Source: Chiloscyllium plagiosum (taxonomy: Eukaryota). From it: 64,000 nucleotides of DNA. The notes below the pieces were generated by a model that did not search any database, was not told the DNA's origin, and was given only the letters and a program-made list of their open reading frames with translations. This document shows positions 1 to 64,000 of this stretch, piece by piece. Where the stretch lies: contig NC_057718.1 in the NCBI RefSeq assembly GCF_004010195.1, forward strand, positions 43,585,970 through 43,649,969, written 5' to 3'. Position 1 is the stretch's first letter. The number at the start of each line of letters is the position of its first letter. Made by a program: the position numbers and the translations under genes.

Positions 1-1249
1 ATATTTTTGTCTGTGCTTCCCAGAATAATTTAATGGTGCCCTTCCCCTTCTCCTACTCTATATCGGTCACCCTGTTGCCTCCAGCAACTGAGGCCAAGGA
101 GTGTGTGCTTGTACCTGTGTAGGAGATTCTCAACAGGTCGAGTCCCCAGAGGACACCTGCCAAAATCTTCAAAGTCACCAGCACATACAAGTCAGTGGGC
201 TTCCTCATCTCACGCTGCACCTAGATGTCGAACACACCTGATACATTTGGTGGCACTCGTTGTTCAATTATTGTATATAATCTGCACTGTTCTAAGTACC
301 TATTCGCATGCACTATTCTGACATCTGCTGTCATCTTTTTTACACCAGTCAGAGCAGAAAAGGTTCCCAGATGTGAAAGATGTGGATCATCTCCCACCAT
401 GAAAGTTTGTGATGTTTTACAATCACCGCACCTTTCTACCTCTTTATAATCAGGAAAAATGGGGAACTAGAGATTGTCTTCCTCAGCAGGACCCCATCTA
501 CCTATAAACTGGGGATTGGAGTCAAGAGCTCCAGATTACTCTCAGGGACACTGATGTTAACAATAATATCTCAGGAAGGAACCAGGGGCTGGGACATTCA
601 ATCAGTCAACCCTGCACACGCATCACCTGGGAGCAATGGCAAAATCTCTCATGGATCTACAGGCTCTCGGAGGGAAAGGTTTATCCGTGTCTGGGTCTCT
701 CAAAGCAGTGCTAGAAAATCAAAGGGTGTAAGGTTAGCAATGACCGCATTATAATGTCACAATATCAGAACTATGGAGTGGAGTGAAGGGAATAGACTTA
801 AATCTCATAATGGCAGAGCAGTGGATATGTCAATGAGATTACTCAGCATTGCAGAGTTACAGGAAATATTCATTGCATGCTACATCATTGCAGGGATAAT
901 AGGAGGGCAAGCCTATGCAACCAGGCTAATACCTAGACTTGAGCTGCCTGCAGCCTTGACAATACTATGGACAGACCCCAGAAACCCTCTGTTTATGTAT
1001 GATCCACTCCCTTCAAATGACCATGGTCTGTCCCTTAGATTGCATTTGCATGATCTCCCTGATTGATTGACTAGGCTTATTTTATTTGTCTTCCAGGACT
1101 GACTATGCCTCAATCCTCACTCTGAATTTGTGTCATTCATAGACTTAAACTGTATGAACTGCCTGATTGACAGTAGCCACTCCATCCACCCCCACCCTGC
1201 CATGTCAACTAGAAATGGCCCAGACCTTGGGCTGACTGTGTGTCTGTGA

Positions 1250-2004
1250 GTCGAAGAGTCTGATGCAGGAAAAGCACAACTGGTCAGACAGCATCGAGGA
1301 GCAGGACAGTCAATGTTTCAAGCATAAGCTCCTCCTCAAGAATGAGGGGGTGGCCCAAGGGGGGCTGAGAGAGAAATGGGAAGGGGGCGGGGCTAGGGGA
1401 AGGTAGCTGGGAATGCAATTGATAGATGAAGGTAGGGGTGAAGGTGATAGTTGGAGAAGAGAGTGGAGGGGAGGGTATGCCCGAAACGTCGATTCTCCTG
1501 TTCCCTGGATGCTGCCTGACCTGCTGCGCTTTTCCAGCAACACATTTCCAGCTCTGATCTCCAGCATCTGCAGACCTCACTTTCTCCTCCTAGGAAGGAA
1601 GATGGACAGGTAGGACAGTTCAAGAGGTCAGTGCCAAGATGAAAGATTGAATCTGGATAAGGTGGGTGGGGTGTGGGGGGAGGAGGAATGGGGAAACTGG
1701 TGAAACTCTTGAATTGTCCTTCCTGTCCATCTTCCTTCTGACCTGTCAGCTCCACCCTCCTCTCTGACCTATCACCTTCATCCCCACAGTCATCTACCAA
1801 TCACATTCCCAGCTACCTTCCCCCCCGGCCCGCCCCTCTCCTGTTTATCTCTCAGTCCCTTGGGCCACCCCTTTGTTCCTGATCAAGCACTTACACTTGA
1901 AGCATTGACTCACCTGCTCTTCAGATACTGCCTGACCGGTTCTGCTGTTCCAGGACCACACTCTTTGACTCTGATCTCCAGCATCTGTAGTCCTCACTTT
2001 CTCC
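1250..2004. mobile_element. Penelope-like 3'-end (pLTR) fold-back composite; a younger fragment is nested at ~1471-1590
   Basis: Inverted arms (~1250-1470 versus ~1760-1975) of the GGAGAAAGTGAGGACTGCAGATGCTGGAG family; flanked by ctgtgtg(t/a)ctgtga at 1236-1249 and 2005-2018. Confidence 0.75.
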
Positions 2005-3265
2005 CTGTGTGACTGTGACCCTGACTGATTGGATTCTACCTATGCCCACTCACCATGCTTCACTTTTCCCATTCTAATTCAACATTGTGTCTTTTAACAA
2101 AATCTACCTCCCCATTCCCTATTGCCACTTTACTGTTCCCTAAGCCACTAGTTGCTGTCTTGCCTTCAGCTCTAAATAGCCTCTGTGAGGTGGAAACTGT
2201 TGGCTGATCTTGTACGCTAAATTGTCTTCCTGAAAGAGAAACTGGTGTGATGCATTCCCGAGTTGTGTTCTCTGATAGCCCAGGGACACATCCTGCCTTT
2301 GTCCTCTTTCACACACCCATTGCAGCTGACGAGTTTACAACAAAAGTGAAAACAACAAAAATTGACAATGTTTTGGTAGAGGCAGTTGAAACAAAGAAAT
2401 CACCAAAATTAGACAAAGATCAAGTCACCAGGTACATACACACATGCTATCTGCAGCCAGGTTTCTGAAGTGTTGAGTATTTCCATTCTGCAGAATTATG
2501 AAGGCAAAGTTTATTTCAGCGAGTTGTGCAATTATTGAGATGAAAATGAATGCAGATAGGCTTCATACCACTCAATGGTGAAAAAAATCAACTTACCTTT
2601 TTGAAAAAGGAGAATCTACTTGCTAAAATCCAACTTGACGGTGAAATCTGATTTTTGGACTCTCACCTGACTGATTATTTCTGCCATTATTCTCGTCGCT
2701 TAAGGGAGGGGAAAGTCAAGCTTAGTGTTTATATTCGCAGATCCCAAGATGCCAAATGCTTTGCCAACCACTTTTTTGTTATGTTCTGCTACCTTCAAAG
2801 ATCAACACTTATGCAACGCCAGATTCCTGCACAATCTTTAGATCTGTGTCATTAGGTCTACCCCTGCCAAAAATGCATCATCTGATACTTAGTTTTCTTA
2901 ACTTCCATCTGCTGTTTGCCTTTCTATTCTGCTAACCTCTCCGTGTCATGATAGAGGTGGTTCATAACTCTCTCTATTTGCTGCATAGGGCAAAAATGAG
3001 AGCAGAGATGTTGTCCCATCTTCCCCCTAATGTAAGAGTCCAGGGCAAACTTGCCTGTGCTTTGTTTACTTGCCCTTCAGCCATTTTACTGATGTTGAGT
3101 TGTTTGTTGCTTTGAGGTGGGTCTTCAGTCTCTTTAGGGAGGACATCCCTCCTCCAAGAAATGACAGCCAGTCTGAAAGCTGGTAGTTCTTCAAAGTTTG
3201 TAAGAAGACTTGTAGCTCGGGTGCTCGTTGTTGTGGTTCTGTTCGCCGAGCTGGGAATTTGTGTT

Positions 3266-3305
3266 GCAGACGTTTCATCCCCTGTCTAGGTGACATCCTC
3301 AGTGC
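3266..3305 (-). ncRNA. Second copy of the Penelope hammerhead motif
   Basis: Reverse complement reads GCA-CTGAGGA-T-GTCACC-TAGACA-GGGGAT-GAAA-CGTC-TGC. Confidence 0.7.
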
Positions 3306-4781
3306 TTGGGAGCCTCCTGTGAAGCGCTTCTGTGATCTTTCCTCCGGCATTTGTAGTGGTTTGAATCTGCCTCTTCCGGTTGTCTGTTCCAGCTGTCCGT
3401 TGCAGTGGCCGATATATTGGGTCCAGGTCGAAGTGCTTATTGATTGAATCTGTGGATGAGTGTTATGCCTCTAGGAATTCCCTGGCTGTTCTCTGTTTGG
3501 CTTGTCCTATAATAGTAGTGTTGTCCCAGTCGAATTCATATTGCTTGTCATCTGCGTGTGTGGCTACTAAGGATAGCTGGTCGTGTCGTTTCGTGGCTAG
3601 TTGGTGTTCATGGATGCGGATCGTTAGCTGTCTTCCTGTTTGCCCTATGTAGTGTTTTGTGCAGTCCTTGCATGGGATCCTGTACACTACATTGGTTTTG
3701 CTCATGCTGGGTATCGGGTCCTTCATTCTGGTGAGTTGGTGTCTAAGAGTGGCTGTTGGTTTGTGTGCTGTTATGAGTCCTAGTGGTCGCAGTAATCTGG
3801 CTGTCAGTTCGGAAATGCTCTTGATGTATGGCAGTGTGGCTAGTCCTTTGGGTTGTGGCATGTCCTCGTTCCATTGTCTTTCCCTTAGGCATCTGTTGAT
3901 GAAATTGCGCGGGTATCTGTTTCTGGCGAATACATTGTATAGGTGTTCTTCTTCCTCTTTTTGCAGTTCTGGTGTACTGCAGTGTGTTGTGGCCCTTTTG
4001 AATAGTGTCTTGATGCAACTATTTTGTGTGTGTTGGGGTGGTTGCTTTCGTAGTTCAGGACTTGGTCTGTGTGTGTGGCTTTCCTGTATACCTTTGTGGT
4101 GAATTCTCCATTAGGTGTTCTCTGTACCATCATGTCTAGGAATGGGAGTTGGTTGTCCTTTTCTTCCTCTCTAGTCCTCTCTAGGACAACCAACTCCCAT
4201 TCCTAGACATGATGGTACAGAGAACACCTAACGGAGAATTCACCACAAAGGTATACAGGAAAGCCACACACACAGACCAAGTCCTAAACTATGAAAGCAA
4301 ACACCCCAACACACACAAAAGAAGTTGCATCAAGACACTATTCAAAAGGGCCACAACACACTGCGTGAAGATTTGTAGCTCGGGTGCTCGTTGTTGTGGT
4401 TCTGTTTGCCGAGCTGGGAATTTGTGTTGCAGATGTTTCGTCCCCTGTCTAGGTGACATTCTCAGTGCTTGGGAGCCTCCTGTGTAACGCTTCTGTGATG
4501 TTTCCTCCGACATTTATAGTGATTTGCATCTGCCAATGACAAGCAACATGAGTTCGAATGGGGCAACACTACTATTATAGGACATTCCAAACAGAGAACA
4601 GTTAGGGAATTCCTAGAGGCATGGCACTCATCCACAGATTCAATCAATAAGCACATTGACCTGGACCCAATATACCGGCCACTGCAGTGGACAGCTGGAA
4701 CTGACAACCAGAAGCGACAGATTCAAACCACTACAAATGCCGGAGGAAAGATCACAGAAGCGCTTCACAGGAGGCTCCCAA

Positions 4782-4821
4782 GCACTGAGGATGTCACCTA
4801 GACAGGGGACGAAACGTCTGC
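4782..4821 (+). ncRNA. Minimal type I hammerhead ribozyme motif of a Penelope-like element
   Basis: GCA-CTGAGGA-T-GTCACC(TAGACA)GGGGAC-GAAA-CG-TC-TGC: CUGAnGA and GAAA boxes, stem II, palindromic ACGT stem III, UH site ending at 4818, 3-bp stem I. Confidence 0.75.
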
Positions 4822-5779
4822 AACACAAATTCCCAGCTCGGCGAACAGAACCACAACAGCTGGTAGTTCTCTTGTCCCAGCACTGCAAGTTGAGCAATGG
4901 TTATTTGCGCTATGCCAGGTTATTCCTGCCGCAGGGAAAATCCCAGTAATAACTGGGAGGAAGAGGTTAAGAATTGGGGCAAACAGGGATGGATTGTTGA
5001 TGGGCATAGCACCACTGGCAGCTACCAAACATTACCTCCTCCACTGCTTGTCAACTGCAAGACTCCAATGTGTTTACTGAAAGGCAATTCTGGTTTCTAG
5101 TTGAACAGACAGACATTAATGTTCCAAACAATGTTACTCCTGCACTTAGAGTATTGTGATTCAGTAAGTTTTATTTTCAAGATTACTGCTATCAAAACAA
5201 GCAATGTTGTTTAACAACTTGCAAAGGAAGAAGGAAAGCTGATAGAATTGGAACATCAATTGACCAAGATCTAATTGAATGATACAGTCGGCTTTGGGGT
5301 GGAAGTATCCATTGGTACTCAATGTTTCAAAACTTCTTGTCACTTGATTTTCTAACCCGTAGGTTTGGCCAATAGTGTAACATGAACTGCTGTTAGTTTT
5401 GGTCAAGGGACAGGATATCATGGTTAATAGTTTAACCATGGATGATTTAATTCCTCTCCACCCTTCCCCCATTACAAATTCTGATGCTAAAGAACTACCT
5501 TTATTCATTTACAGATGTAGTCCAGATCAATCTTCATCCATGATTCTCATAGAATCTAGAATCCAAGTATTGTACTGATACTTGTATTCTTGTAAGAGCA
5601 TGGATTTGTTTGTATATCTTACAAATCAATAAACTAATTGCTGAAATGTTTCGATCAATTGAAACAGAAAACCACACAAAGCCATTAGTCTTGAGCATCA
5701 TTAAAGGTTACCTGTTACTGAATGTATAGATATACCTCCTATCATACAAGATGATAAAATCAATGCATGACATTTTAAT

Positions 5780-6345
5780 AAGCCACCTTGCTGAAATGCC
5801 AACATTTCTGACCTGGGCTAGTTTCCACATTCCAAACAAACTCAGTGCAAACTTGAGGAACAATACACCATTTTCTGCTTTGGCTCTGTATAGCCTCTAT
5901 TCATAATATTACATTCCATAACTTCAGAACCTGAGTGCAGGATGTCAGTTCTCATATGTTCTTCCTACCCCCTCTGCACCTCCACAGCTTCTGTCTTATT
6001 TATTTAGTTCTCAGTAGAGAACTCATTCTCTTACTTGCACAGCTTAATTTACATCCATTTTACCTCTCTCTTTCTCTTTCACTACCACTGACAATGTTTT
6101 TGCAATGGATCTCCACACTACCTCTCCCCTCCACCCTTGCCTCTGGAGAAGCAGCCCTGAAATGCAACATAGCTCACTCCTGTCCCTATTTTCTATGTAT
6201 CTCTGAGAAATGTATATACATCAAGACATTTTCCAACCCCTTTCAGTCCTGAAGAAGATTCAGATCAGACTTGAAGCATTAACTCTGTTTTTGTGTCAGA
6301 TGCTACCAGACTTGTTGAGTTTCTTCAACATTTTCTGTATTTGTT
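5780..6345 (+). mobile_element. Old Penelope-like 3' fragment
   Basis: tgcaaacttgaggaacaatacaccattttc reads CKLEEQYTIF, like the PLE endonuclease tail RKLEEQHLIFRLG. It is followed by ctgaagaag... and the cagatgct..agacttgttgagtttct tail. Boundaries approximate. Confidence 0.6.
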
Positions 6346-7388
6346 TGTGATAAATCAATTGTTTATTTATTAATTTTGTATGTCTAAAGTGCAGAATCTC
6401 AAGAAATAGGCCTCTGATTGGTTGCCAAGGAATTTTAGCCAAGATTTCATTGTTTGTGTTAATGAAGGGCATATACATTCAGTTAACATTGTTCAGAACA
6501 CCTTAGCCTCCTCATAGATGATCTTGAGAAGTATGTAGGGAAGACATTTGAATATTATATAAGCTACTAATCTACTCAAGATGCAGCAGTTTATTTTTAG
6601 TCAATGTAATGTATTGTGTGTATAGAATATAATTTGTTCAAGTAAAGCTCTTGTGGTGCAGTGATAGAATCTCTACTTCTGAGCCAAGAGACCCAGGTTT
6701 GGGTCCTGCCTGCTCCAGAGGTGTTGACTAGTGTTTATTTGTAAAATATGTAATTTGTTCACTATATCAAAATATGAGGCATTATCATAAGTAAGCTTTT
6801 ACAATTGACTTCAATGAAAATAAAAATCAAAAGAGATGTAATTTGGACTGTCAACCAGATATCACTCACTTTATCTGCAAAGTCATGATTTACTTTGTTG
6901 AGTTTGCAAATGCTTTATTGGTTGTTTTATACTGCAATAACAAAGTTTTGCTCTAAAGGTATCAAAACCTGCAGGATATTTTAGACCTCAGCGAATGTCT
7001 TTGTCTTGGACTCTCTCCCTCAATCAATAATAAACATTAAGATTTAATTAAATGAAGAGAAAGAATGAAACATTATAGAGGATTTTTTTATATTTGCATG
7101 GATGAAATATTTGTGAAAAGTTGGAATTACCATTCTTGAGTATATACTTTCCTTATTTATGCCTTCAATTTCATAGTTTAACATTGTTTTCTTTGTTTCT
7201 ATTTTCATTTGCTGAAATACTTTCTGTTTCATGTGAATGGAGTTTTGTGGTCTTTCTCTTCCTACCGTTCATTTCTCTTTCTCTCTATTCTCCTTTCTGG
7301 CTGACATTTTTGTTAGAAATATAGAAAAACAAATCATTGTAGCTATCATCTGCTTCCACTCATCCCAGCATATTTTTAATCTCTTTAG

Positions 7389-7584
7389 ATTGGAGGCCAG
7401 TGTAAATGCAAGAGATGCATGTCTGGCAGACAGTGTAATCAGTGCCAGGATGGATTCTATAATCTGCGCTTCTCAGACCCTGATGGCTGCATTCCTTGTA
7501 ACTGTAATACCTTTGGGACAGTGAATGGAGATATTACCTGTCACCAAAATTCAGGTCAATGCAAGTGCAAAGCAAATGTTATCA
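7389..7584 (+). CDS. USH2A: USH2A exon 12 homolog, open and intact (laminin-EGF); whether it is still translated is unknown
   Basis: ctctttag|ATT...ATC A|gtaggt; 196 nt. Translates IGGQCKCKRCMSGRQCNQCQDGFYNLRFSDPDGCIPCNCNTFGTVNGDITCHQNSGQCKCKANVI versus recalled human IGGQCNCKRHVSGRQCNQCQNGFYNLQELDPDGCSPCNCNTSGTVDGDITCHQNSGQCKCKANVI. Confidence 0.93.
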
Positions 7585-9540
7585 GTAGGTGAAATATAAG
7601 ATTTTGTGTATCATATCCTGCTGGTTATGAATTTGACCCTAAGTTTGTCAGTCACTAACCATTCTTATGAAGAAATTAAACAAATGTTTGCTAAACATCT
7701 CAGACACATATGAAAGGTTATAATTATCTGATGTATTCTGAACACACAAGTCATCTATATAATTGCCTTTAAAGTCCAGTTTAAAGTACTATTTCAAACG
7801 ATTTGCATGCGGTGAGGTACTTTATGATAAATCTTTTCATTCTGTTACTATATGCCTTTGAACAATTCTTATGAAACGCAAGAGACTTATCTTTACTTCA
7901 AAGATCATACGTATGTGGTTAGTTATCAAGGGCCAGATAATTTTAATTTTGCAATTCACTGCCAAGTTGATTATAACAAACTACCATATTCTCTGTTATT
8001 TATCATGTTTTTGTGATACTTGCTTTTATGTTTTGCGGTTCCCACTGGTATTTTCAGAAATTAGATTTGATTAAAGCAATTTGTTACCTGCAACTTACTG
8101 GAAGGTAGTAACAGCTACATGGGGCAAAATTTATCAAGTGCTCAAAATACATTGTGTGTATAATGCACTTTGAAATTTTGATGTATGGGAATATTATGCA
8201 GGGAGCATTCCTGATAAAGTGTGCTTTGCATTGTAGCAGAACGTGTCCCAGTCCATACATATGGATCAAAAAAATTTACCATTTCATTTGCATAGCAGTT
8301 AGCTTTAAATGCTGTTTCTAAAATAGTCCCTGATTAAAGCTAATGTGGATTGTAATGAACAACATTAAGCAACAGTGCAGAGATGTGAAGAAGACTTATG
8401 AAATGTGATCGGGTTTGATGTTGAAGGATATTTGATAACCTTTTCTGCTACACTGGAAAATCTTTATTGCTATTATTATTTCTACCTTTGTTATCAAGCT
8501 GAGCTCCAGAAATAGAATTTGATAAAGCTAGTAATGGCTGAATTATATTCTTGGTGATCCACTGCTGTTTTGAACCTTATATCCATTATCATCATTGTTG
8601 TTTCCTTGTTATTCATAAAAAGAACTTCATAACACCATTACATTTTGAAGTATGTGGTACAAGAGTGGTGCACAAGAGGTTGATTTTTACTACAGTTAAT
8701 ATGGTTGTACAATTGTGTTGTAAATGAATTATTCAATACAAAGAAATTTGTAAAGTAGGTCACTTATCTAGAATAAAAAGTGACAGGTAGAGATTGTGCC
8801 TTAAATGCCTAATGGATCTGGAAACCTCTCCCTACTTTCTTGTTAACCCTGTAAGAAACTGAACGCGATGCCCTGTAGGCTTTGCTCAGTAACGCTGGAG
8901 ACAGATTAGCTGTCATGAACATGCATGACAAATTCAAATAAGTGCTATGTATATTTTTAGAAATGATGAGGTGAATCCCTCTAGACTGATTTTAATAGTT
9001 TGGAATGAGTCATAACTCTTTTCACAATACAGTTACTTTAAAATTTGTAGTGTTGCTGGTACTTTTATTTTTCTTACTGAAATTAAATGTTATGCCTTAG
9101 GTAAGTCATCAATCATAGTGCAAGCAGTTGCTTTCTGCTGAACTTCTTACTGCATTTTTATTCTAGTGTAATATATTATTTCACATACCATGTTTTCAAG
9201 TGTAACAGATTTTTGCATTTTTGAGATAATGGAAATAAATTTAACCTGTTGGATGTCTATACTAACTGAAGGCAATGTTAATCAGATGCATAGGAAACTA
9301 CACTTAAAATTGTAACTTATGTTTTTTTTACTGTTTCATTTCTGTTGGTAGATTCACAGATATAATTCTAAAAGGTTCCTAGAATAACAGTTGCTCCATT
9401 TAAAACATTTTTGAGAATATATGCAATTAATATTTGAACATTAAAAATTTATACCGCCAAAATTCACATATGAGCAAGCATGATTGATTTCTAATTTTCA
9501 TTTTTATTATTTATTGTTTTGCATTTTAAACTTCTTTCAG

Positions 9541-10186
9541 GAATAAAATATCAACAGTGCAACTTTGGCATCAAACTACCGAACAGTTCACATTCAGACA
9601 AATGTGAACCAGGTAACTGCAATATTAATGGTTCTGCAAACCAGATCTGTACTCCCTTGCAGTGGACAGTGTAACTGCAAGGCAAACATCAAAGGATTTC
9701 AATGTGACACTTGCATTGGGTAATTTCTGTGGACTCGATGCAGGTGACTGTGAGGCTTGTGAGTGTGACTCAGCAGTATCAGTCCTTGGATTCATAAATG
9801 ACTCGAAAACAGGTCAGCGTGTTTGCAAACCTAACATTGAACTACAGTGGTGTGACATTTGCCGAGATGGCTATTACAATCTATGTTCAAGTAACTCCTT
9901 GGCCTGTTTACCTTGAAATTGTGACAAAGCAGGTACACTAAATAGATCAAGTGGTTGTGATAAATCCACAAGCCAATGTCTATGTAAGACCAATGTTACA
10001 GATCTACATTGTGACCAGTGTATTCCTCATACCTTTAACATGAGCTCATCTAATTTGAAAGCAGTCATTGGTGTAACTGTGATTCTATAGGGGCAGTGGA
10101 AGGAATGGTCTATGACCAAAAAGCAGCAGCCAGTGTTTTTTGCCAACTGAATTTCCATGGAAGACAGGGTGACCAGTGTAGACCAG
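9541..10186 (+). pseudogene. USH2A: USH2A exon 13 remnant (laminin-EGF repeats), disabled
   Basis: Acceptor ctttcag ends at 9540. Peptide blocks CNFGIK..CEPGNCNINGSANQIC / SGQCNCKANIKGFQCDTC / NFCGLDAGDCEACECD..CLP*NCDKAGTLN..HGRQGDQCRP. Frameshifts near 9660 (+1), 9721 (+1), 10061 (-1) and 10122-10140; TGA at 9914-9916; donor reads ttaagt. 646 nt versus recalled 642. Confidence 0.93.
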
Positions 10187-10384
10187 TTAAGTGCAAATAT
10201 AGTATTGCAGATGGATCAGTTTGCTGATAAAGTGATTGATACATTGAATTTAAGACCTAATATAATGAGTGAGTGAAAAATTCTGGTACTGAGGCAATGT
10301 TTTTTGCAGACCTCTTTCAGATGTGAATACAGTAATCTCCAGTGTTCTTGGATTACTGATAAGACGTAATATATATAAAAAAAA

Positions 10385-11990
10385 ACAAATACTGCAGATA
10401 CTGGAGATCTGAAATTGGAATTAAAAATGCTGAAAAGATTCAACAGACCAGGCAGCATCTTTGGAGAGAAAGAGAGTTCATGTTTTGGATTGATGGCCTT
10501 TGGAGCAGAGTTGAAGGAAGATAGAAATATAAGAGATTTTAGAATAGCAAAGGTGGAAGGGACAAGAGACAAAAAGGAGAAGATGTGTACTAAATTGGAG
10601 ACCAAGCGATACTAAATAACAAAAGATATCACAATCCAATAGTCAAAGAGAGTGCCCTATGGATGTAGCAAAGGAACAATGGTGTCCAAGTGAGGTGTGT
10701 CTTGCAACATTTAGAAAATCTGAATGCAAGATGAAGGGATAAAATGATCAGACAAGACCAACCCAAAAAACAAAAAGAGAGAAAATTAAAAGGACAAAAT
10801 GGAGCCAGAGTTTATGATCTAGCTGTTGAACATAATGTTGAGTTCAGAGGCTGTAGAGTGCCAAGTCAAAAGATAAGGTGCTGTTCCTTGAACTTGCATT
10901 GACATTCAGTGGAACACCATAGACAAAAAGGTTTTGAGAGCAAGATTTAGAATGAAAGTGATAAACATCATATACTTGGGATCTTGCTCACAACTGAATG
11001 AAATGTTCGATGGAGCAGTCCCGGAGTCTATGCTTGGTTACCTCAGTGTGGAAAGGTGCTCATCATGAACAGCAAATACAGTATAATAATTGAAAGGAAT
11101 GCAAGAACATTGCAGTTTCACTTGGACATGTGTTTTGAACCTTGGACAATGAGACGGGAGGAAGGTGTTGATCTTTTACTCTTGCATGGAAAGGTGCTGT
11201 AGGAAAGAGATGGGATTTTATAGGTTACTGAAGAGTGGACTACGATGTCATGGAGGGAATGCTGAATCAAGAAGGTGGATGAAAATGTGCTTGTATCATG
11301 CTGAGGTTAGTAGAAAATGCTGCTTTGAACACAGGCTGTGAGGTGGAGATTGAGAATAAGGTCACCCCTATTATGGTTTGAGAAGAAAGAAGAGTGTCAA
11401 GACTAAAAGTGCATGGAATGGATTTGACATGATGGAAGGTACTGCCAATCATATTGGGTAAGAATCCTCTGCTGAGGGAAAAGAAGAGATATTGGAAGAG
11501 CTGATGCAGGAGGTCGCATTATTGAGACAGATGCTGCAGATGTAGAGAAATAAGGAGAATGAAATGGAGCCATTACAAGAAGCAGATTGTAAGGAAATAT
11601 AGTCTGTGGCATTTTAATGAACATTTTATAGATCACTCAGTTCCAGAAATGGAGACAAGAAGTTGAGGTAAGGAAGAGTCTGAGATGGACCAGCTGAAGT
11701 TGAGGGAAGGATGTAAATTGACAACAAAGCCAACCAAAGTCTCCACTTCATAGTTAGAGCAAGAGTTGGAACTGATTAAGTCATCAATGTACAGAAAAGG
11801 GGGATGAGAGAGGGGGCTGAATATAGGGCTGGAATAATGAATGTTCCATATATCCATAAAAATAAAGCAGACATTTCTGCAATTCATGCAGGTACCTAGT
11901 GCAGTGTTTTTATTTGGAGGCAGTTAAAGGAATAAATCCACCAGATATGAGATTAATGACGGTTCTGGTCACAATGTCTTGATATATGGT
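10385..11990 (-). mobile_element. Decayed Penelope-like element (RT to 3' end)
   Basis: ORF 11633-11887 has FLYIDD..NLHPSLNFSWSISDSSLP (PLE RT C-terminus). Terminal aaatactgcagatactggagatctgaaa at ~10387. Confidence 0.75.
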
Positions 11991-12656
11991 AGCGGGCTTT
12001 TTCCTCAATATTTGTTTGTACAAGTAAATTATATAACTTTTGAATATGTGTAACTTGTGTGAAAATGCTGAATATGTTTTATAATTGCTATTTTTGATTT
12101 CTACTAAAGTATCCAATGTAATTTAAATTCATAAATTTCCTTGTCATAAATGCACCCAACCACAGTTAAGTGATGTGTCAACCGAATCCAGAAATATGTG
12201 CACATTCAGGAATATACAGTTTAAGGACAATTCTGGAGCATTCTGCCTGACTTGCACATTGGTGAACAAAACAAATATTATACTGCTAAGCAACCCAATC
12301 TCTGTTAATAATGCACATTGTAACTATGCAAAGTGTTAAAAGTAATAGCCAAAATAAATAGCTAACTAATTCAAGGGCAATGGCTGAAGGGAATGGCGTA
12401 TAAGCATATATTAAGGTTTGGCACTGGTGCTATCAGCACAATAGTCTCTTTCAATCCTGCATGACATAACTATTCTGTTCAGCATGAAATTTGCATTCAT
12501 TTGGCCTGTCAACTGGGTGCCATTTATATATGGAATGCTATCTGCAGTGTGCACGAGGTCATTTTTTTTGTGATAAGTATTACTTTTTTAGGCAGTCTGT
12601 TCAGCTCAAAGATGACTTGGCTCTACTTCCACTCCTATGTCTTATGGTCTTATAAT

Positions 12657-12773
12657 TAAGGGATACAGGGAGAGTGCGGGTAAGTGGGGTTGAAATGCCC
12701 ATCAGCCATGATTGAATGACTTGATGGGCCAAATGGCTTTACTTCCATTCCTATTTCTTATGGTCTTATGGTC
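12657..12773 (+). mobile_element. CR1-type LINE 3' tail
   Basis: aagggatacaggggagagtgcgggtaagtgggg..atcagccatgattgaatg..gggccaaatggc..cttatggtcttatg. Confidence 0.65.
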
Positions 12774-13799
12774 AATCTGGTTTGATGGCTTTTGAGAAGG
12801 CTGATGACCCCAATGCTAAATTTGCAGACTTTGTCACATCTGGGGGAGATGGCATCTGGGGTTTCTGGGCTTTCCAAAAGAAATTGCTACTGAGCTTCAG
12901 AAGAGAAATATATTCTTGCAGCTGAAGAGAAATTAGTCCCTTTTTTCACTGCCTGAGAAGGCTTTCTCTGTGTTTGCAGCAGAGGTACCATTTTTCTGAC
13001 TGGAATGATGGACTTACTGAACAAGATTCCTGGGTTCCTTAGTGAAGTAACAAGCTGTTGTTCACCCCTCCAACTAATCTCCGTAACTACATTAACAGGG
13101 ACTTAACACTGATTTTAACCATATGCTGTGGAAGGTGACCTTAGGCTTTTTTGGATGTTTGTTAAAAACCCCAATTTCTCATCTGCTCCAGAAAGGAGTC
13201 AACAGTGACCTGGAGCTTATTTTCAGAATGAGTGCATATGCGGAATCATCCACATACTGGAATTCAAAGTCTAAATTAATTTTTTGTTTTGGTTAATATG
13301 ATGTGGGTTGAATTGTTTTCCCCTCTGTTCTGTGAAAGCATCTTCACCATTGTCAGTCATTTTCTAGAGGTAAGGTGCAGTATTGCAGCCACATAACTTA
13401 TACAAACATGTTTGCCCTTGGTCTTCACTGATGTTTTTGTGGTGATTTTGTTGATGTGGATCACAACTTGCATATCATCATGGAGTAGATGGAAGATAAC
13501 GCCAAATTTAATCTGGCAGTTGACTTTGAGAGAGACCCTCTATAAATCTTCATGGTCAGGATCATGGGCGGAAGTCATGGGCCCCAATGCTGCTCCTAGC
13601 CCGAGCTCCCTGATGCTGGACCCAAACAGCGCCTCATCTCTGATCTAAGCTCAATGACTGACCCCTGTCCCCCCCACCCCAAAAACCCATGCACAGTAGG
13701 TTCAGATCTCCGCCTAAGCAGCACAACAGGTCCCCTTGACTCCCTGCTGTGTGCTCCCATCCATGGCCTGTTTATGGTTGACAGAGTCAGTTAGTGAGA

Positions 13800-14240
13800 T
13801 AATAGAATTATACAGTATAGAAGAGCCCTTCAATCCATCCAAGCTGTACTGTTAAAACTACTCTAAATTACACTGGTCTCACTTTCCTGCACTTGGGCCT
13901 ATAGACTTGAATGTTAAGACATTTCAAGTGCTCAACCAAGTACTTTTTAAAGATTGTGAGGTTTCCCACCTCAATTATTCTTCCAGGCAGTGCGTTCCAG
14001 ATTCCCACCACCTTCTGGGTGAAATTTATTTTTGTCAAATCCCCTCTAAACCACCTGCTTTTCACTTTAAAATTATGTCCCCTCATTACTGAGGGAACAG
14101 CTGTTTTCTATTCATGCTGTCTGTGCTCCTCGTGATCTGATGTACCTCAATCAGGGTCTCCCCCCCCTCCCCCACATTCTCTGATCTAAATAAAACAACC
14201 CGAGCTTATCCAGATTCTCTTGGTTATGAAAAGCTCCTTC
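13800..14240 (-). mobile_element. CR1 LINE 3' fragment
   Basis: ORF 13868-14086 RGHNFKVKSRWFRGDL..FTQKVVGIWNALP is the CR1 ORF2 C-terminus. Confidence 0.85.
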
Positions 14241-14899
14241 CCAAGCTCCCTGTGTATAAGAACAGGCATGTGCAGTTATTTATGCTTTTACTTTTGTATT
14301 TTATTGGATTTATCACACAGTAAAGATCATGCTTGTTGCTGAGCTAGAACGTTACTCTGCTTTTCTTGAGAAATGGGAAGGAAACAACCTAGAAGGATTC
14401 TTAGAATGATTTTTCATATGACGGGGAGAGTCCTCTGCAGTTATTGCAGTCAGGCCTGTCTCCCCTCTTGAATATAAAGACTATCACAGCTTCCCTTAAA
14501 TCCTCCACATACACTCTTCTTTCCAAATCACGGAAATAACATTGTCCTGCCAAGCCAAGAGTGTAGATCCATTGTGCTTCAGAATTTCTGCAGAGACTTC
14601 ATCTGCTCCAGAGACATTTTTTAAAGCTGTTGAAAAGTGCTGGCAATGTTACTGTGGACTGGAGTGGAACAGAGACTGAGCCAAATGGAGTTTTGAGGAA
14701 TGGAGTTAGTGTCTTCAAGTTGAAGACAGTAGGTTATCTTCATCTTATATAAAGCAGCGAGGAAGATAATGGGAGGTGAAGATAATTGAGTAGGTTGACA
14801 TCAGGGAAATATCTACCATGCCACAGGAATTAAGTTCAGGACAGAATGCTTCAAGCTCGACTTACATGCCGGTTAAGAACACTTAAGTTGAAGTTGAAT

Positions 14900-15590
14900 A
14901 AAATTGATCTCCTACTGTCAACACCCTGGAATTGCTGTTGATCAGAAACTGAATTGGACTAGCTATATAAGTATTGTGTCTACAAGAGAAGTTCAGAGGC
15001 TATGAATATTGTAGTGAGTAACCCATCTCCAGACTCTGCAAAGTTTGTTTACCATCTTCAAGGCACAAGCCAGGGGTGTGATGGAATATCCCTCCTTTAT
15101 TTGGATGAATGCAGCTTAAACGACATTCAAGAAGCTTGACACTTTCCAGGACAAAGCAGCCTGCTGGATTGACACCACATCCACAAACATTCAGTTCCTT
15201 CAGTGCAGACGTTCTGTAGCAAGTGTGTGCCATCGACATGATGCACTGCATGAATTCTCCAAGACTCCTTAGTCAGCACCCTTCTAACCCTGATGAGGGG
15301 CTTATGCCTGAAATATCGTTTCTTCTGCTCCTCGGATGCTGCCTGACCTGCTGTGCTTTTCCAGCACCACACTTTTGACCCTTCTAACCCATAGCCACAA
15401 CTAACTAAAAGGACAAGGGCTACAAAAACAGGGAAACACCACTATTTGCAAGTTCCCCTCCAAACCACACACCATCTTGACTTGGAAATACTTTCTTCAG
15501 TGTCGTTTGGTCAAAACCCTGGAACTCCCTTCCCAATGGCATTGTGGGTCCACTGACAATAAATGGATTGCAGTGATTGTTACTCCTCTG
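14900..15590 (+). mobile_element. Old CR1/L2-group LINE 3' fragment
   Basis: gtgtgatggaatat..ttcaagaagcttgacactttccaggacaaagcagcc; homologous to the copy at 35450-36070. Confidence 0.65.
15291..15377 (+). mobile_element. 87-bp Penelope-derived insert beginning at a hammerhead core
   Basis: 13-bp TSD acccttctaaccc at 15278-15290 and 15378-15390; (C)TGATGA-G-GGGC-TTAT-GCCT-GAAA-TA-TC. Confidence 0.85.
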
Positions 15591-16544
15591 GGAGTGTTTC
15601 TGAGCTGAGGGAGTAATCTCCAAATAAAGTGTCACTCATTTAAGACAGAGATGAGGAGAAAATTGCTTCATCATTTTTAAACCTTTCAACAAAATGTGGA
15701 ACACCATGGTATGTGAAACAAGCCTGCAAACTGCTCTCCTGAATCTCTGCTGGGACTTTCCTGGGATTAATTTCTCACTCATGGAATTAAACCCATTTTA
15801 CAATCTGTAATCAGTATTGAGAACAGGAAATTCAGTTGAGAACTGGGACGATGAATTACTATTCAATATCATAACAACAACTTGCATTTGTATAGTACCT
15901 TTATTATAATGAAATGTATCTAGGCTCTCCATTGGATAGTTGTTCAGAGATTGACTCTGAGCCACAAAGAAGCCATTGGACAGTTGAACAAAAGAGTGGT
16001 CAAAGAGAGAGGTTAAATGGGGGCATTTTAAAGAATGAGAGTGGATTCCATTGCTTCGGAACTTATCAAGTATTCACTTGGCCATGAAAGGTGTGGTGAA
16101 GGGATATGCACGAGGTACTTCTTGGAACCTACATGTTAGTGTTTGAACATGAAGATGAGAATTTTAACATCGAATTGTTGTGATTCCTGAAACTGATATT
16201 TGCAGTGTGCTCAGTGATAACTTTGGTGCAGTTAGAATTTAGGCAAGGGAGTTTTGATTGAGCTCCACATTTTGAAATATGCATTATAGGAGGCTCACCA
16301 AGACATTACTTATGTTCTGACTTGACAATAACAAAGATAGATGAAAGTTTTAACAGTAAATTGGCAGGGACATGGGTAAGAGATTGGCAAAGCTTTAAGA
16401 GATAAAAGTAGGTTGCATTTGTGATGGAGACATCATGGGATAGGCTCAGGTACATAGACTATAATAGGTAGTCTTCATAATCAAGGAATCTATAGCATCT
16501 ATAGGAATGGAGTACATTTTGCATGTACAATGCACGAATGTTGT

Positions 16545-16758
16545 CACCATAGTCTTACCAGACCATAGGGGCTTCTCTCTTATTAGAGAAAGCAACTGGT
16601 AGTGATTTAACCTGAGAGCCACCACACCTCAGGCAAGGGAAGAAGTTGAGGAGAAAAATCCTTCATGGTAACCTCAAACCACTGATGGGAATTGAGCCCA
16701 TGCTGTTGGTATTATACTACTCTGTAAACCAGCAATCCAGCCAATTGAGCTAAACCAA
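16545..16758 (-). mobile_element. tRNA-derived SINE, decayed
   Basis: The minus strand begins ggtttagctcaattggctgga (A-box-like) with gggctcaattccc (B-box-like) about 50 nt later. Confidence 0.6.
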
Positions 16759-17339
16759 TTCCTATCCAATGCAGTGTTATTTGAATCAAGTAAATTTAAA
16801 GCATAAAAGAAGTCTATTCAGCCCAGACTGTGCCAACTTAATGATAGAAGTATCTAAACCCAACCTCTCTTTCCTGTTTTCTCCCCATTACTTAGATTCT
16901 TTACATCACGAGAAGGACCTTTGGAGGAAATTTCCATCTTCAGTAGGTTGCATGACCATAGAATCTGCCTGATCGCCACTACTGCAAAATAGGCAGGATA
17001 ATAATCAGGTGGATTTTGTAAATTGTTACAACCTCCATGGAGACAGATAACTTTTAAAAAGAGATATGCACTTCAAAGCTGCCTAGATGCAGAATCACAA
17101 GACAAGATTTTCATTTTTTTTTGTAACAAACAGACTAAATAGACAACTAATACAGTAAACTACGTAAAGTTTTTTTAAAAGTATATTTCTTAACACCATA
17201 AAAAAATCCTCTATGTTTCACTTGAAAATCTGCAACAACATAGTCTTGTGATTAAAGTTGAAAGCTCCTTCGAGTTTCATCTGTCAAAATAATTAGCAGG
17301 CTGGATAGAATAGGTAGAGTGAAACTATGCCAGTTCATA

Positions 17340-17635
17340 AAAGGAACAAGAGCTAGAGGGTATAGATGTAAAGTCATGTGCAAAATAAGAAAGGGTGATA
17401 TGAGTAAAAAAAAACTTTTTCACACAACGAGTAATAAGGGATGAAATGCACTACCTGCAAGTGTGGGAAAAGCAGTTTCAATAGAGTCATTTAAGAGAGC
17501 AGAAGAATATTACTTGGATAGAAATAATGGGCAAGGGTGGGGGAAAATACACAACAATGCCATTAGGTATTGATACTCGTCTGATAAACCAGTGCAGGCA
17601 CAATGGGCCAAATGCAACAATTCTGTGGGCTTCTT
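17340..17635 (+). mobile_element. CR1 LINE 3' fragment
   Basis: aacttttcacacaacgagtaataagggatgaaatgcactacctg corresponds to FFTQRV..WNALP; tail ggcacaatgggccaaatg. Confidence 0.65.
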
Positions 17636-20007
17636 TCTGCTTCATCAGGGTAAGCAGGGAGCATGTCCTATGGCAGCATGGTTGTGAGCCCCAGAGCAGG
17701 GCGTGGGGTAGTGGGTCCCGGGTGGAGACTAGTGCTGGGGAGGCAGTCCTGGGACTTAGCTTGAGTGCCAATAGGAGCAGACTTGGGCTTGGAGCAGAGC
17801 AAGGATGGCTATTGGACTGGGGTCTGGCATGGGTGGAGGCCCTGCACTGAGTTGCTTCAATGTAATGTTTATTTGAAATTTTATACCTGCCTGTAATGTT
17901 GAACCTTTAGCTATAATTTATTTCTAACTTACTTTTTAAACTCTGTAAAGTAATGCAACTACTTTTTATTCCCTCCCCCTTGTAACCAAGACTTGTACCC
18001 AAGGTGGCGCCATAAGAGGCAGACATTGTTAAAGTTTCTCACTGTACTTCTACAATGGAGTACATGTGACAATGAAGGATATTCTATTCTATTCTAAAGC
18101 TTTGAGTGTCCTTTCAAACAAAGTCCGTTGCACCTGCACTCTACTTGGTAGTTAGTCCAAATGCGAATTTTTTTGTCTGCCATTAATTACATACTTGTCC
18201 ACCTTCTCCAAACATCTTGGTGTGAATGCTTCTGAAATTCAGTGAGTCCACAAGCTGCAAGATGAGCTGCCATTTCCTTTTGTACCCAGCTGTTAAAGTT
18301 GCTATCTTACTTTCAATTTGATCCAAAGGGGACCTCTATCTATGCCAACCAGGTCACATGGACATAGATTCAGAAACAAACTTGCATGTGGACAGATGGT
18401 TCTCTGCACTACCCAATTTTATCTCCAATTAAAGCGGTCAGTTTCATACATAACTATCTTAAAAGATTTTACATTCAAAACAAAATGGTATGTGAGCAGT
18501 GTAACCTTTAAAATTTAGTTGTGCGTATTCCACTTTTTCAGTGTACATCCTTTTAAATATTGTTTGCAGCTGTACACTTGTGTTAATTAGCAAGTGCCAA
18601 CTCACATTGTAATGGAAAAGATGTTGTGAGCAACATTGCCAGATTATGAGTCAGGTGGCAACAATTAAAATTTTCCCCATTGTTTCACTCCTTTCCTGAC
18701 TTCATTCATATGCCTTTTATTGATTTAAAATTTTAAGATTAATCTTGAACACAGTGATATTATGTGCAGTTCCATCAATTATTGAATCACTCAGCTCGCA
18801 TTGTAACTTGGCTGCAACTAAATGTACCTCTGTAGGCCCAGAGCTACTGTTAGTTTCAAGTTCCAAAGATATTTTGTAGATTGTCAAGACTAACATATTT
18901 GGCAAGGTCTGCAGAGTAAACAAGTTGACCTTCATTTTTGGGATTTGGTGTTGATGATAAGGCTTTTATTTATTGACCATCACAGAGGAGATTTTTGAAC
19001 AGCTATATTATAGACTGACATAATTAGTAGCTTACTCGACCTGCACAGATCAGTTAAAAAGGAAATGTTGGAGAAAAATCCAAGTCACATTATCGATAAG
19101 CCTGGGTAAAGACAGGCTTTCCACCCTCAGTTGGATTTTTAACATAATGTTAGCTATCTTCACAGTCACATTTACTGTAACCAAATTTTATTTCTAGATT
19201 TTTTTTCCATTTAAATTCCCAAAATACCATAGCAAGATTTTTACTCTACATAAATAGGTTAGTCTTGATAGCATTAAAGTCTGGCCGTATTCTTTAGCCA
19301 ATTAGTTCAACTTTTTGTTTATTAGTTCAGTAATATAACCATGACACCACAGAATCAATACCACAATAGGAAATTCAAATTTCAAATTTACTGCTCTTGG
19401 TTGCATTACTGATTTGCATAAACTGGTGATATCCAGATTAATGGTACTCCACTCTAACTGCAGTCGTTTCCTGAAAAAAAAATGCATTTAATCATTAGTA
19501 ATGGTCCAGTAGCAGGAATCAACTTTATACTATTTGCAGTCTGATATCATGGCAAAATGTAAAACAATTTTCTGCTGTATATGATTGAATTTAAAATGTA
19601 ATTTATATAGATAAGAGTTAAATAATAGATCACCAGTATAAATTGCAGCAATAATGACTAATATAGTAGTTCTTCACAAAATGATCATTTCATTGATCTG
19701 ACAGAATATGTAGTTAATAGTCTATTCCTTAAAATTTCATCTAGACAATATCTAATTCCCAAGGAATAATTGGTTTGTATTTATCACTGTTAAATTACTT
19801 GAGATTTAATTTAGTTCCTTTCCTGCTGATAAAATAAATGACAACTTGACTCTGAATAAAATTTTGTGTTTTATTTAATGGCTTATTCAGTCAATATAAT
19901 TTTAAAATTATTTTCCCGTGATATTACTCTGGCTACTTTCTGATGTTTAACTCTGACTCTCACTTACTCAAATACTTTATTTAAACACTCTTCTGTGATA
20001 AACCAGT

Positions 20008-20670
20008 TAGAGACACAGAGTTGTGCAGCATGGACACAAGCCCTTCAGTCCAATTCATCCATGTCAATCAGATATTGTAAATTAATCTAGTACCATTTGC
20101 CAGCATTTAGCTTATACCCCTTTAAACCCTTCCCATTCACAGAAACCATAGAATTCCTACAGTGTGGAAACAGGCTATTCAGCCCATCAAGTCCACACCG
20201 ATTCTTTGCAGACCCACTCCCCTACTCTATCACTTTAACTCTGCTTATCAGATGGCTAATCTTTTTAACATATGCTTTCCTGAACAATTTCGCATGGCCA
20301 ATCCACCTAACCTGCACATTTTTAGACTGTGGGAGGGAATCGGAGCACCCGGAGGAAACCCACGCAAACCCGAGAAGAATGTGCAAACTCCACACAGACA
20401 GTTTCCCAAGGGTAGAATTGAACACAGGTGCCTGGTGCTATGAGGTCGCAGTGCTAACTGCTAAGCCATCATGCTTCCATCCAGATGCCTTTTAACTGTT
20501 GTAATTGTACCAACCTCCATCACTTCCTCTGGAGCTCATTCCATACATGCACTATCCTCTGCATGAAAAAAGTTGCTCCTTGGGTCTCTTTTCTGTCTTT
20601 CCCTTCCCACCTTAAATCTACGCAATTTAGTTTTGGATTCCCTTACCCTGGGAAAAAAAAGACCTTGTCA
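20008..20670 (-). mobile_element. CR1/HER1 LINE 3' fragment interrupted by an HE1 SINE
   Basis: Matches the CR1 3' end at 45291-45620 on both sides of the SINE. Confidence 0.8.
20141..20477 (-). mobile_element. HE1-type V-SINE
   Basis: tRNA-like head on the minus strand, V-domain tgtgtggagtttgcacattct, CR1-derived tail. Confidence 0.88.
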
Positions 20671-21439
20671 GTTAACTTGGAAACAATTGTAACGTGTAAG
20701 GAAATCCATCAATTTCCATGTCATTGAATTGCTTCTGCATTCACTCTTTGTTACATTTTTTTAAAATCCAAAGACAAATACTGAAAATTTAGTCAAACAA
20801 ATGCATATGTATTTGCAGTGTTGATGAATTAGATCGCATTCTATCATATTAGTTAAGCATGAATTCAGGTTTTGCAATGAAAGATTGGATAATGAGCAAT
20901 GACTATGGCTTACAGTGACAGTGGGTTTTTTTGTACACAAAACAGGATTTTTTTCTGTTTTACATCATAAGTAATGATAAGGAAACTGTGGAGACATGTG
21001 GTTTAGAAATGTGACTCAATTATTGATTTTCATTGAAGAAAATAGCAAGCATTTTCCATTTTCTGTTAAAGCACATTTATTCCCTCAATGATTTATGGTG
21101 TTTGCTTTTTAATTCACAAAGGAAACTTTTTGTTGCGTTTTTGTCCATGGAAAGCTTACGTCTTCCAATATATAGAAACTTTATTCTATATATTTATAGA
21201 AACAAAGATATAATTACAAAAGAGTCACAAGTTTAAAAAAATTGAACTAAGTTATATTAGCACAACAAAACTAATAAACCTTTTAAAAAACTTTTAACAT
21301 CGCAGAAGGAATGATTAACAAATGTAATAATCATTTTCCAATGAATGTTACCTGAGGTGATAATGAATCTATAGATACCAAGTGTTTTTTAAATTTCTTT
21401 TTAATCCCACTATATAGAGAGAATGAGGAGATCGTGAAA

Positions 21440-22378
21440 TAAATATTAGTAAGAAGGTTGCAGTAGAGAACTTAATGTAGCTGAAAGTTGATTGGCCCCT
21501 GAGACCTGATAGTCACCATCCTAGAGTGTTGAAGGAAGCACTACAAAGATAATTGATGCATTGGCGGTCACTTTCCAAAATTCCATAGATCCTGAATGAT
21601 TCCCGTAGATTAGAAGCTTGCAAATGTCACCTTACTGTTTAGAAAGGAGTAAAAGGTAAAAACACAGGGAACTACAGAAGCATCATTCTTACGTCAGGAG
21701 AAAGAAAGAAAATGCTAAAAGCTATCAGAAACAATGTGTCAAATGGACACTTGGATAAAAATAATCTGGTTGGACATAGGCTGGACTTGTGTTTGGAAAA
21801 TCACGTTTAACAAACTGGTTGGGGTTTTTGAGGATGTTACTAACTAATTGATAAAAGGGAATTGATAGTACTAATTGGAGTACTGCCTGCAGTTCTGGTC
21901 TCCTTATTTCAGGAAAGATATTAATGCCATAGAGAGAGTGCTACAGAACATCACCAGACTTGTTGCTGGAATGGCAGAACTGTCCTATGAAAAGAGATTA
22001 GCCAAGCTTGGCCTGTATTTGCCAGAGTTTCAAAGAATGAGAGACAATCTCATTGAAATCTATAAAATACTGAAAGAGATGCACAGGATAGATGCAGGCA
22101 AGATATTTCCCTGGTTGGGAGTCTTGAATCTGGAGACACATTTTAAATATAAGGGCAATGTTGTTTAAGATGTAGAGAAATAATCATGTTTTTACTCAAA
22201 GGGTGGTGAATCTTTGTAATTCTCTGCTCCATAGGGCTGTGGAAGATAAATATATTTAAAGTAGAAATTTTGATTATCAATGGCATAAAGGCATTGAAGT
22301 GTTTGATCACCATAAGACTATTAAATGGCAGAGCAGACTTTACTATCAAAATGGCCATCTGTTTATCCTATGTTCCTT
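21440..22378 (+). mobile_element. CR1 LINE ORF2 fragments, internally deleted
   Basis: ORF 21875-22168 LEYCLQFWSPYFRKDINAIERV..LSYEKRLAKLGLY; tail atcctatgttcct. Confidence 0.85.
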
Positions 22379-22380
22379 TG

Positions 22381-22506
22381 ATTTAGAGATGCCGGTATTG
22401 GACTAGGGTGTACAAAGCTAAAAATCACACAACACCCGTTATAGTCCAACATATTTGGAAGCACTAACTTTTGGAATGCTGTTCCTTCATCAGGTGGTTG
22501 TGGAGT
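22381..22506 (-). mobile_element. 3' end of a third Penelope-like family with a decayed hammerhead
   Basis: The minus strand reads CAC-CTGATGA-A-GGAAC-AGC-ATTCC-AAAA-GTTA-GTG, followed by a ...ttggactataa..gtgttgtgtgattttt tail. Confidence 0.65.
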
Positions 22507-22904
22507 TATCAGGCTTCTCTCAATGTTGTTATGTAACTGGTGAATATGTAGAAATAGGTGAAGGTGCACTATCCATTGATTTTCCCCACCCATCCGTGCA
22601 GAAATGCCTGGCTGAACCTTGTATCCCACACTAGTGATCAGAAGTAGCACATACAAGGCATTGTGTATGTGATCCTCAGCGTGGCTGCTTGTGGTGCAGT
22701 ACGTTCATGCAGAAGTCCACTGTGTGAATGTAAGTTAAGATAAAAGTTTATTTTACCACATAGATTCAATTAGGTCAACGATGTGTACACATAGCTTTAA
22801 CGTCATTTTTTAATAACTTCTCAGTGAACTGGCTGTCCTGTCCTCCTATAAATGTGTATCACCTTCCAAATCCAAATATAATTATTTATGTAATGCATTT
22901 TTAG

Positions 22905-23072
22905 GTTTTGTACATCCTTCAGTTAATTTCACTGATTGTTTGCCATGTGAGTACCATCTAATAGGATCAAGGCATCAGATTTGTTACAGGACAATCGAGA
23001 CCCTTCAGTGAGTGGGATACACTGTGACCAGAGCAAGGACCAATAATTTGCTTTTAACCCTGAAAATGGAAG
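22905..23072 (+). pseudogene. USH2A: USH2A exon 14 remnant, disabled
   Basis: ttttag|GT TTT. GFVHPSVNFTDCLPCEYHLIGSRHQIC/TGQ/RDPSVSGIHCDQSKDQ*FAFNPENG. Two ~8-nt deletions (168 nt versus recalled 184), TAA at 23044-23046, donor reads gcacgt. Confidence 0.88.
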
Positions 23073-24261
23073 GCACGTTGCTGTTTATTTTGAGTCATAT
23101 TTTCCAAGCGTGATTTTGTGGTTTGCAATGAAAACAAAATGAGGCTGATTATTAAATTTAGCTCAAAATGTGCAGAAATATGGCCCTTCAGGTTTCCAAC
23201 ATCAGGTTTCAGGCCAAAATCACCTTGCTTCTGCAACCAGTGAGTTGGCAGATCAGACCTGTAGAAAGGCAGGAAATCAGAATGATTCTTTAAGGGTCAC
23301 TGGTTAGACTGTTCAAAATCTTGTGTAACAGGACCTACGTGCTGCAACATATTTTGTCAAATTGTATATGAAAGTATTTTTAAGTGCCCTATAACTGGAT
23401 TAGTCTGTGGTTTGTATATTTGAAGAGCCCTCCTATCCATTTGTTTTTTTGTTGTTGTTGAAACAAGTTTTTTTTTAATTTTGGAATTAACTTCGCCCAA
23501 AGCAATATGGTGTAATCGTTCACAGTACATTGCCTCAGCCTGTAAACTATTGAGTAGACCACTGGGTATTGCTATTTTTTTTAATGTGGGAACACAAATT
23601 GGTACTTTCATGCTTTGTCTTCTCCTGGTCAGTATGTATAATACTCAGTGTCATACTGTGAATTAAAATGCATTGCCTGGTTAGACCTCTTGCTTCTAAG
23701 AAGCAGCTTGGTTAAAAACTGATTGCATAGATGAAATGGTGGAGAACTTTACAAATAACTAATATATTCAAGTTTTGACAGATCACTGTTTATAACATCC
23801 ATTTGCAAAGTGAATCAATCCCGTACGAATAAAAAATGAACTTTTTAAACTGATTGCTCTGGATGTTTTTCTTCACCTACTGAGTAAATGTAATCAGATT
23901 TCTTTGTTTTAATATTACAGATCATTTATCTTGAAAAATAATTATAAAAATAATGTTTCAAAGGTACCTTTTAACCACAGAAAAATTATTCACATTTTTC
24001 TGGTGTTCCACAATGCCAATAATTTAGCGATCAGTCAGCAATGTTACAGAAAATTAGCATATATAATCTGATTATTTGACTGCAGGTTTCATTATAGTTT
24101 CAAATTGCATCATTTAGGAAAAGAAAAATATAGACAAGCTCTAATATATTTTGATGGTATAGTAAGTTGATATTTGCACTCCCGAGGATGAAAATTAACA
24201 AGCTTTATTACACATTATGAAATACAAGCAAGAGAGAACATCTTCTGCGAGCCTACAGACA

Positions 24262-24560
24262 TACAAACACATAAATTATAAGTAGGAAGTGGTCATTCAG
24301 CCAATCAAGCCTGCTCCCCCATTCAATAAGATAATGGCTGATCTGATTAATCTACAAGTAGTCTTTCACCTCCTTGCTTATCAAAGATCTAACTACCTGA
24401 TCTTAAAAGTATTCAAAGACTCTGCTTCCACCACCAATTGGGGAAGAGAATTCTAAAGACTGATGGCCTTCTGCTAGATGCTAATAGACCTGCTAAGTTT
24501 CTCCAGTGATGACTGTATTTGTTTCAGATATTCAACATCCGCAGTACTTTGTTTTTGTCC
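24262..24560. mobile_element. CR1 3' fragment (minus) abutting a Penelope-type tail (plus)
   Basis: cattcagccaatcaagcctgctccccattcaataagataatggctgatctg, then agatgctaatagacctgctaagtttctccag. Confidence 0.6.
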
Positions 24561-26103
24561 TTGTGTGTAAGTGTTGAGCTCAGCTTTCACAGCTCTCCAT
24601 AATATCATCCCTCCTTCCATCCAAAAACCAAAGAAGCAACTATTGCATCCATGTGAGTACTTAATCATGTTGACATTCATGCTATGAATGTAAAAGAATA
24701 GTCAATCTAAGCACAACAGTTACTTGGAAATTCAAAAAAATATCAGTAATAGGTGAATTTCTGGCTGCCTGCCCTCCTTGGTCCGTTTAAATAGTATTTC
24801 AGTATTTCAGTTTAATAAAATAATTAAGTGAGGATGGACTTGAGGAGGGAGGAGGGGGAATTCATTGTGAGGAATACACCAATGGGGAGGTAACCCACCA
24901 TTGCCTAATACAAAGTTACTCAGCTGGATACTTGGTGTGGTCCTTTCCCATCAGCGGTGAAATGGTCCCAAGGCCAGTGGTCCCTCTGAAGCGTCGCCTG
25001 TCTCAGATAAAATTGCACTCGGGGATGACTAGTAAGTTACAGCACATATTACAGCACATGATATTTTACACCACTGTCCCCACCCTCCACTTGTCAATGT
25101 GCTACTGGGGAGAAGTAAAATCCAGACCAGTAGGATGGAAATCCCATGGGGAACTCCATGTTGCATTCTAAATGTAGTGTCAAAACAGTATGTGGTTACT
25201 GCTCACACCATCAGAAATGTTTCAGCAGAACAAATAAGTTAAAAACAAATGACTTAAAAGGACTTTTGAAATTCATTTCTTCAAAACTGTAATACTTAGG
25301 AGTTTACTTCAACAGAAATTTGCATTTCTGTTATATTTTCTAAACAGTTGAATGTGCGTTTTGAATGTTTTCCACTGAACCTGAGATTACTTATTGTACA
25401 CAATCCAGAATTACTTCTGTTTGCCTCAGCAACTTACAGAGCTGTTTATGTTGAATTATATTCAGCATCTTATTGGTAGTCAGTGAGGCTAGTGAGTCTA
25501 GATATATCCAAATGTTATTGAGAAGCACAAAATGGGATGCAAACCAGCATTACACTTTAATTTTCAACATTCAACGTGAACTTCATGCTGCCTTTGTATG
25601 CATTCTTCTTATATGTTTACACCACAGTTTGTGATCATTTCACTATAATATCAATGTCTCATTTTGCCAGATGCCATAGGATGTGACCAAAATAACTTCA
25701 GCTTTAACATAAAGCTGGATAATACATGAGCACTATTTTATTGTAGGTTTGTAGTATTTTTAAATCAGAATGATTAGGTATTTAAATTGGTCTGTTCCTC
25801 TCCTTTCTACTTTGCTATTCTTTCCTTTGCTATGCAGAGGTTTTGGGATAAAACTTTGCATGTGTTCATCCTACAATCCTCATGTACACTACAATTGATG
25901 AAAATAAATGTTAGGTCATTGTCTCCAAAAACAATAGATTTCAAACAAATTGATGAACAAAGTGAGAACTTTTATTTGATACTTTTAAAGTACCATTCGG
26001 TTGTCAAACCCAAGCTAATTTTATAGTGGAGCGATGAGGACAATTTATGATTGTTAATGTTCCACTATGAAAATTACTATGTTGTTGTTCTGTGTATTTA
26101 CAG

Positions 26104-26261
26104 CTGCCAACTATGCAATTGTAACCCTGCAGGCAGTGTTAATAGCACTTGCCACCAAACAAATGGAGCATGTTTCTGTAAGCAGTTTGTAACTGGTTTA
26201 AAATGTGATGTGTGCAATATGAGCCACTTGGATGTGAACAGCACATTTGGCTGCAGTAAAA
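26104..26261 (+). pseudogene. USH2A: USH2A exon 15 remnant; frame open but donor destroyed
   Basis: tttacag|C TGC. CQLCNCNPAGSVNSTCHQTNGACFCKQFVTGLKCDVCNMSHLDVNSTFGCSK. 158 nt (6 fewer than recalled 164); donor reads ataagt at 26262. Confidence 0.92.
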
Positions 26262-27966
26262 ATAAGTCATTATTTTTTCTACAAGTAAATTTATGGCAAG
26301 TATTTACAATTTGATGGTGGAGTATTACAGCTGGGTATTTTTTGACGGTCCCACTGTAGACGTTTGCCATGCCAATACATGTGGCTGAGTACAATTCAAG
26401 ATATTTTTCTCTACTTGAGTGTGCCATTCTAATGTCAGACAGTGTAGTCAGTTGTTTTTGAAAATGTTTTATTTTAGAAATCACTTATGTATGTTACATC
26501 TTATCTTGCATGTATTAAATGTAACAAGAACAGATAGATTGCATTTCTGAATGATAGCACAGCAGGCTAAATGAGTTTGCGATCCTCGCCTGAATCTATA
26601 CAGCTTGGTATGTTTTTCTATGTTAGCAGTGCAGTATAAATGCAAGTTATTGTTGGATGAATGCCAAAATTTAAAAGCATTTCAGCAATTGGTCATAAAA
26701 TGTCCTCGCCAATAAGGGCAACATATTAATGGTCTGGATTGTGCAGGAGCTGGGCATTTCATGGTGTGCTCAGTTAATTAAACATTTCTCTGCATCTTTC
26801 AAGATAAAAATATTTCTGAAAGTACAAGTAGATATTTGCATTCAAGGGCAACAGGGCATCGGGGACCTTTTCAACAAAAGGGCCAACAGTGTATCGCCTC
26901 CAAACAATGAGAGTTAAGGGCTGAGAAAAAGTGAATTCAATGTCACATCAGGTCTTTAAAGAATAATAAGGAAATGGAGAGAAAGATTGAATTAAGATAG
27001 GAAGGAAACATGAGAAACACATTCAAATTTAAAATTCAACGACAATTCACTACCTGAAAAAAATAAAACTATATTTTCAAGTGTTCACTTTTTAACAGTG
27101 ATGAACAACTACCAACAACTTATGCTATTATTTATGGGACTTAATTTTCTATAGCAAGCTTAATCAGCAATTAATATGGACATGCAACAACTTTATAAAG
27201 CTCATGAAAAGATTTAGGATATGCCACTTTCACAAGGCAGATGGCCTGACTGGAAAGAAACTTGTAGTGATTTACAGTTAACAGGCTCATACTCATGAAA
27301 AGTTGTTTGATTTCATAATAATATTCTGTGTATCATTTTTCAACAAAGTTAGGCCAATAATTTTGCTCAGGGCACACTCTCAAAAAAAAATTCTACTTGC
27401 TGCTGCTGCTACTTGTAACCATTTCTGTCAGAGATCTGCAGTCATAGTGTGCCACACATGCCTATCATGTGCCATTCTCACACATATGCACTTTATGTCA
27501 TCTGCAACCCCACTCTATGACATTTTTCATATGACTACACTTAAGTCAACCATTCTTTCTGCTGCCCTCCAATTTGCCATTGAGAGGTAACCTCTGGAGT
27601 TTTCCAACACTGAACAAATGACCAAAGTGCTGACATTTTATTTCTGGATGCCAATTTTTAAGAGTTCTATCTGCTGTTGCAATTCCAAGTGCTTCGTCGT
27701 TTGTCTTATGATTTGTTTATGGAACTTTAGATTCCACATTTCAAAATCCACTTGAGGCTTTGGAGAAATCCAATAAATATGTGAAGAATGGTAGCTCATC
27801 CAAATTGATCCAGTAAAATCTATCGTAAAATGTTGCGTTTGTGAGTATTGACTTCTAGTTATGTTTCATGATTAATGAGATAAAACCTTAAGCAAATGCT
27901 GTAGAATCCTGTTCTCGGTTTTTCTCCTTCATTAATTTCTTCCTCCTTTTCAGAATGGTACCTGCC

Positions 27967-28402
27967 ATGGCACAATGGTAATATTCTTGCCAGTCAGTCA
28001 GTAAACTCACAGTTCAATTTCTACTCTAGAGATATGAGCATATAAGCGATTTCTCAGCAATACTGAGGCAGGATGATGCACTGTTGGAGGTGCTATTTTT
28101 CATTGCAAACCTTAAACTGAGGCTTTATCTATTTAATCCATTGAAAACACAGGGGAAAAAATAGTACAATTCAAAGATCAGGAGGAGGAATTTTCTATGT
28201 GCCCTGACTAACATTTATCCCTCAACCTACATTTAAAAAAGATGATTAGGCAAATTTTCCCATTGCCATTTGTAGGAAAGTTGCATATTAGCTGCCATGT
28301 TCCCTATATTACAACTGTAACTACACTTCAAAAGTACTTAATTGACTGTAAGTGCTTTAGAATATCCTGGAGTTATAAAATATGTTATGTTAATGTAAGT
28401 TA
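27967..28402 (+). mobile_element. Deu-domain SINE (SacSINE1/AmnSINE-like), decayed
   Basis: tactgaggcaggatgatgcactgttggaggtgct..ttaaactgaggc..ctaacatttatccctcaacc..gctgccatgttccctatattacaactgtaactacacttcaaaagtacttaattgactgtaagtgcttt matches the recalled Deu-domain and tail. Confidence 0.75.
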
Positions 28403-28447
28403 TTACATTTTAAAATATGTTAAAAGCTTTATTTTTATTAATTATAG

Positions 28448-28604
28448 TTCCAAATCAGCAACCTATATCAACAGCGTGTTTAGAATTTGACTGCAGTTAA
28501 TATATCATGGAGTCTACCTGATGCACCAAACTCTAATAAGCTCACATATACATTGTGCAGAGATGGAGTACAAATTCATTCAGTTCAGGATACATATCCA
28601 TTTG
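28448..28604 (+). pseudogene. USH2A: USH2A exon 16 remnant (start of first FN3), disabled
   Basis: tatag|TT CCA. PNQQPIST/V*NLTAVNISWSLPDAPNSNKLTYTLCRDGVQIHSVQDTYPF. 2-nt deletion near 28475, TAG at 28481-28483, donor reads ctatat. Confidence 0.88.
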
Positions 28605-29158
28605 CTATATTTTTTTCCTGAAACACTAGAAGTACGTGAAGTACAGAAAATGTTAAAATTTGATGTAATTTTCATTAATTAATTTTCTTACATAATTTGA
28701 AGGAATTTATAAAACTTTAGAATAGATTTCCTTTATCTCTTTTTTTACTCCTTAATTTCAAATTACCAATATATGGTTAAGAGGACGGTCAGATTATTAT
28801 CAAAATTTTTTATTTAAGTGATCTGAACAACTCCTTGACACTTAGGTTAAAACAACGTAAAATGAACTTTATTACCCATACGTTAAGCTGTAATATCACC
28901 AATGGCAATTTCCACACTGCATTTTACAGTTAGATTACAAGTCTAAGTAGAAGTGAATGCTTCTCAAAGTGGATCAGAAGGTAGCTGTTTTGCTATTTCC
29001 TTATGTAAATTTTATTTGAAATCAGCTGTTTCAAAATTAAAGTAAATAATGCTACTTCAGGAGTCAGGCAGCTGAAGTAGGCATCCATGAACTTCTGACA
29101 TTAGTTTGATAGTTCTCATTCTTGTGTTAGTCATAAAGCTGGACATCATGTGTAGGAT

Positions 29159-29355
29159 CGAGAGTGTGGCGCTGGAAAAGCAGAGCAGGTCAGGCAGCAT
29201 CCGAGGAACAAGAGAATCGATGTTTCAGGCAAGAGCCCTGGGCTTTTTCCCGAAACGTCGATTCTCCTGTTCCTCGGATGCTGCCTGACCTACTGTGCTT
29301 TTCCAACACCATACTCTTGACTCTGATCTCCACTATCTGCAGTCCTCACTTTCTC
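29159..29355. mobile_element. Penelope-derived short palindromic insert
   Basis: Inverted arms; perfect 15-bp TSD catcatgtgtaggat at 29144-29158 and 29356-29370. Confidence 0.9.
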
Positions 29356-29719
29356 CATCATGTGTAGGATTGCAACAATTTAGTTTACTTTCTTAATATT
29401 AAACGTTAGAAAGGAAATGTTTTGAATGTAAATACAACTTGCAACAGTTGCAAAACCAGTTGAAATATTTTTATTGCAAATGATTTAAATAAACGAGTAT
29501 ATAACTTTTCTTTTTTAAAACTCTCAAAAGCTTCTGTGATACTGGTTTGGCATCTTACACAAGCCACTGTTATTAAATTGTGGCAAGTAATGTTCATGGT
29601 AGCACAAGGAGCAGTGTTGTTAGATATTGCTGGTTATCTTACTGGATTACTTCAATAGAGTATTGTTGGTTTTGTTTGGATCAATATCAGTTTGGTTAAA
29701 CTGACACCCTCATCAAATA

Positions 29720-29942
29720 GGAGAAAGTGAGGACTGCAGATGCTGGAGATTAGAGCTGAAAATGTGTTGCTGGAAAAGCGCAGCAGGTCAGGCAGCATCC
29801 AAGGAGCAGGAGAATCGACGTTTCGGGCATAAGCCCTTCNNNNNNNNNNNNNNNNNNNNNNNNNNNNNNNNNNNNNNNGTCGATTCTCCTGCTCCTTGGA
29901 TGCTGCCTGACCTGCTGCGCTTTTCCAGGAACACATTTTCAA
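29720..29942. mobile_element. Penelope-derived palindromic insert inside USH2A exon 17 (centre falls in an assembly gap)
   Basis: Near-perfect inverted arms; 12-bp TSD cctcatcaaata at 29708-29719 and 29943-29954. Confidence 0.9.
29840..29878. other. Assembly gap (N run) at the apex of a palindrome
   Basis: Run of N between inverted arms. Confidence 1.
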
Positions 29943-30639
29943 CCTCATCAAATACTTCAGGACCTATTGAGATATACATATTGAATCTACCACTCCAGGC
30001 ATCCTGTGTGTTAGGTGCATTATAAAGTCTTCCAGACATTTGTGACTTTGAATGATTTGATACCTTATAAAGGTACAATTTCACTGTCCAGGCTTGTACT
30101 AAGGGTGGGAACGAAATTGGAAACAAGCCTATTGTGGAAATAACTGAAACAGGCCCTACCTAAAGAACTGGGACACCAAACAATTAAAATGTTCAGCTCT
30201 ACAGAGCTCTTAATTGAACAGACTGCTTCTCCAGAACCTAATGGTAACCTATTTTCTAGCTTGCAAAGTCTAAGAGTATCATCATTAAATGAAAATGTTA
30301 AGCTTCACAAAGTGTGTGAAATGCTGAATTTGAACTAAAAGATTCAATTTATGTGAATTTTAATACTGATATTTAATTGAACTAATTCTTCAGACAATTT
30401 GTCTATCTCTGAAACTATAACAATGCTCAACATATACTTTTAAATGATAACATTATTGCAAACATTTTAGAGTTGGTACAACTTTTTACACTGATAACTT
30501 ATATATGTATATACTAGTTAATAGTGTTTTGACTATTGATTTTATGAATTCAAGATCAGGGCATTTCTTCAGGCCAAATAGGGTTACAAGACAGGGAGAT
30601 AATTGAATCAAGGTGGGATAAGCATATTGACGTAAAGAA

Positions 30640-30930
30640 AAGACTCAGACTTTTACAGCACAGAAAGATGTCATTTAGTCCATCATGTTTGTGCTGGTCA
30701 ACAAAGATTCCATCAACACTAATTCCATTTTCGAGCTCCTAGTGCTTAGCTCTGAGACAATGGCAGTGCAAATGAATATCTAAGTACTGTTTAAAAATTA
30801 TAAGAATTTCAAACTCAACTACTCTTTTATACAGTGGATTCTAGATTGTCCTCTTAACCTTTTACCTCTCATCTTAAATCTCTGCCCCTTGGTTATTAAC
30901 TCCTCTACTAACGGAAAAGTGTCTTCCTTC
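30640..30930 (-). mobile_element. Old CR1 3' fragment
   Basis: Similar to 13800-14110 (tacagcacagaaa..aagtactgtttaaa..ttaaatctctgccccttggttatt). Confidence 0.6.
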
Positions 30931-33900
30931 CTTTCCTTTCTGCCAACAGAAAGGGAGGCAGTCAGAAATCAGCAAGCTTTTACCCCCTTGATTATTGAAA
31001 TGAAAACAGTTGTTCACTTTTGAAAATGTTTTCCCCTCTTCAACTTAGAAATTCACAAAGTCGAATTTTTTTCAGTAACCTGTGCTTTTTATGAACTAAT
31101 TCATCACCAGCATTCATGTCCAGTATGATACTCAAAGATCTGCTTCAAACTTGCAAACAAGCCTTGAAGCTGTTAGCGTTGATTTTGCAACAATACTAGA
31201 AGCTGAGAGGCAAAAACATGGCATCAACTGTGAACTGTAATCATGGCACATGCCAATCATTGGCAACATTGACTTCGTAAAAGAGGTCAACGGTGAAAAC
31301 AACAACTTACAATAACACTTGTTCATTTCTTCATGTTGGCGCTTGTATCAGAATGTGCTTCTGATGAATTGATCTCTTTGGCCATCAGCAGATGTGCACC
31401 ATGTGAAACTACGTCATCCCAAAGATTTGCTGCATGTCCATCACCTTACACAGATGAAAGGATGTCAACAGCACAAAAGCATCTCCTTTGCATACTTCAG
31501 GATTGCCATGCCTTGGAACATATTATTTTCTCCCAATGTGTATCCCATCTGCCCCATGTAGGGGCATGTGCATGAGGTGAAGGTAGCTGGTCCTCCTGTT
31601 GCTGGGGCAGTTGGGGCAGTCATCTCTGCTTTGAGATTTAGCACAGGTAGGAGCTTAAGCTACACAAGCTGCTCCCATGCTTTAGTGAAGGCTGGGTAGC
31701 TGAGGATGAGTGAAGTACTAGAGAGGTGAAGTGCTTTCCAAGCACCATTGAAGGAGGGAAAGCATTCTTGAGAGAAGAATTGCTTTGAACAGCAGTCCCC
31801 CAGTGACCAGGACTGTTGCTGTTCAGTGTGAGTTGGCAATGCCTTCAAAAAGCTTGTCAGTTTCTCTTAGGACATTTTCATCTTGCCTGAGCACTCTCCT
31901 CAGCAACCTTGGAGAGTTGCTAACAAAAGGGGAAACGTGTTCTACTCTTGTAAAAGAACTCTAAGTATGAGAAGGCTAGACAGCTCCAAGTGGGCAAAAC
32001 ATAACAGGTGCCTGGAGAGTTGAGGATTCAGGGGAGAAGGACCTCATAATTGGTTTCTTATCAATCTCAACAGGCTGTTAATTACTACTCACTGGTTCAA
32101 GGGGTCCCCTGTTCACTTGCAGCCTTGTACAGGAAAAGCTAGATGACGGTGGATCACATGGAGATCCTGACCAGGCACCACTTTTTCCTTCCCATCCCAC
32201 TGGCCCCCAGTCCCCCAGCTGTGTAATGGCTTGTGTAACTTCTTTTCAGTGAGGCAGAATTGTTATACATCAAGACACTGAAGTTGCAGATTTGGTTAAC
32301 CCTGCACCAGATAGGTAGCATAATTTCTTTTGGAGCAACAAAGAAAGAATTAGGAATAAAATGGGGAAAGCAAGCAGACTATTGGAAATCGGGTGGCCAG
32401 ATTCTGTGAAGGAGTTGTTTCCTCAATATTGCATCCAAGTCAGCAAACATGAATCTCTAAGATCCTAATTAAGCTTTGGCTCACTTACAATCATATTACC
32501 ACCAACTGTAATCCTGAAAGGAAAATGGTCTAGGATATATATACCTCTGTGATCATTGCCAATGCTGCTATGTCATTAGACAGCATGAGAAACCTTTTCC
32601 AGTGTAGCTTCCTTTCAGTCCTGTAGTAGAATGGCTTATCTGTCTGTGTTGGCTTTATCCAACTGCCTCGCTAAAATCAGACAGAACTCAACACAATGAG
32701 GCAAATAACTTATCATGATAAGACATGCAGTCATGATCCTCTGGGTGAGTGTCAAGAGTTCTTCTTGAGTTGTTGGCTGACTTTCTGTGAAATGTTCTGT
32801 TCAGTCTCAATCATTCTTTAGCCAGGAATATAAATGTATCCTTAGAGGACAAGCCTGACATTGGCTTTAAAAATGTTTTCACACTGGTAGAACTGCTTCT
32901 ACAAGTATATATTATCCTGACAGAGTTTGATGGAAGTATTACTCAGGTGACAAACAGGCTTTTGTGATTTAACGAAGCAACCAAACAAACACTAATCAAT
33001 ATTGTTTTAAAAGGGTCACTAAATTTATAACTGCTTGTTCCTCCAATAATATTGAATGCACAACAGATATGTATTAGAATTATTCTGAAAATAAAAGTCT
33101 CAAAGACACGGAATTCATTTTGGAAAATAAACCACCTCCAAGACTACTTTTGGGAATATGGTTGTAATAGAATCCATCAAAATATGTATCTGTTGATATA
33201 CAAAAAAAATGCAATGGATCAACCTTCTATATTTATTTCTGGATTTTTGCTTACCTGCAGCTTAACTCTTGCAATTCTGATGTGTGAACAAAAAAATAGC
33301 TTGCAAATAAGTGTTAGATCCCAGTAAAATCAAATGCAAATGAAAACATTCCTTATGATTTTCTTTCACTGTTATTTTACAACTGAAATCATTTGTGACA
33401 AATAAGAATTCATATCAATATGGTAGGGTAGAATTTTAATTGCCAAGAGGAGGGGTTGTCCTGATGTGGGTGGATAATTAAAGTCCTGGAATGTGACATT
33501 GAGTGAGCATCCTGACAAGAACCCACCCACATCTGGATTTAACCAGATGGGTTTGCGGACGAATAGCAAACCCATATGGAAGTTGCATGTAAGAAATTTC
33601 TACTTTGAAGTTCCTAGTTCATTGAGGATTTACCCCAACATCATGGTTTCAACAGCCAGCATATGGACTGACTCACCCAGGTCAAGAAAGTGAGTGAGCA
33701 ACAGATTGGGAAGATTTTGAACAGAGAAACTAAAGAATTGCAACCATGCCTGACTGACAGAATGATGCTTGTGTCTCTTTTGAGAATTTCCTTTTGTTGC
33801 TTTTGGAACTTTGCAGAAGCCAATTTATCCGTCTTGGACTTCATTGCCTTGATCTGTACCTTCTTGTTATCAAACTTCACTGAAGGAGGGTGGCATGGGA

Positions 33901-34464
33901 GTGATGCATGCAACTCCAACTTGGACCTCTTTCGAAGAATGAGAGGAGCAGCAACAACAATGGAAGCAACACTAGCAGTAACACCAGCTGCCTTGTCTTC
34001 AGGCATCTGCCATTCTATAGGGCATAGGGGATGGAGCTGAGATCCAGCTTGAAAGAAAAGAGGCCCTTATACTGGGAATATTGGCTGAGGATCAACTCTC
34101 TCCTTGTATGTGACATCCAAAATCGACTTATCATTGAGCAGGAAGAATATTTTGTCAGTGACTGTCAGAGGGACTATCACTGGAGGGATGTCTTTCCTTG
34201 CCCATGACCTTCTCTGACTCTCCCAGAAATTCTGTAATCTCTTCTCGACAGGAACAGAAAACAGTGTTATGAATATGAGAAATGGATTGGGTGTGGGTGA
34301 GGGAAGGACATTATTTGGGTTTGGGATGGCACAAATATTAAGGTGAGTGTCTGTTGGCTGTTCATATATGAGGAGTAGTGCATCCGGTGTGTTGGTGGGA
34401 GTAATGTTTTGCAGGAGAAGTTGGGAAAGTTGGTGTATATACTTTGATATGTGAAAGTGTTAAG

Positions 34465-34600
34465 TCATTCACCTTTCATTGATCCTTTTAGCATACTATA
34501 TACAGTTTTGAAGGACAAGAGTTCTGTTACTGATTACCTCAGTGCATCCAAGGCTGTTCTGATCATTCTTGGGAAACATCATTACACTTCACTTCCTCAA
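34465..34600 (-). mobile_element. PIF/Harbinger Myb/SANT-protein relic
   Basis: The minus strand reads EVISNRTLVLQNCI*YAKRINE, resembling the EV.....R.W.QCRKR.NDL helix of Harbinger Myb/SANT ORFs. Confidence 0.45.
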
Positions 34601-34939
34601 ATCCCACAGCAGGATTGCCAGGTAATTGCTAGAAGACTGGTGGTAAAGCTTTCACAAGTATCCTGCCCACAGAAATCAGACTACTGTTCAGCCATCAATA
34701 GTCTGTCGGTATCCCTTCAGATTGACAGGTTTGACATATCCACCTAACTGCCCTCTCTGTTTGACCAGGAAAGCTGAAAGTGGACAGGGATGCAAATGCT
34801 ATGACTAAGTTTCTTCTTAATTCATTGTTGGGCATCACTGGCAAAACCAGCATTTGTTGCCCATTCATGATTACTCTTGAACTGTGTGACTTGTTAAGAC
34901 TTTCAGAGGTCACTTTTAAGAATCAACCACATGGCAGTA

Positions 34940-36157
34940 AGTCTGGTGAGGTAGGAGTGATAGTCCTTGACATCAAGGCCACATTTGACCAAGTGTGGCA
35001 TCACAGAGTCTGAGCAAATATGGACTCAATGCAAATCAGGAGGTATCCTCTCAGATGTTTGGAGTCATGCCTGGTACAGTGGAAGATGATGAGTTTTTGG
35101 AGTCAGTCATCTTAGCTCCAGGACATCTCTACAGGAAGTTTTTCAGATCAACCTGTTCAGAGATATTATTACACACCTCTGGAGTCAGTAGGACTTGATC
35201 CCAGCCTCCTGGCTGCCACTGTTTCACAAGAGCCCCAGTTCTTTGGGGTAATGTTCTAGGCCCAACCATCTTCACAAATGGCCTTCCTTTCATCATAAAG
35301 TTAGAAGAAGGATGTTTACTGATGATTGCACAAAGTTTGGCATATTCATAACTCCTGTGATAATAAGTGCAAAAAGAACAGGACAATATTCAGACTTGTG
35401 CTTAAAATGGGAAGGAACATTCGCGCCACACAAGAGCTAGGCAATGACCATCTCCAGTAAGTGACAGCCTAACTTTGACATTCAATGGTGTTACCATCAT
35501 TGAACACCCCATTACCATCGAGCAAAAACTCAACTGGACTCACTACATAAATGCAGTGGCTACAAGAGCAGATCAGAGGTTTGGGATGATGCAGCAAGTA
35601 ACTCATCTCCTGACTCCTAAAATGCATCCACCATTTTCAAAACACAAGTGGCAAGTGTAATGGAATATTCCCCACTTGCCCAAATGAATGCAGCTACAGC
35701 AGCACTCAAGAAACTTGACGCCATCCAGGGCAAATCAACCTGCTTGATTGACATCTCAACACAACCATTCAGTCACTCCCTCACTGAAGCTCAGTTGCAG
35801 CAGAGTGTCTCATCAACAAAATAACCTGCAGATATCTGCCAAAGGTCCTTGGACAGCACCTTCCAAACCTATGACCATCAAAGGTTGTGAAAGACAAGGG
35901 CATCAGATACCTGGGAAAATCTGCAAGTTCCTCTCCAAGTCACACACCATCCTGACTTAGTTATATATCAGCGTTCCTTCACTGTCACTGAGGCAAAATC
36001 CTGGAATTCCCTCCATAATAGCATTGTGGGACTGCCTACAGCGCATGGACTACAGCAGTTCAAGAAGGCAGCTCACCACCACCTTCTCTAGGGCAACTTG
36101 GGATGAACAATAAACATTGGCTAGTTAGCAATGTCCATATGCCACAAATGAATGAAT
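34940..36157 (+). mobile_element. Old CR1/L2-group LINE, RT plus 3' end
   Basis: GEVGVIVLDIKATFDQVWH (RT motif), gttctaggcccaaccatcttc (VLGPTIF), ggatgtttactgatgattgc (FxDD), tail aatgaatgaa. Confidence 0.8.
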
Positions 36158-36269
36158 AGAGATCTGAAATCACATTTCTTTGCTTGAAGAATTTAGTGAA
36201 CCAGATTGGTGGTTGTCTTGATCAACATTACTGACACTAGCTTTTATGTTCAAAATTCATTAAAATTTT

Positions 36270-36592
36270 AGAATCTATGCAGTGTGGAAACAGGTCCTTC
36301 GGCCCAACAAGTCCACATCAACCCTCCGAAGAGTATGCCACCCAAACCCGTTCCTCTACATTTACCCTGAGTAATGCACCTAACCTACACATCCCTGAAC
36401 ACTATGGGCAACTTAACATGGCCAATCCACCAAACTTGCACATCTTTGGAATGTGGGTGGAAACCAGAGCACCTGGAGGAAACCCATGTAGACAGAGGGA
36501 GAATGTGCAAACTCCACACAAACATTTGCCTGAGGCTGGAATCGAACCCAGATCCCTGGCAGTGTGAGGCAGCAGTGCTAACCACTGAGCCA
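36270..36592 (-). mobile_element. HE1-type V-SINE
   Basis: tggctcagtggttagcactgctgcctcac head, gggttcgattcc B box, V-domain, CR1 tail. Confidence 0.9.
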
Positions 36593-38678
36593 TTAAATTT
36601 ATTAAAATTAATTTAATTCAAATTCTGCTTGCTGCCATGGTGGAGTTTAAACTCATGTCCTGCAGAGCATTATCCTGGGAGTCTGGATTACTAATCCAAT
36701 GATATTACCATTGTGCTACCAGGCATAGCCCACTATTGCTGCAAATAAACCCATTACCAGCCCACCTTATTATGAGAATCTTTTAGGATTAAGTTGCACC
36801 CCATAGACTCTTATAACGCAAATGGAAATGAGTACAGGTTTTAGTGAAACTGCTTTGCCTTCTATTAAAAATTAGAGTCTTTCAACATACCTAAACTGTA
36901 ATGATATCGAATTAGACGTACAGGTTTGATTGAGAAGTAAGCGTTATTAGTTAAGCAGGACACACATATACATTAAAAACATTTAAAGATAACGATTTAT
37001 ATAGAAGTTAACTATTGAAGACAACATTGTAACCAGCAAAACAAAAGGTCCGCTTTGAAATTAGAAAATACCTAGAACAGACACATATGCTATTAACTAA
37101 GTTAATAATTCATACTCAACACAGACAACAAACATATCGCAAATACAAGAAGTGTAAAACCAATTTAATAATTGAAAAGAAAACCTGAAAAGAAATATAG
37201 CAACATCACTCTTTGACATGAAAATAAGGTATTAATTACAAAAGGAATACTGAGACCATCCAACTAATAAGATCGTAATCGTATTATTACTAATTAAAAA
37301 TTAATTAATTAATCTTATTATGGCTAAGATCCTAATCACATGAATGTCATTTGAAACAAAGTGAGACAGTGCACATAAAGACAAGGATGTGGATCACGTT
37401 TACTGAAAATTCCAAAATGAAGGATTACTTTAAATTTGAAAGAATGCGAGAGACATGAAAAGAGTAGAAATTGCAAACAAATTGACTGGATAAAATCTCA
37501 CAACCTTATAAGGGAATCTTCACTGAATAATTAAGGAACAACGTTAAATGATACAGCCTTACATGAAAGTGGTACAGACATATACAAAATGGTTACATCT
37601 ACATTTGTAGGAGTAATCCAATTAATATAAAAATAAAAATCTTTTCACTGAAATTTCACAAGTATTAGAAACCTGCAATAATATTTCAAAAAATATTTTC
37701 TCCTACCCGAGAGACGTTATCTTACTTGCTCTTTACTTTAAAGTTCTACTTCAAACGTAAAATATTCTATTCTTAGCTATTCTTATATATTCCTAAATGT
37801 AATTAGATATTGTCAAATAGTTATAACTAATATCAGACTTGATTCTATTTAGATTGTTATCACATAATATGATTGCTTTTAGCATAGCGATATACTTATC
37901 CATTTAATTTCTGTCAATAAAATTGCAAAATTTGCAAATGGTCTCACTAAGAGAACAACAGAAACAAACCCTATTCTCTATATAGCCCTCATGGGAAAAA
38001 ACATTCTGGAGAGAAAAGTCCCAGACCCTTAAAATATTTGGGATGTTCGTAGTGTAACTAAGACTTAATAAAATTACACAGACTCTTTGAAGAAGGAAAA
38101 CAGTGTTGGGCTGCTTCTTCTCCTGTGGTATGGTTATGTCAATCCTATGGATCCAAGATGAAGCATTTGTGGAATGAACTAGGTTGAACTCAGTAGACAG
38201 AAGTCATCAGCGATATACTTCTGATCTTCATTAGCTCCAAGTAGGTGATAAAAGCTATAAATCACTTCAGATGGCACCTAATCAGTTAAGAACATCTTTA
38301 CGCTTGTGTGTTGTAATAAAACCTATTTCATCTGGGAAATGTTGGAGAAACTCAGGTCTGGTAGCTTTTGTGGAGGGAGAAGTAGAACTGACTTCTACCA
38401 AAAATTGGCTTAGTGTCAATTTCGAGGATGTTCATGGCTGTTTCTCTCCATGGGCTTGAGAGAGCTATCTCATACATTGTTATGCTTCCCACCTTGTTAT
38501 GTATGCACCACACCTCTATGGTGCTGCTCATGGGCTACCTTGTGCTTACTTTCAACAGGAGCACTTTCCATTGTCAGGACTTTTAAGATTCCAGGTTCTG
38601 CCCCAGCTATGGGCCAAGTTAATTGCTGCAAGCCAGGAACTGCCCTTCATAGTTACTGTATCAGAAGAATTGTCCAAG

Positions 38679-39565
38679 ATGGCTGACAGCAGCAAGCTGG
38701 CATCTTGATTGCCTGATTGGAATCTCAATGTTTTGTGAAGAGGTGGGTTGCCCTCTTTCCTCAAGACCATTAACAGAGACTACAGCAACAGACACTGCCA
38801 GCTTGGTCTGAAATTACCACCTGGGTCAGTGCAATATCCACAATCTAGAGAAATGTCAGTAATGCAGGAAGCAGCTGAATGATTTTCTGTTCTTTGCAAG
38901 TATAAATGTTACCACCTTCTCTCTGCTATTTCACACTCACTGTAACTGTGTTATTGCACCCAAATTCAAATCAGGCTCATGGTCAACCAATATTGCAACT
39001 GCAGGCAGCATCTTCCCTCACTCTTTCTCACCCATCCTAACCCCTAGAATGTTATGCCTACATGTACTCTGTGTTGCCTACTCGGGATACCTCATCCGTT
39101 TCCCTTTACCTGCATCAGGACTAAAAACTGTGTCACCCATTTTCATAGAATCATAGAATGCATATGGTGTGGAGGCAGACCATTCAGCCCATTGAGTCCA
39201 ACCCTCCGAAGAACATCCCACTCAGACCTGCCCACCTACCCTATCCCCGTAACCCCACAGTTCTCATGGCTAACTCGCCTAGCCTGCAAATTCCTGGACA
39301 CTATGGGCAATTTAACATGGCCAACCCACCTAGCTTGCACATCTTTGGACTGTGGGAGGAAATCAGAGTACCCAGAGGTAACCCACGCTGACACGGGGAG
39401 AATTTGCAAACTCAACACAGACAGTTGCCTGAGGGTGGAATCGTACCTGTGTCCCTTGCGCTAAGAGGCAGCAGTGCTAACCACTGAATTTCATCTCACT
39501 TAATTCCTCCCTTTTGTGTTATTCCAGGAGAAAACATCCCATAGTCAGGTGAGGAGAGCCAAGGC
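38679..39565 (+). mobile_element. PIF/Harbinger Myb/SANT accessory gene relic (two exons, HE1 SINE in the intron)
   Basis: MADSSKLAS*LPDWNLNVL..QQQTLPAWSEITTWVSAISTI*RN/Q*CRKQLNDFL; second exon ccag|GAG AAA ACA TCC CAT (EKTSH) at ~39528. Confidence 0.6.
39143..39487 (-). mobile_element. HE1-type V-SINE
   Basis: Same family as 36270-36592; (catagaat) tail. Confidence 0.88.
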
Positions 39566-41935
39566 AAGTGTTAGGAATACAACCTTGGTCACCTTACCAC
39601 TTTCAAAGAGAAAATGTTTGCCCTCCTGGGAGAGGAACGTAACTACTCATGTAGTAATGTCAAGAACTTGGTGTCCTGCCAACCCAGGAATATTCATCAT
39701 CAAATATTGCATTGCTGTCCTGTTACCACAACTGTGAATGCATTCAAAACATGCCCAAATCTCAGCTTATTAGTTCATAACTCATTCTCTCTTGTCTGTT
39801 GCAGTCATCGGTGAATGTCCATGGCCATAAAGAGACCAGACCCTCAGGACATCATCACCTCCTTCATCCTTAAGAAGAAGCCACAGATCTCTCAGGGGAG
39901 GCACCTGCAAGGCTGTCTCCTGCACCCTTAACTACCTCAGATACTGACACCTTTGGGGGGGGGTTGGGTTTGTTGGCTTGAATTGGGCACACGTTCCGGT
40001 AACCACACCACCAACACAACTCTGCACCTGGCTAAGGAAGAAACAATATTGGTCATGTCTTTTGAAGGACGGTCAGGGACAAAACAATTCTCCCTCTCCC
40101 AGGGAGGACCCCTTCATGTCAACCATGAAGATATTCATTCAAATGCACAAGCAAATGCAGGAGCAGTAAGCAGCTTTCTTCGGAGGACTCGGGAAACTGG
40201 CTCAACAGTTGGTGGGGTTTACTGATGTTATTTGTACTGTGCTGCCTCTGGCATGTGACTGTCTGGCTGCTTCTGTCTGGCAGTTATGGAGATCCAGTTC
40301 CAACAGCCTCAGATTGGTGGATATATGAGTACAGATCTGAGTGATCAGCACCAAGGGCAAGTCATTAGGAGACAAGAGTCCTTGACCTCACTCTTCCTTT
40401 TCAAGGAGACTGGGTAAGAACTAAGCTTCTACTTTTAAGCCAGTTCTGTATCCAAATGGCTAGTTCTCCCACATAATGAACCCACTCTGCCTGAGCAACA
40501 CAGCCCCACTGCCTTCGCCCTACCTCCAAACCCCAACCCTATGTGAAAATTACTCTTATGATTGAATGATGGCACATCAAATGTGTTGAAGGTTTCCAAC
40601 AGTTTGTAATTTTAATAAACACTCGCAGCTAGGGTAACCCAAGGGCTGCTGGCTTCAGCAGCATCGAAACATTTCCAATTCATGAAAGATGACTTTACGT
40701 AATTTGCAAAAACAAATTTACAAAGAAGACATGATGAACATCCTTATGTTCTGACTGGGGCACAATGCTTCACCTCTCACAGGTCCACATCCTCTATCAG
40801 ACAGCCTAGGTCATCTTCTAGTTGCATGGAGCAGAGAATCCAAGGATTAAGCCATGTCCTCTTTCTGTCCAGAACAGGAATGAACCAGTAGATATGAACT
40901 GTATGAAAATCTGGTGTGAAATCTGTAGTCCTTGCTGATTCCAATGAACAAAGGTACTGCATTGTTAATTTGCTGGACATCATGGCATAGCATTCTAATT
41001 GCCCCCTCGAAACAAAGTATGGACACTGCTGCCCTTCTCTCACTGTACAGCATTCCACAGAATTCCAGTGACTGTGGCTCACCTGCATGTTCACCACATC
41101 AGGAGGAGAGCTAGGTTGGAAAATCCACATTAGGCAGCAGTTGATATTATTCCTGGGTTTCCAGTTGCATTAAATTTTCATCCAGTTACGTGACTGTTTT
41201 TTTTACAATGGGCACAGAGACAATCGGAACGTGAATCCACTGGGATAGTTCTAATGAGCCGATTAGGACAATATCAGAAACAAGCAGCTCCACAGTGATA
41301 TAATAATTTAGCAATCACAGCACACACAAATAACTTTGAAAACTGTCCTCTAAACATTGGGACATGAAGCCTTGCAATAAGAGGCTGGTGGGATGTCTCT
41401 ACATTGACCTTGCACATGGTTGCCATGTTTCTGATATGTGCTGATTGAGCCTGTTGGCACATTGACAGTAGAAGTTTGTACGTGTAGCAGAAATAATGAG
41501 AACCTTGCACCTCCTCCCCACAATTCTCCCAGTACCCAGGAAAGGTAGCATTATATATGGGGTAATTGTGTGGATATTTTATGGTCCAAGATGTGAAGTA
41601 AGCAGCTACTGCATGTTAGAAGGTATTTGAAACTCTGGCAACTGAGGTAAACTGTTTCAGCTGGCCTGGTATTACTTGTGCTTCAAAGCTATTAGTAGTG
41701 TTAGTTTGTAGTGTTGAATGATTGCTTGTGACCAGAATTTTTAGTCAACACAGCAGGTTAATGCATGAGGTATGCATATAGAATTATATGATAACTGATG
41801 TCTTGTGAATAATTCATTAATGCTTTCACCATTTGAAGGGCCTCATATTGCTCAATAGCAGAATCCTGTCCCTCAGAGAGAAAGAGAACACTCTACCCAC
41901 TTCCATTTTGATTGTGTACTTGTGATTTGGATGAG

Positions 41936-43410
41936 ACTTGAAGATAACACAGGTGTAAGGGTGGATAAATCCTCAGGACCCAATCAGGTGTACCCTAGAA
42001 ATCTGTGGGAAATGAGGGAAGTGTGTGCTGGGCTTCTTGCTGAGATATTTGTGTCACCAATAGCCACAGCTATTGAGGTGCTGGAGTTTGGCTAATGTGG
42101 TGCCACTATTTAAGGAAGGTGGTAAGGAAAAGCAAGGAACCTTAGAACAGTGAGCCTGATATTTGCAGTGGGGAAGTTGTCAGAGGAAATCCTGAGGGAC
42201 AGGATTTATATGTATTTGGAAAGGCAAGGACTGATTAGGGATAGTCAGCAAAGTTTTGTGCATAGGAAATTGTGTCTCAGTAACTTGATTGAGGTTTTTG
42301 AACAAGTGACAAAGAGGATTGATGAGGGCAGAGCAGATGACCTGATCTATATGGACTTCAGTGAAGGGTCCGACAAGATTCCTCTTGGTTGACTAGTAAG
42401 CAAAGTTAGATCTCATGGAATACAGGGAGAACTAGCCATTTGGATAAAGAACTGGCTTGAAAGTAGAAGACAGAAGGTGGTGATGGAGGGTTGCTTTTCA
42501 GAGGGGAGGCCTGTGTCTGAAAATATCAGTGCTGGGTCCACAGCTTTTCATCATTTATATAAATGATTTGGATGTGAACATAAGAGGTATGATTGGTAAG
42601 CTTGCAGAAGACACCAAAATTAGAGGTCTTGTGGACAGAAATTTACCTCAGATTACAACAGAATCTTGATCAGATGGGCAACGGAGTTTAATTTAGATAA
42701 CCGTGGGGTGCTGCATTTTGGAAAGACAAATCAGGGCAGGACTTATGCACTTAATGGGAAGGTCCTGGAGAGTGTTGTTGAACAAAGAGACCATGGAGTG
42801 CAGGTTCATAGTTCCTTGAAATTAGATAGGATAGTGAAGAGGCATTTGGCATACTTTCCTTTCTTGGTTAGTGCATTGAGTATAGGGAGTTGGGAGGTCA
42901 TGTTGTGGCTGTACAGGACATTTAAAGGTTCAGAAAAGATTTACAAGGATGTTGCCAGGGTTGGAGGGTTTGGGCTATAGGGAGAGACTGAATACACTGG
43001 GGCTATTTTCCCTGGAGCTTCGGAGGCTGAAGGGTGATCTTATAGAGGTTTACAAAATTATGAAGGGCATGGATAGGCTAAATAAACAAGGTCTTTTCCC
43101 TGGGGTGGACGAGTCCAAAACTGGAGGGCATCGGTTTAGGGTAAGAGGGAAAAAATTTAAAATAGACCTAAGGGGCAACTTTTTCAAGCAGAGATTGGTG
43201 CATGTATGGAATGAACTGCCAGAGGAAGTGGTGGAGGCTGGTATAATTGCAACATTTAAAAGGTACCTGGATGGGTATATGAATAGGACGAGTTTAGAGG
43301 GATACGAGACAAATGCTGGTAAATGGGACTAGATTTATCTCGGATATCTGATTGGCATGGGTGAGTTGGACTGAAGCTTCTGTTTCCATGCTGTACATCT
43401 TTATGACTCT
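41936..43410 (+). mobile_element. CR1/HER1 LINE, 5'-truncated, decayed ORF2
   Basis: ORFs 42150-43332 (CLSNLIEVFEQVTKRIDEGRA..IYMDFS; GHRFRVRG..WNELPEEVVEAG); tail tatgactct. Confidence 0.93.
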
Positions 43411-45290
43411 CGTGCTTCACAGATTGAGTTGCAGGCTCACTCTCTTAGTCTAAGTGACTCCTCTTCATGTTCTTTTCTGCCTTAGTTTTCTTGTTAATGT
43501 CACCAGCGTGATCTTCTCAATGTTTTCACTGAACTCATTGATTTAACTGTTCACATCTCACTTTGTTTGACTAAACGTTATGCCTGGGGTTCAGGGAGTA
43601 ATGTATTGTCCTCCCCATTGAAGCCAGGTTAATGGTGACTCTTGGTAACAGTCCATCCCTCAGAACTCCATGCTCTCCCATTCTGTATTTTCTCCCACCC
43701 TTATATGTTGACTTGCCCTATTTATAATTATCTTCCCCTCTGTAGGCCAGTATGCTGCCTTTAATCCTCACAATTGACTTACCCACCTTGCCCCAAGTGG
43801 TCCCTGATAACCTTCCATGACTTTCAGTGGACAGAATACTGAGATCGATTTTGATAAACCTTCTAACTGACTGAATGACCAACCTGACTGATGCGTGACA
43901 GGGCCCCCAACTAACCTTTATACAGGTCCCTTTCTGACTTACTGCTAATCTCTGGATAGGTTGCTTTAGCCCTGCAGGACTGATGATGGTGCATTCCCTG
44001 GACTGTAGTGATATGGATCCTCCCAATCTTGGATGACCTAAGCCACCAACTGACTGTGTCAAGCCTTGGACTGAAATTAGCCAATGCCCTTGGACTGTGG
44101 TACCTGTACCTCTGACTGAAGACAGCCCCTGCAGGGTTTCTCCCTTCACACTTTGAGAATGACCATTTGACTGAAGCACAGTGTGCTTTCTGTTTAAGCT
44201 GCTGACACATAGTTTTATTTCAACATTGACATAACATGGTGCTGTGCAGCAATGTGGCCACTCGCTTGCCTAATTACTGCTGACAGCTATGATAGGTTGC
44301 CTGGCTCTGTATCTGCACTGAAAGGCAGCGCAAAACAAGCTTATAAGTTTTGAATGAAGTGGTGAAACACAAGGAAAGGCAAGATGTGGCAGAGGTCATG
44401 TGAGGATCGAAGTAGGCACAAAGTGACTGTACGCTAAGAGAACATGGTAAAATTCCTGAGATGTCCCTTTCCCCAACCCATGAGGTGGCTGCTTGACCCT
44501 GTGTATGAAGTGATCTGGCAGCATCATTACAATGCAAGGTGTTAATGTGTTCCAATGCGCAGTACTGTAGTGAATAACTGTACTTTAAGTGAGTTGGAGA
44601 TATTGCAGAATGACGTAATGTTCCTGATTCAGTTCCAATGTCAACTTCCATGGGCAGGATGGAGTGCAGGCAGGTGCTGCCCATAGGGTGTCCCAGAGAT
44701 GTTGGCGTCGACTGACAAAGGTGGAGGCCTGGACAAGCAAGTGGCAAGTTGGAGCCATTTTCATGTCTGGAATTGTCACTGTCATGTTTCTCTCCTCCGT
44801 GTGTGAGAATAGCAAACTGCATACAAATGAAGTGAGAATAGTTAATAATGAAAGACAAATGATGGCAAATAGGTCTCTCACTGTTCACTACTCTCATCTC
44901 TTCATTTAAACCTTGAGTGGAAGATCAGACATGCTTTTGTCAATGTTGACTATCTTATTTTTCCAATCTTGGCATATTTTCCCTGATGACTTGCCATTAT
45001 CCATATTGTATGGCAGCTGGAAATATTCAGCCCACAGAGTTAATGTTTCAAGTCCAATGCAACCTCTTTTGAAGAAAAGTAATTTTAGACTCAAAACTGT
45101 GTTTTCTTTCCATCGATGCTGCTTGACTTATTCGGTTGCCCCAGCACATGTTATCTATTTTTCAGGTCCCAGAATCTGAAATGCTTTATTTATGCTTCAA
45201 ATGTGAACAACCATTAAACAGTAAATACCCTGAAGATGTTCTCTTCTTTGGTCTCTCAGTTCCATTGCATTGTTTGAATTAGATATCAAT

Positions 45291-46588
45291 CATAGATAGA
45301 GTCATAGAGATGTACAGCGTGGAAACAGACCCTTTGGTCCAACCCTTCCATGCCGACCAGCTATCCTAACCCAATCTAGTCCCACCTGCCAGCATCTGGC
45401 CCATATCCCTACAAACACTTCCCATTCATATTCCCATCCAGATGCCTTTTAAATGTTGCAATTGTACCAGCCTCCACCACTTCCTCAGGCAGCTCATGCC
45501 ATACACGAACCATCTTCTGTGTGAAAAAGTTGCACCTTAGGTCTCTTTTGTATCTTTCCCCTCTCACCCTAAACCTATGCCCTCTAGTTCTGGACTCCCC
45601 AACCCCAGGGAAAAGACTTTGCCTATTTATCCTATCCATGCCCCTCATAATTTTGTAAACCTCAGCCTCTGACACTCCAGGGCAAACAGGCTAGCCTGTT
45701 CAGCCTCTCCCTATAGCTCAAATCCTCCAATCCTGGCAACATCCTTGTAAATCTTTTCTGAACCCTTTCAAGTTTCACGACATCTTTCTAACAGGAAGGA
45801 GAATGGAATTGCACACAATATTCCAACAGTGGCCTAACCAATGTTGTGTACAGACACATCATGACCTCCCAACCCCTGTACTCAATATTCTGACCAATAA
45901 AGGAAAGCATACCAAATGCCTATTTCACTATCCTATCTACCTGCGATTCCACTTTCAAGGAGCCATGAACCTGCACTCCAAGGTCCCTTTGTTCAGAAAC
46001 ACTCCCTAGGACCTTACCATTAAGTGTATAAGTCCTGCTAAGATTTTCTTTCCCAAAATGCAGCACCTCGCATTCATCTGAATTAAACTCTATCTGCCAC
46101 TTCTCAGCCCATTGGCCCATCTGATCAAAATCCTGCTGTAATTTGAGGTAACCTTCTTCGCTGTCCATGACACCTCCAATTTTGGTGTAATCTGCAAACT
46201 TACTAACTGTACCTCTTATGCTCGCATTCAAATCATTTATATAAATGACAAAAAGTAGAGGGCCCAGCACTGATCCTTGTGGCACTCCACTGGTCACAGG
46301 CCTCCATTCTGAAACACAACCCTCCACCACCACCCTCTGTCTTCTACCTTTGAGCCAGTTCTGTATCCAAATGGCTAGTTCTCCCTGTATTCCATGAGAT
46401 CTAACCTTGCTAATCAGTCTCCCATTGGGAGCCTTGTCAAACGCCTTACTGAAGTCCATATAGATCACAACTACTGCTCTGCCCTCATCAATCCTCTTTG
46501 TTACTTCTTCAAAACACTCAATCAAGTTTGTGAGACATGATTTCCCACACACAAAGCCATGTTGACTATCCCTACTCAGTCCTTGCCT
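45291..46588 (-). mobile_element. CR1/HER1 LINE, 5'-truncated, RT domain largely open
   Basis: ORF 45920-46552 YMDFSKAFDK..SGVPQGSVLGPLLFVIYINDL..KFADYTK; (ctatgact)n tail. Confidence 0.95.
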
Positions 46589-46850
46589 AATAGAATGTTT
46601 ACGTTTTTTGTGATGTTTTTGCTAAATAATATCTGGTACGTGCAAGGCTAGTTGCAAATGCATATTTTCCACTTGCTATTTTTGTTAGATATGTTAGGCT
46701 AACCAGATTTAACTTATTGCATTTAACAGGAATCTGCATTTAATTCAGTAGTTGTAATTTGAGTAATGTCACCTTGAAAGTAGTGTTGAGGGGTAAATGG
46801 GAAGTGGTAAAATGTGCAAATATAAATTTCTAACCTAAATTTCTTCCGAG

Positions 46851-47125
46851 GAATAATAATTTAATATGAACTAAGCATGTGAGAATTCTTACAACCAGAT
46901 GGGTTGTATAATCCTCCTCAAAGATGCATTTTTCAAGACAGTGGATTCTTTAACCTTTAATCAAACTTAGAACCACGTTATGAAAATACATCAATTCCAC
47001 CACAGACTCATACAACGCTTACTAATTTAGCACCATTTACTGTGTATGAATTTCAAGTGCATGCAATTAATATGGCAGGCACTGCACTCTCTCTCAGTGG
47101 GTACCAGGATAAACTGCAGAAACTG
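46851..47125 (+). pseudogene. USH2A: USH2A exon 18 remnant (FN3), four stop codons
   Basis: ttccgag|GA ATA. GIII*YELSM*EFLQ..IFQDSGFFNL*SNLEPRYENTSIPPQTHTTLTNLAPFTVYEFQVHAINMAGTALS/QWVPG*TAET G|gttagt. Stops at 46862, 46880, 46958 and 47110; +2 slip in the CT run near 47090. Confidence 0.92.
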
Positions 47126-48670
47126 GTTAGTATTAACAAATTTTATCAACTGATTTACAGAATATATGAATACAATTGTAATTTGTCATTTATTTAGTAA
47201 TGCAGCAGTCAAATATTTTATTTGATTAATATGTTTGATTGTATAGTGCATAAAATGCAGTTGTATTTTTGATTCAGATAAACACATAGCCATGGTGAAT
47301 CAGATGTTAATCACAGGCCAGTTAGAGTACAAAGGCAGGTCAATTTTAACAAACTTTTTCTATTCTTTTCAATTAAATATTCTCTACCTTCATGGATAAC
47401 AAAAAATATGGAAATGCTACTTAATTTATTACTCGAATGCAAAGAGCAATTCAAAACAGTTTAACAAATAAGTTCTGTTTTTGGAAGAAGGTGTAAAACT
47501 AGCTGTCAACTCACTTTGAGCTTGTTTTGTTATTGGCGCAGAGCAATTTTGCAACAATTATCCATTTTGTAATGAAAATAGAATTAACTTTCTTAACTTC
47601 TGTTAATAGTTCAATAATCCAGAGTAGAAACTGCTCCAATGTATCAGCATCATGTTGGAGATGAATGGGAACCAACATTTCACAGTGGCCGTTTCCTGTG
47701 GCCTGCTACAGGGTCCTTCTCACCTGATTGGAAGGCAAACTTGTCAATCAGGCTAACATCCAGGCAAGTGGTCTGCCAATAATAGAAGAAGCATGTTATT
47801 GCTGCAGCATGTGGTTCTTTTTGTGTTTCTTGTCTGATACTCTGCCTTGTCTATGTTTCCTATCCCATTAACCAAAGATGCTGGAAGGAGAAAATGATTT
47901 GAGAGAATAAAGAGCAAAGAAGAAAGAAGGTAAGATAGAAGAGCAACCAGCAAGACAGAAGAAAATAATTAGCCGAAGGAAAAGGAGTCCAGAGACCGTT
48001 CCACTACTTTTATTTGGTCCATGAGCAATACCATAGGAAGACAACTAGGAGTTAGTTATCATTGTTTATATTAAATATGTTTATACTCTGCTTTGAAAAT
48101 TAATTTATTTATTTATCTATGTGTCAACTTATATGTCTAGAATATTTTAGCATGGTTCATAGATCTAGCACAAGAAAATTCAATAATCGTGCTGCAATAT
48201 CATCTTTAATAATACATAGGTTCAATTTGAAAAGGTAAAATTATTCTTTAATGGAGAGTATTGATCGCCAATAGATGCTACTTAAGCAACAATGAACATG
48301 AAAAGGAGTGTATTATAGACTTTTCTTGACAGGTTTCTGAACTGCAACATCCTTGGTAAAGTACACTTGTTCCCCTGAGTAAATTGCTAGATTGACAAGT
48401 TTACATATAAACTAGTTTTAAATTGGGTAAAAGTCAAAGAGGATGAATGCACTGTTGAAAATGAAATGGAAAATCTCATGTTGTTACTGTCAACTTTAAA
48501 ATTACTGTCAAACAGATTTTCAGACAATGACAAGGTGTAATTTAAATGTGTACATTTTCCTTTCTTTTCACTGTTTTTTACAGACAGATATTTTCTGCAA
48601 TTTTTTTCTTGCTTTATCATTTGATGTGCCAGAAACTTCTTTTAAGTTGACATGTCTTTAATCCTTTTAG

Positions 48671-48835
48671 CACCCTTGTTTATGGCTGCACTCAGTTCTC
48701 TCACTCATCATCTGTTTTAAATATCACAAAGGTGCAACTAAGCAACAATTGGGTAAGAGGAGAAGTGATTGGTATATTATCAACATTGATGATAAACAGG
48801 CCACTAATCAATTTGCACTACTGATAATTTCATGA
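48671..48835 (+). pseudogene. USH2A: USH2A exon 19 remnant, frameshifted, donor not recognisable
   Basis: ccttttag|CA CCC. APLFMAA/SVLSL/SVLNIT..NNWVRGEVIG/YIINI versus recalled human APVFMIPPSVFPLSSYSLNISW..NVTRGKVVGYDINM. The 3' end is approximate. Confidence 0.8.
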
Positions 48836-51800
48836 CGAAGTTTCTTCTTCATAGGTTTTTAGTATTAATTACTTCAATAGTTTTGATCTGTGAAAAATAT
48901 TTACCAATGTACCTACTTTGTTTTACTTTATTACAATGTTTTGTTAATTTTGGCATATTCAAGCTGACAAATGTTAATCATGGGCAGTGGGTTATCTTCA
49001 ACTCAATTTCAGCACTCAAGTCTGTTATGATTGTATAGATTATAATCAAATGAAGAGAAGTTAACTTTGGATTTCTCCTTATTTGACCATAATGGTATTT
49101 TGTTTGAGAAAAGGATATACTTACCAGCTCAGTGATTTCTCAACTATTTACGCACTATGACTATGAAAGAAACAATAGGACAGGTTTTCTTGAGTTCAAG
49201 AAAGGAAGGTTAGCTTTATGATGCTCAAACAAATCCAAGTTAAATAATTAATTGTAGACTTTCTCTCTTCCAGCATCCACCGGAATCTCAAGCAAACACA
49301 ATACAGGTTATGGAGCGGGAAGGATACAGAGGTCAAATTACAGTCCATTTTTAAAAAAAGTGAAAGAAAATACAGTCAGTAGTCTGGTCACTCTGCTGGC
49401 TTCAGGTGAAATAGGTTGGTTTTCTGTTTTCAATACAAAGTTAATTAAAACTGAAGATGAATTAATTTGGAGATACAATTGAGGAATTGAGGTTTTTTTC
49501 TTTAAATATCTCTGCCTGAAGCAGATAGAAAGAGGAAGTCAAGCAACAGCATTTCTGGCCCAAAAGCTTGCAAGTTGGGTGGAGAGACAGCAAGGGAGAA
49601 AACAAAACGTACTTTAGCTTCTCAGGTGCTTATTTTGTTCTCCTGAGAAGGATATGCTTCAAAAACACAAAGGAGTTGGTTAGTTTTTTCACTGCTCTCT
49701 CCAACTGACCAGAAGTTCAAACGTGATTGCTCATTTTAATTGTATCGCAATGTGATCAGGTCCAGGAATTGCTGCTCTCAGTCAAATTTTCATTGTATGA
49801 GTGATTAGCTTTAATGGCCTGCCTCCAGCATTGTATGCTTGATTGCCATATGTTCCTTGTTCATGAGACAGGAGGTGGCAGCCCTTTTAACTTCCAGGGA
49901 TTCGTTATCTTTTGGTGGGATGCACACTTGCTGTCTCATACTCAGTGGGGTTGTATTTTAAAAGTATTTTTGTTTTGTTTGAAAAGGCTACTTCTTATCA
50001 GTTCAGTTCATGTTTCCAGCCGATAGATTAAAAATCACAGTTTAGCACAGTTGACATGTGCAACTGACATGGCTCATTGCAGAGAGACACCCCTTTTTTT
50101 CAAGACAAACAGGGAACTTCAGAATTACAAATTTTAGTACCTAGATAGTGACACTTCATTTATTGTGCACTCAAGTTCACTTGGAACTGAATTCACTTAA
50201 TTTAGAAGCCATGAAGTTGGCAGGTCGGAGAGATAAATCCCATCCATCTGAGCTGCATCTTAATATCTGTCTCCTAAATAGAGTGTATTTAAACAATTAT
50301 TGTAGCATGTTAACCTCTATGTAGTTCTTTGTGGTGGTAAATATACTTATCAATATTATGTGAAGTAGTCCTGTACCTGAATATGTACATTATAAATTCA
50401 TACATTGCAGCTTTAATGGAAACTACCCACTTAAAATGGTAGAATTTTAAACACCTGCTTACCAGTGATAGCATGGTAATGCTTCAGCTATAGTTCACAG
50501 AAACCTCTTTAATCTAACTAACATTACAGGATCATTTTAATCTAACTCCACTTGTTCACTTCAACCATATCTTTAGGAAGACTATTGGCATTGATTACTT
50601 TTGCTCTGGCTTTCTTCAAGTATCCATCAATTCATGTCTCCAACCATCTGATCTTACCCTCTTCCTCTTTTGTTTTTACTTTCAATTACTTCTTTCATTG
50701 TTGTCAAGAGAAGGCTATTGAGATGTTGTTTCTGAGTTGGATGTGTGGCTATCTCTCTCTGTCTCTCTAGGTATAATGAGCAACTTTTTGATTTCCTGAA
50801 CTACTGTTAATCTAACTCAATTATTTGGCTTTCTGGCCATGCAGCTTACTGAGCGCTCTGCACCATATGTGAGTTTCAGTAGGAGTTGTTTTCCTGGTAC
50901 CTTCTTTCCTCAGAGCCCAAGTCTTAGAACTGTAGAATGGAGCACTGTATACTAGTGACTGCACTGGACCTTTATACAACTATATGCCAATACTTTGGAC
51001 TTCTAGATTCCAGTTAGGTCATCAGGTGCAGCTATCTATAGCTCATTCAATCTGGATTTTGTTCTTTAGCATAACTTTAACAAGGGACTTAAAGTTTTCC
51101 AGTGCCTTTTGTCATTGTTTCCAATCTCGACTTTACCCTTGACACTTAAAGCTATAAAGTCAATCTTTTGCCTTATTTATGGTCAGTCAAAAGACTCACT
51201 GTGTCTTTGCGCCTGATCAATTTAACTTGGTTAGTTTCCTGCTAGTTAGATTTATTTTGAATTGATTCTATCTTTATCCATGCATTGCAAACTGAAAAAT
51301 TCAAATCAACCAAATGTTCCACCTGGGCCCTATTGCCTTTGCTCTTAACCTGCAGTAAGTTCAGTTAAGCAGGCAGCATATACACTGATCTGATGTCAGC
51401 AACGCAATGTTTAAATAAACAAATTGATGCCATTATTGGACTCCAGCTGCTATGTTATCTTGACCTGCACAAACTGTTACATCTTTCCCACTGAAGCCAG
51501 ACAAGGATCACAAACAAAAACAGTACTATAAGTATTCTTTATTTTTGATGAGATAGGGAAGGAAGTGCTGGGGTCTATTTCAACAGACACACCATTTCCA
51601 ACTCTCCAGAGTGAAATCTTTCCAAAGCCTTGGTGCTGAATGCTGTGAAAGACCATTTAAATGTCCACAAGCAGGCCAATAGGTACTTCCAGTTCACTCT
51701 GTTTCTGTTCCAAACTGGATGCCCGCTCTCAGTATATTATGAAGTCTAACAGCTGGTATTGCTGATGTTCTCTTTCTGCTATGGTGTGTAAGCCTCAAAG

Positions 51801-53302
51801 TGAAATGGGTGAGATCTGAAATAAAAATAACATGCTGGGATAATGAGTAGGCTTCCTCTGTTAAAGCCAATGGTTGTTGAAATTTCCCCAATGTTTGATC
51901 TTCAATTACACATGTACGTGAAATGCCATATGATGCTAAATGCTTTCAAATTTTATATATTGACAGTATGAGCAGTCTCACAACCTCAAGGATAGCTAGT
52001 GCTGTGAATATGCTATTAAGTGACAGTGGAGAACAATAAGCAGCAGTTAGCATTACATGACAACTTCAAACTGAGCTAATATCCTCAGATATGTCCTTCT
52101 TTTAAAAAAGGCTGTCATATTGAGTATGCAGAAGTGTGAAATAACTTATGAATTCAATAGATGTTAACTTCAATCCTGATTGAAAGGTATGAAAATAAAT
52201 ATACACCTGTCAAAATAGTCAAATATTTTGTAAAGGCATCCAAATGAGGAGTAATAACATCAATCTGAATATGGAGTGCAAAAATTGCAATGGCCATGCA
52301 CTAAATCTTGTCGTAATAATTTTAATTTAGAATAGTGCCTTTTGCATTGTAAACTATCTAAAGAAAATCAGATAAAATTTGATACTGAGCCACATAAAGA
52401 GATATTACCCAAATGCTATGTCAAGAGATCTGTTTTAAGGAGGATTGTGAAGTAGTGGGGCAGAGAGATTTATGAAAGGAAATATTTTTTCCTGTACTCT
52501 ACACTGATACCCCTGTCAATGAAACAGAAACACTCACTGTTGTTTTAATGTTTGAATTTCTCAGATCTCGCTAGCTTGTAGCCAATGGGCAATCTTTCGG
52601 TGCCAGAGGCCAGCTCCATCACCGAAGCATGTCTCTCCACTCCCTTAAGGAAAACAGCTTCCCACTCTTCTCCTACTCCCAACTTCACACCCATATTATT
52701 TTCCCCCCTCCCCCACTGTTTTTCTCTTCAACCTCCTCCTCTTCTCCCACTTCTCCATCTCGCATTCTAATTCATTCAGTTTCTGTCTCTCTCTGTCAAT
52801 CATTCTGCCTTCTCTCCAGAATGGAAAAAAAAGCAGGGCATCATAACAAGGTGCCGAGTATAAAGAAAGTTCACTCAAATTGACTCCCTGATATTTGCCA
52901 ATACCTGTTACCAGTGTCATAAAAGGGATAAGTATAATTAACCATAACTTTCCCTGAGCATCTTAATATACTGGATCCTAAATTACCCAGGAATATTATC
53001 ACAGGAGATTAGTTAGAACATATAGTTTATGCTTTAAATATATTTTTTTAAACTTCACTGTGCTAAGTGTTCTTGGTTTGTGAGATGCTGTAGTTAATTC
53101 TTGTATGAGAAATAACATCAATCTCAGGTGCATCAACATTACTGTTAACATTAAGAGCTACAATTAAGGGTCTTGTGGCAATATGATCATGTCCCTATGT
53201 CAGGGTTAGAAGGTCTGGTTTCAAATCCCACCTGGAATGTACTGGCCATTGGGTATATTATAACATGTTCAAATAGGTTGATTTTTATAAATATGGCTGA
53301 AC

Positions 53303-53841
53303 AGGACATTGGTAGGCCACTTTTGGAATATTGCATTCAATTCTGGTCTCCCTGCTAGAGGAAAGATGTTGTTAAAATCAAAGATTTGCAGAAAAGATTT
53401 ATAAAGATGTTGCCGGGTTTGGAGGGTTTGCGTTATTGGAGAGCTGGGGCTATTTTCCATGGAGCATTGAAAGTCTTATTAAAAGTACTTTAAATCATGG
53501 GGGGCATGGTTAGGGAGAATAGCCAAGGTTTCTTTCCCAGCGCAAGGGACTCCAAAACTAGAGGCCATAGGTTTAGAGTGAGAGGGGAAAAATTTAAAAG
53601 GGACCTAAAGGGCAACTTTTTCACACAGAGGGTGGAGCATGTGTGGAATGAGCTGCCAGAGGAAGTGATGGAGGCTGGTACAATTACAACATTTTCAAGG
53701 CGTGGGTACATGAATCGGAAGGGCTTAGAAGGATATGGGCCAAATGCTGGCAAGTGGGACTGAATTAATTTAGGAAATCTTGTTGGCAGGTACGGGTTAG
53801 ATCAAATGGTTTGCTTCTGTGCTGTACAGCTCTATGACTCT
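53303..53841 (+). mobile_element. CR1/HER1 LINE 3' fragment
   Basis: RPLLEYCIQFWSP; ORF 53497-53763 TRGHRFRVRGEKFKRDL..WNELP. Confidence 0.92.
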
Positions 53842-54012
53842 GTAAAGGTCTTGAGATGCAGTGATAATATCATTAGTTACTTCACCTCTCAGCTGCTCTT
53901 GAGATGTATCCAAACAGCATGATCAACAATAATTATAGAGCCACCATTTTTTACCTCTTCCTCAAAGCATAAGGTAAAGTAATACTTAATGGTGTAGGAT
54001 TATAACACTAAA

Positions 54013-55058
54013 GTCATAGAGTCATAGAGATGTACAGCATGGAAACAGACCCTTCGGTCCAATCCGTCCATGCCGACCACATATCCCAACCCAATCTAGT
54101 CCCACCTACCAGAACCCGGCACATATCCCTCCAAATCCTTCCTATTCATATACCCATCCAAATGCCTCTTAAATGTTGCAATTGTACCAGCCTCCACCAC
54201 ATCCTCTGGCAGCTCATTCCATACACGTACCACCCTCTGTGTAAAAAAGTTGCCCCTTAGGTCTCTTTTATATCNNNNNNNNNNNNNNNNNNNNNNNNNN
54301 NNNNNNNNNNNNNNNNNNNNNNNNNNNNNNNNNNNNNNNNNNNNNNNNNNNNNNNNNNNNNNNNNNNNNNNNNNNNNNNNNNNNNNNNNNNNNNNNNNNN
54401 NNNNNNNNNNNNNNNNNNNNNNNNNNNNNNNNNNNNNNNNNNNNNNNNNNNNNNNNNNNNNNNNNNNNNNNNNNNNNNNNNNNNNNNNNNNNNNNNNNNN
54501 NNNNNNNNNNNNNNNNNNNNNNNNNNNNNNNNNNNNNNNNNNNNNNNNNNNNNNNNNNNNNNNNNNNNNNNNNNNNNNNNNNNNNNNNNNNNNNNNNNNN
54601 NNNNNNNNNNNNNNNNNNNNNNNNNNNNNNNNNNNNNNNNNNNNNNNNNNNNNNNNNNNNNNNNNNNNNNNNNNNNNNNNNNNNNNNNNNNNNNNNNNNN
54701 NNNNNNNNNNNNNNNNNNNNNNNNNNNNNNNNNNNNNNNNNNNNNNNNNNNNNNNNNNNNNNNNNNNNNNNNNNNNNNNNNNNNNNNNGCCTCCAGTCTG
54801 AAAAACAACCCTCCACCACCACCCTCTGTCTTCTACCTTTGAGCCAGTTCTGTATCCAAATGGCTAGTTCTCCCTGTATTCCATGAGATCTAACCTTGCT
54901 AATCAGTCTCCCAAGGGGAACCTTGTCGAAGTCCTTACTGAAGTCCATATAGATCACATCTACGCTCTGCCCTCATCAATCCTCTTTGTTACTTCTTCAA
55001 AAAACTCAATCAAGTTTGTGAGACATGATTTCCCACGCACAAAGCCATGTTGACTATC
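54013..55058 (-). mobile_element. Young CR1/HER1 LINE spanning an assembly gap
   Basis: IYMDFSKDFDKVP..GIQGELAIWIQNWL; the 3' tail is nearly identical to 45300-45550; gap at 54275-54788. Confidence 0.92.
54275..54788. other. Assembly gap (N run)
   Basis: Run of N inside a CR1 copy. Confidence 1.
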
Positions 55059-55077
55059 ATATTTATTTTGTATACAG

Positions 55078-55545
55078 GTGTTTCATAAAGTAACAGTCAA
55101 AGAGAGATCCTAAACAGTGACAGATTTGAAGCCCTACAGAACTTATAACTTCACAATCTCTGTTGGCAATTGGATTGAATGTGTTTAGATTAGATTACTT
55201 ACTGTGTGGAAACAGGCCCTTCGGCCCAACAAGTCCACACTGCCCCGCCGAAGCGCAACCCACCCATACCCCCTACATTTACCCTTTACCTAACACTATG
55301 GGCAATTTAGCATGGCCAATTCACCTGACCTGCACATCTTTGGACTGTGGGAGGAAACCGGAGCACTCGGAGGAAACCCACGCAGACACGGGGAGAACGT
55401 GCAAACTCCACACAGTCAGTCGCCTGAGGCGGGAATTGAACCCAGGTCTCTGGAGCTGTGAAGCAGCAGTGCTAACCACTGTGCCACCATGCTGCCCATT
55501 AATGTGTTACAAGTGAAATTAGCTCAGGCCAAACATTAGCTGCAG
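55078..55545 (+). pseudogene. USH2A: USH2A exon 20 remnant, split by an HE1 SINE
   Basis: tatacag|GTG. VFHKVTVKERS*TVTDLKPYRTYNFTISVGNWIECV (55078-55185) + TSEISSGQTLAA (55509-55545) = 145 nt, equal to the recalled human exon 20. TAA at 55111-55113; donor reads atatt. Confidence 0.92.
55186..55497 (-). mobile_element. HE1-type V-SINE inserted in USH2A exon 20
   Basis: Full head gggcagcatggtggcacagtggttagc, B box gggttcaattccc, (taatc)n tail. TSD att(g)aatgtgtt at 55174-55185 and 55498-55508. Confidence 0.93.
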
Positions 55546-56582
55546 ATATTATTAATTCATCTATCTTATTTACATCTAATGATTGATGTAAACATCTTTA
55601 AATTTTGATTCCTTGGTGGAGGTAAAGAAATTATTTTATATCTTGATATGTTCTACCTATATTATTATTGTACAATTCTGTAAATGTAGCACTTTATGAT
55701 AACTGCAAATTTCTCATTATACCAGTTAATGATATAATTTCAATGTTATTAGGAATAGTCATCCTGAAAATATAAGTATAACTGAGCTAAATTAAACAAG
55801 CTAGTCAGACTTAATTTGGAGCTTGAAATTTTAAAGAGAAAAGTAGTGTTAATTACAGCTTCATCAGCTGATTATGTGGAAACCTCTTTCGGTTTAGTGT
55901 AGCAAAATCAGGGAAATGTGTAAAATGTTTAGAAAACCAAGAACATTAACTAAACCATCTCAGACAACATAATCCAACATTATTTATAACCAGACATTAT
56001 TGGTCTGAATCTTTTAATTTGGGTTGTAATCCCCATTTCTGACTCACATCAGGTTAGAAGTTTTTTGGCGACCTTTGAAGAAGTGTTTTTGGTGATCTTC
56101 TGGGCTAGAAACCTTCTGAGCTAAAGCACTACAGGTGAGATCAGGACTCCTTGCAGCCACCCAGACAGCAGGTTTGCATGAAAACCATGTTCCCTTTTTC
56201 AAATATCGACTGTATTCTGCTGCTGAGAAGGTATACATGTAAGGCAAGCAAGGGGTAGGGTAATACTTGGATGTTGGGATAGATTACTTGGTGTATGAAA
56301 GGGTAGATGACAAGTGAGCAACGGGTCCAGTTTGTACATCATTAGGGATATAGGTAGCAGGTGGGTGAGTGGTATATGTGGTAGCTGGGCGGCGGGATAG
56401 CATGCCAGGGGTGTCAGGGATATATGTGGCAAGTGGGTGATGGATTCGAGTGCCAAGTGGGCATTGATTTAGATTGCCAGGGTGTCAAGGGAGTACAGGT
56501 AGCAGGTGAATAAAGTGAATAGGGTGCCACATTAGTGAGGGGTTAGTATGTCAGGTGAATGAGAGTTACAGGTGGCATGACT

Positions 56583-56829
56583 GAGAAAGTAATGTTACTT
56601 GCATGGGTAGCTGCCACTTGGATGAAGTTGTAGGGTGCTCATTGGATGAGGGAGTAAAGATTACATGTAGGAACGTCGAATCTCCTGTTCCCTGGATGCT
56701 GCCTGACCTGCTGTGCTGTTCCAGCAATAAAGTTTCAACCGAGAAAGTAATGTTACTTGCATGCGTAGCTGCCACTTGGATGAAGTTGTAGGGTGCTCAT
56801 TGGATGAGGGAGTAAAGATTACATGTAGG
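56583..56829 (+). repeat. 89-bp direct duplication flanking a 69-bp Penelope-derived fragment
   Basis: 56583-56671 and 56741-56829 differ at one base; the spacer 56672-56740 is aacgtcgaatctcctgttccctggatgctgcctgacctgctg... Confidence 0.92.
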
Positions 56830-57059
56830 TGAGGGGGTACATTTGGCAGGGGGTTTCAGTTTATGGTGACAGGTAAGTGGGTGAGGGTTTAGGGTACACC
56901 AGTGTTTGGTGCAATATCTTCATTTTGAATATCACTCAAATATCGGCTGTCTTATGAATTTACAACATTGAGAGGGATGATTTAACCTACATTGAAGTTT
57001 TGGTAAAACAATTCACAATTCATTGTCCGATCTGTACTTTTTGAAGAATTCACGAAGAT

Positions 57060-57850
57060 TGTGGTTCTGGGAAAGCTATTAGATATTAGTTTGTTAGTCT
57101 TTCAAATAGATTTTGACAAAACACTAAATAAAGAGCTTCTCAACCAGATTGAAGACTTTGATATTTGTGACAGGGTACTGCACTGGATTGAGAAAAGACT
57201 GGAAGATGTTGCACATATTCATAGGACTACAGGCAGTACTCAGTATCTACAAGCAGATCTATAATTTGATTGGCCCATGACTGTTAAATAAAGTTTACAA
57301 CAGAGATGTGAAGTGGTATGTTGGAAGGATTAATTGCTTTTATATAAACACATTGTTCAGGAAAAAGGGCGAACATTGAAGGAAAGAGATATGGGTGTTT
57401 TTATGTCTAGAACAGTAAAGGTCAAGACAAATTCTGGGAGACACTAGCCAGGGAAATTATGATACATTTACAGGATGATGCACAAAAAAACCCACAATAT
57501 TTTGTCCTTGCACAAAATCTTGGATAGTTTGCACTTACAATACTGTATCCAATACTGTACTGTTTCCTCACAATTTGAGTGATATTGAGGCTTTGGAAAG
57601 ATGCAGGGGCTGCAAGTGAGATTTCATGGTTATGTTTTGATTGCTTAAGAGAGTTAGCGACAAATATTGCTTATTTTAATATTCTTAACTGAACTGGGCT
57701 TTTTATCTGCTTTTTCCTCCTTCTAAGAAAAGTATCCAGCCTCTATGAGGGGTGGGAAACATATGTATTATGATGTAGAAGATATGACATTTATGTAGGA
57801 CAGTTGGATGAACTGATAGATCTTCCCTGTCCACATCTTTGTATGTGTTT
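57060..57850 (+). mobile_element. Very old CR1 LINE relic
   Basis: LDISLLVFQIDFDKTLNKELLNQIEDFDICDRVLHWIEKRL resembles CR1 RT D.IYLDFQKAFDKV.H.RL; ttacaatactgtatccaa resembles LEYC.Q. Confidence 0.6.
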
Positions 57851-57935
57851 GAAGTCCATCTCTGGGTTAAGCAGAGCATAGAAGTGACAAGCAGAAAAAT
57901 AATACGTACTACTTGCTAGATATAGTGGCCAGGAG

Positions 57936-58920
57936 TTACCAGTGGCTATCAAAGTAATATTTTGCCTTCAGATCCTTTTAAGAACTGTGGGACACACATC
58001 TGGAGACTTCTATTTGCCAGTCTGCAAAAACAATAAAACTGGTAGTGATGTTTGGCATTTCTAGCAATTATTTGAATCTTATCTGTAGCATTGTCAGTCA
58101 GCATGAGTAGGTACCTAGCTTTACAGTATTGGCTGGCTTTCTACTGATGGAGGTCACTGTCAATTGCACACAAATGACAAACTTTACAAAATAACCAGGA
58201 GAGTTTGTGAACTTTTAGACCTTTCACTACATTGACATTCAGCTCGCCTGCAATCATGGAAAGATCTTTCTGAAGGAGTGTGCAAGAGAGGTGTGGATTT
58301 TTTGCAATGGTTTAATCAAAAGACAATCACAATACCCTGGCATGTTGACGTCTATAAACACACTTAAAGATAAAATGAGAGATACCCATTCTAACATAGT
58401 AGGTGACATACAACAGATACCTGAACAGTGAAACCCAACAGTGTATATTGGGTAAATAAAATAAAATAGCTACAGTGAATTCTGTACTATCACAAGGTAT
58501 GTTCAAGCGGGATAAAGGGCTATGGGGAGCAGGCAGGAAAGTGTAGTTGAGACCAGGATAAGATCAGCTATGCTCTTGTTAAATGGTGGAACAGGCTCGA
58601 TGGGTTGAATTGCCTGCTCCCACTCCTAATTCCTATGTTCTATGTTCCTATTTTATTAAACAAACCATTGGTTTGCTTAAGTTACTCTTCAGGTACACAG
58701 ACTATTTTGCATGTAGCACCTCAGATCTCCAGAAGATTGCTTTATACAGCATTGCATAGTAGTGAGGTTTTAATCTGCAAGGAAAGTAAGGCAGCGATCA
58801 GAGATTATCAGTAATGATACTTAGGATGTGGAGGAAAAGGATGAGAATGATGATGAGGAGGAAGCTAGTGAAGCAGTACAGCATTAGCTGCTCGCATTGG
58901 TGCCAGGGACATTGTTATTA
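57936..58920 (+). mobile_element. PIF/Harbinger DDE transposase relic (HARBI1-like), with a CR1 tail inserted at ~58500-58650
   Basis: Ordered motifs LPVAIKV / FAFRSF* / LAGFLLMEVTVNCTQM / PGEFVNF*TFHYIDIQLACNHGKIFLKECAR / ISRRLLYTALHS / acidic tail..ARD match LPVA.KV, FASGSFQ, AGFP.V.G.IDCTHV, FVNRKGFHS.NVQLVCDH and CC.LHN. Confidence 0.75.
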
Positions 58921-60074
58921 TATCAAGTAGGCCTCATGGGTGAGAGTGGAAACACTTCATGTCTCTTTTTACAATTATCTCTCTCATGGACTAGCAAATA
59001 ACATGTAAGACCAAGATTAACCTACTTGCTATTCTATTTAAGTGACAGGCATTTTGGCATGCAGCGTATACCTGGCCTCAGTCGAGGTGGACATGGTCTA
59101 AGTGGATTGCAACCTTAGTTATTCCATGGAGATAGTCACTCTATCCATTGACTGGGAGATCATTGCAAGTAGGTGTTTCCATTCTGCCACCTATTGCAAA
59201 TGGTAGACTTTCATGTACATCATGTATTCAATTCTCCTTTTTGTCAATGGTTTCCAGAGTATAGCATCTGTACAGAATTCCACATCTTTGGAAAATACAT
59301 CCATATTTAGCAGCTATTCCCAACAATCCCCGCTCCACCCCACCCCCCACTCCCGACAAAATTTTAAATCCTATTGCTGCTCTTCTCATCATACTTTTCA
59401 TCAGATTTTAATGACTCCTATGCTACATTTGATAGAAATTACCTAGGCAAACTAGCCAGTCTATAATTTATTGATCTGGTTACCAGTTGGCACTCTGTTC
59501 TCCTTTTCCCATTAATCGCACAAAAAACTTTATGAAAAAGTCACAAATTTTGAGTGACTAAATCTTACAATGAAGTTGTAAATTGAATTTTGCAACAATC
59601 AATTTTATTAGATATTGTATAATAACTACATTTTCCCATTTTTTATCTATTAATATGTTGATTGAAATCTTAACTTGACGATTTCAGCTTGTTGCAAAAG
59701 TTGAGGTCTGGATGCGGCAGAAATTCAAAGTAAATGCAGAGAACATTTCCTGTGCTTGAATAATGACACCCCCAATTTTACTCCAGGTTTCAATTCAGTG
59801 GAATCAAATGGTGCAAATAGAGAGCCAATGAAGAGTAAACCAAATTTGAGTATTTCTGGTATTTTTGTGGCCTTCAAGTAGGTGAGGCTTTGAAGTTGTG
59901 AAATTAGGTATGTGGGGATGAGGATAGTGGGTGAGGTGGGAGGTGATGATGAATAGGAAATACAAAAATTTTTTCAGAACATAGGGGAGAAAAGTGGGAT
60001 TCCACTCTACTTTCAAGTCAGTACATTCCAAAAATTTGCTTTGTTGTCAGATAGCCCGAAGGTCAGGGTTTGTA

Positions 60075-60200
60075 GCTTGTTGTAGAAGCATCACGGCAAC
60101 TGCTAATAAAGTGGACACATCCTACATGATGTACTATTTGTGATCATGCACAAGTTGTACATTAACAGATTATATTCCTACGAATCATGAAGGCTGTTGA
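60075..60200 (-). mobile_element. Second PIF/Harbinger transposase fragment
   Basis: The minus strand reads SVNVQLVHDHK*YIM ... SCRDA (compare SLNVQLVCDH...GSCHDA). Confidence 0.6.
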
Positions 60201-61599
60201 CATGGGGAGAGTCTGCTAGAACCCAAGATCCCTATCTGCTACTTCTGGTTCTTCCTGGGACATATGAGGGAAATGTTTGTTGTATGAAATATTACACCAG
60301 TCACCATCTTAATTCTATCATAAAGTGTAGACTTACTGACATTATCCCATGTGGCAGCCAGGAAAGAGTTGGAGGCAAAGAATTAACTTTGACTGTGATG
60401 GCACGTGCTGTTTGAGCAGTGGGAACTAATTGAAGCCTTGTTGCTGCAAGTAACACAACTCTTTTGTATCTGCCTGAAATCTGTGCAGCCTTCCAATACA
60501 TTGCACTTTGTCAAGGAGCAAGTAGGTTGTCCTGGATCTGCATATTCTGTTAAGAGTTGTGCAAATACGCTATCTTCCACTTGCTGCATTTGCAGCTTCA
60601 GTTCTATTTCCTTCTCCTTCTCTTTCTAACATTACAAAGGTGCCTGGTATTTCAGAGAGTTCAGAATGTTCTACATCCATTAAAATTATCCAACTATTGA
60701 AGAAAGTTCTCTGAACTAGAAACCTGAATAATGACACTTATGGAATCCGATATACTAAGACTTGGACCTCATTTCAATGGAGTTCATGGACTGCAGACAG
60801 CAACAGGCAGCTGATTGGTGAAGTGCAATGGAAGAGCTTGTGTTCCTGTTGCTTGCAAGTAGGTGAGGAAATTGGGGAAAGCAGGAAATGGAAGTTTGAT
60901 TGAATTGAGAGGCAGTGATGGCTAGTGTTCAGAATAGATAGCCATTTTGCAGAGGTAGGGTGGAGAGGTATTGGTTGACAGGCAGGTAGCATGAATTGGG
61001 AACAGCATTGATTACCAGCAGTAGCTAGCAATCCCCCTGACCCTATCTACAGGCATATATATTTTAAAAGAATACTGTTGTTTACTACTTAAAGGTTGTT
61101 GAGGAACATTTATTTGGCTGTAGGTGGGTTTGATTTTGCTGAGTACAGCCTATGTTGGCTGCCTCAGAACAAACCTGTCAGACTTTTTAGTACCCAAAAA
61201 TAAAAAGTAACCACTGCTTCTAGTGTGTGCCAATAGAGTGCCTGCAGCTCTCTTGCACAAGTGGCTGATATGAATTAACAGAAACATTCGTGGTCCAACT
61301 TGCTTTCATCTATCAGGCAATATTCAGAGAATGGGGGAAGCACCAGCTGCCATGTGGAAAATTCCAGGCACCACTCAGAGAGTGCCTTAATAGCCCCTAT
61401 AATTGACCTTTTTTGCCACCCATTACTGTGGCAGGCCAGAAATATCCACTGTCCATAGAGCACTGCTTTAAAATTTGCTGAAGGCAGGATCATGCAGTAG
61501 ACTGGTGTGCTGGCTGTTGATACAAATTTGCTGGCAAATATGACTCCAAGCTGACCTTCGCACCTCTCCAGAAATCCAGCCCAAGGTATTCAGTGAAAG

Positions 61600-61832
61600 A
61601 ATTAAAGGCCTGATGAGTTTTTTTCCTCTGCAACGGCTTGTGATCTGGAATGTACTGCTTTAATGGGTGGTGAAAGTATATCCATTACTAACTTTCAAAC
61701 GGGAATTGGGGGAATACTTCAAGGGCAAAGTGACAGCAGAGGAAGCAAAGAGTGAGATAATTTGGATAACTCCACAAAGAACAGACACAAACATGAGGGG
61801 AAAATGGCCTCCTATGATTTTATGATTCTGTA
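61600..61832 (+). mobile_element. Old CR1 3' fragment
   Basis: gatctggaatgtactgctt..actttcaaacgggaattgg..gggaaaatggcctcct..tatgattct. Confidence 0.6.
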
Positions 61833-64000
61833 ATTTTGAAATACTTACCACAACATCAGCTTCAGAAATAAGAGAGTATCTTAGAAACAAATAGATATCT
61901 ATTAAGTTTGATAAAAGGCCAAATTGAAATGCTATGCAAGAAAGTTCCCATAAAATCTCATTTGAGTACATACATAAGTGGACTGAGTATTAGTCAAAAA
62001 AAAAGTATTAATCAAGAGACACTGTACACATTAGCCAGAGAGAGCCAGAGTCTATGCATGGCCAAACTTCTAAGTATTTTACATCAGCTGCCAAAATAAC
62101 ACAGTAATAGCACTTAAGTCAGGATGTCTTCCTCATTTTCAAAATGCAACCATTAGAAAGAGAGCTATCATTCTGTCTGAGTAGTTCAAGAATGATGAAG
62201 TTACCAGATTTTACTTAAGGAAGTCACACTCTGTACCCTGTATTTTCACTAACAATCTCCCATAGTTTCTGTTTTGCTGTGATAAGATTACATTCATGCA
62301 TAACTTAGTTGAGTAATTGTGCACTAAGTGCTATGTTGTATTATTTCTGTAGTATACAATTGATTATTGGTTGAATAATTAGCTTGAATTCCTAATTGAT
62401 TAAGTAATAAAGATTTAGTTTTGCATAAACAATGTATGATGACAATTTTTGAAATCAAATTGACACAGAATTTGATCTCCTTGCAATCCAAAATCAAAGC
62501 AACTAATTTTCAAATAGTTGTCTTTCTTACAAGAATATTATTTTTCTGCACAATGAATGCATTTTGTTGCTCTTGCCAAGAACAAGCTCTTCATTATAAC
62601 ATTCAGCGTCTGTAGGCACACTAAAAGAAGAAATAATTATGCAAATGCAATACTCCAGATTAATAAAACCACATTACTGAGCACCTTTGTTTCTGTCCTT
62701 CAATTAGTTTTCTGCTTTGAATTCAATTTCATTTGCGCATTAAACTACTGACTTGATGTATGGACTCATGAATCTAAGGATGTTGCCAGGAATTTAAAAA
62801 AATCAAAAATGTGCAGCAAGCAGTGGAAATCAGTTGAAATGAATTAGTTCCACCTTTGACTAGAACACTTGAACAGTGTTGGAATTCTCTGATGATTCAT
62901 CCTTGTTAATTATATGATCATTTATTTCAGGGAGATGGACACTGTTTCAGATGTAGTGGTACAGAATAATCTGAGGTATTTTAAGATGAAAGAAAGCAGA
63001 ATAATCCTTGAGCAATACAGTCATGGGTGAATTATATGGTTCTTTATACCTACACAAGAATAAAATTAAATATACTGTACATGTCACATAAATTTTAACT
63101 TTTAAAATGCATTATTTATATAACACAGGTTACATCAAAGATTTTTAATATTTCATTTTTCAAAATTAAAACTAGTCTACAGCTCAAAAAAAAATGCAGA
63201 AAGCAGTACACACAAAGGACACAAGATTCTACCACCCAAAAAAAGGGTGTCTCTATTCTCATGTGAAAAAAGGGATGGAATTTCCTTTTTTGATTAACTG
63301 AATAGGGTGTCAGGCCAAAATAATTTAAATTCCCCAAAGTTGGCTTGTTAAGAGGACTAAAACAAAACTGGACTTCATTTGGTTTCATTAAGAATTCCCA
63401 GAAAATTATATATTCTGCTGCACACCAAAAACAAACATACTCCAAAGAATAGCTTAAAACAAACCTAAGTATTTACTGTATACCATAATGCAATTGTAAA
63501 CATGTTGAATTTGACTGGTTGGATTCAAGTCCAGCTGAACTGCTCCAAAAAATCCAAACTACATCTGGTGAAATCAGTTCTACTTTACTTCTAAATTCAT
63601 ACAGAATTAGCCCCAACTCTACTGATAGAGCTGACATCTTAGAAGATATCACAGTGAAATCCAGTTATAGAACTTAATAAGTTCTAATCTTTTTTTTTAA
63701 ATATGTCAAACAGTTATATAGAGGTCACACTTTAGGCAAATTTTTCATCCATTTCAATATATTGCATTTGGTATCATTATATACTTTACTTTTTATAAAT
63801 AATTCACAGACATAAATGCACACACTTTTGTTGAGAGCATTATGTTTGATATTTGCGCATTTATAAAATAGTGCTATATTATCATATGTGAACGTGAATA
63901 TGTAAAGAAGTACTAGAGATATCCATGTGACCATTTGCTTTTGGGCATTGCAGTCATCTGAATTCCATCTTCTAAAACTTGGTGCTTTTATAGTAAAGAA

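Follow-up and report, generated by a model that had tools for sequence, protein, structure and literature searches.

Exon 12 of the usherin gene USH2A is spared within a dead host gene in Chiloscyllium plagiosum. Over the 64,000-nucleotide stretch analysed (the window), exons 13-20 are broken, and as judged from these the host gene has lost its coding role (exons 1-11 fall outside the window); decay in exon 12 is roughly one quarter of that in most neighbouring exons. We lean towards the reading that exon 12 holds an old DNA-level element which has outlived the protein and likely serves the ESRRG block as an enhancer. Some form of constraint on the DNA or RNA is probable; constraint of the enhancer type, as judged from sequence, is somewhat favoured, and ESRRG is a plausible, if less secure, target of the putative enhancer. 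The features of the locus, all on the forward strand, are as follows.

Positions 7387-7388, forward strand: acceptor AG of exon 12, intact.
Positions 7389-7584, forward strand: USH2A exon 12 relic, spared; 196 nt spanning the boundary of two laminin-EGF modules (3' part of LE3, 5' part of LE4).
Positions 7585-7592, forward strand: donor GT of exon 12 (7585-7586), then a read-through stop TGA (7590-7592).
Positions 7675-7680, forward strand: ATTAAA hexamer, at chance level in an AT-rich intron.
Positions 9541-10186, forward strand: exon 13 relic of 646 nt (642 + 4); it has lost its donor GT and contains a stop (TGA, 9914) and five frameshifts.
Positions 22905-23072, forward strand: exon 14 relic, with a frameshifting deletion and TAA at 23044.
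Positions 26104-26261, forward strand: exon 15 relic, the second spared exon, with a 6-nt in-frame deletion and the donor GT lost.
Positions 28448-28604 (ends approximate), forward strand: exon 16 relic, frameshifted.
Positions 29520-30245 (ends approximate), forward strand: exon 17 relic in two pieces flanking an inserted stretch, with stops and frameshifts.
Positions 46851-47122, forward strand: exon 18 relic, with four stops and one frameshift.
Positions 48669-48850 (ends approximate), forward strand: exon 19 relic, frameshifted.
Positions 55077-55250 (ends approximate), forward strand: exon 20 relic, with stops.

The exon 12 relic finds its best match in usherin and is colinear with the exons after it, as expected of the orthologue of USH2A exon 12; the module names LE3 and LE4 are taken from PMC7317166. 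The numbering derives from the next exon, whose 642 + 4 nt match the 642-nt exon 13 of USH2A (PMC8353187), and the remaining numbers follow by order. A tblastn search found no upstream usherin exons in positions 1-7388 of the window. Against 23 bony-vertebrate and six chondrichthyan usherins, exon 12 contains no stop or indel; its peptide is identical to the six chondrichthyan usherins at 60-61 of 65 residues, to macaque at 55/65, and to chicken at 56/65. All ten invariant cysteines are kept and one is added. The initial annotation had described the same 196 nt, with neither indel nor stop, AG and GT intact, and ten cysteines kept, which is confirmed throughout; its 55/65 identity to a human peptide agrees with the macaque and chicken values (human was not among the sequences compared), and the read-through TGA and the ATTAAA that it pointed out are both present. 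Its ruined exon 13, 2 kb away, does carry five frameshifts (at about 9657, 9718, 10055-64, 10120, and 10137) and a stop, to which the loss of the donor can be added. One detail is corrected: the extra cysteine, given as H to C, is an R-to-C change against sharks. The four changes from the shark consensus are R>C (7416), V>M (7419), S>I (7491), and S>F (7512). With A as its final base (7584), exon 12 spliced to exon 13 would encode Arg at a position that is Gly in 39 of 40 aligned usherins; the donor region is thus not wholly ancestral.

The intact usherins of Callorhinchus (P0065), Mustelus (P0174), Heterodontus (P0175), Cetorhinus (P0176), Scyliorhinus (P0177), and Pristiophorus (P0178) are colinear with the window over exons 12-20; compared with these six, the window's exons 13-20 carry frameshifts, stops, or dead splice sites. 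Positions 4859-12617 contain no within-window repeat, and neither do three other stretches of 6.7-8.5 kb; the repeat scan detects copies within the window and is blind to repeats that lack a second copy there, and the lack of repeats around exon 12 is given no weight. The window stretch is present in 20 of 24 listed sequencing runs, from three organisms; no RNA run is listed among those containing it, which says nothing about expression. Over the intron before exon 12 and the 5' end of the exon, three contig runs from the two related organisms yield only short unrelated pieces, and a sample of about 2/100 of one RNA run yields zero reads, a coverage that bears neither on splicing nor on divergence among the relatives.

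Residues invariant among sharks are changed at 4 of 63 positions in exon 12 vs. 81 of 347 in the eight decayed blocks (Fisher p=0.0008, or about 0.008 after allowing for ten blocks, exon 12 having been chosen as the outlier). Neutral simulation predicts 12-16 changes in exon 12, and four or fewer arose in 0-2 of 1500 runs per setting. The eight decayed blocks are mutually uniform (chi-square p=0.96); heterogeneity across all ten blocks reaches only p=0.027. Two further signs were rejected as proof of sparing: the absence of lesions (with 23 lesions in 2163 nt, the probability of none in 196 nt is 0.12) and the ten kept cysteines (p=0.09). Exon 12 is not alone in being spared: exon 15 keeps 34 of 35 shark-invariant residues. 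Because exon 15 is spared despite its dead donor, preservation at this locus does not need splicing; and because it is equally spared without an old excess of conservation in intact genes (distance ratios, defined below, mostly 0.6-1.3), other causes of local sparing may exist.

These figures bear on the possibility that exon 12 has no present function, its conservation in intact genes being driven by the protein through ligand binding and its low decay reflecting chance or a mutation cold spot. The non-significant absence of lesions, the modest ten-block heterogeneity, and the sparing of exon 15 without an old excess agree with such an account, as does the absence of exon 12 from a human exonic-enhancer list (PMC13216554), in the portion of it available. 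Decay of exon 13, 2 kb off, at the common rate and the uniformity of the eight blocks count against it, and it would need the most conserved of 388 windows to be, by luck, one of the two that were spared.

In intact genes exon 12 is, at the protein level, the most conserved 65-residue window of usherin between sharks and amniotes. None of the other windows, which overlap and so are not independent, reaches its identity in shark-shark, shark-mammal, shark-sauropsid, or shark-non-teleost ray-fin pairs (0/387-388). Its identity is 0.99 between sharks and 0.85 between sharks and mammals, where the next window has 0.75 and the median is 0.56. Windows equal to or above exon 12 number 21/387 within mammals and 6/387 within sauropsids, and it is not top-ranked within mammals, frogs, or teleosts. 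At positions other than cysteine, the identity between sharks and amniotes is 0.50 where LE3 is encoded by exon 11, 0.78-0.92 within exon 12, and 0.52 where LE4 is encoded by exon 13; as read from these alignments, the conservation excess follows exon borders, not protein-module borders. The 5' step is invisible in a shark-only comparison, where the exon-11 part has an identity of 0.95. All of the conservation evidence for exon 12 is read through amino acids, and the translated flanks of five fish-like records, compared by eye as translations rather than as DNA, show no likeness to the shark flanks.

Lineages that keep usherin were scored by the ratio of the distance in exon 12 to that in the other laminin-EGF repeats. 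The ratio is 0.14-0.54 in amniotes (48/48), 0.21-0.26 in non-teleost ray-fins (4/4), and 0.35-0.55 in non-euteleost teleosts (13/13); it is 0.81-1.08 in euteleosts (the 7 of 8 that were scorable), from which the excess is absent, and 0.66-1.00 in invertebrates (5/5). A protein reason for the conservation in intact genes is provided by loop b of LE4, which exon 12 encodes and which is reported to matter for collagen IV binding; the G713R substitution in LE4 affects that binding (PMC7317166), a point in favour of the account without present function. Protein-level selection would not be expected to halt at both exon borders, and on balance we regard that account as unlikely.

The changes that exon 12 has accepted are few and radical. 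This branch carries four private changes, and the five branches of intact sharks carry two between them (p=0.009, on the assumption that branches are equal). Their BLOSUM scores are -3, +1, -2, and -2 (mean -1.5), and the mean in decayed blocks is -1.27 for this lineage vs. +0.24 for intact lineages; two of the four are as expected from CpG decay, provided that the ancestral codons were inferred correctly. From these substitutions, protein constraint on exon 12 looks released in this lineage. The case is weakened by the intact sharks, both of whose private exon 12 changes are likewise radical. The extra unpaired cysteine, which the initial annotation took as slightly favouring DNA-level constraint, is a weak argument by itself, since R is also replaced by C within exon 12 in the record from Scyliorhinus, whose usherin is intact.

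Few but radical changes are also what a short neutral period would leave. If a shorter protein containing exon 12, either a 5' fragment or exon 12 with a membrane tail, had been lost late, exon 12 would have had less time to decay, and both of its splice dinucleotides are indeed intact. Skipping exons 13-14 would be out of frame, however (642 + 184 nt, the latter being the length that we take exon 14 to have), and late loss leaves the exon-bounded excess, the loss of that excess in euteleosts, and exon 15 unexplained. Staggered loss is an improbable, though not negligible, source of the pattern.

A further protein-based proposal, raised in the initial annotation, is that a shortened usherin resembling netrin (LamNT and laminin-EGF modules) is still secreted, with translation running through the donor to the TGA at 7590 and the transcript ending at the ATTAAA at 7675. 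The frame is open, the acceptor is intact, the stop lies two codons into the intron, and the hexamer follows 83 nt further. Such a protein would nevertheless end after the fifth of eight cysteines in LE4, leaving the module incomplete, and would carry the extra cysteine as well, and the exon 12 changes hit columns that are invariant in 6/6 chondrichthyans. AATAAA or ATTAAA occurs in 76 of 267 (28%) 90-nt windows of positions 6750-9500; at this frequency the hexamer at 7675 is at chance level and was set aside as a sign of a poly(A) site. With its module broken and its poly(A) signal at chance level, a netrin-like product is very doubtful, and this half of the earlier interpretation gains no support. 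The other half, DNA-level constraint outliving the protein, fits the exon-bounded excess, its loss in euteleosts, the radical changes, and the published ultraconserved cluster around ESRRG and USH2A.

Constraint might instead act on RNA, if the element regulates splicing or forms part of a non-coding transcript that overlaps the gene. Conservation confined to the exon and intact splice sites would suit an RNA-level element, and a report on human cells describes natural co-skipping of exons 12-13 and of exons 12-14 (PMC8353187). Once the gene is dead, though, regulating its splicing would serve no purpose; Rfam matches in the 64,000-nt window number zero, and folding z-scores are +0.49 and +0.28 on the two strands, no better than shuffles. 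We rate an RNA-level element as rather improbable.

The enhancer reading has several precedents. The cluster ESRRG;RRP15;SPATA17;TGFB2;USH2A holds 72 ultraconserved non-coding elements in human, of which about 49-50 are retained in zebrafish and 10-24 in four percomorphs, according to the parts of PMC3436827 available to us. Exon 12 shares this human neighbourhood, and both it and the cluster are better kept in zebrafish or non-euteleosts than in percomorphs or euteleosts. The cluster elements are non-coding by definition, whereas the exon 12 element is coding, and the adjacency of ESRRG in the present genome is an assumption based on human.

Closer in kind are the exonic remnants of bystander genes in genomic regulatory blocks, and the RCE exons from which they originate, which Dong et al. 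(PMC2831330) describe; an ELP4 exon in the vicinity of PAX6 is an example. There too, a dead host gene leaves one or two surviving exons beside a developmental regulator, better retained than the other exons of the host gene, as exon 12 is by the counts of changed residues given above, and the orthologous exon in intact genes surpasses the gene's other exons, which exon 12 does at the protein level. In the terms of Dong et al., exon 15, with its mutated splice site, would belong to class I; exon 12, having no lesion, does not display the lost coding potential of class I and can be assigned to class II only. The remnants of Dong et al. arose after the teleost whole-genome duplication, whereas the present case is in a shark, and none of the 19 host genes in the available text of that study is USH2A.

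Coding exonic enhancers (PMC3371700, PMC13216554) similarly combine a protein-coding exon with a proposed second, regulatory code, and differ in being defined by chromatin or reporter data; exon 12 is a candidate identified from sequence. A catalogue of 2026 lists candidate exonic enhancers from transcription factor ChIP-seq peaks, requiring 10 or more ReMap factors; in its accessible part, human USH2A exon 12 is absent and 14 other USH2A exons are present, including exons 13 and 16, both decayed in this shark (PMC13216554), which speaks against the enhancer reading. The supplements of PMC4014394 contain no match for USH2A or for five further identifiers. The anciently conserved protein fossils of host genes described by Frith (PMC9004415, as far as the available text goes) are likewise formerly coding DNA under non-coding constraint; they span jawed vertebrates, whereas exon 12 still codes elsewhere and is a fossil in one shark lineage. 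In a literature search covering few subscription journals, no publication was found on USH2A decay in sharks or other elasmobranchs or, judging by titles and abstract openings, on a spared exon 12.

Under the favoured enhancer reading, exon 12 of jawed vertebrates would have carried two codes, one for protein and one regulatory. The death of USH2A would have removed the first, admitting a few radical amino-acid changes, and the second would continue to hold down the substitution rate. The putative element may bind transcription factors and act at long range on ESRRG. The furthest extension would make exon 12 an enhancer dating back to the origin of jawed vertebrates, acting on ESRRG from within the coding sequence of the deaf-blindness gene beside it and retaining its activity in humans; this is a tentative possibility, more doubtful than the choice of ESRRG as target.

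USH2A has been found disrupted by a translocation in a case of renal agenesis, with an effect proposed to act via ESRRG (PMC2928268, PMC3033182, in the sections available), and exon 13, the neighbour of exon 12, is a target of exon-skipping therapy (PMC8353187). If the furthest extension is true, the expression of ESRRG could be changed by deletions in patients, or by edits made for therapy, in the region of exons 12-13. As the concept of such elements is already established, the gain lies in a new, testable instance: the loss of USH2A singles out one 196-nt candidate element. Normally it takes a genome duplication to pull apart the protein code and a second code carried by the same exon, and a lineage losing USH2A gives the same split; if the furthest extension holds, the dead shark USH2A would be a natural filter that exposes hidden elements gene-wide, with exon 15 as a second.

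The peptide encoded by exon 12 of USH2A (usherin) is a laminin-EGF sequence (Pfam PF00053) whose top matches are vertebrate usherins; it is identical at 60-61 of 65 residues to six chondrichthyan usherins and at 55-56 of 65 to those of macaque, chicken, and sturgeon, which places its bearer among the cartilaginous fishes. Eight more usherin exons follow colinearly to about 55250, and no usherin exon lies 5' of exon 12 within the window. The exon after exon 12 is 646 nt long (642 + 4), matching the 642 nt that PMC8353187 gives for USH2A exon 13, which fixes the numbering; the other exons were numbered by order. Two relics are spared:

7389-7584, + strand: USH2A exon 12, 196 nt, AG before and GT after
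26104-26261, + strand: USH2A exon 15, spared relic

Alignment that allows for frameshifts shows exon 12 free of lesions and confirms five frameshifts and one stop in neighboring exon 13, as the initial annotation had stated; the exon 13 donor is lost too, and each of exons 14 and 16-20 is broken by stops or frameshifts. The sparing holds as an observation. The absence of lesions argues for it weakly (none in 196 nt, p=0.12), as do the ten cysteines, which are indeed kept (p=0.09). The exon 14 relic has a GC rather than GT donor (23073-23074, +). Repeat-like insertions split exon 17 (about 29630-29940) and apparently break the end of exon 20 (about 55200 onward), and could date the loss of USH2A. 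Degraded retroelement reading frames, presumably reverse-transcriptase- and endonuclease-like by their motifs, occupy introns at 3187-4946, 42126-46621, and 53494-54972; a 35-nt piece of the intron preceding exon 12, at about 6804-6841, recurs in several unrelated contigs from related organisms and is probably a short dispersed repeat.

Residue retention is the strong signal of exon 12 sparing. At columns invariant among chondrichthyans (at least 5 of 6 sequences present), 4 of 63 residues are altered in exon 12 versus 81 of 347 in eight decayed blocks, which are uniform among themselves (p=0.96); the difference has a Fisher p of 0.0008, or about 0.008 allowing for ten blocks. With exon 15 kept in the comparison pool (82/382 changed) p is 0.002, and all ten blocks taken together differ less markedly (p=0.027). 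A neutral codon simulation, with kappa of 4 and an eightfold CpG rate assumed and ancestral codons inferred, reproduces the decayed blocks with about 0.12 substitutions per site; over the range 0.09-0.13 it predicts 12-16 changes in exon 12, and of the 1500 runs at each setting between 0 and 2 gave four or fewer. Chance or a mutational cold spot, combined with protein-level conservation of exon 12 in intact genes, is an unlikely account of this retention; in its favor, variant G713R in LE4, one of the two laminin-EGF modules that exon 12 partly encodes, alters collagen IV binding (PMC7317166).

The observation proves stronger than first argued, on other grounds: the spared exon is the old conservation peak of USH2A. 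Among overlapping 65-residue windows slid along usherin in 40 sequences, none of 387-388 others reaches exon 12 identity when sharks are compared with each other (0.99), with mammals (0.85, next window 0.75, median 0.56), with sauropsids, or with non-teleost ray-fins. Windows equal to or above exon 12 number 21/387 within mammals, 6/387 within sauropsids, 171/387 in amphibians, 184/388 in teleosts, and 71/369 in invertebrates. The excess tracks the exon borders: between sharks and amniotes, non-cysteine identity rises from 0.50 where exon 11 encodes LE3 to 0.78-0.92 across exon 12, then drops back to 0.52 where exon 13 continues LE4. In comparisons confined to sharks the exon-11 portion stands at 0.95 and no 5' step is visible.

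The ratio of exon 12 distance to that of other repeats was taken over 101 hand-picked usherins, with redundant isoforms and close relatives dropped and taxon groups as we presume them to be. Amniotes (48) score 0.14-0.54, non-teleost ray-fins (four) 0.21-0.26, non-euteleost teleosts (13) 0.35-0.55, two salamanders together with two early-branching frogs 0.35-0.48, the other 14 frogs 0.48-0.75, seven of eight euteleosts 0.81-1.08 (the eighth could not be scored), and five invertebrates 0.66-1.00; the Callorhinchus background ratio is unreliable because its gene model lacks the exons just upstream of exon 12. The peak is missing in all seven scorable euteleost usherins (P0146, P0110, P0072, P0073, P0078, P0080, and P0081) and weak in most frogs, and the protein is kept in both. 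An exon-bounded constraint common to jawed vertebrates and lost in a usherin-keeping clade looks like a conserved non-coding element. In PMC3436827, USH2A belongs to an ESRRG cluster of 72 elements, of which zebrafish retains more (49-0-1) than any of four percomorphs (10-0-0 to 22-1-1).

The mechanism we favor, at somewhat better than even probability, is that exon 12 once held regulatory as well as protein code and that, when USH2A died, the regulatory code would have remained, still keeping change near one quarter of the neutral rate. Both the sparing and its phylogenetic pattern are observed; they suggest a DNA-level cause, a putative enhancer role, and ESRRG as its possible target. An RNA-level element in exon 12 is improbable, with no Rfam match in the window and a folding z near 0. 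For the first 196 nt of the exon 18 relic (46851-47046), folding surpasses that of shuffled sequences on each strand (z -2.8 and -2.3); with these being two of ten folds computed, chance is the probable cause.

That a shorter protein containing exon 12 was lost late is also unlikely, if a little less so than the other alternatives. As to selection on the protein, exon 12 bears four private changes on the C. plagiosum branch and two across the branches of five intact sharks (p=0.009, assuming equal branches). One of the four, initially read as H to C, is R to C when compared with sharks; V to M lies beside it, and S to I and S to F further on. The mean BLOSUM score of the four is -1.5, close to that of the decayed blocks (-1.27) and unlike that of intact lineages in those blocks (+0.24), as if protein selection had been released; against this, both intact-lineage changes in exon 12, among them R to C in Scyliorhinus, are also radical. 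The intact Scyliorhinus usherin (P0177) thus has its own extra cysteine in exon 12. The last base of exon 12 is A, which would yield Arg if spliced to exon 13, at a junction residue that is Gly in 39 of 40 aligned usherins. Least probable is a live netrin-like protein ending at exon 12: the read-through product would terminate after the fifth of eight cysteines in LE4, and the poly(A)-type hexamer once cited for such an end is weak support, such hexamers occurring in 76 of 267 nearby 90-nt windows. A 95-codon stop-free stretch (7237-7521, other + frame) begins at an intronic ATG, covers exon 12 from its 5' end for two thirds of its length, and stops short of its most conserved last third; such stretches are many in the window.

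Two observations count against the dual-code reading. Exon 15 retains 34 of 35 shark-invariant residues (p=0.0016) and 48 of 52 relative to Cetorhinus, despite a deletion of 6 nt and a donor killed by the loss of its G; it lacks the old jawed-vertebrate conservation excess, although it is very conserved among birds (identity 0.98), and shows that sparing is possible without such an excess. The second comes from a human candidate exonic-enhancer catalogue, in which rows were taken by a USH2A transcript identifier that we presume correct and that agrees with the 642-nt row. Among its USH2A rows, the 2026 catalogue has 14 exons, including exon 13 (642 nt) and one of 159 nt, exon 16 by its index, and neither exon 12 nor exon 15 (PMC13216554). 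Entry requires at least 10 TF ChIP-seq peaks (PMC13216554), a threshold that an embryonic enhancer might not reach.

Exonic remnants as described by Dong et al. (PMC2831330) outlive their host gene within regulatory blocks, and their ELP4 exon is necessary, not sufficient, for enhancer activity. Exon 12 is alike and shows three of their defining features, in its case at the protein level, fitting only class II, the weaker class; USH2A is not among the 19 host genes they list (PMC2831330). The concept is already known and the regulatory role of exon 12 putative; judged from sequence, exon 12 is a candidate exonic remnant that would have been revealed by gene loss, not duplication.

Follow-up and report, generated by a model that had tools for sequence, protein, structure and literature searches.

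The locus described here raises the question of whether a wild vertebrate lineage can live without usherin, the product of USH2A. In people, inherited deaf-blindness results most often from loss of usherin, and the retinal responses of a zebrafish null are weakened (PMC8353187). Among the named proteins that we retrieved, usherins range from sponge, mollusc, tunicate, amphioxus and lamprey to mammals. The DNA analysed here (the window, a stretch of 64,000 nucleotides) had been read in the initial annotation as the remains of USH2A and, if this is the only copy, as a natural knockout. Our analysis leads us to regard the USH2A locus of this galeomorph shark as very probably a unitary pseudogene, single and orthologous.

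The origin of the sequence is best seen from its exons. A chain of tblastn matches on the + strand runs collinearly through the usherin of Cetorhinus from aa 681 to about 1490-1501, corresponding to exons 12-20 of the human type, and open reading frames in the window carry EGF_laminin and fn3 domains. Since nine collinear exons of one 5221-aa protein are recovered at 42-94% identity, chance cannot be their source. The open reading frame of exon 15 has Cetorhinus usherin as its best match among 1.84 billion proteins (E=1.3e-44) and bat usherin as its second (E=2.1e-33), with the usherins of lamprey, Ciona and amphioxus among the further named matches. For the open reading frame of exon 13 a first protein search gave no longer relatives; a library of representatives then returned usherins. 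In these comparisons the best match is usherin and not laminin, netrin or another EGF-lam protein. The large exon 13 of about 642 nt for EGF-lam 4-8, a hallmark of usherin, is present here; its length is 642 nt in human and 648 nt in zebrafish (PMC8353187).

The nine exons had been described as standing in the human order with eight of them disabled, and this is borne out by the tblastn chain together with frameshift-aware alignment (Table 1). The window holds nine in-frame stops and at least 14 frameshifts, and the frame is broken in seven of the nine exons; the number of disabled exons becomes eight if one includes exon 15 for its lost donor. The window exons have also lost eleven invariant laminin-EGF cysteines. 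Three splice donors are lost (exons 15, 16 and 19) and a further one is GC (exon 14). All the lesions reported before, namely at least nine stops, many frameshifts, lost laminin-EGF cysteines, broken splice sites and two transposable element insertions, were recovered in the window.

Table 1. USH2A exon equivalents and repeat insertions in the window; aa, residues of Cetorhinus usherin
Feature	Position	Strand	Observations
Exon 12 equivalent (aa 681-745)	7389..7584	+	Open frame; 61/65 residues identical; AG and GT present; 10/10 invariant Cys retained; sole fully clean window exon
Exon 13 equivalent (aa 746-959, EGF-lam 4-8)	9540..10185	+	Broken; 151/214 residues identical; 3 frameshifts (near 9660, 9715 and 10058); TGA at 9914 on an invariant Cys; 9/34 invariant Cys lost; 646 nt vs 214 codons in Cetorhinus
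Exon 14 equivalent (aa 960-1020)	22904..23072	+	Two frame-breaking deletions; TAA at 23044; GC donor, not GT; of 8 invariant Cys, 2 lost and 2 unaligned
Exon 15 equivalent (aa 1021-1075)	26102..26261	+	Frame open; EGF_laminin E=4.5e-10; 49/55 residues identical; two codons deleted in frame; 9/9 Cys retained; donor ATAAGT, AT where GT is expected
Exon 16 equivalent (aa 1076-1129)	28447..28607	+	One frameshift near 28483; donor without GT; 36/54 identical
Exon 17 equivalent, 5' part (aa 1130-1164)	29523..29627	+	TAA at 29574; 24/35 identical
Repeat insertion in exon 17	29628..29935	.	308 bp; two head-to-head arms (inverted, 29763-29819 and 29879-29941) around a 39-N gap (29840-29878); copies in window at 1476-1588, 15295-15375, 29165-29356 and 56672-56737
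Exon 17 equivalent, 3' part (aa about 1192-1294)	29936..30245	+	TAG at 30012; at least 4 frameshifts; about 40% identity
Exon 18 equivalent (aa 1294-1394, FN3)	46850..47155	+	4 stops: 46862 (TAA), 46880 (TGA), 46958 (TAA), 47110 (TAA); 2 frameshifts
Exon 19 equivalent (aa 1395-1440)	48696..48832	+	Frameshift near 48771; donor without GT in any phase
Exon 20 equivalent, 5' part (aa 1441-1477)	55075..55185	+	TAA at 55111
SINE-like repeat in exon 20	55186..55502	.	About 317 bp; 8-bp duplication AATGTGTT at both joints; copies in window at 36282-36592, 39298-39486 and 20285-20478
Exon 20 equivalent, resumed part (aa 1476-1487)	55503..55545	+	9/12 identical; E=1.6, a weak match admitted only for its position and the target-site duplication; collinear

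The damage extends over the rest of the gene. Matches to USH2A run collinearly on the + strand from C9:43,412,977 to 44,384,052, about 971 kb, and cover in order residues 1 to about 1610 and about 2456 to 5120. The first coding exon has an intact ATG, a stop at codon 12, and three stops and three frameshifts overall. Outside the window, 21 of the 32 exon segments bear stops or frameshifts; over 2561 aligned residues, of which 1783 are identical, these add up to 27 stops and 17 frameshifts. For the parts examined inside and outside the window together, the totals are no fewer than 36 stops and 31 frameshifts. With its introns kept, its exons spread over this distance and ESRRG adjacent, the locus is not a retrocopy. 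As far as the sequence allows a prediction, it should be unable to encode usherin in either the long isoform or the short one. Selection on USH2A very probably ended long ago, and stops, frameshifts, splice-site losses, losses of disulfide cysteines and transposon insertions have since piled up over nearly the whole gene, beginning with the first coding exon.

In the human map ESRRG lies on the 5' side of USH2A and KCTD3 on the 3' side. The check on synteny that had been proposed turned out positive for the ESRRG side, where ESRRG adjoins the 5' end of USH2A as in birds. Two open nuclear-receptor exons of ESRRG are found at C9:43,278,977-43,282,176 (+), 131 kb upstream and on the same strand. 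Their identity to the ERR portion of the bird protein P0280, in which USH2A is on the same side of ESRRG, is 96.7% and 89.8%, and their best PDB match is ERR-gamma (E=2e-50) compared to 2.5e-41 for ERR2 (beta). Because ESRRG is adjacent and on the same strand, the C9 copy sits at the ancestral locus. A BTB_2 family search for KCTD3 gave 52 matches and none near C9:44.4 Mb, which is weak evidence given that the domain is split over exons.

This position bears on the idea that a working USH2A resides elsewhere in the genome, unassembled or collapsed, and that the C9 copy is a decayed spare. With the decayed copy at the ancestral site beside ESRRG, an intact copy would need the duplication of a gene of about 1 Mb and then the loss of the original. 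Usherin searches of the whole 3.56-Gb assembly found no second USH2A locus, and the knockout reading, which had been made to depend on a sole copy, gains support from the decay of the whole gene and from an assembly that is without another USH2A locus. At full sensitivity the best-kept exons 12 and 15 return only themselves: exon 12 had five matches in the whole assembly (self at 100%, the others at 42-49%), and the exon 15 open reading frame had 71 matches at E<=10, none except self above 45% identity. The usherin queries P0279 and P0295 placed 16 of 22 and seven of nine matches on C9, with the remainder at 27-31% and 32% identity, respectively, while P0281 had 12 of 22 matches on C9, one on an unplaced contig and the other nine at 32-49%. 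The assembly is, however, broken into 101,977 contigs and may be incomplete, and the three long protein queries (aa 1-1995 and 2456-5120) had to pass a stricter first filter, so that some matches were possibly missed; no match off C9 above 57% identity came from them. The one at 57% is an exon for aa 340-409 on an unplaced 18-kb contig, and it illustrates that pieces of the region can stay unplaced. Yet this exon bears a stop and is absent from C9, and the exons on either side of it are separated there by a 10-kb piece with a 500-N run. We therefore consider a working second copy to be very improbable.

The decay is uneven, with a chi-square of 110 on 41 df among 42 segments, and one could imagine a locus that is partly living, in which full-length usherin is gone but some exons, notably 12 and 15, or a transcript through them, are still under selection for another role, be it that of an RNA, of a regulatory element or of a small product. 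Exon 12 differs from Cetorhinus at 4 of 65 positions where 14.2 are expected (z = -3.05), exon 15 at 4 of 53 where 15.8 are expected (z = -3.54), and together they retain 19 of 19 invariant cysteines, compared to 29 of 42 in exons 13-14. Two such well-kept exons are not expected if decay is neutral and simply uniform. However, two outliers among 42 segments are modest evidence, and local mutation-rate variation accounts equally well for the pattern. Exon 15 is without a donor and short of two codons, no frame can link it to exon 12, since the exons between and upstream are broken. Furthermore, a search of the window gave no Rfam family at gathering score. A remaining function of this kind is thus very improbable.

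The animal might instead have an intact gene, with consensus errors or mis-assembly behind the lesions, but we attach almost no weight to this view. In its favour, there are two N runs in the window, and the exon 17 insertion contains one of them. Against it, all nine window stops arise by base substitution with all three stop codons represented, the residues differ from Cetorhinus by 31.3% compared to 12.6% among intact sharks, a clean target-site duplication of 8 bp accompanies one insertion, the neighbour and control genes are open (no stop in the ESRRG exons, and none in seven of the eight Calx-beta exons on C2), and of the words sampled across exons 12-13 up to 98% recur in samples from another study. 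Indel-type consensus errors cannot explain this pattern. The samples from the other study are three further ones of the same species, which contain 0.80-0.98 of 327 sampled 31-mers from window positions 7300-10300, and two related species contain about 59% of the sampled words; such shares describe the region overall and cannot show individual lesions. None of the runs listed with these words is from RNA, which says nothing either way on whether the gene is expressed.

The genome had been assigned to a shark or ray. The shark part of this assignment stands and is narrowed by our trees to a galeomorph shark, the sequence being placed inside the galeomorphs as sister to mackerel sharks plus ground sharks. 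In published phylogenies this is the place of the carpet sharks (Orectolobiformes). The terminal branch of the decayed copy is 3-5 times longer than the branches of mackerel and ground sharks, and this copy departs from Cetorhinus at 1007 of 3219 positions, where three intact sharks give a baseline of 405.7 over the same columns; both values agree with a gene that was called long-dead. The comparison across elasmobranchs points to a lineage-specific loss, as intact usherin is annotated in nine cartilaginous fishes: Cetorhinus maximus (XP_078412490), Carcharodon, Mustelus asterias, Scyliorhinus canicula, S. torazame, Heterodontus francisci, Pristiophorus japonicus, Heptranchias perlo and Callorhinchus milii. 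The decayed copy shares with them the collinearity of exons over aa 1-5120, the domain order (laminin-EGF then FN3 in the window) and the size of exon 13. In the columns that the window species covers, the intact usherins have open frames and are 84-97% identical to each other, whereas the decayed copy is 67-70% identical to them. The age of the inactivation would be about 10 times that of the divergence from two related species with near-identical DNA, and hence these species should share the USH2A loss. That usherin was lost once, roughly 100 million years ago, by the ancestor of a large clade of sharks, with ADGRV1 retained, can be proposed only tentatively. Neither a carpet-shark nor a ray usherin was among the named proteins retrieved, and for rays this means that they may have lost usherin separately.

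We found no published USH2A loss of this kind in the literature for any vertebrate. A cavefish precedent was considered and rejected, since the Sinocyclocheilus paper gives only two amino-acid changes in Ush2a and no pseudogene. Human exon 13 carries the recurrent mutations c.2299delG and c.2276G>T; in zebrafish, the null allele of ush2a, rmc1, lies in exon 13 as well and reduces the larval ERG (PMC8353187). The human and zebrafish loss alleles have truncating lesions and cysteine losses in exon 13 in common with the shark locus. However, they are single, recent and disease-causing (retinitis pigmentosa or reduced ERG; PMC8353187), whereas in the shark the whole gene has decayed and is presumably fixed in a wild lineage. 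The loss of PXR in some Chondrichthyes, as far as the available part of the source describes it (PMC6539745), is likewise that of a single-copy intron-containing gene that decays at its ancestral locus in one lineage and is retained in sister lineages; gene and pathway differ from USH2A.

If usherin is lost, its partner ADGRV1 might have decayed as well. This suggestion is not supported, as the candidate locus on C2 looks open. It comprises eight separate Calx-beta exons over 270 kb and is named only 'Calx-beta domain-containing' in the protein atlas. We assume that it is ADGRV1 from these exons and from the domain counts of that protein. The ankle links of hair bundles and the periciliary complex of photoreceptors would then be built without usherin, possibly around the retained ADGRV1. 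A wild vertebrate lineage that has long been without usherin would be a natural experiment in compensation, indicating that the machinery of ankle links and the periciliary complex can be formed, or a replacement for it found, in the absence of this protein, and a substitute may be sought in ADGRV1, which is apparently retained, and its partners. Should the loss be clade-wide, a whole group of sharks would manage without usherin although their eyes, ears, lateral line and electroreceptors work. This raises questions about the development of hair bundles in the ear, the lateral line and the ampullary organs and about the maintenance of photoreceptors. Caution is also advisable in annotation, as usherin models that seem to be 'missing' from some shark genomes may be genuine losses.

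In this galeomorph shark, the gene in the window is a genuine unitary USH2A pseudogene that still lies at its ancestral locus. The best match of the open frame 26051-26314 among 1.84 billion protein representatives is a 5221-aa protein (E=1.3e-44) whose source names it usherin from Cetorhinus maximus. In a tblastn alignment, this protein (P0001, our reference for residue numbers) covers the window with a single collinear chain on the + strand, from residue 681 to residue 1501. Of the open frames in the window, Pfam assigns EGF_laminin to two and fn3 to another. The nine exons match human exons 12-20 in size and order. The large exon 13 is 646 nt long in the window, and lengths of 642 nt in human and 648 nt in zebrafish are given in a passage of PMC8353187.

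Lesions were called from a frameshift-aware protein-to-DNA alignment, from the tblastn alignments and by direct reading of codons. In total the window holds 9 stops and at least 14 frameshifts; frames are broken in 7 of the 9 exons, and 8 of 9 are disabled if the donor of exon 15 is counted. The initial annotation had described nine exons, eight of them disabled, with at least nine stop codons and many frameshifts, and we judge this description accurate because of the per-exon alignment, codon and cysteine counts. At positions where all 13 reference usherins have a cysteine, 25 of 34 are retained in exon 13, 4 of 8 in exon 14 (two are lost and two unaligned), and all 19 in exons 12 and 15 together.

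USH2A exon equivalents and exon-splitting inserts in the window
Feature	Position	Strand	Observation
Exon 12	7389-7584	+	Clean; 61/65 identical; AG and GT both present
Exon 13	9540-10185	+	3 frameshifts; TGA at 9914 replaces an invariant cysteine
Exon 14	22904-23072	+	2 frame-breaking deletions; TAA at 23044; donor is GC
Exon 15	26102-26261	+	Open frame, minus two codons; donor is AT
Exon 16	28447-28607	+	1 frameshift; GT donor absent
Exon 17	29523-29627, 29936-30245	+	TAA at 29574; TAG at 30012; at least 4 frameshifts; split by a repeat
Exon 18	46850-47155	+	4 stops; 2 frameshifts
Exon 19	48696-48832	+	1 frameshift; GT donor absent
Exon 20	55075-55185, 55503-55545	+	TAA at 55111; split by a repeat
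Insert in exon 17	29628-29935	.	308 bp; a short and very common repeat present twice, head-to-head around a 39-N gap
Insert in exon 20	between 55185 and 55503	.	Repeat of ~317 bp; flanking duplication AATGTGTT

Several lines of evidence indirectly support that the lesions are real DNA. The stops in the window arose by substitution and use all three stop codons, about one residue in three is different from Cetorhinus, and a target-site duplication is present at one of the two insertions. Frames are open in ESRRG and in other genes of the assembly. The likely source runs contain 0.98-1.00 of 327 words sampled across exons 12-13, and the share is 0.80-0.98 in four runs of another study, which come from three further samples labelled as the same species. 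Other copies of both exon-splitting inserts occur within the window, and an Rfam search of the window returned nothing at the gathering score. On the minus strand at 45920-46621, in the intron that separates exon 17 from exon 18, a 233-aa open frame with a reverse-transcriptase domain (RVT_1, E=2.8e-21) marks a LINE-type element, and fragments related to it flank the N run at 54275-54788.

The decay extends over the whole gene. The assembly (3.56 Gb, 101,977 contigs) was searched with three stored usherin fragments. On C9, the contig where the window occupies 43,585,970-43,649,969, the chicken fragment (aa 1-1995) gave 12 matches, the Scyliorhinus torazame fragment (aa 2456-4115 of P0001) 16 and the Pristiophorus fragment (aa 4040-5120) 7, all ordered on the + strand and many with internal stops. 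USH2A begins at C9:43,412,977 (residue 1) and reaches at least 44,384,052 (residue 5120), about 971 kb. Beyond the window, the analysis covered 200 kb of upstream sequence and, on the downstream side, short pieces around the matches. In the first coding exon the ATG is retained, but codon 12 is a stop, and the exon has two further stops and three frameshifts. For the largest exon (435 residues), the frameshift-aware alignment shows 2 stops and 4 frameshifts, and reading in a single frame gives 6 stops. Of the 32 exon segments that lie outside the window, 21 have a stop, a frameshift or both, with 27 stops and 17 frameshifts over 2561 residues, 1783 of them identical; the whole-gene counts come from residues 1 to ~1610 and ~2456-5120.

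Whole-assembly searches with the three fragments and with the two best-preserved exons found no second USH2A copy. The initial annotation had allowed for an intact duplicate elsewhere, and the usherin search of the whole assembly found none off C9. There, the three long queries gave one match on the contig C96568, and all their other matches fell in genes of FN3 or laminin type, with identities of 27-49%. The searches with the two best-preserved exons were run at full sensitivity. At E<=10 the exon 15 open frame had 71 matches, of which all but its own locus (99%) showed no more than 45% identity, and exon 12 gave 5 matches at E<=0.001, namely itself (100%), exon 13 (42%) and three other loci (44-49%). 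C96568 is an unplaced 18-kb contig whose end carries, at 17490-18000 on the minus strand, the USH2A exon for residues 340-409 (43/70 identical, with a stop of its own). This exon is absent from C9, where the 10-kb piece between the flanking exons has a 500-N run.

A Pfam search of the assembly for the nuclear-receptor ligand-binding domain gave 66 matches, two of which are stop-free exons at C9:43,278,977-43,282,176 (+). Among solved structures they are closest to ERR-gamma (E=2e-50), followed by ERR2 (beta; 2.5e-41) and ERR1 (alpha; 2.7e-29). As a synteny probe we used P0280, a deposited bird 'hypothetical protein' in which an ERR-type ligand-binding domain (residues 89-263) is fused to usherin, probably because a gene model ran through from ESRRG into the adjacent USH2A. 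The two C9 exons show 96.7% (92 aa) and 89.8% (88 aa) identity with its ERR-like N-terminal part. From the ERR-gamma-type translations and this identity we therefore place ESRRG upstream of USH2A on the same strand, ending 131 kb before the first USH2A exon, the same arrangement as in human. Of the two flanking genes proposed for a synteny check, ESRRG thus adjoins the 5' side as expected, and KCTD3 was not found by a BTB_2 domain search of the assembly, a result that is uninformative.

Named usherins are present in the protein collections for nine cartilaginous fishes, which in the usual classification fall in six orders. None comes from a carpet shark, ray or skate, a weak negative, as such species may be absent from these collections; either they are absent, or the gene is not annotated as coding. 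Across 3137 shared columns, identity of the window species is 67-70% with six sharks and 59% with Callorhinchus, and the intact sharks are 84-97% identical among themselves. A maximum likelihood tree (JTT+G4, 1000 ultrafast bootstraps; no ray or carpet shark among its sequences) places the window sequence within the galeomorph sharks, after Heterodontus and as sister to Cetorhinus, Carcharodon, Mustelus and Scyliorhinus; the three nodes that fix this placement each have 100% support. Carpet sharks hold this position in published phylogenies. From the same node, the terminal branch is 0.34 in the window species compared to 0.06-0.10 in the sister lineages. Threading on Callorhinchus, Heterodontus or Scyliorhinus left the placement unchanged (SH-like support 0.996-1.0, branch 0.37-0.39).

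Among the papers listed by searches of 8.1 million open papers and 0.36 million preprints, none describes a loss of USH2A in a shark or another vertebrate; for Ush2a in cavefish, one paper describes two amino-acid changes only. As a lineage-specific gene loss the case is of an ordinary kind, and it is notable for the gene concerned.

By rough hand arithmetic, ~36-38 stops per ~3200-3400 aligned codons correspond to ~0.09 neutral substitutions per site accumulated after constraint ended, and a 21% excess of changed residues per otherwise conserved site to 0.11-0.14. Runs labelled as two other, related organisms contain 0.57-0.61 of the 31-mers sampled from window 7300-10300, or ~1.7% pairwise divergence. 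On these figures the splits from these two organisms would be about a tenth as old as the inactivation, and both would therefore be expected to carry the same dead USH2A.

The initial annotation had also suggested testing ADGRV1 for co-decay. A Calx-beta search of the assembly gave 23 matches, eight of which lie at C2:47,484,767-47,751,745 (+), on another contig, over ~270 kb. This number and spread fit ADGRV1 by its domain counts; the protein atlas names the locus as a Calx-beta protein only. Seven of the eight exons are stop-free, one being open for at least 261 residues, and in the eighth a TAA ends an 80-residue open frame six bases before the match end. The locus is likely ADGRV1, apparently intact, and co-decay is not supported because these exons are open.

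Decay is uneven across segments (chi-square 110 on 41 df), and part of this heterogeneity stems from misaligned frameshifted segments. Exons 12 (4 changes, 14.2 expected, z = -3.05) and 15 (4 changes, 15.8 expected, z = -3.54) are far better kept than the other 40 segments, and their 19 invariant cysteines are all in place. Their preservation could reflect chance, local mutation rate or residual constraint.
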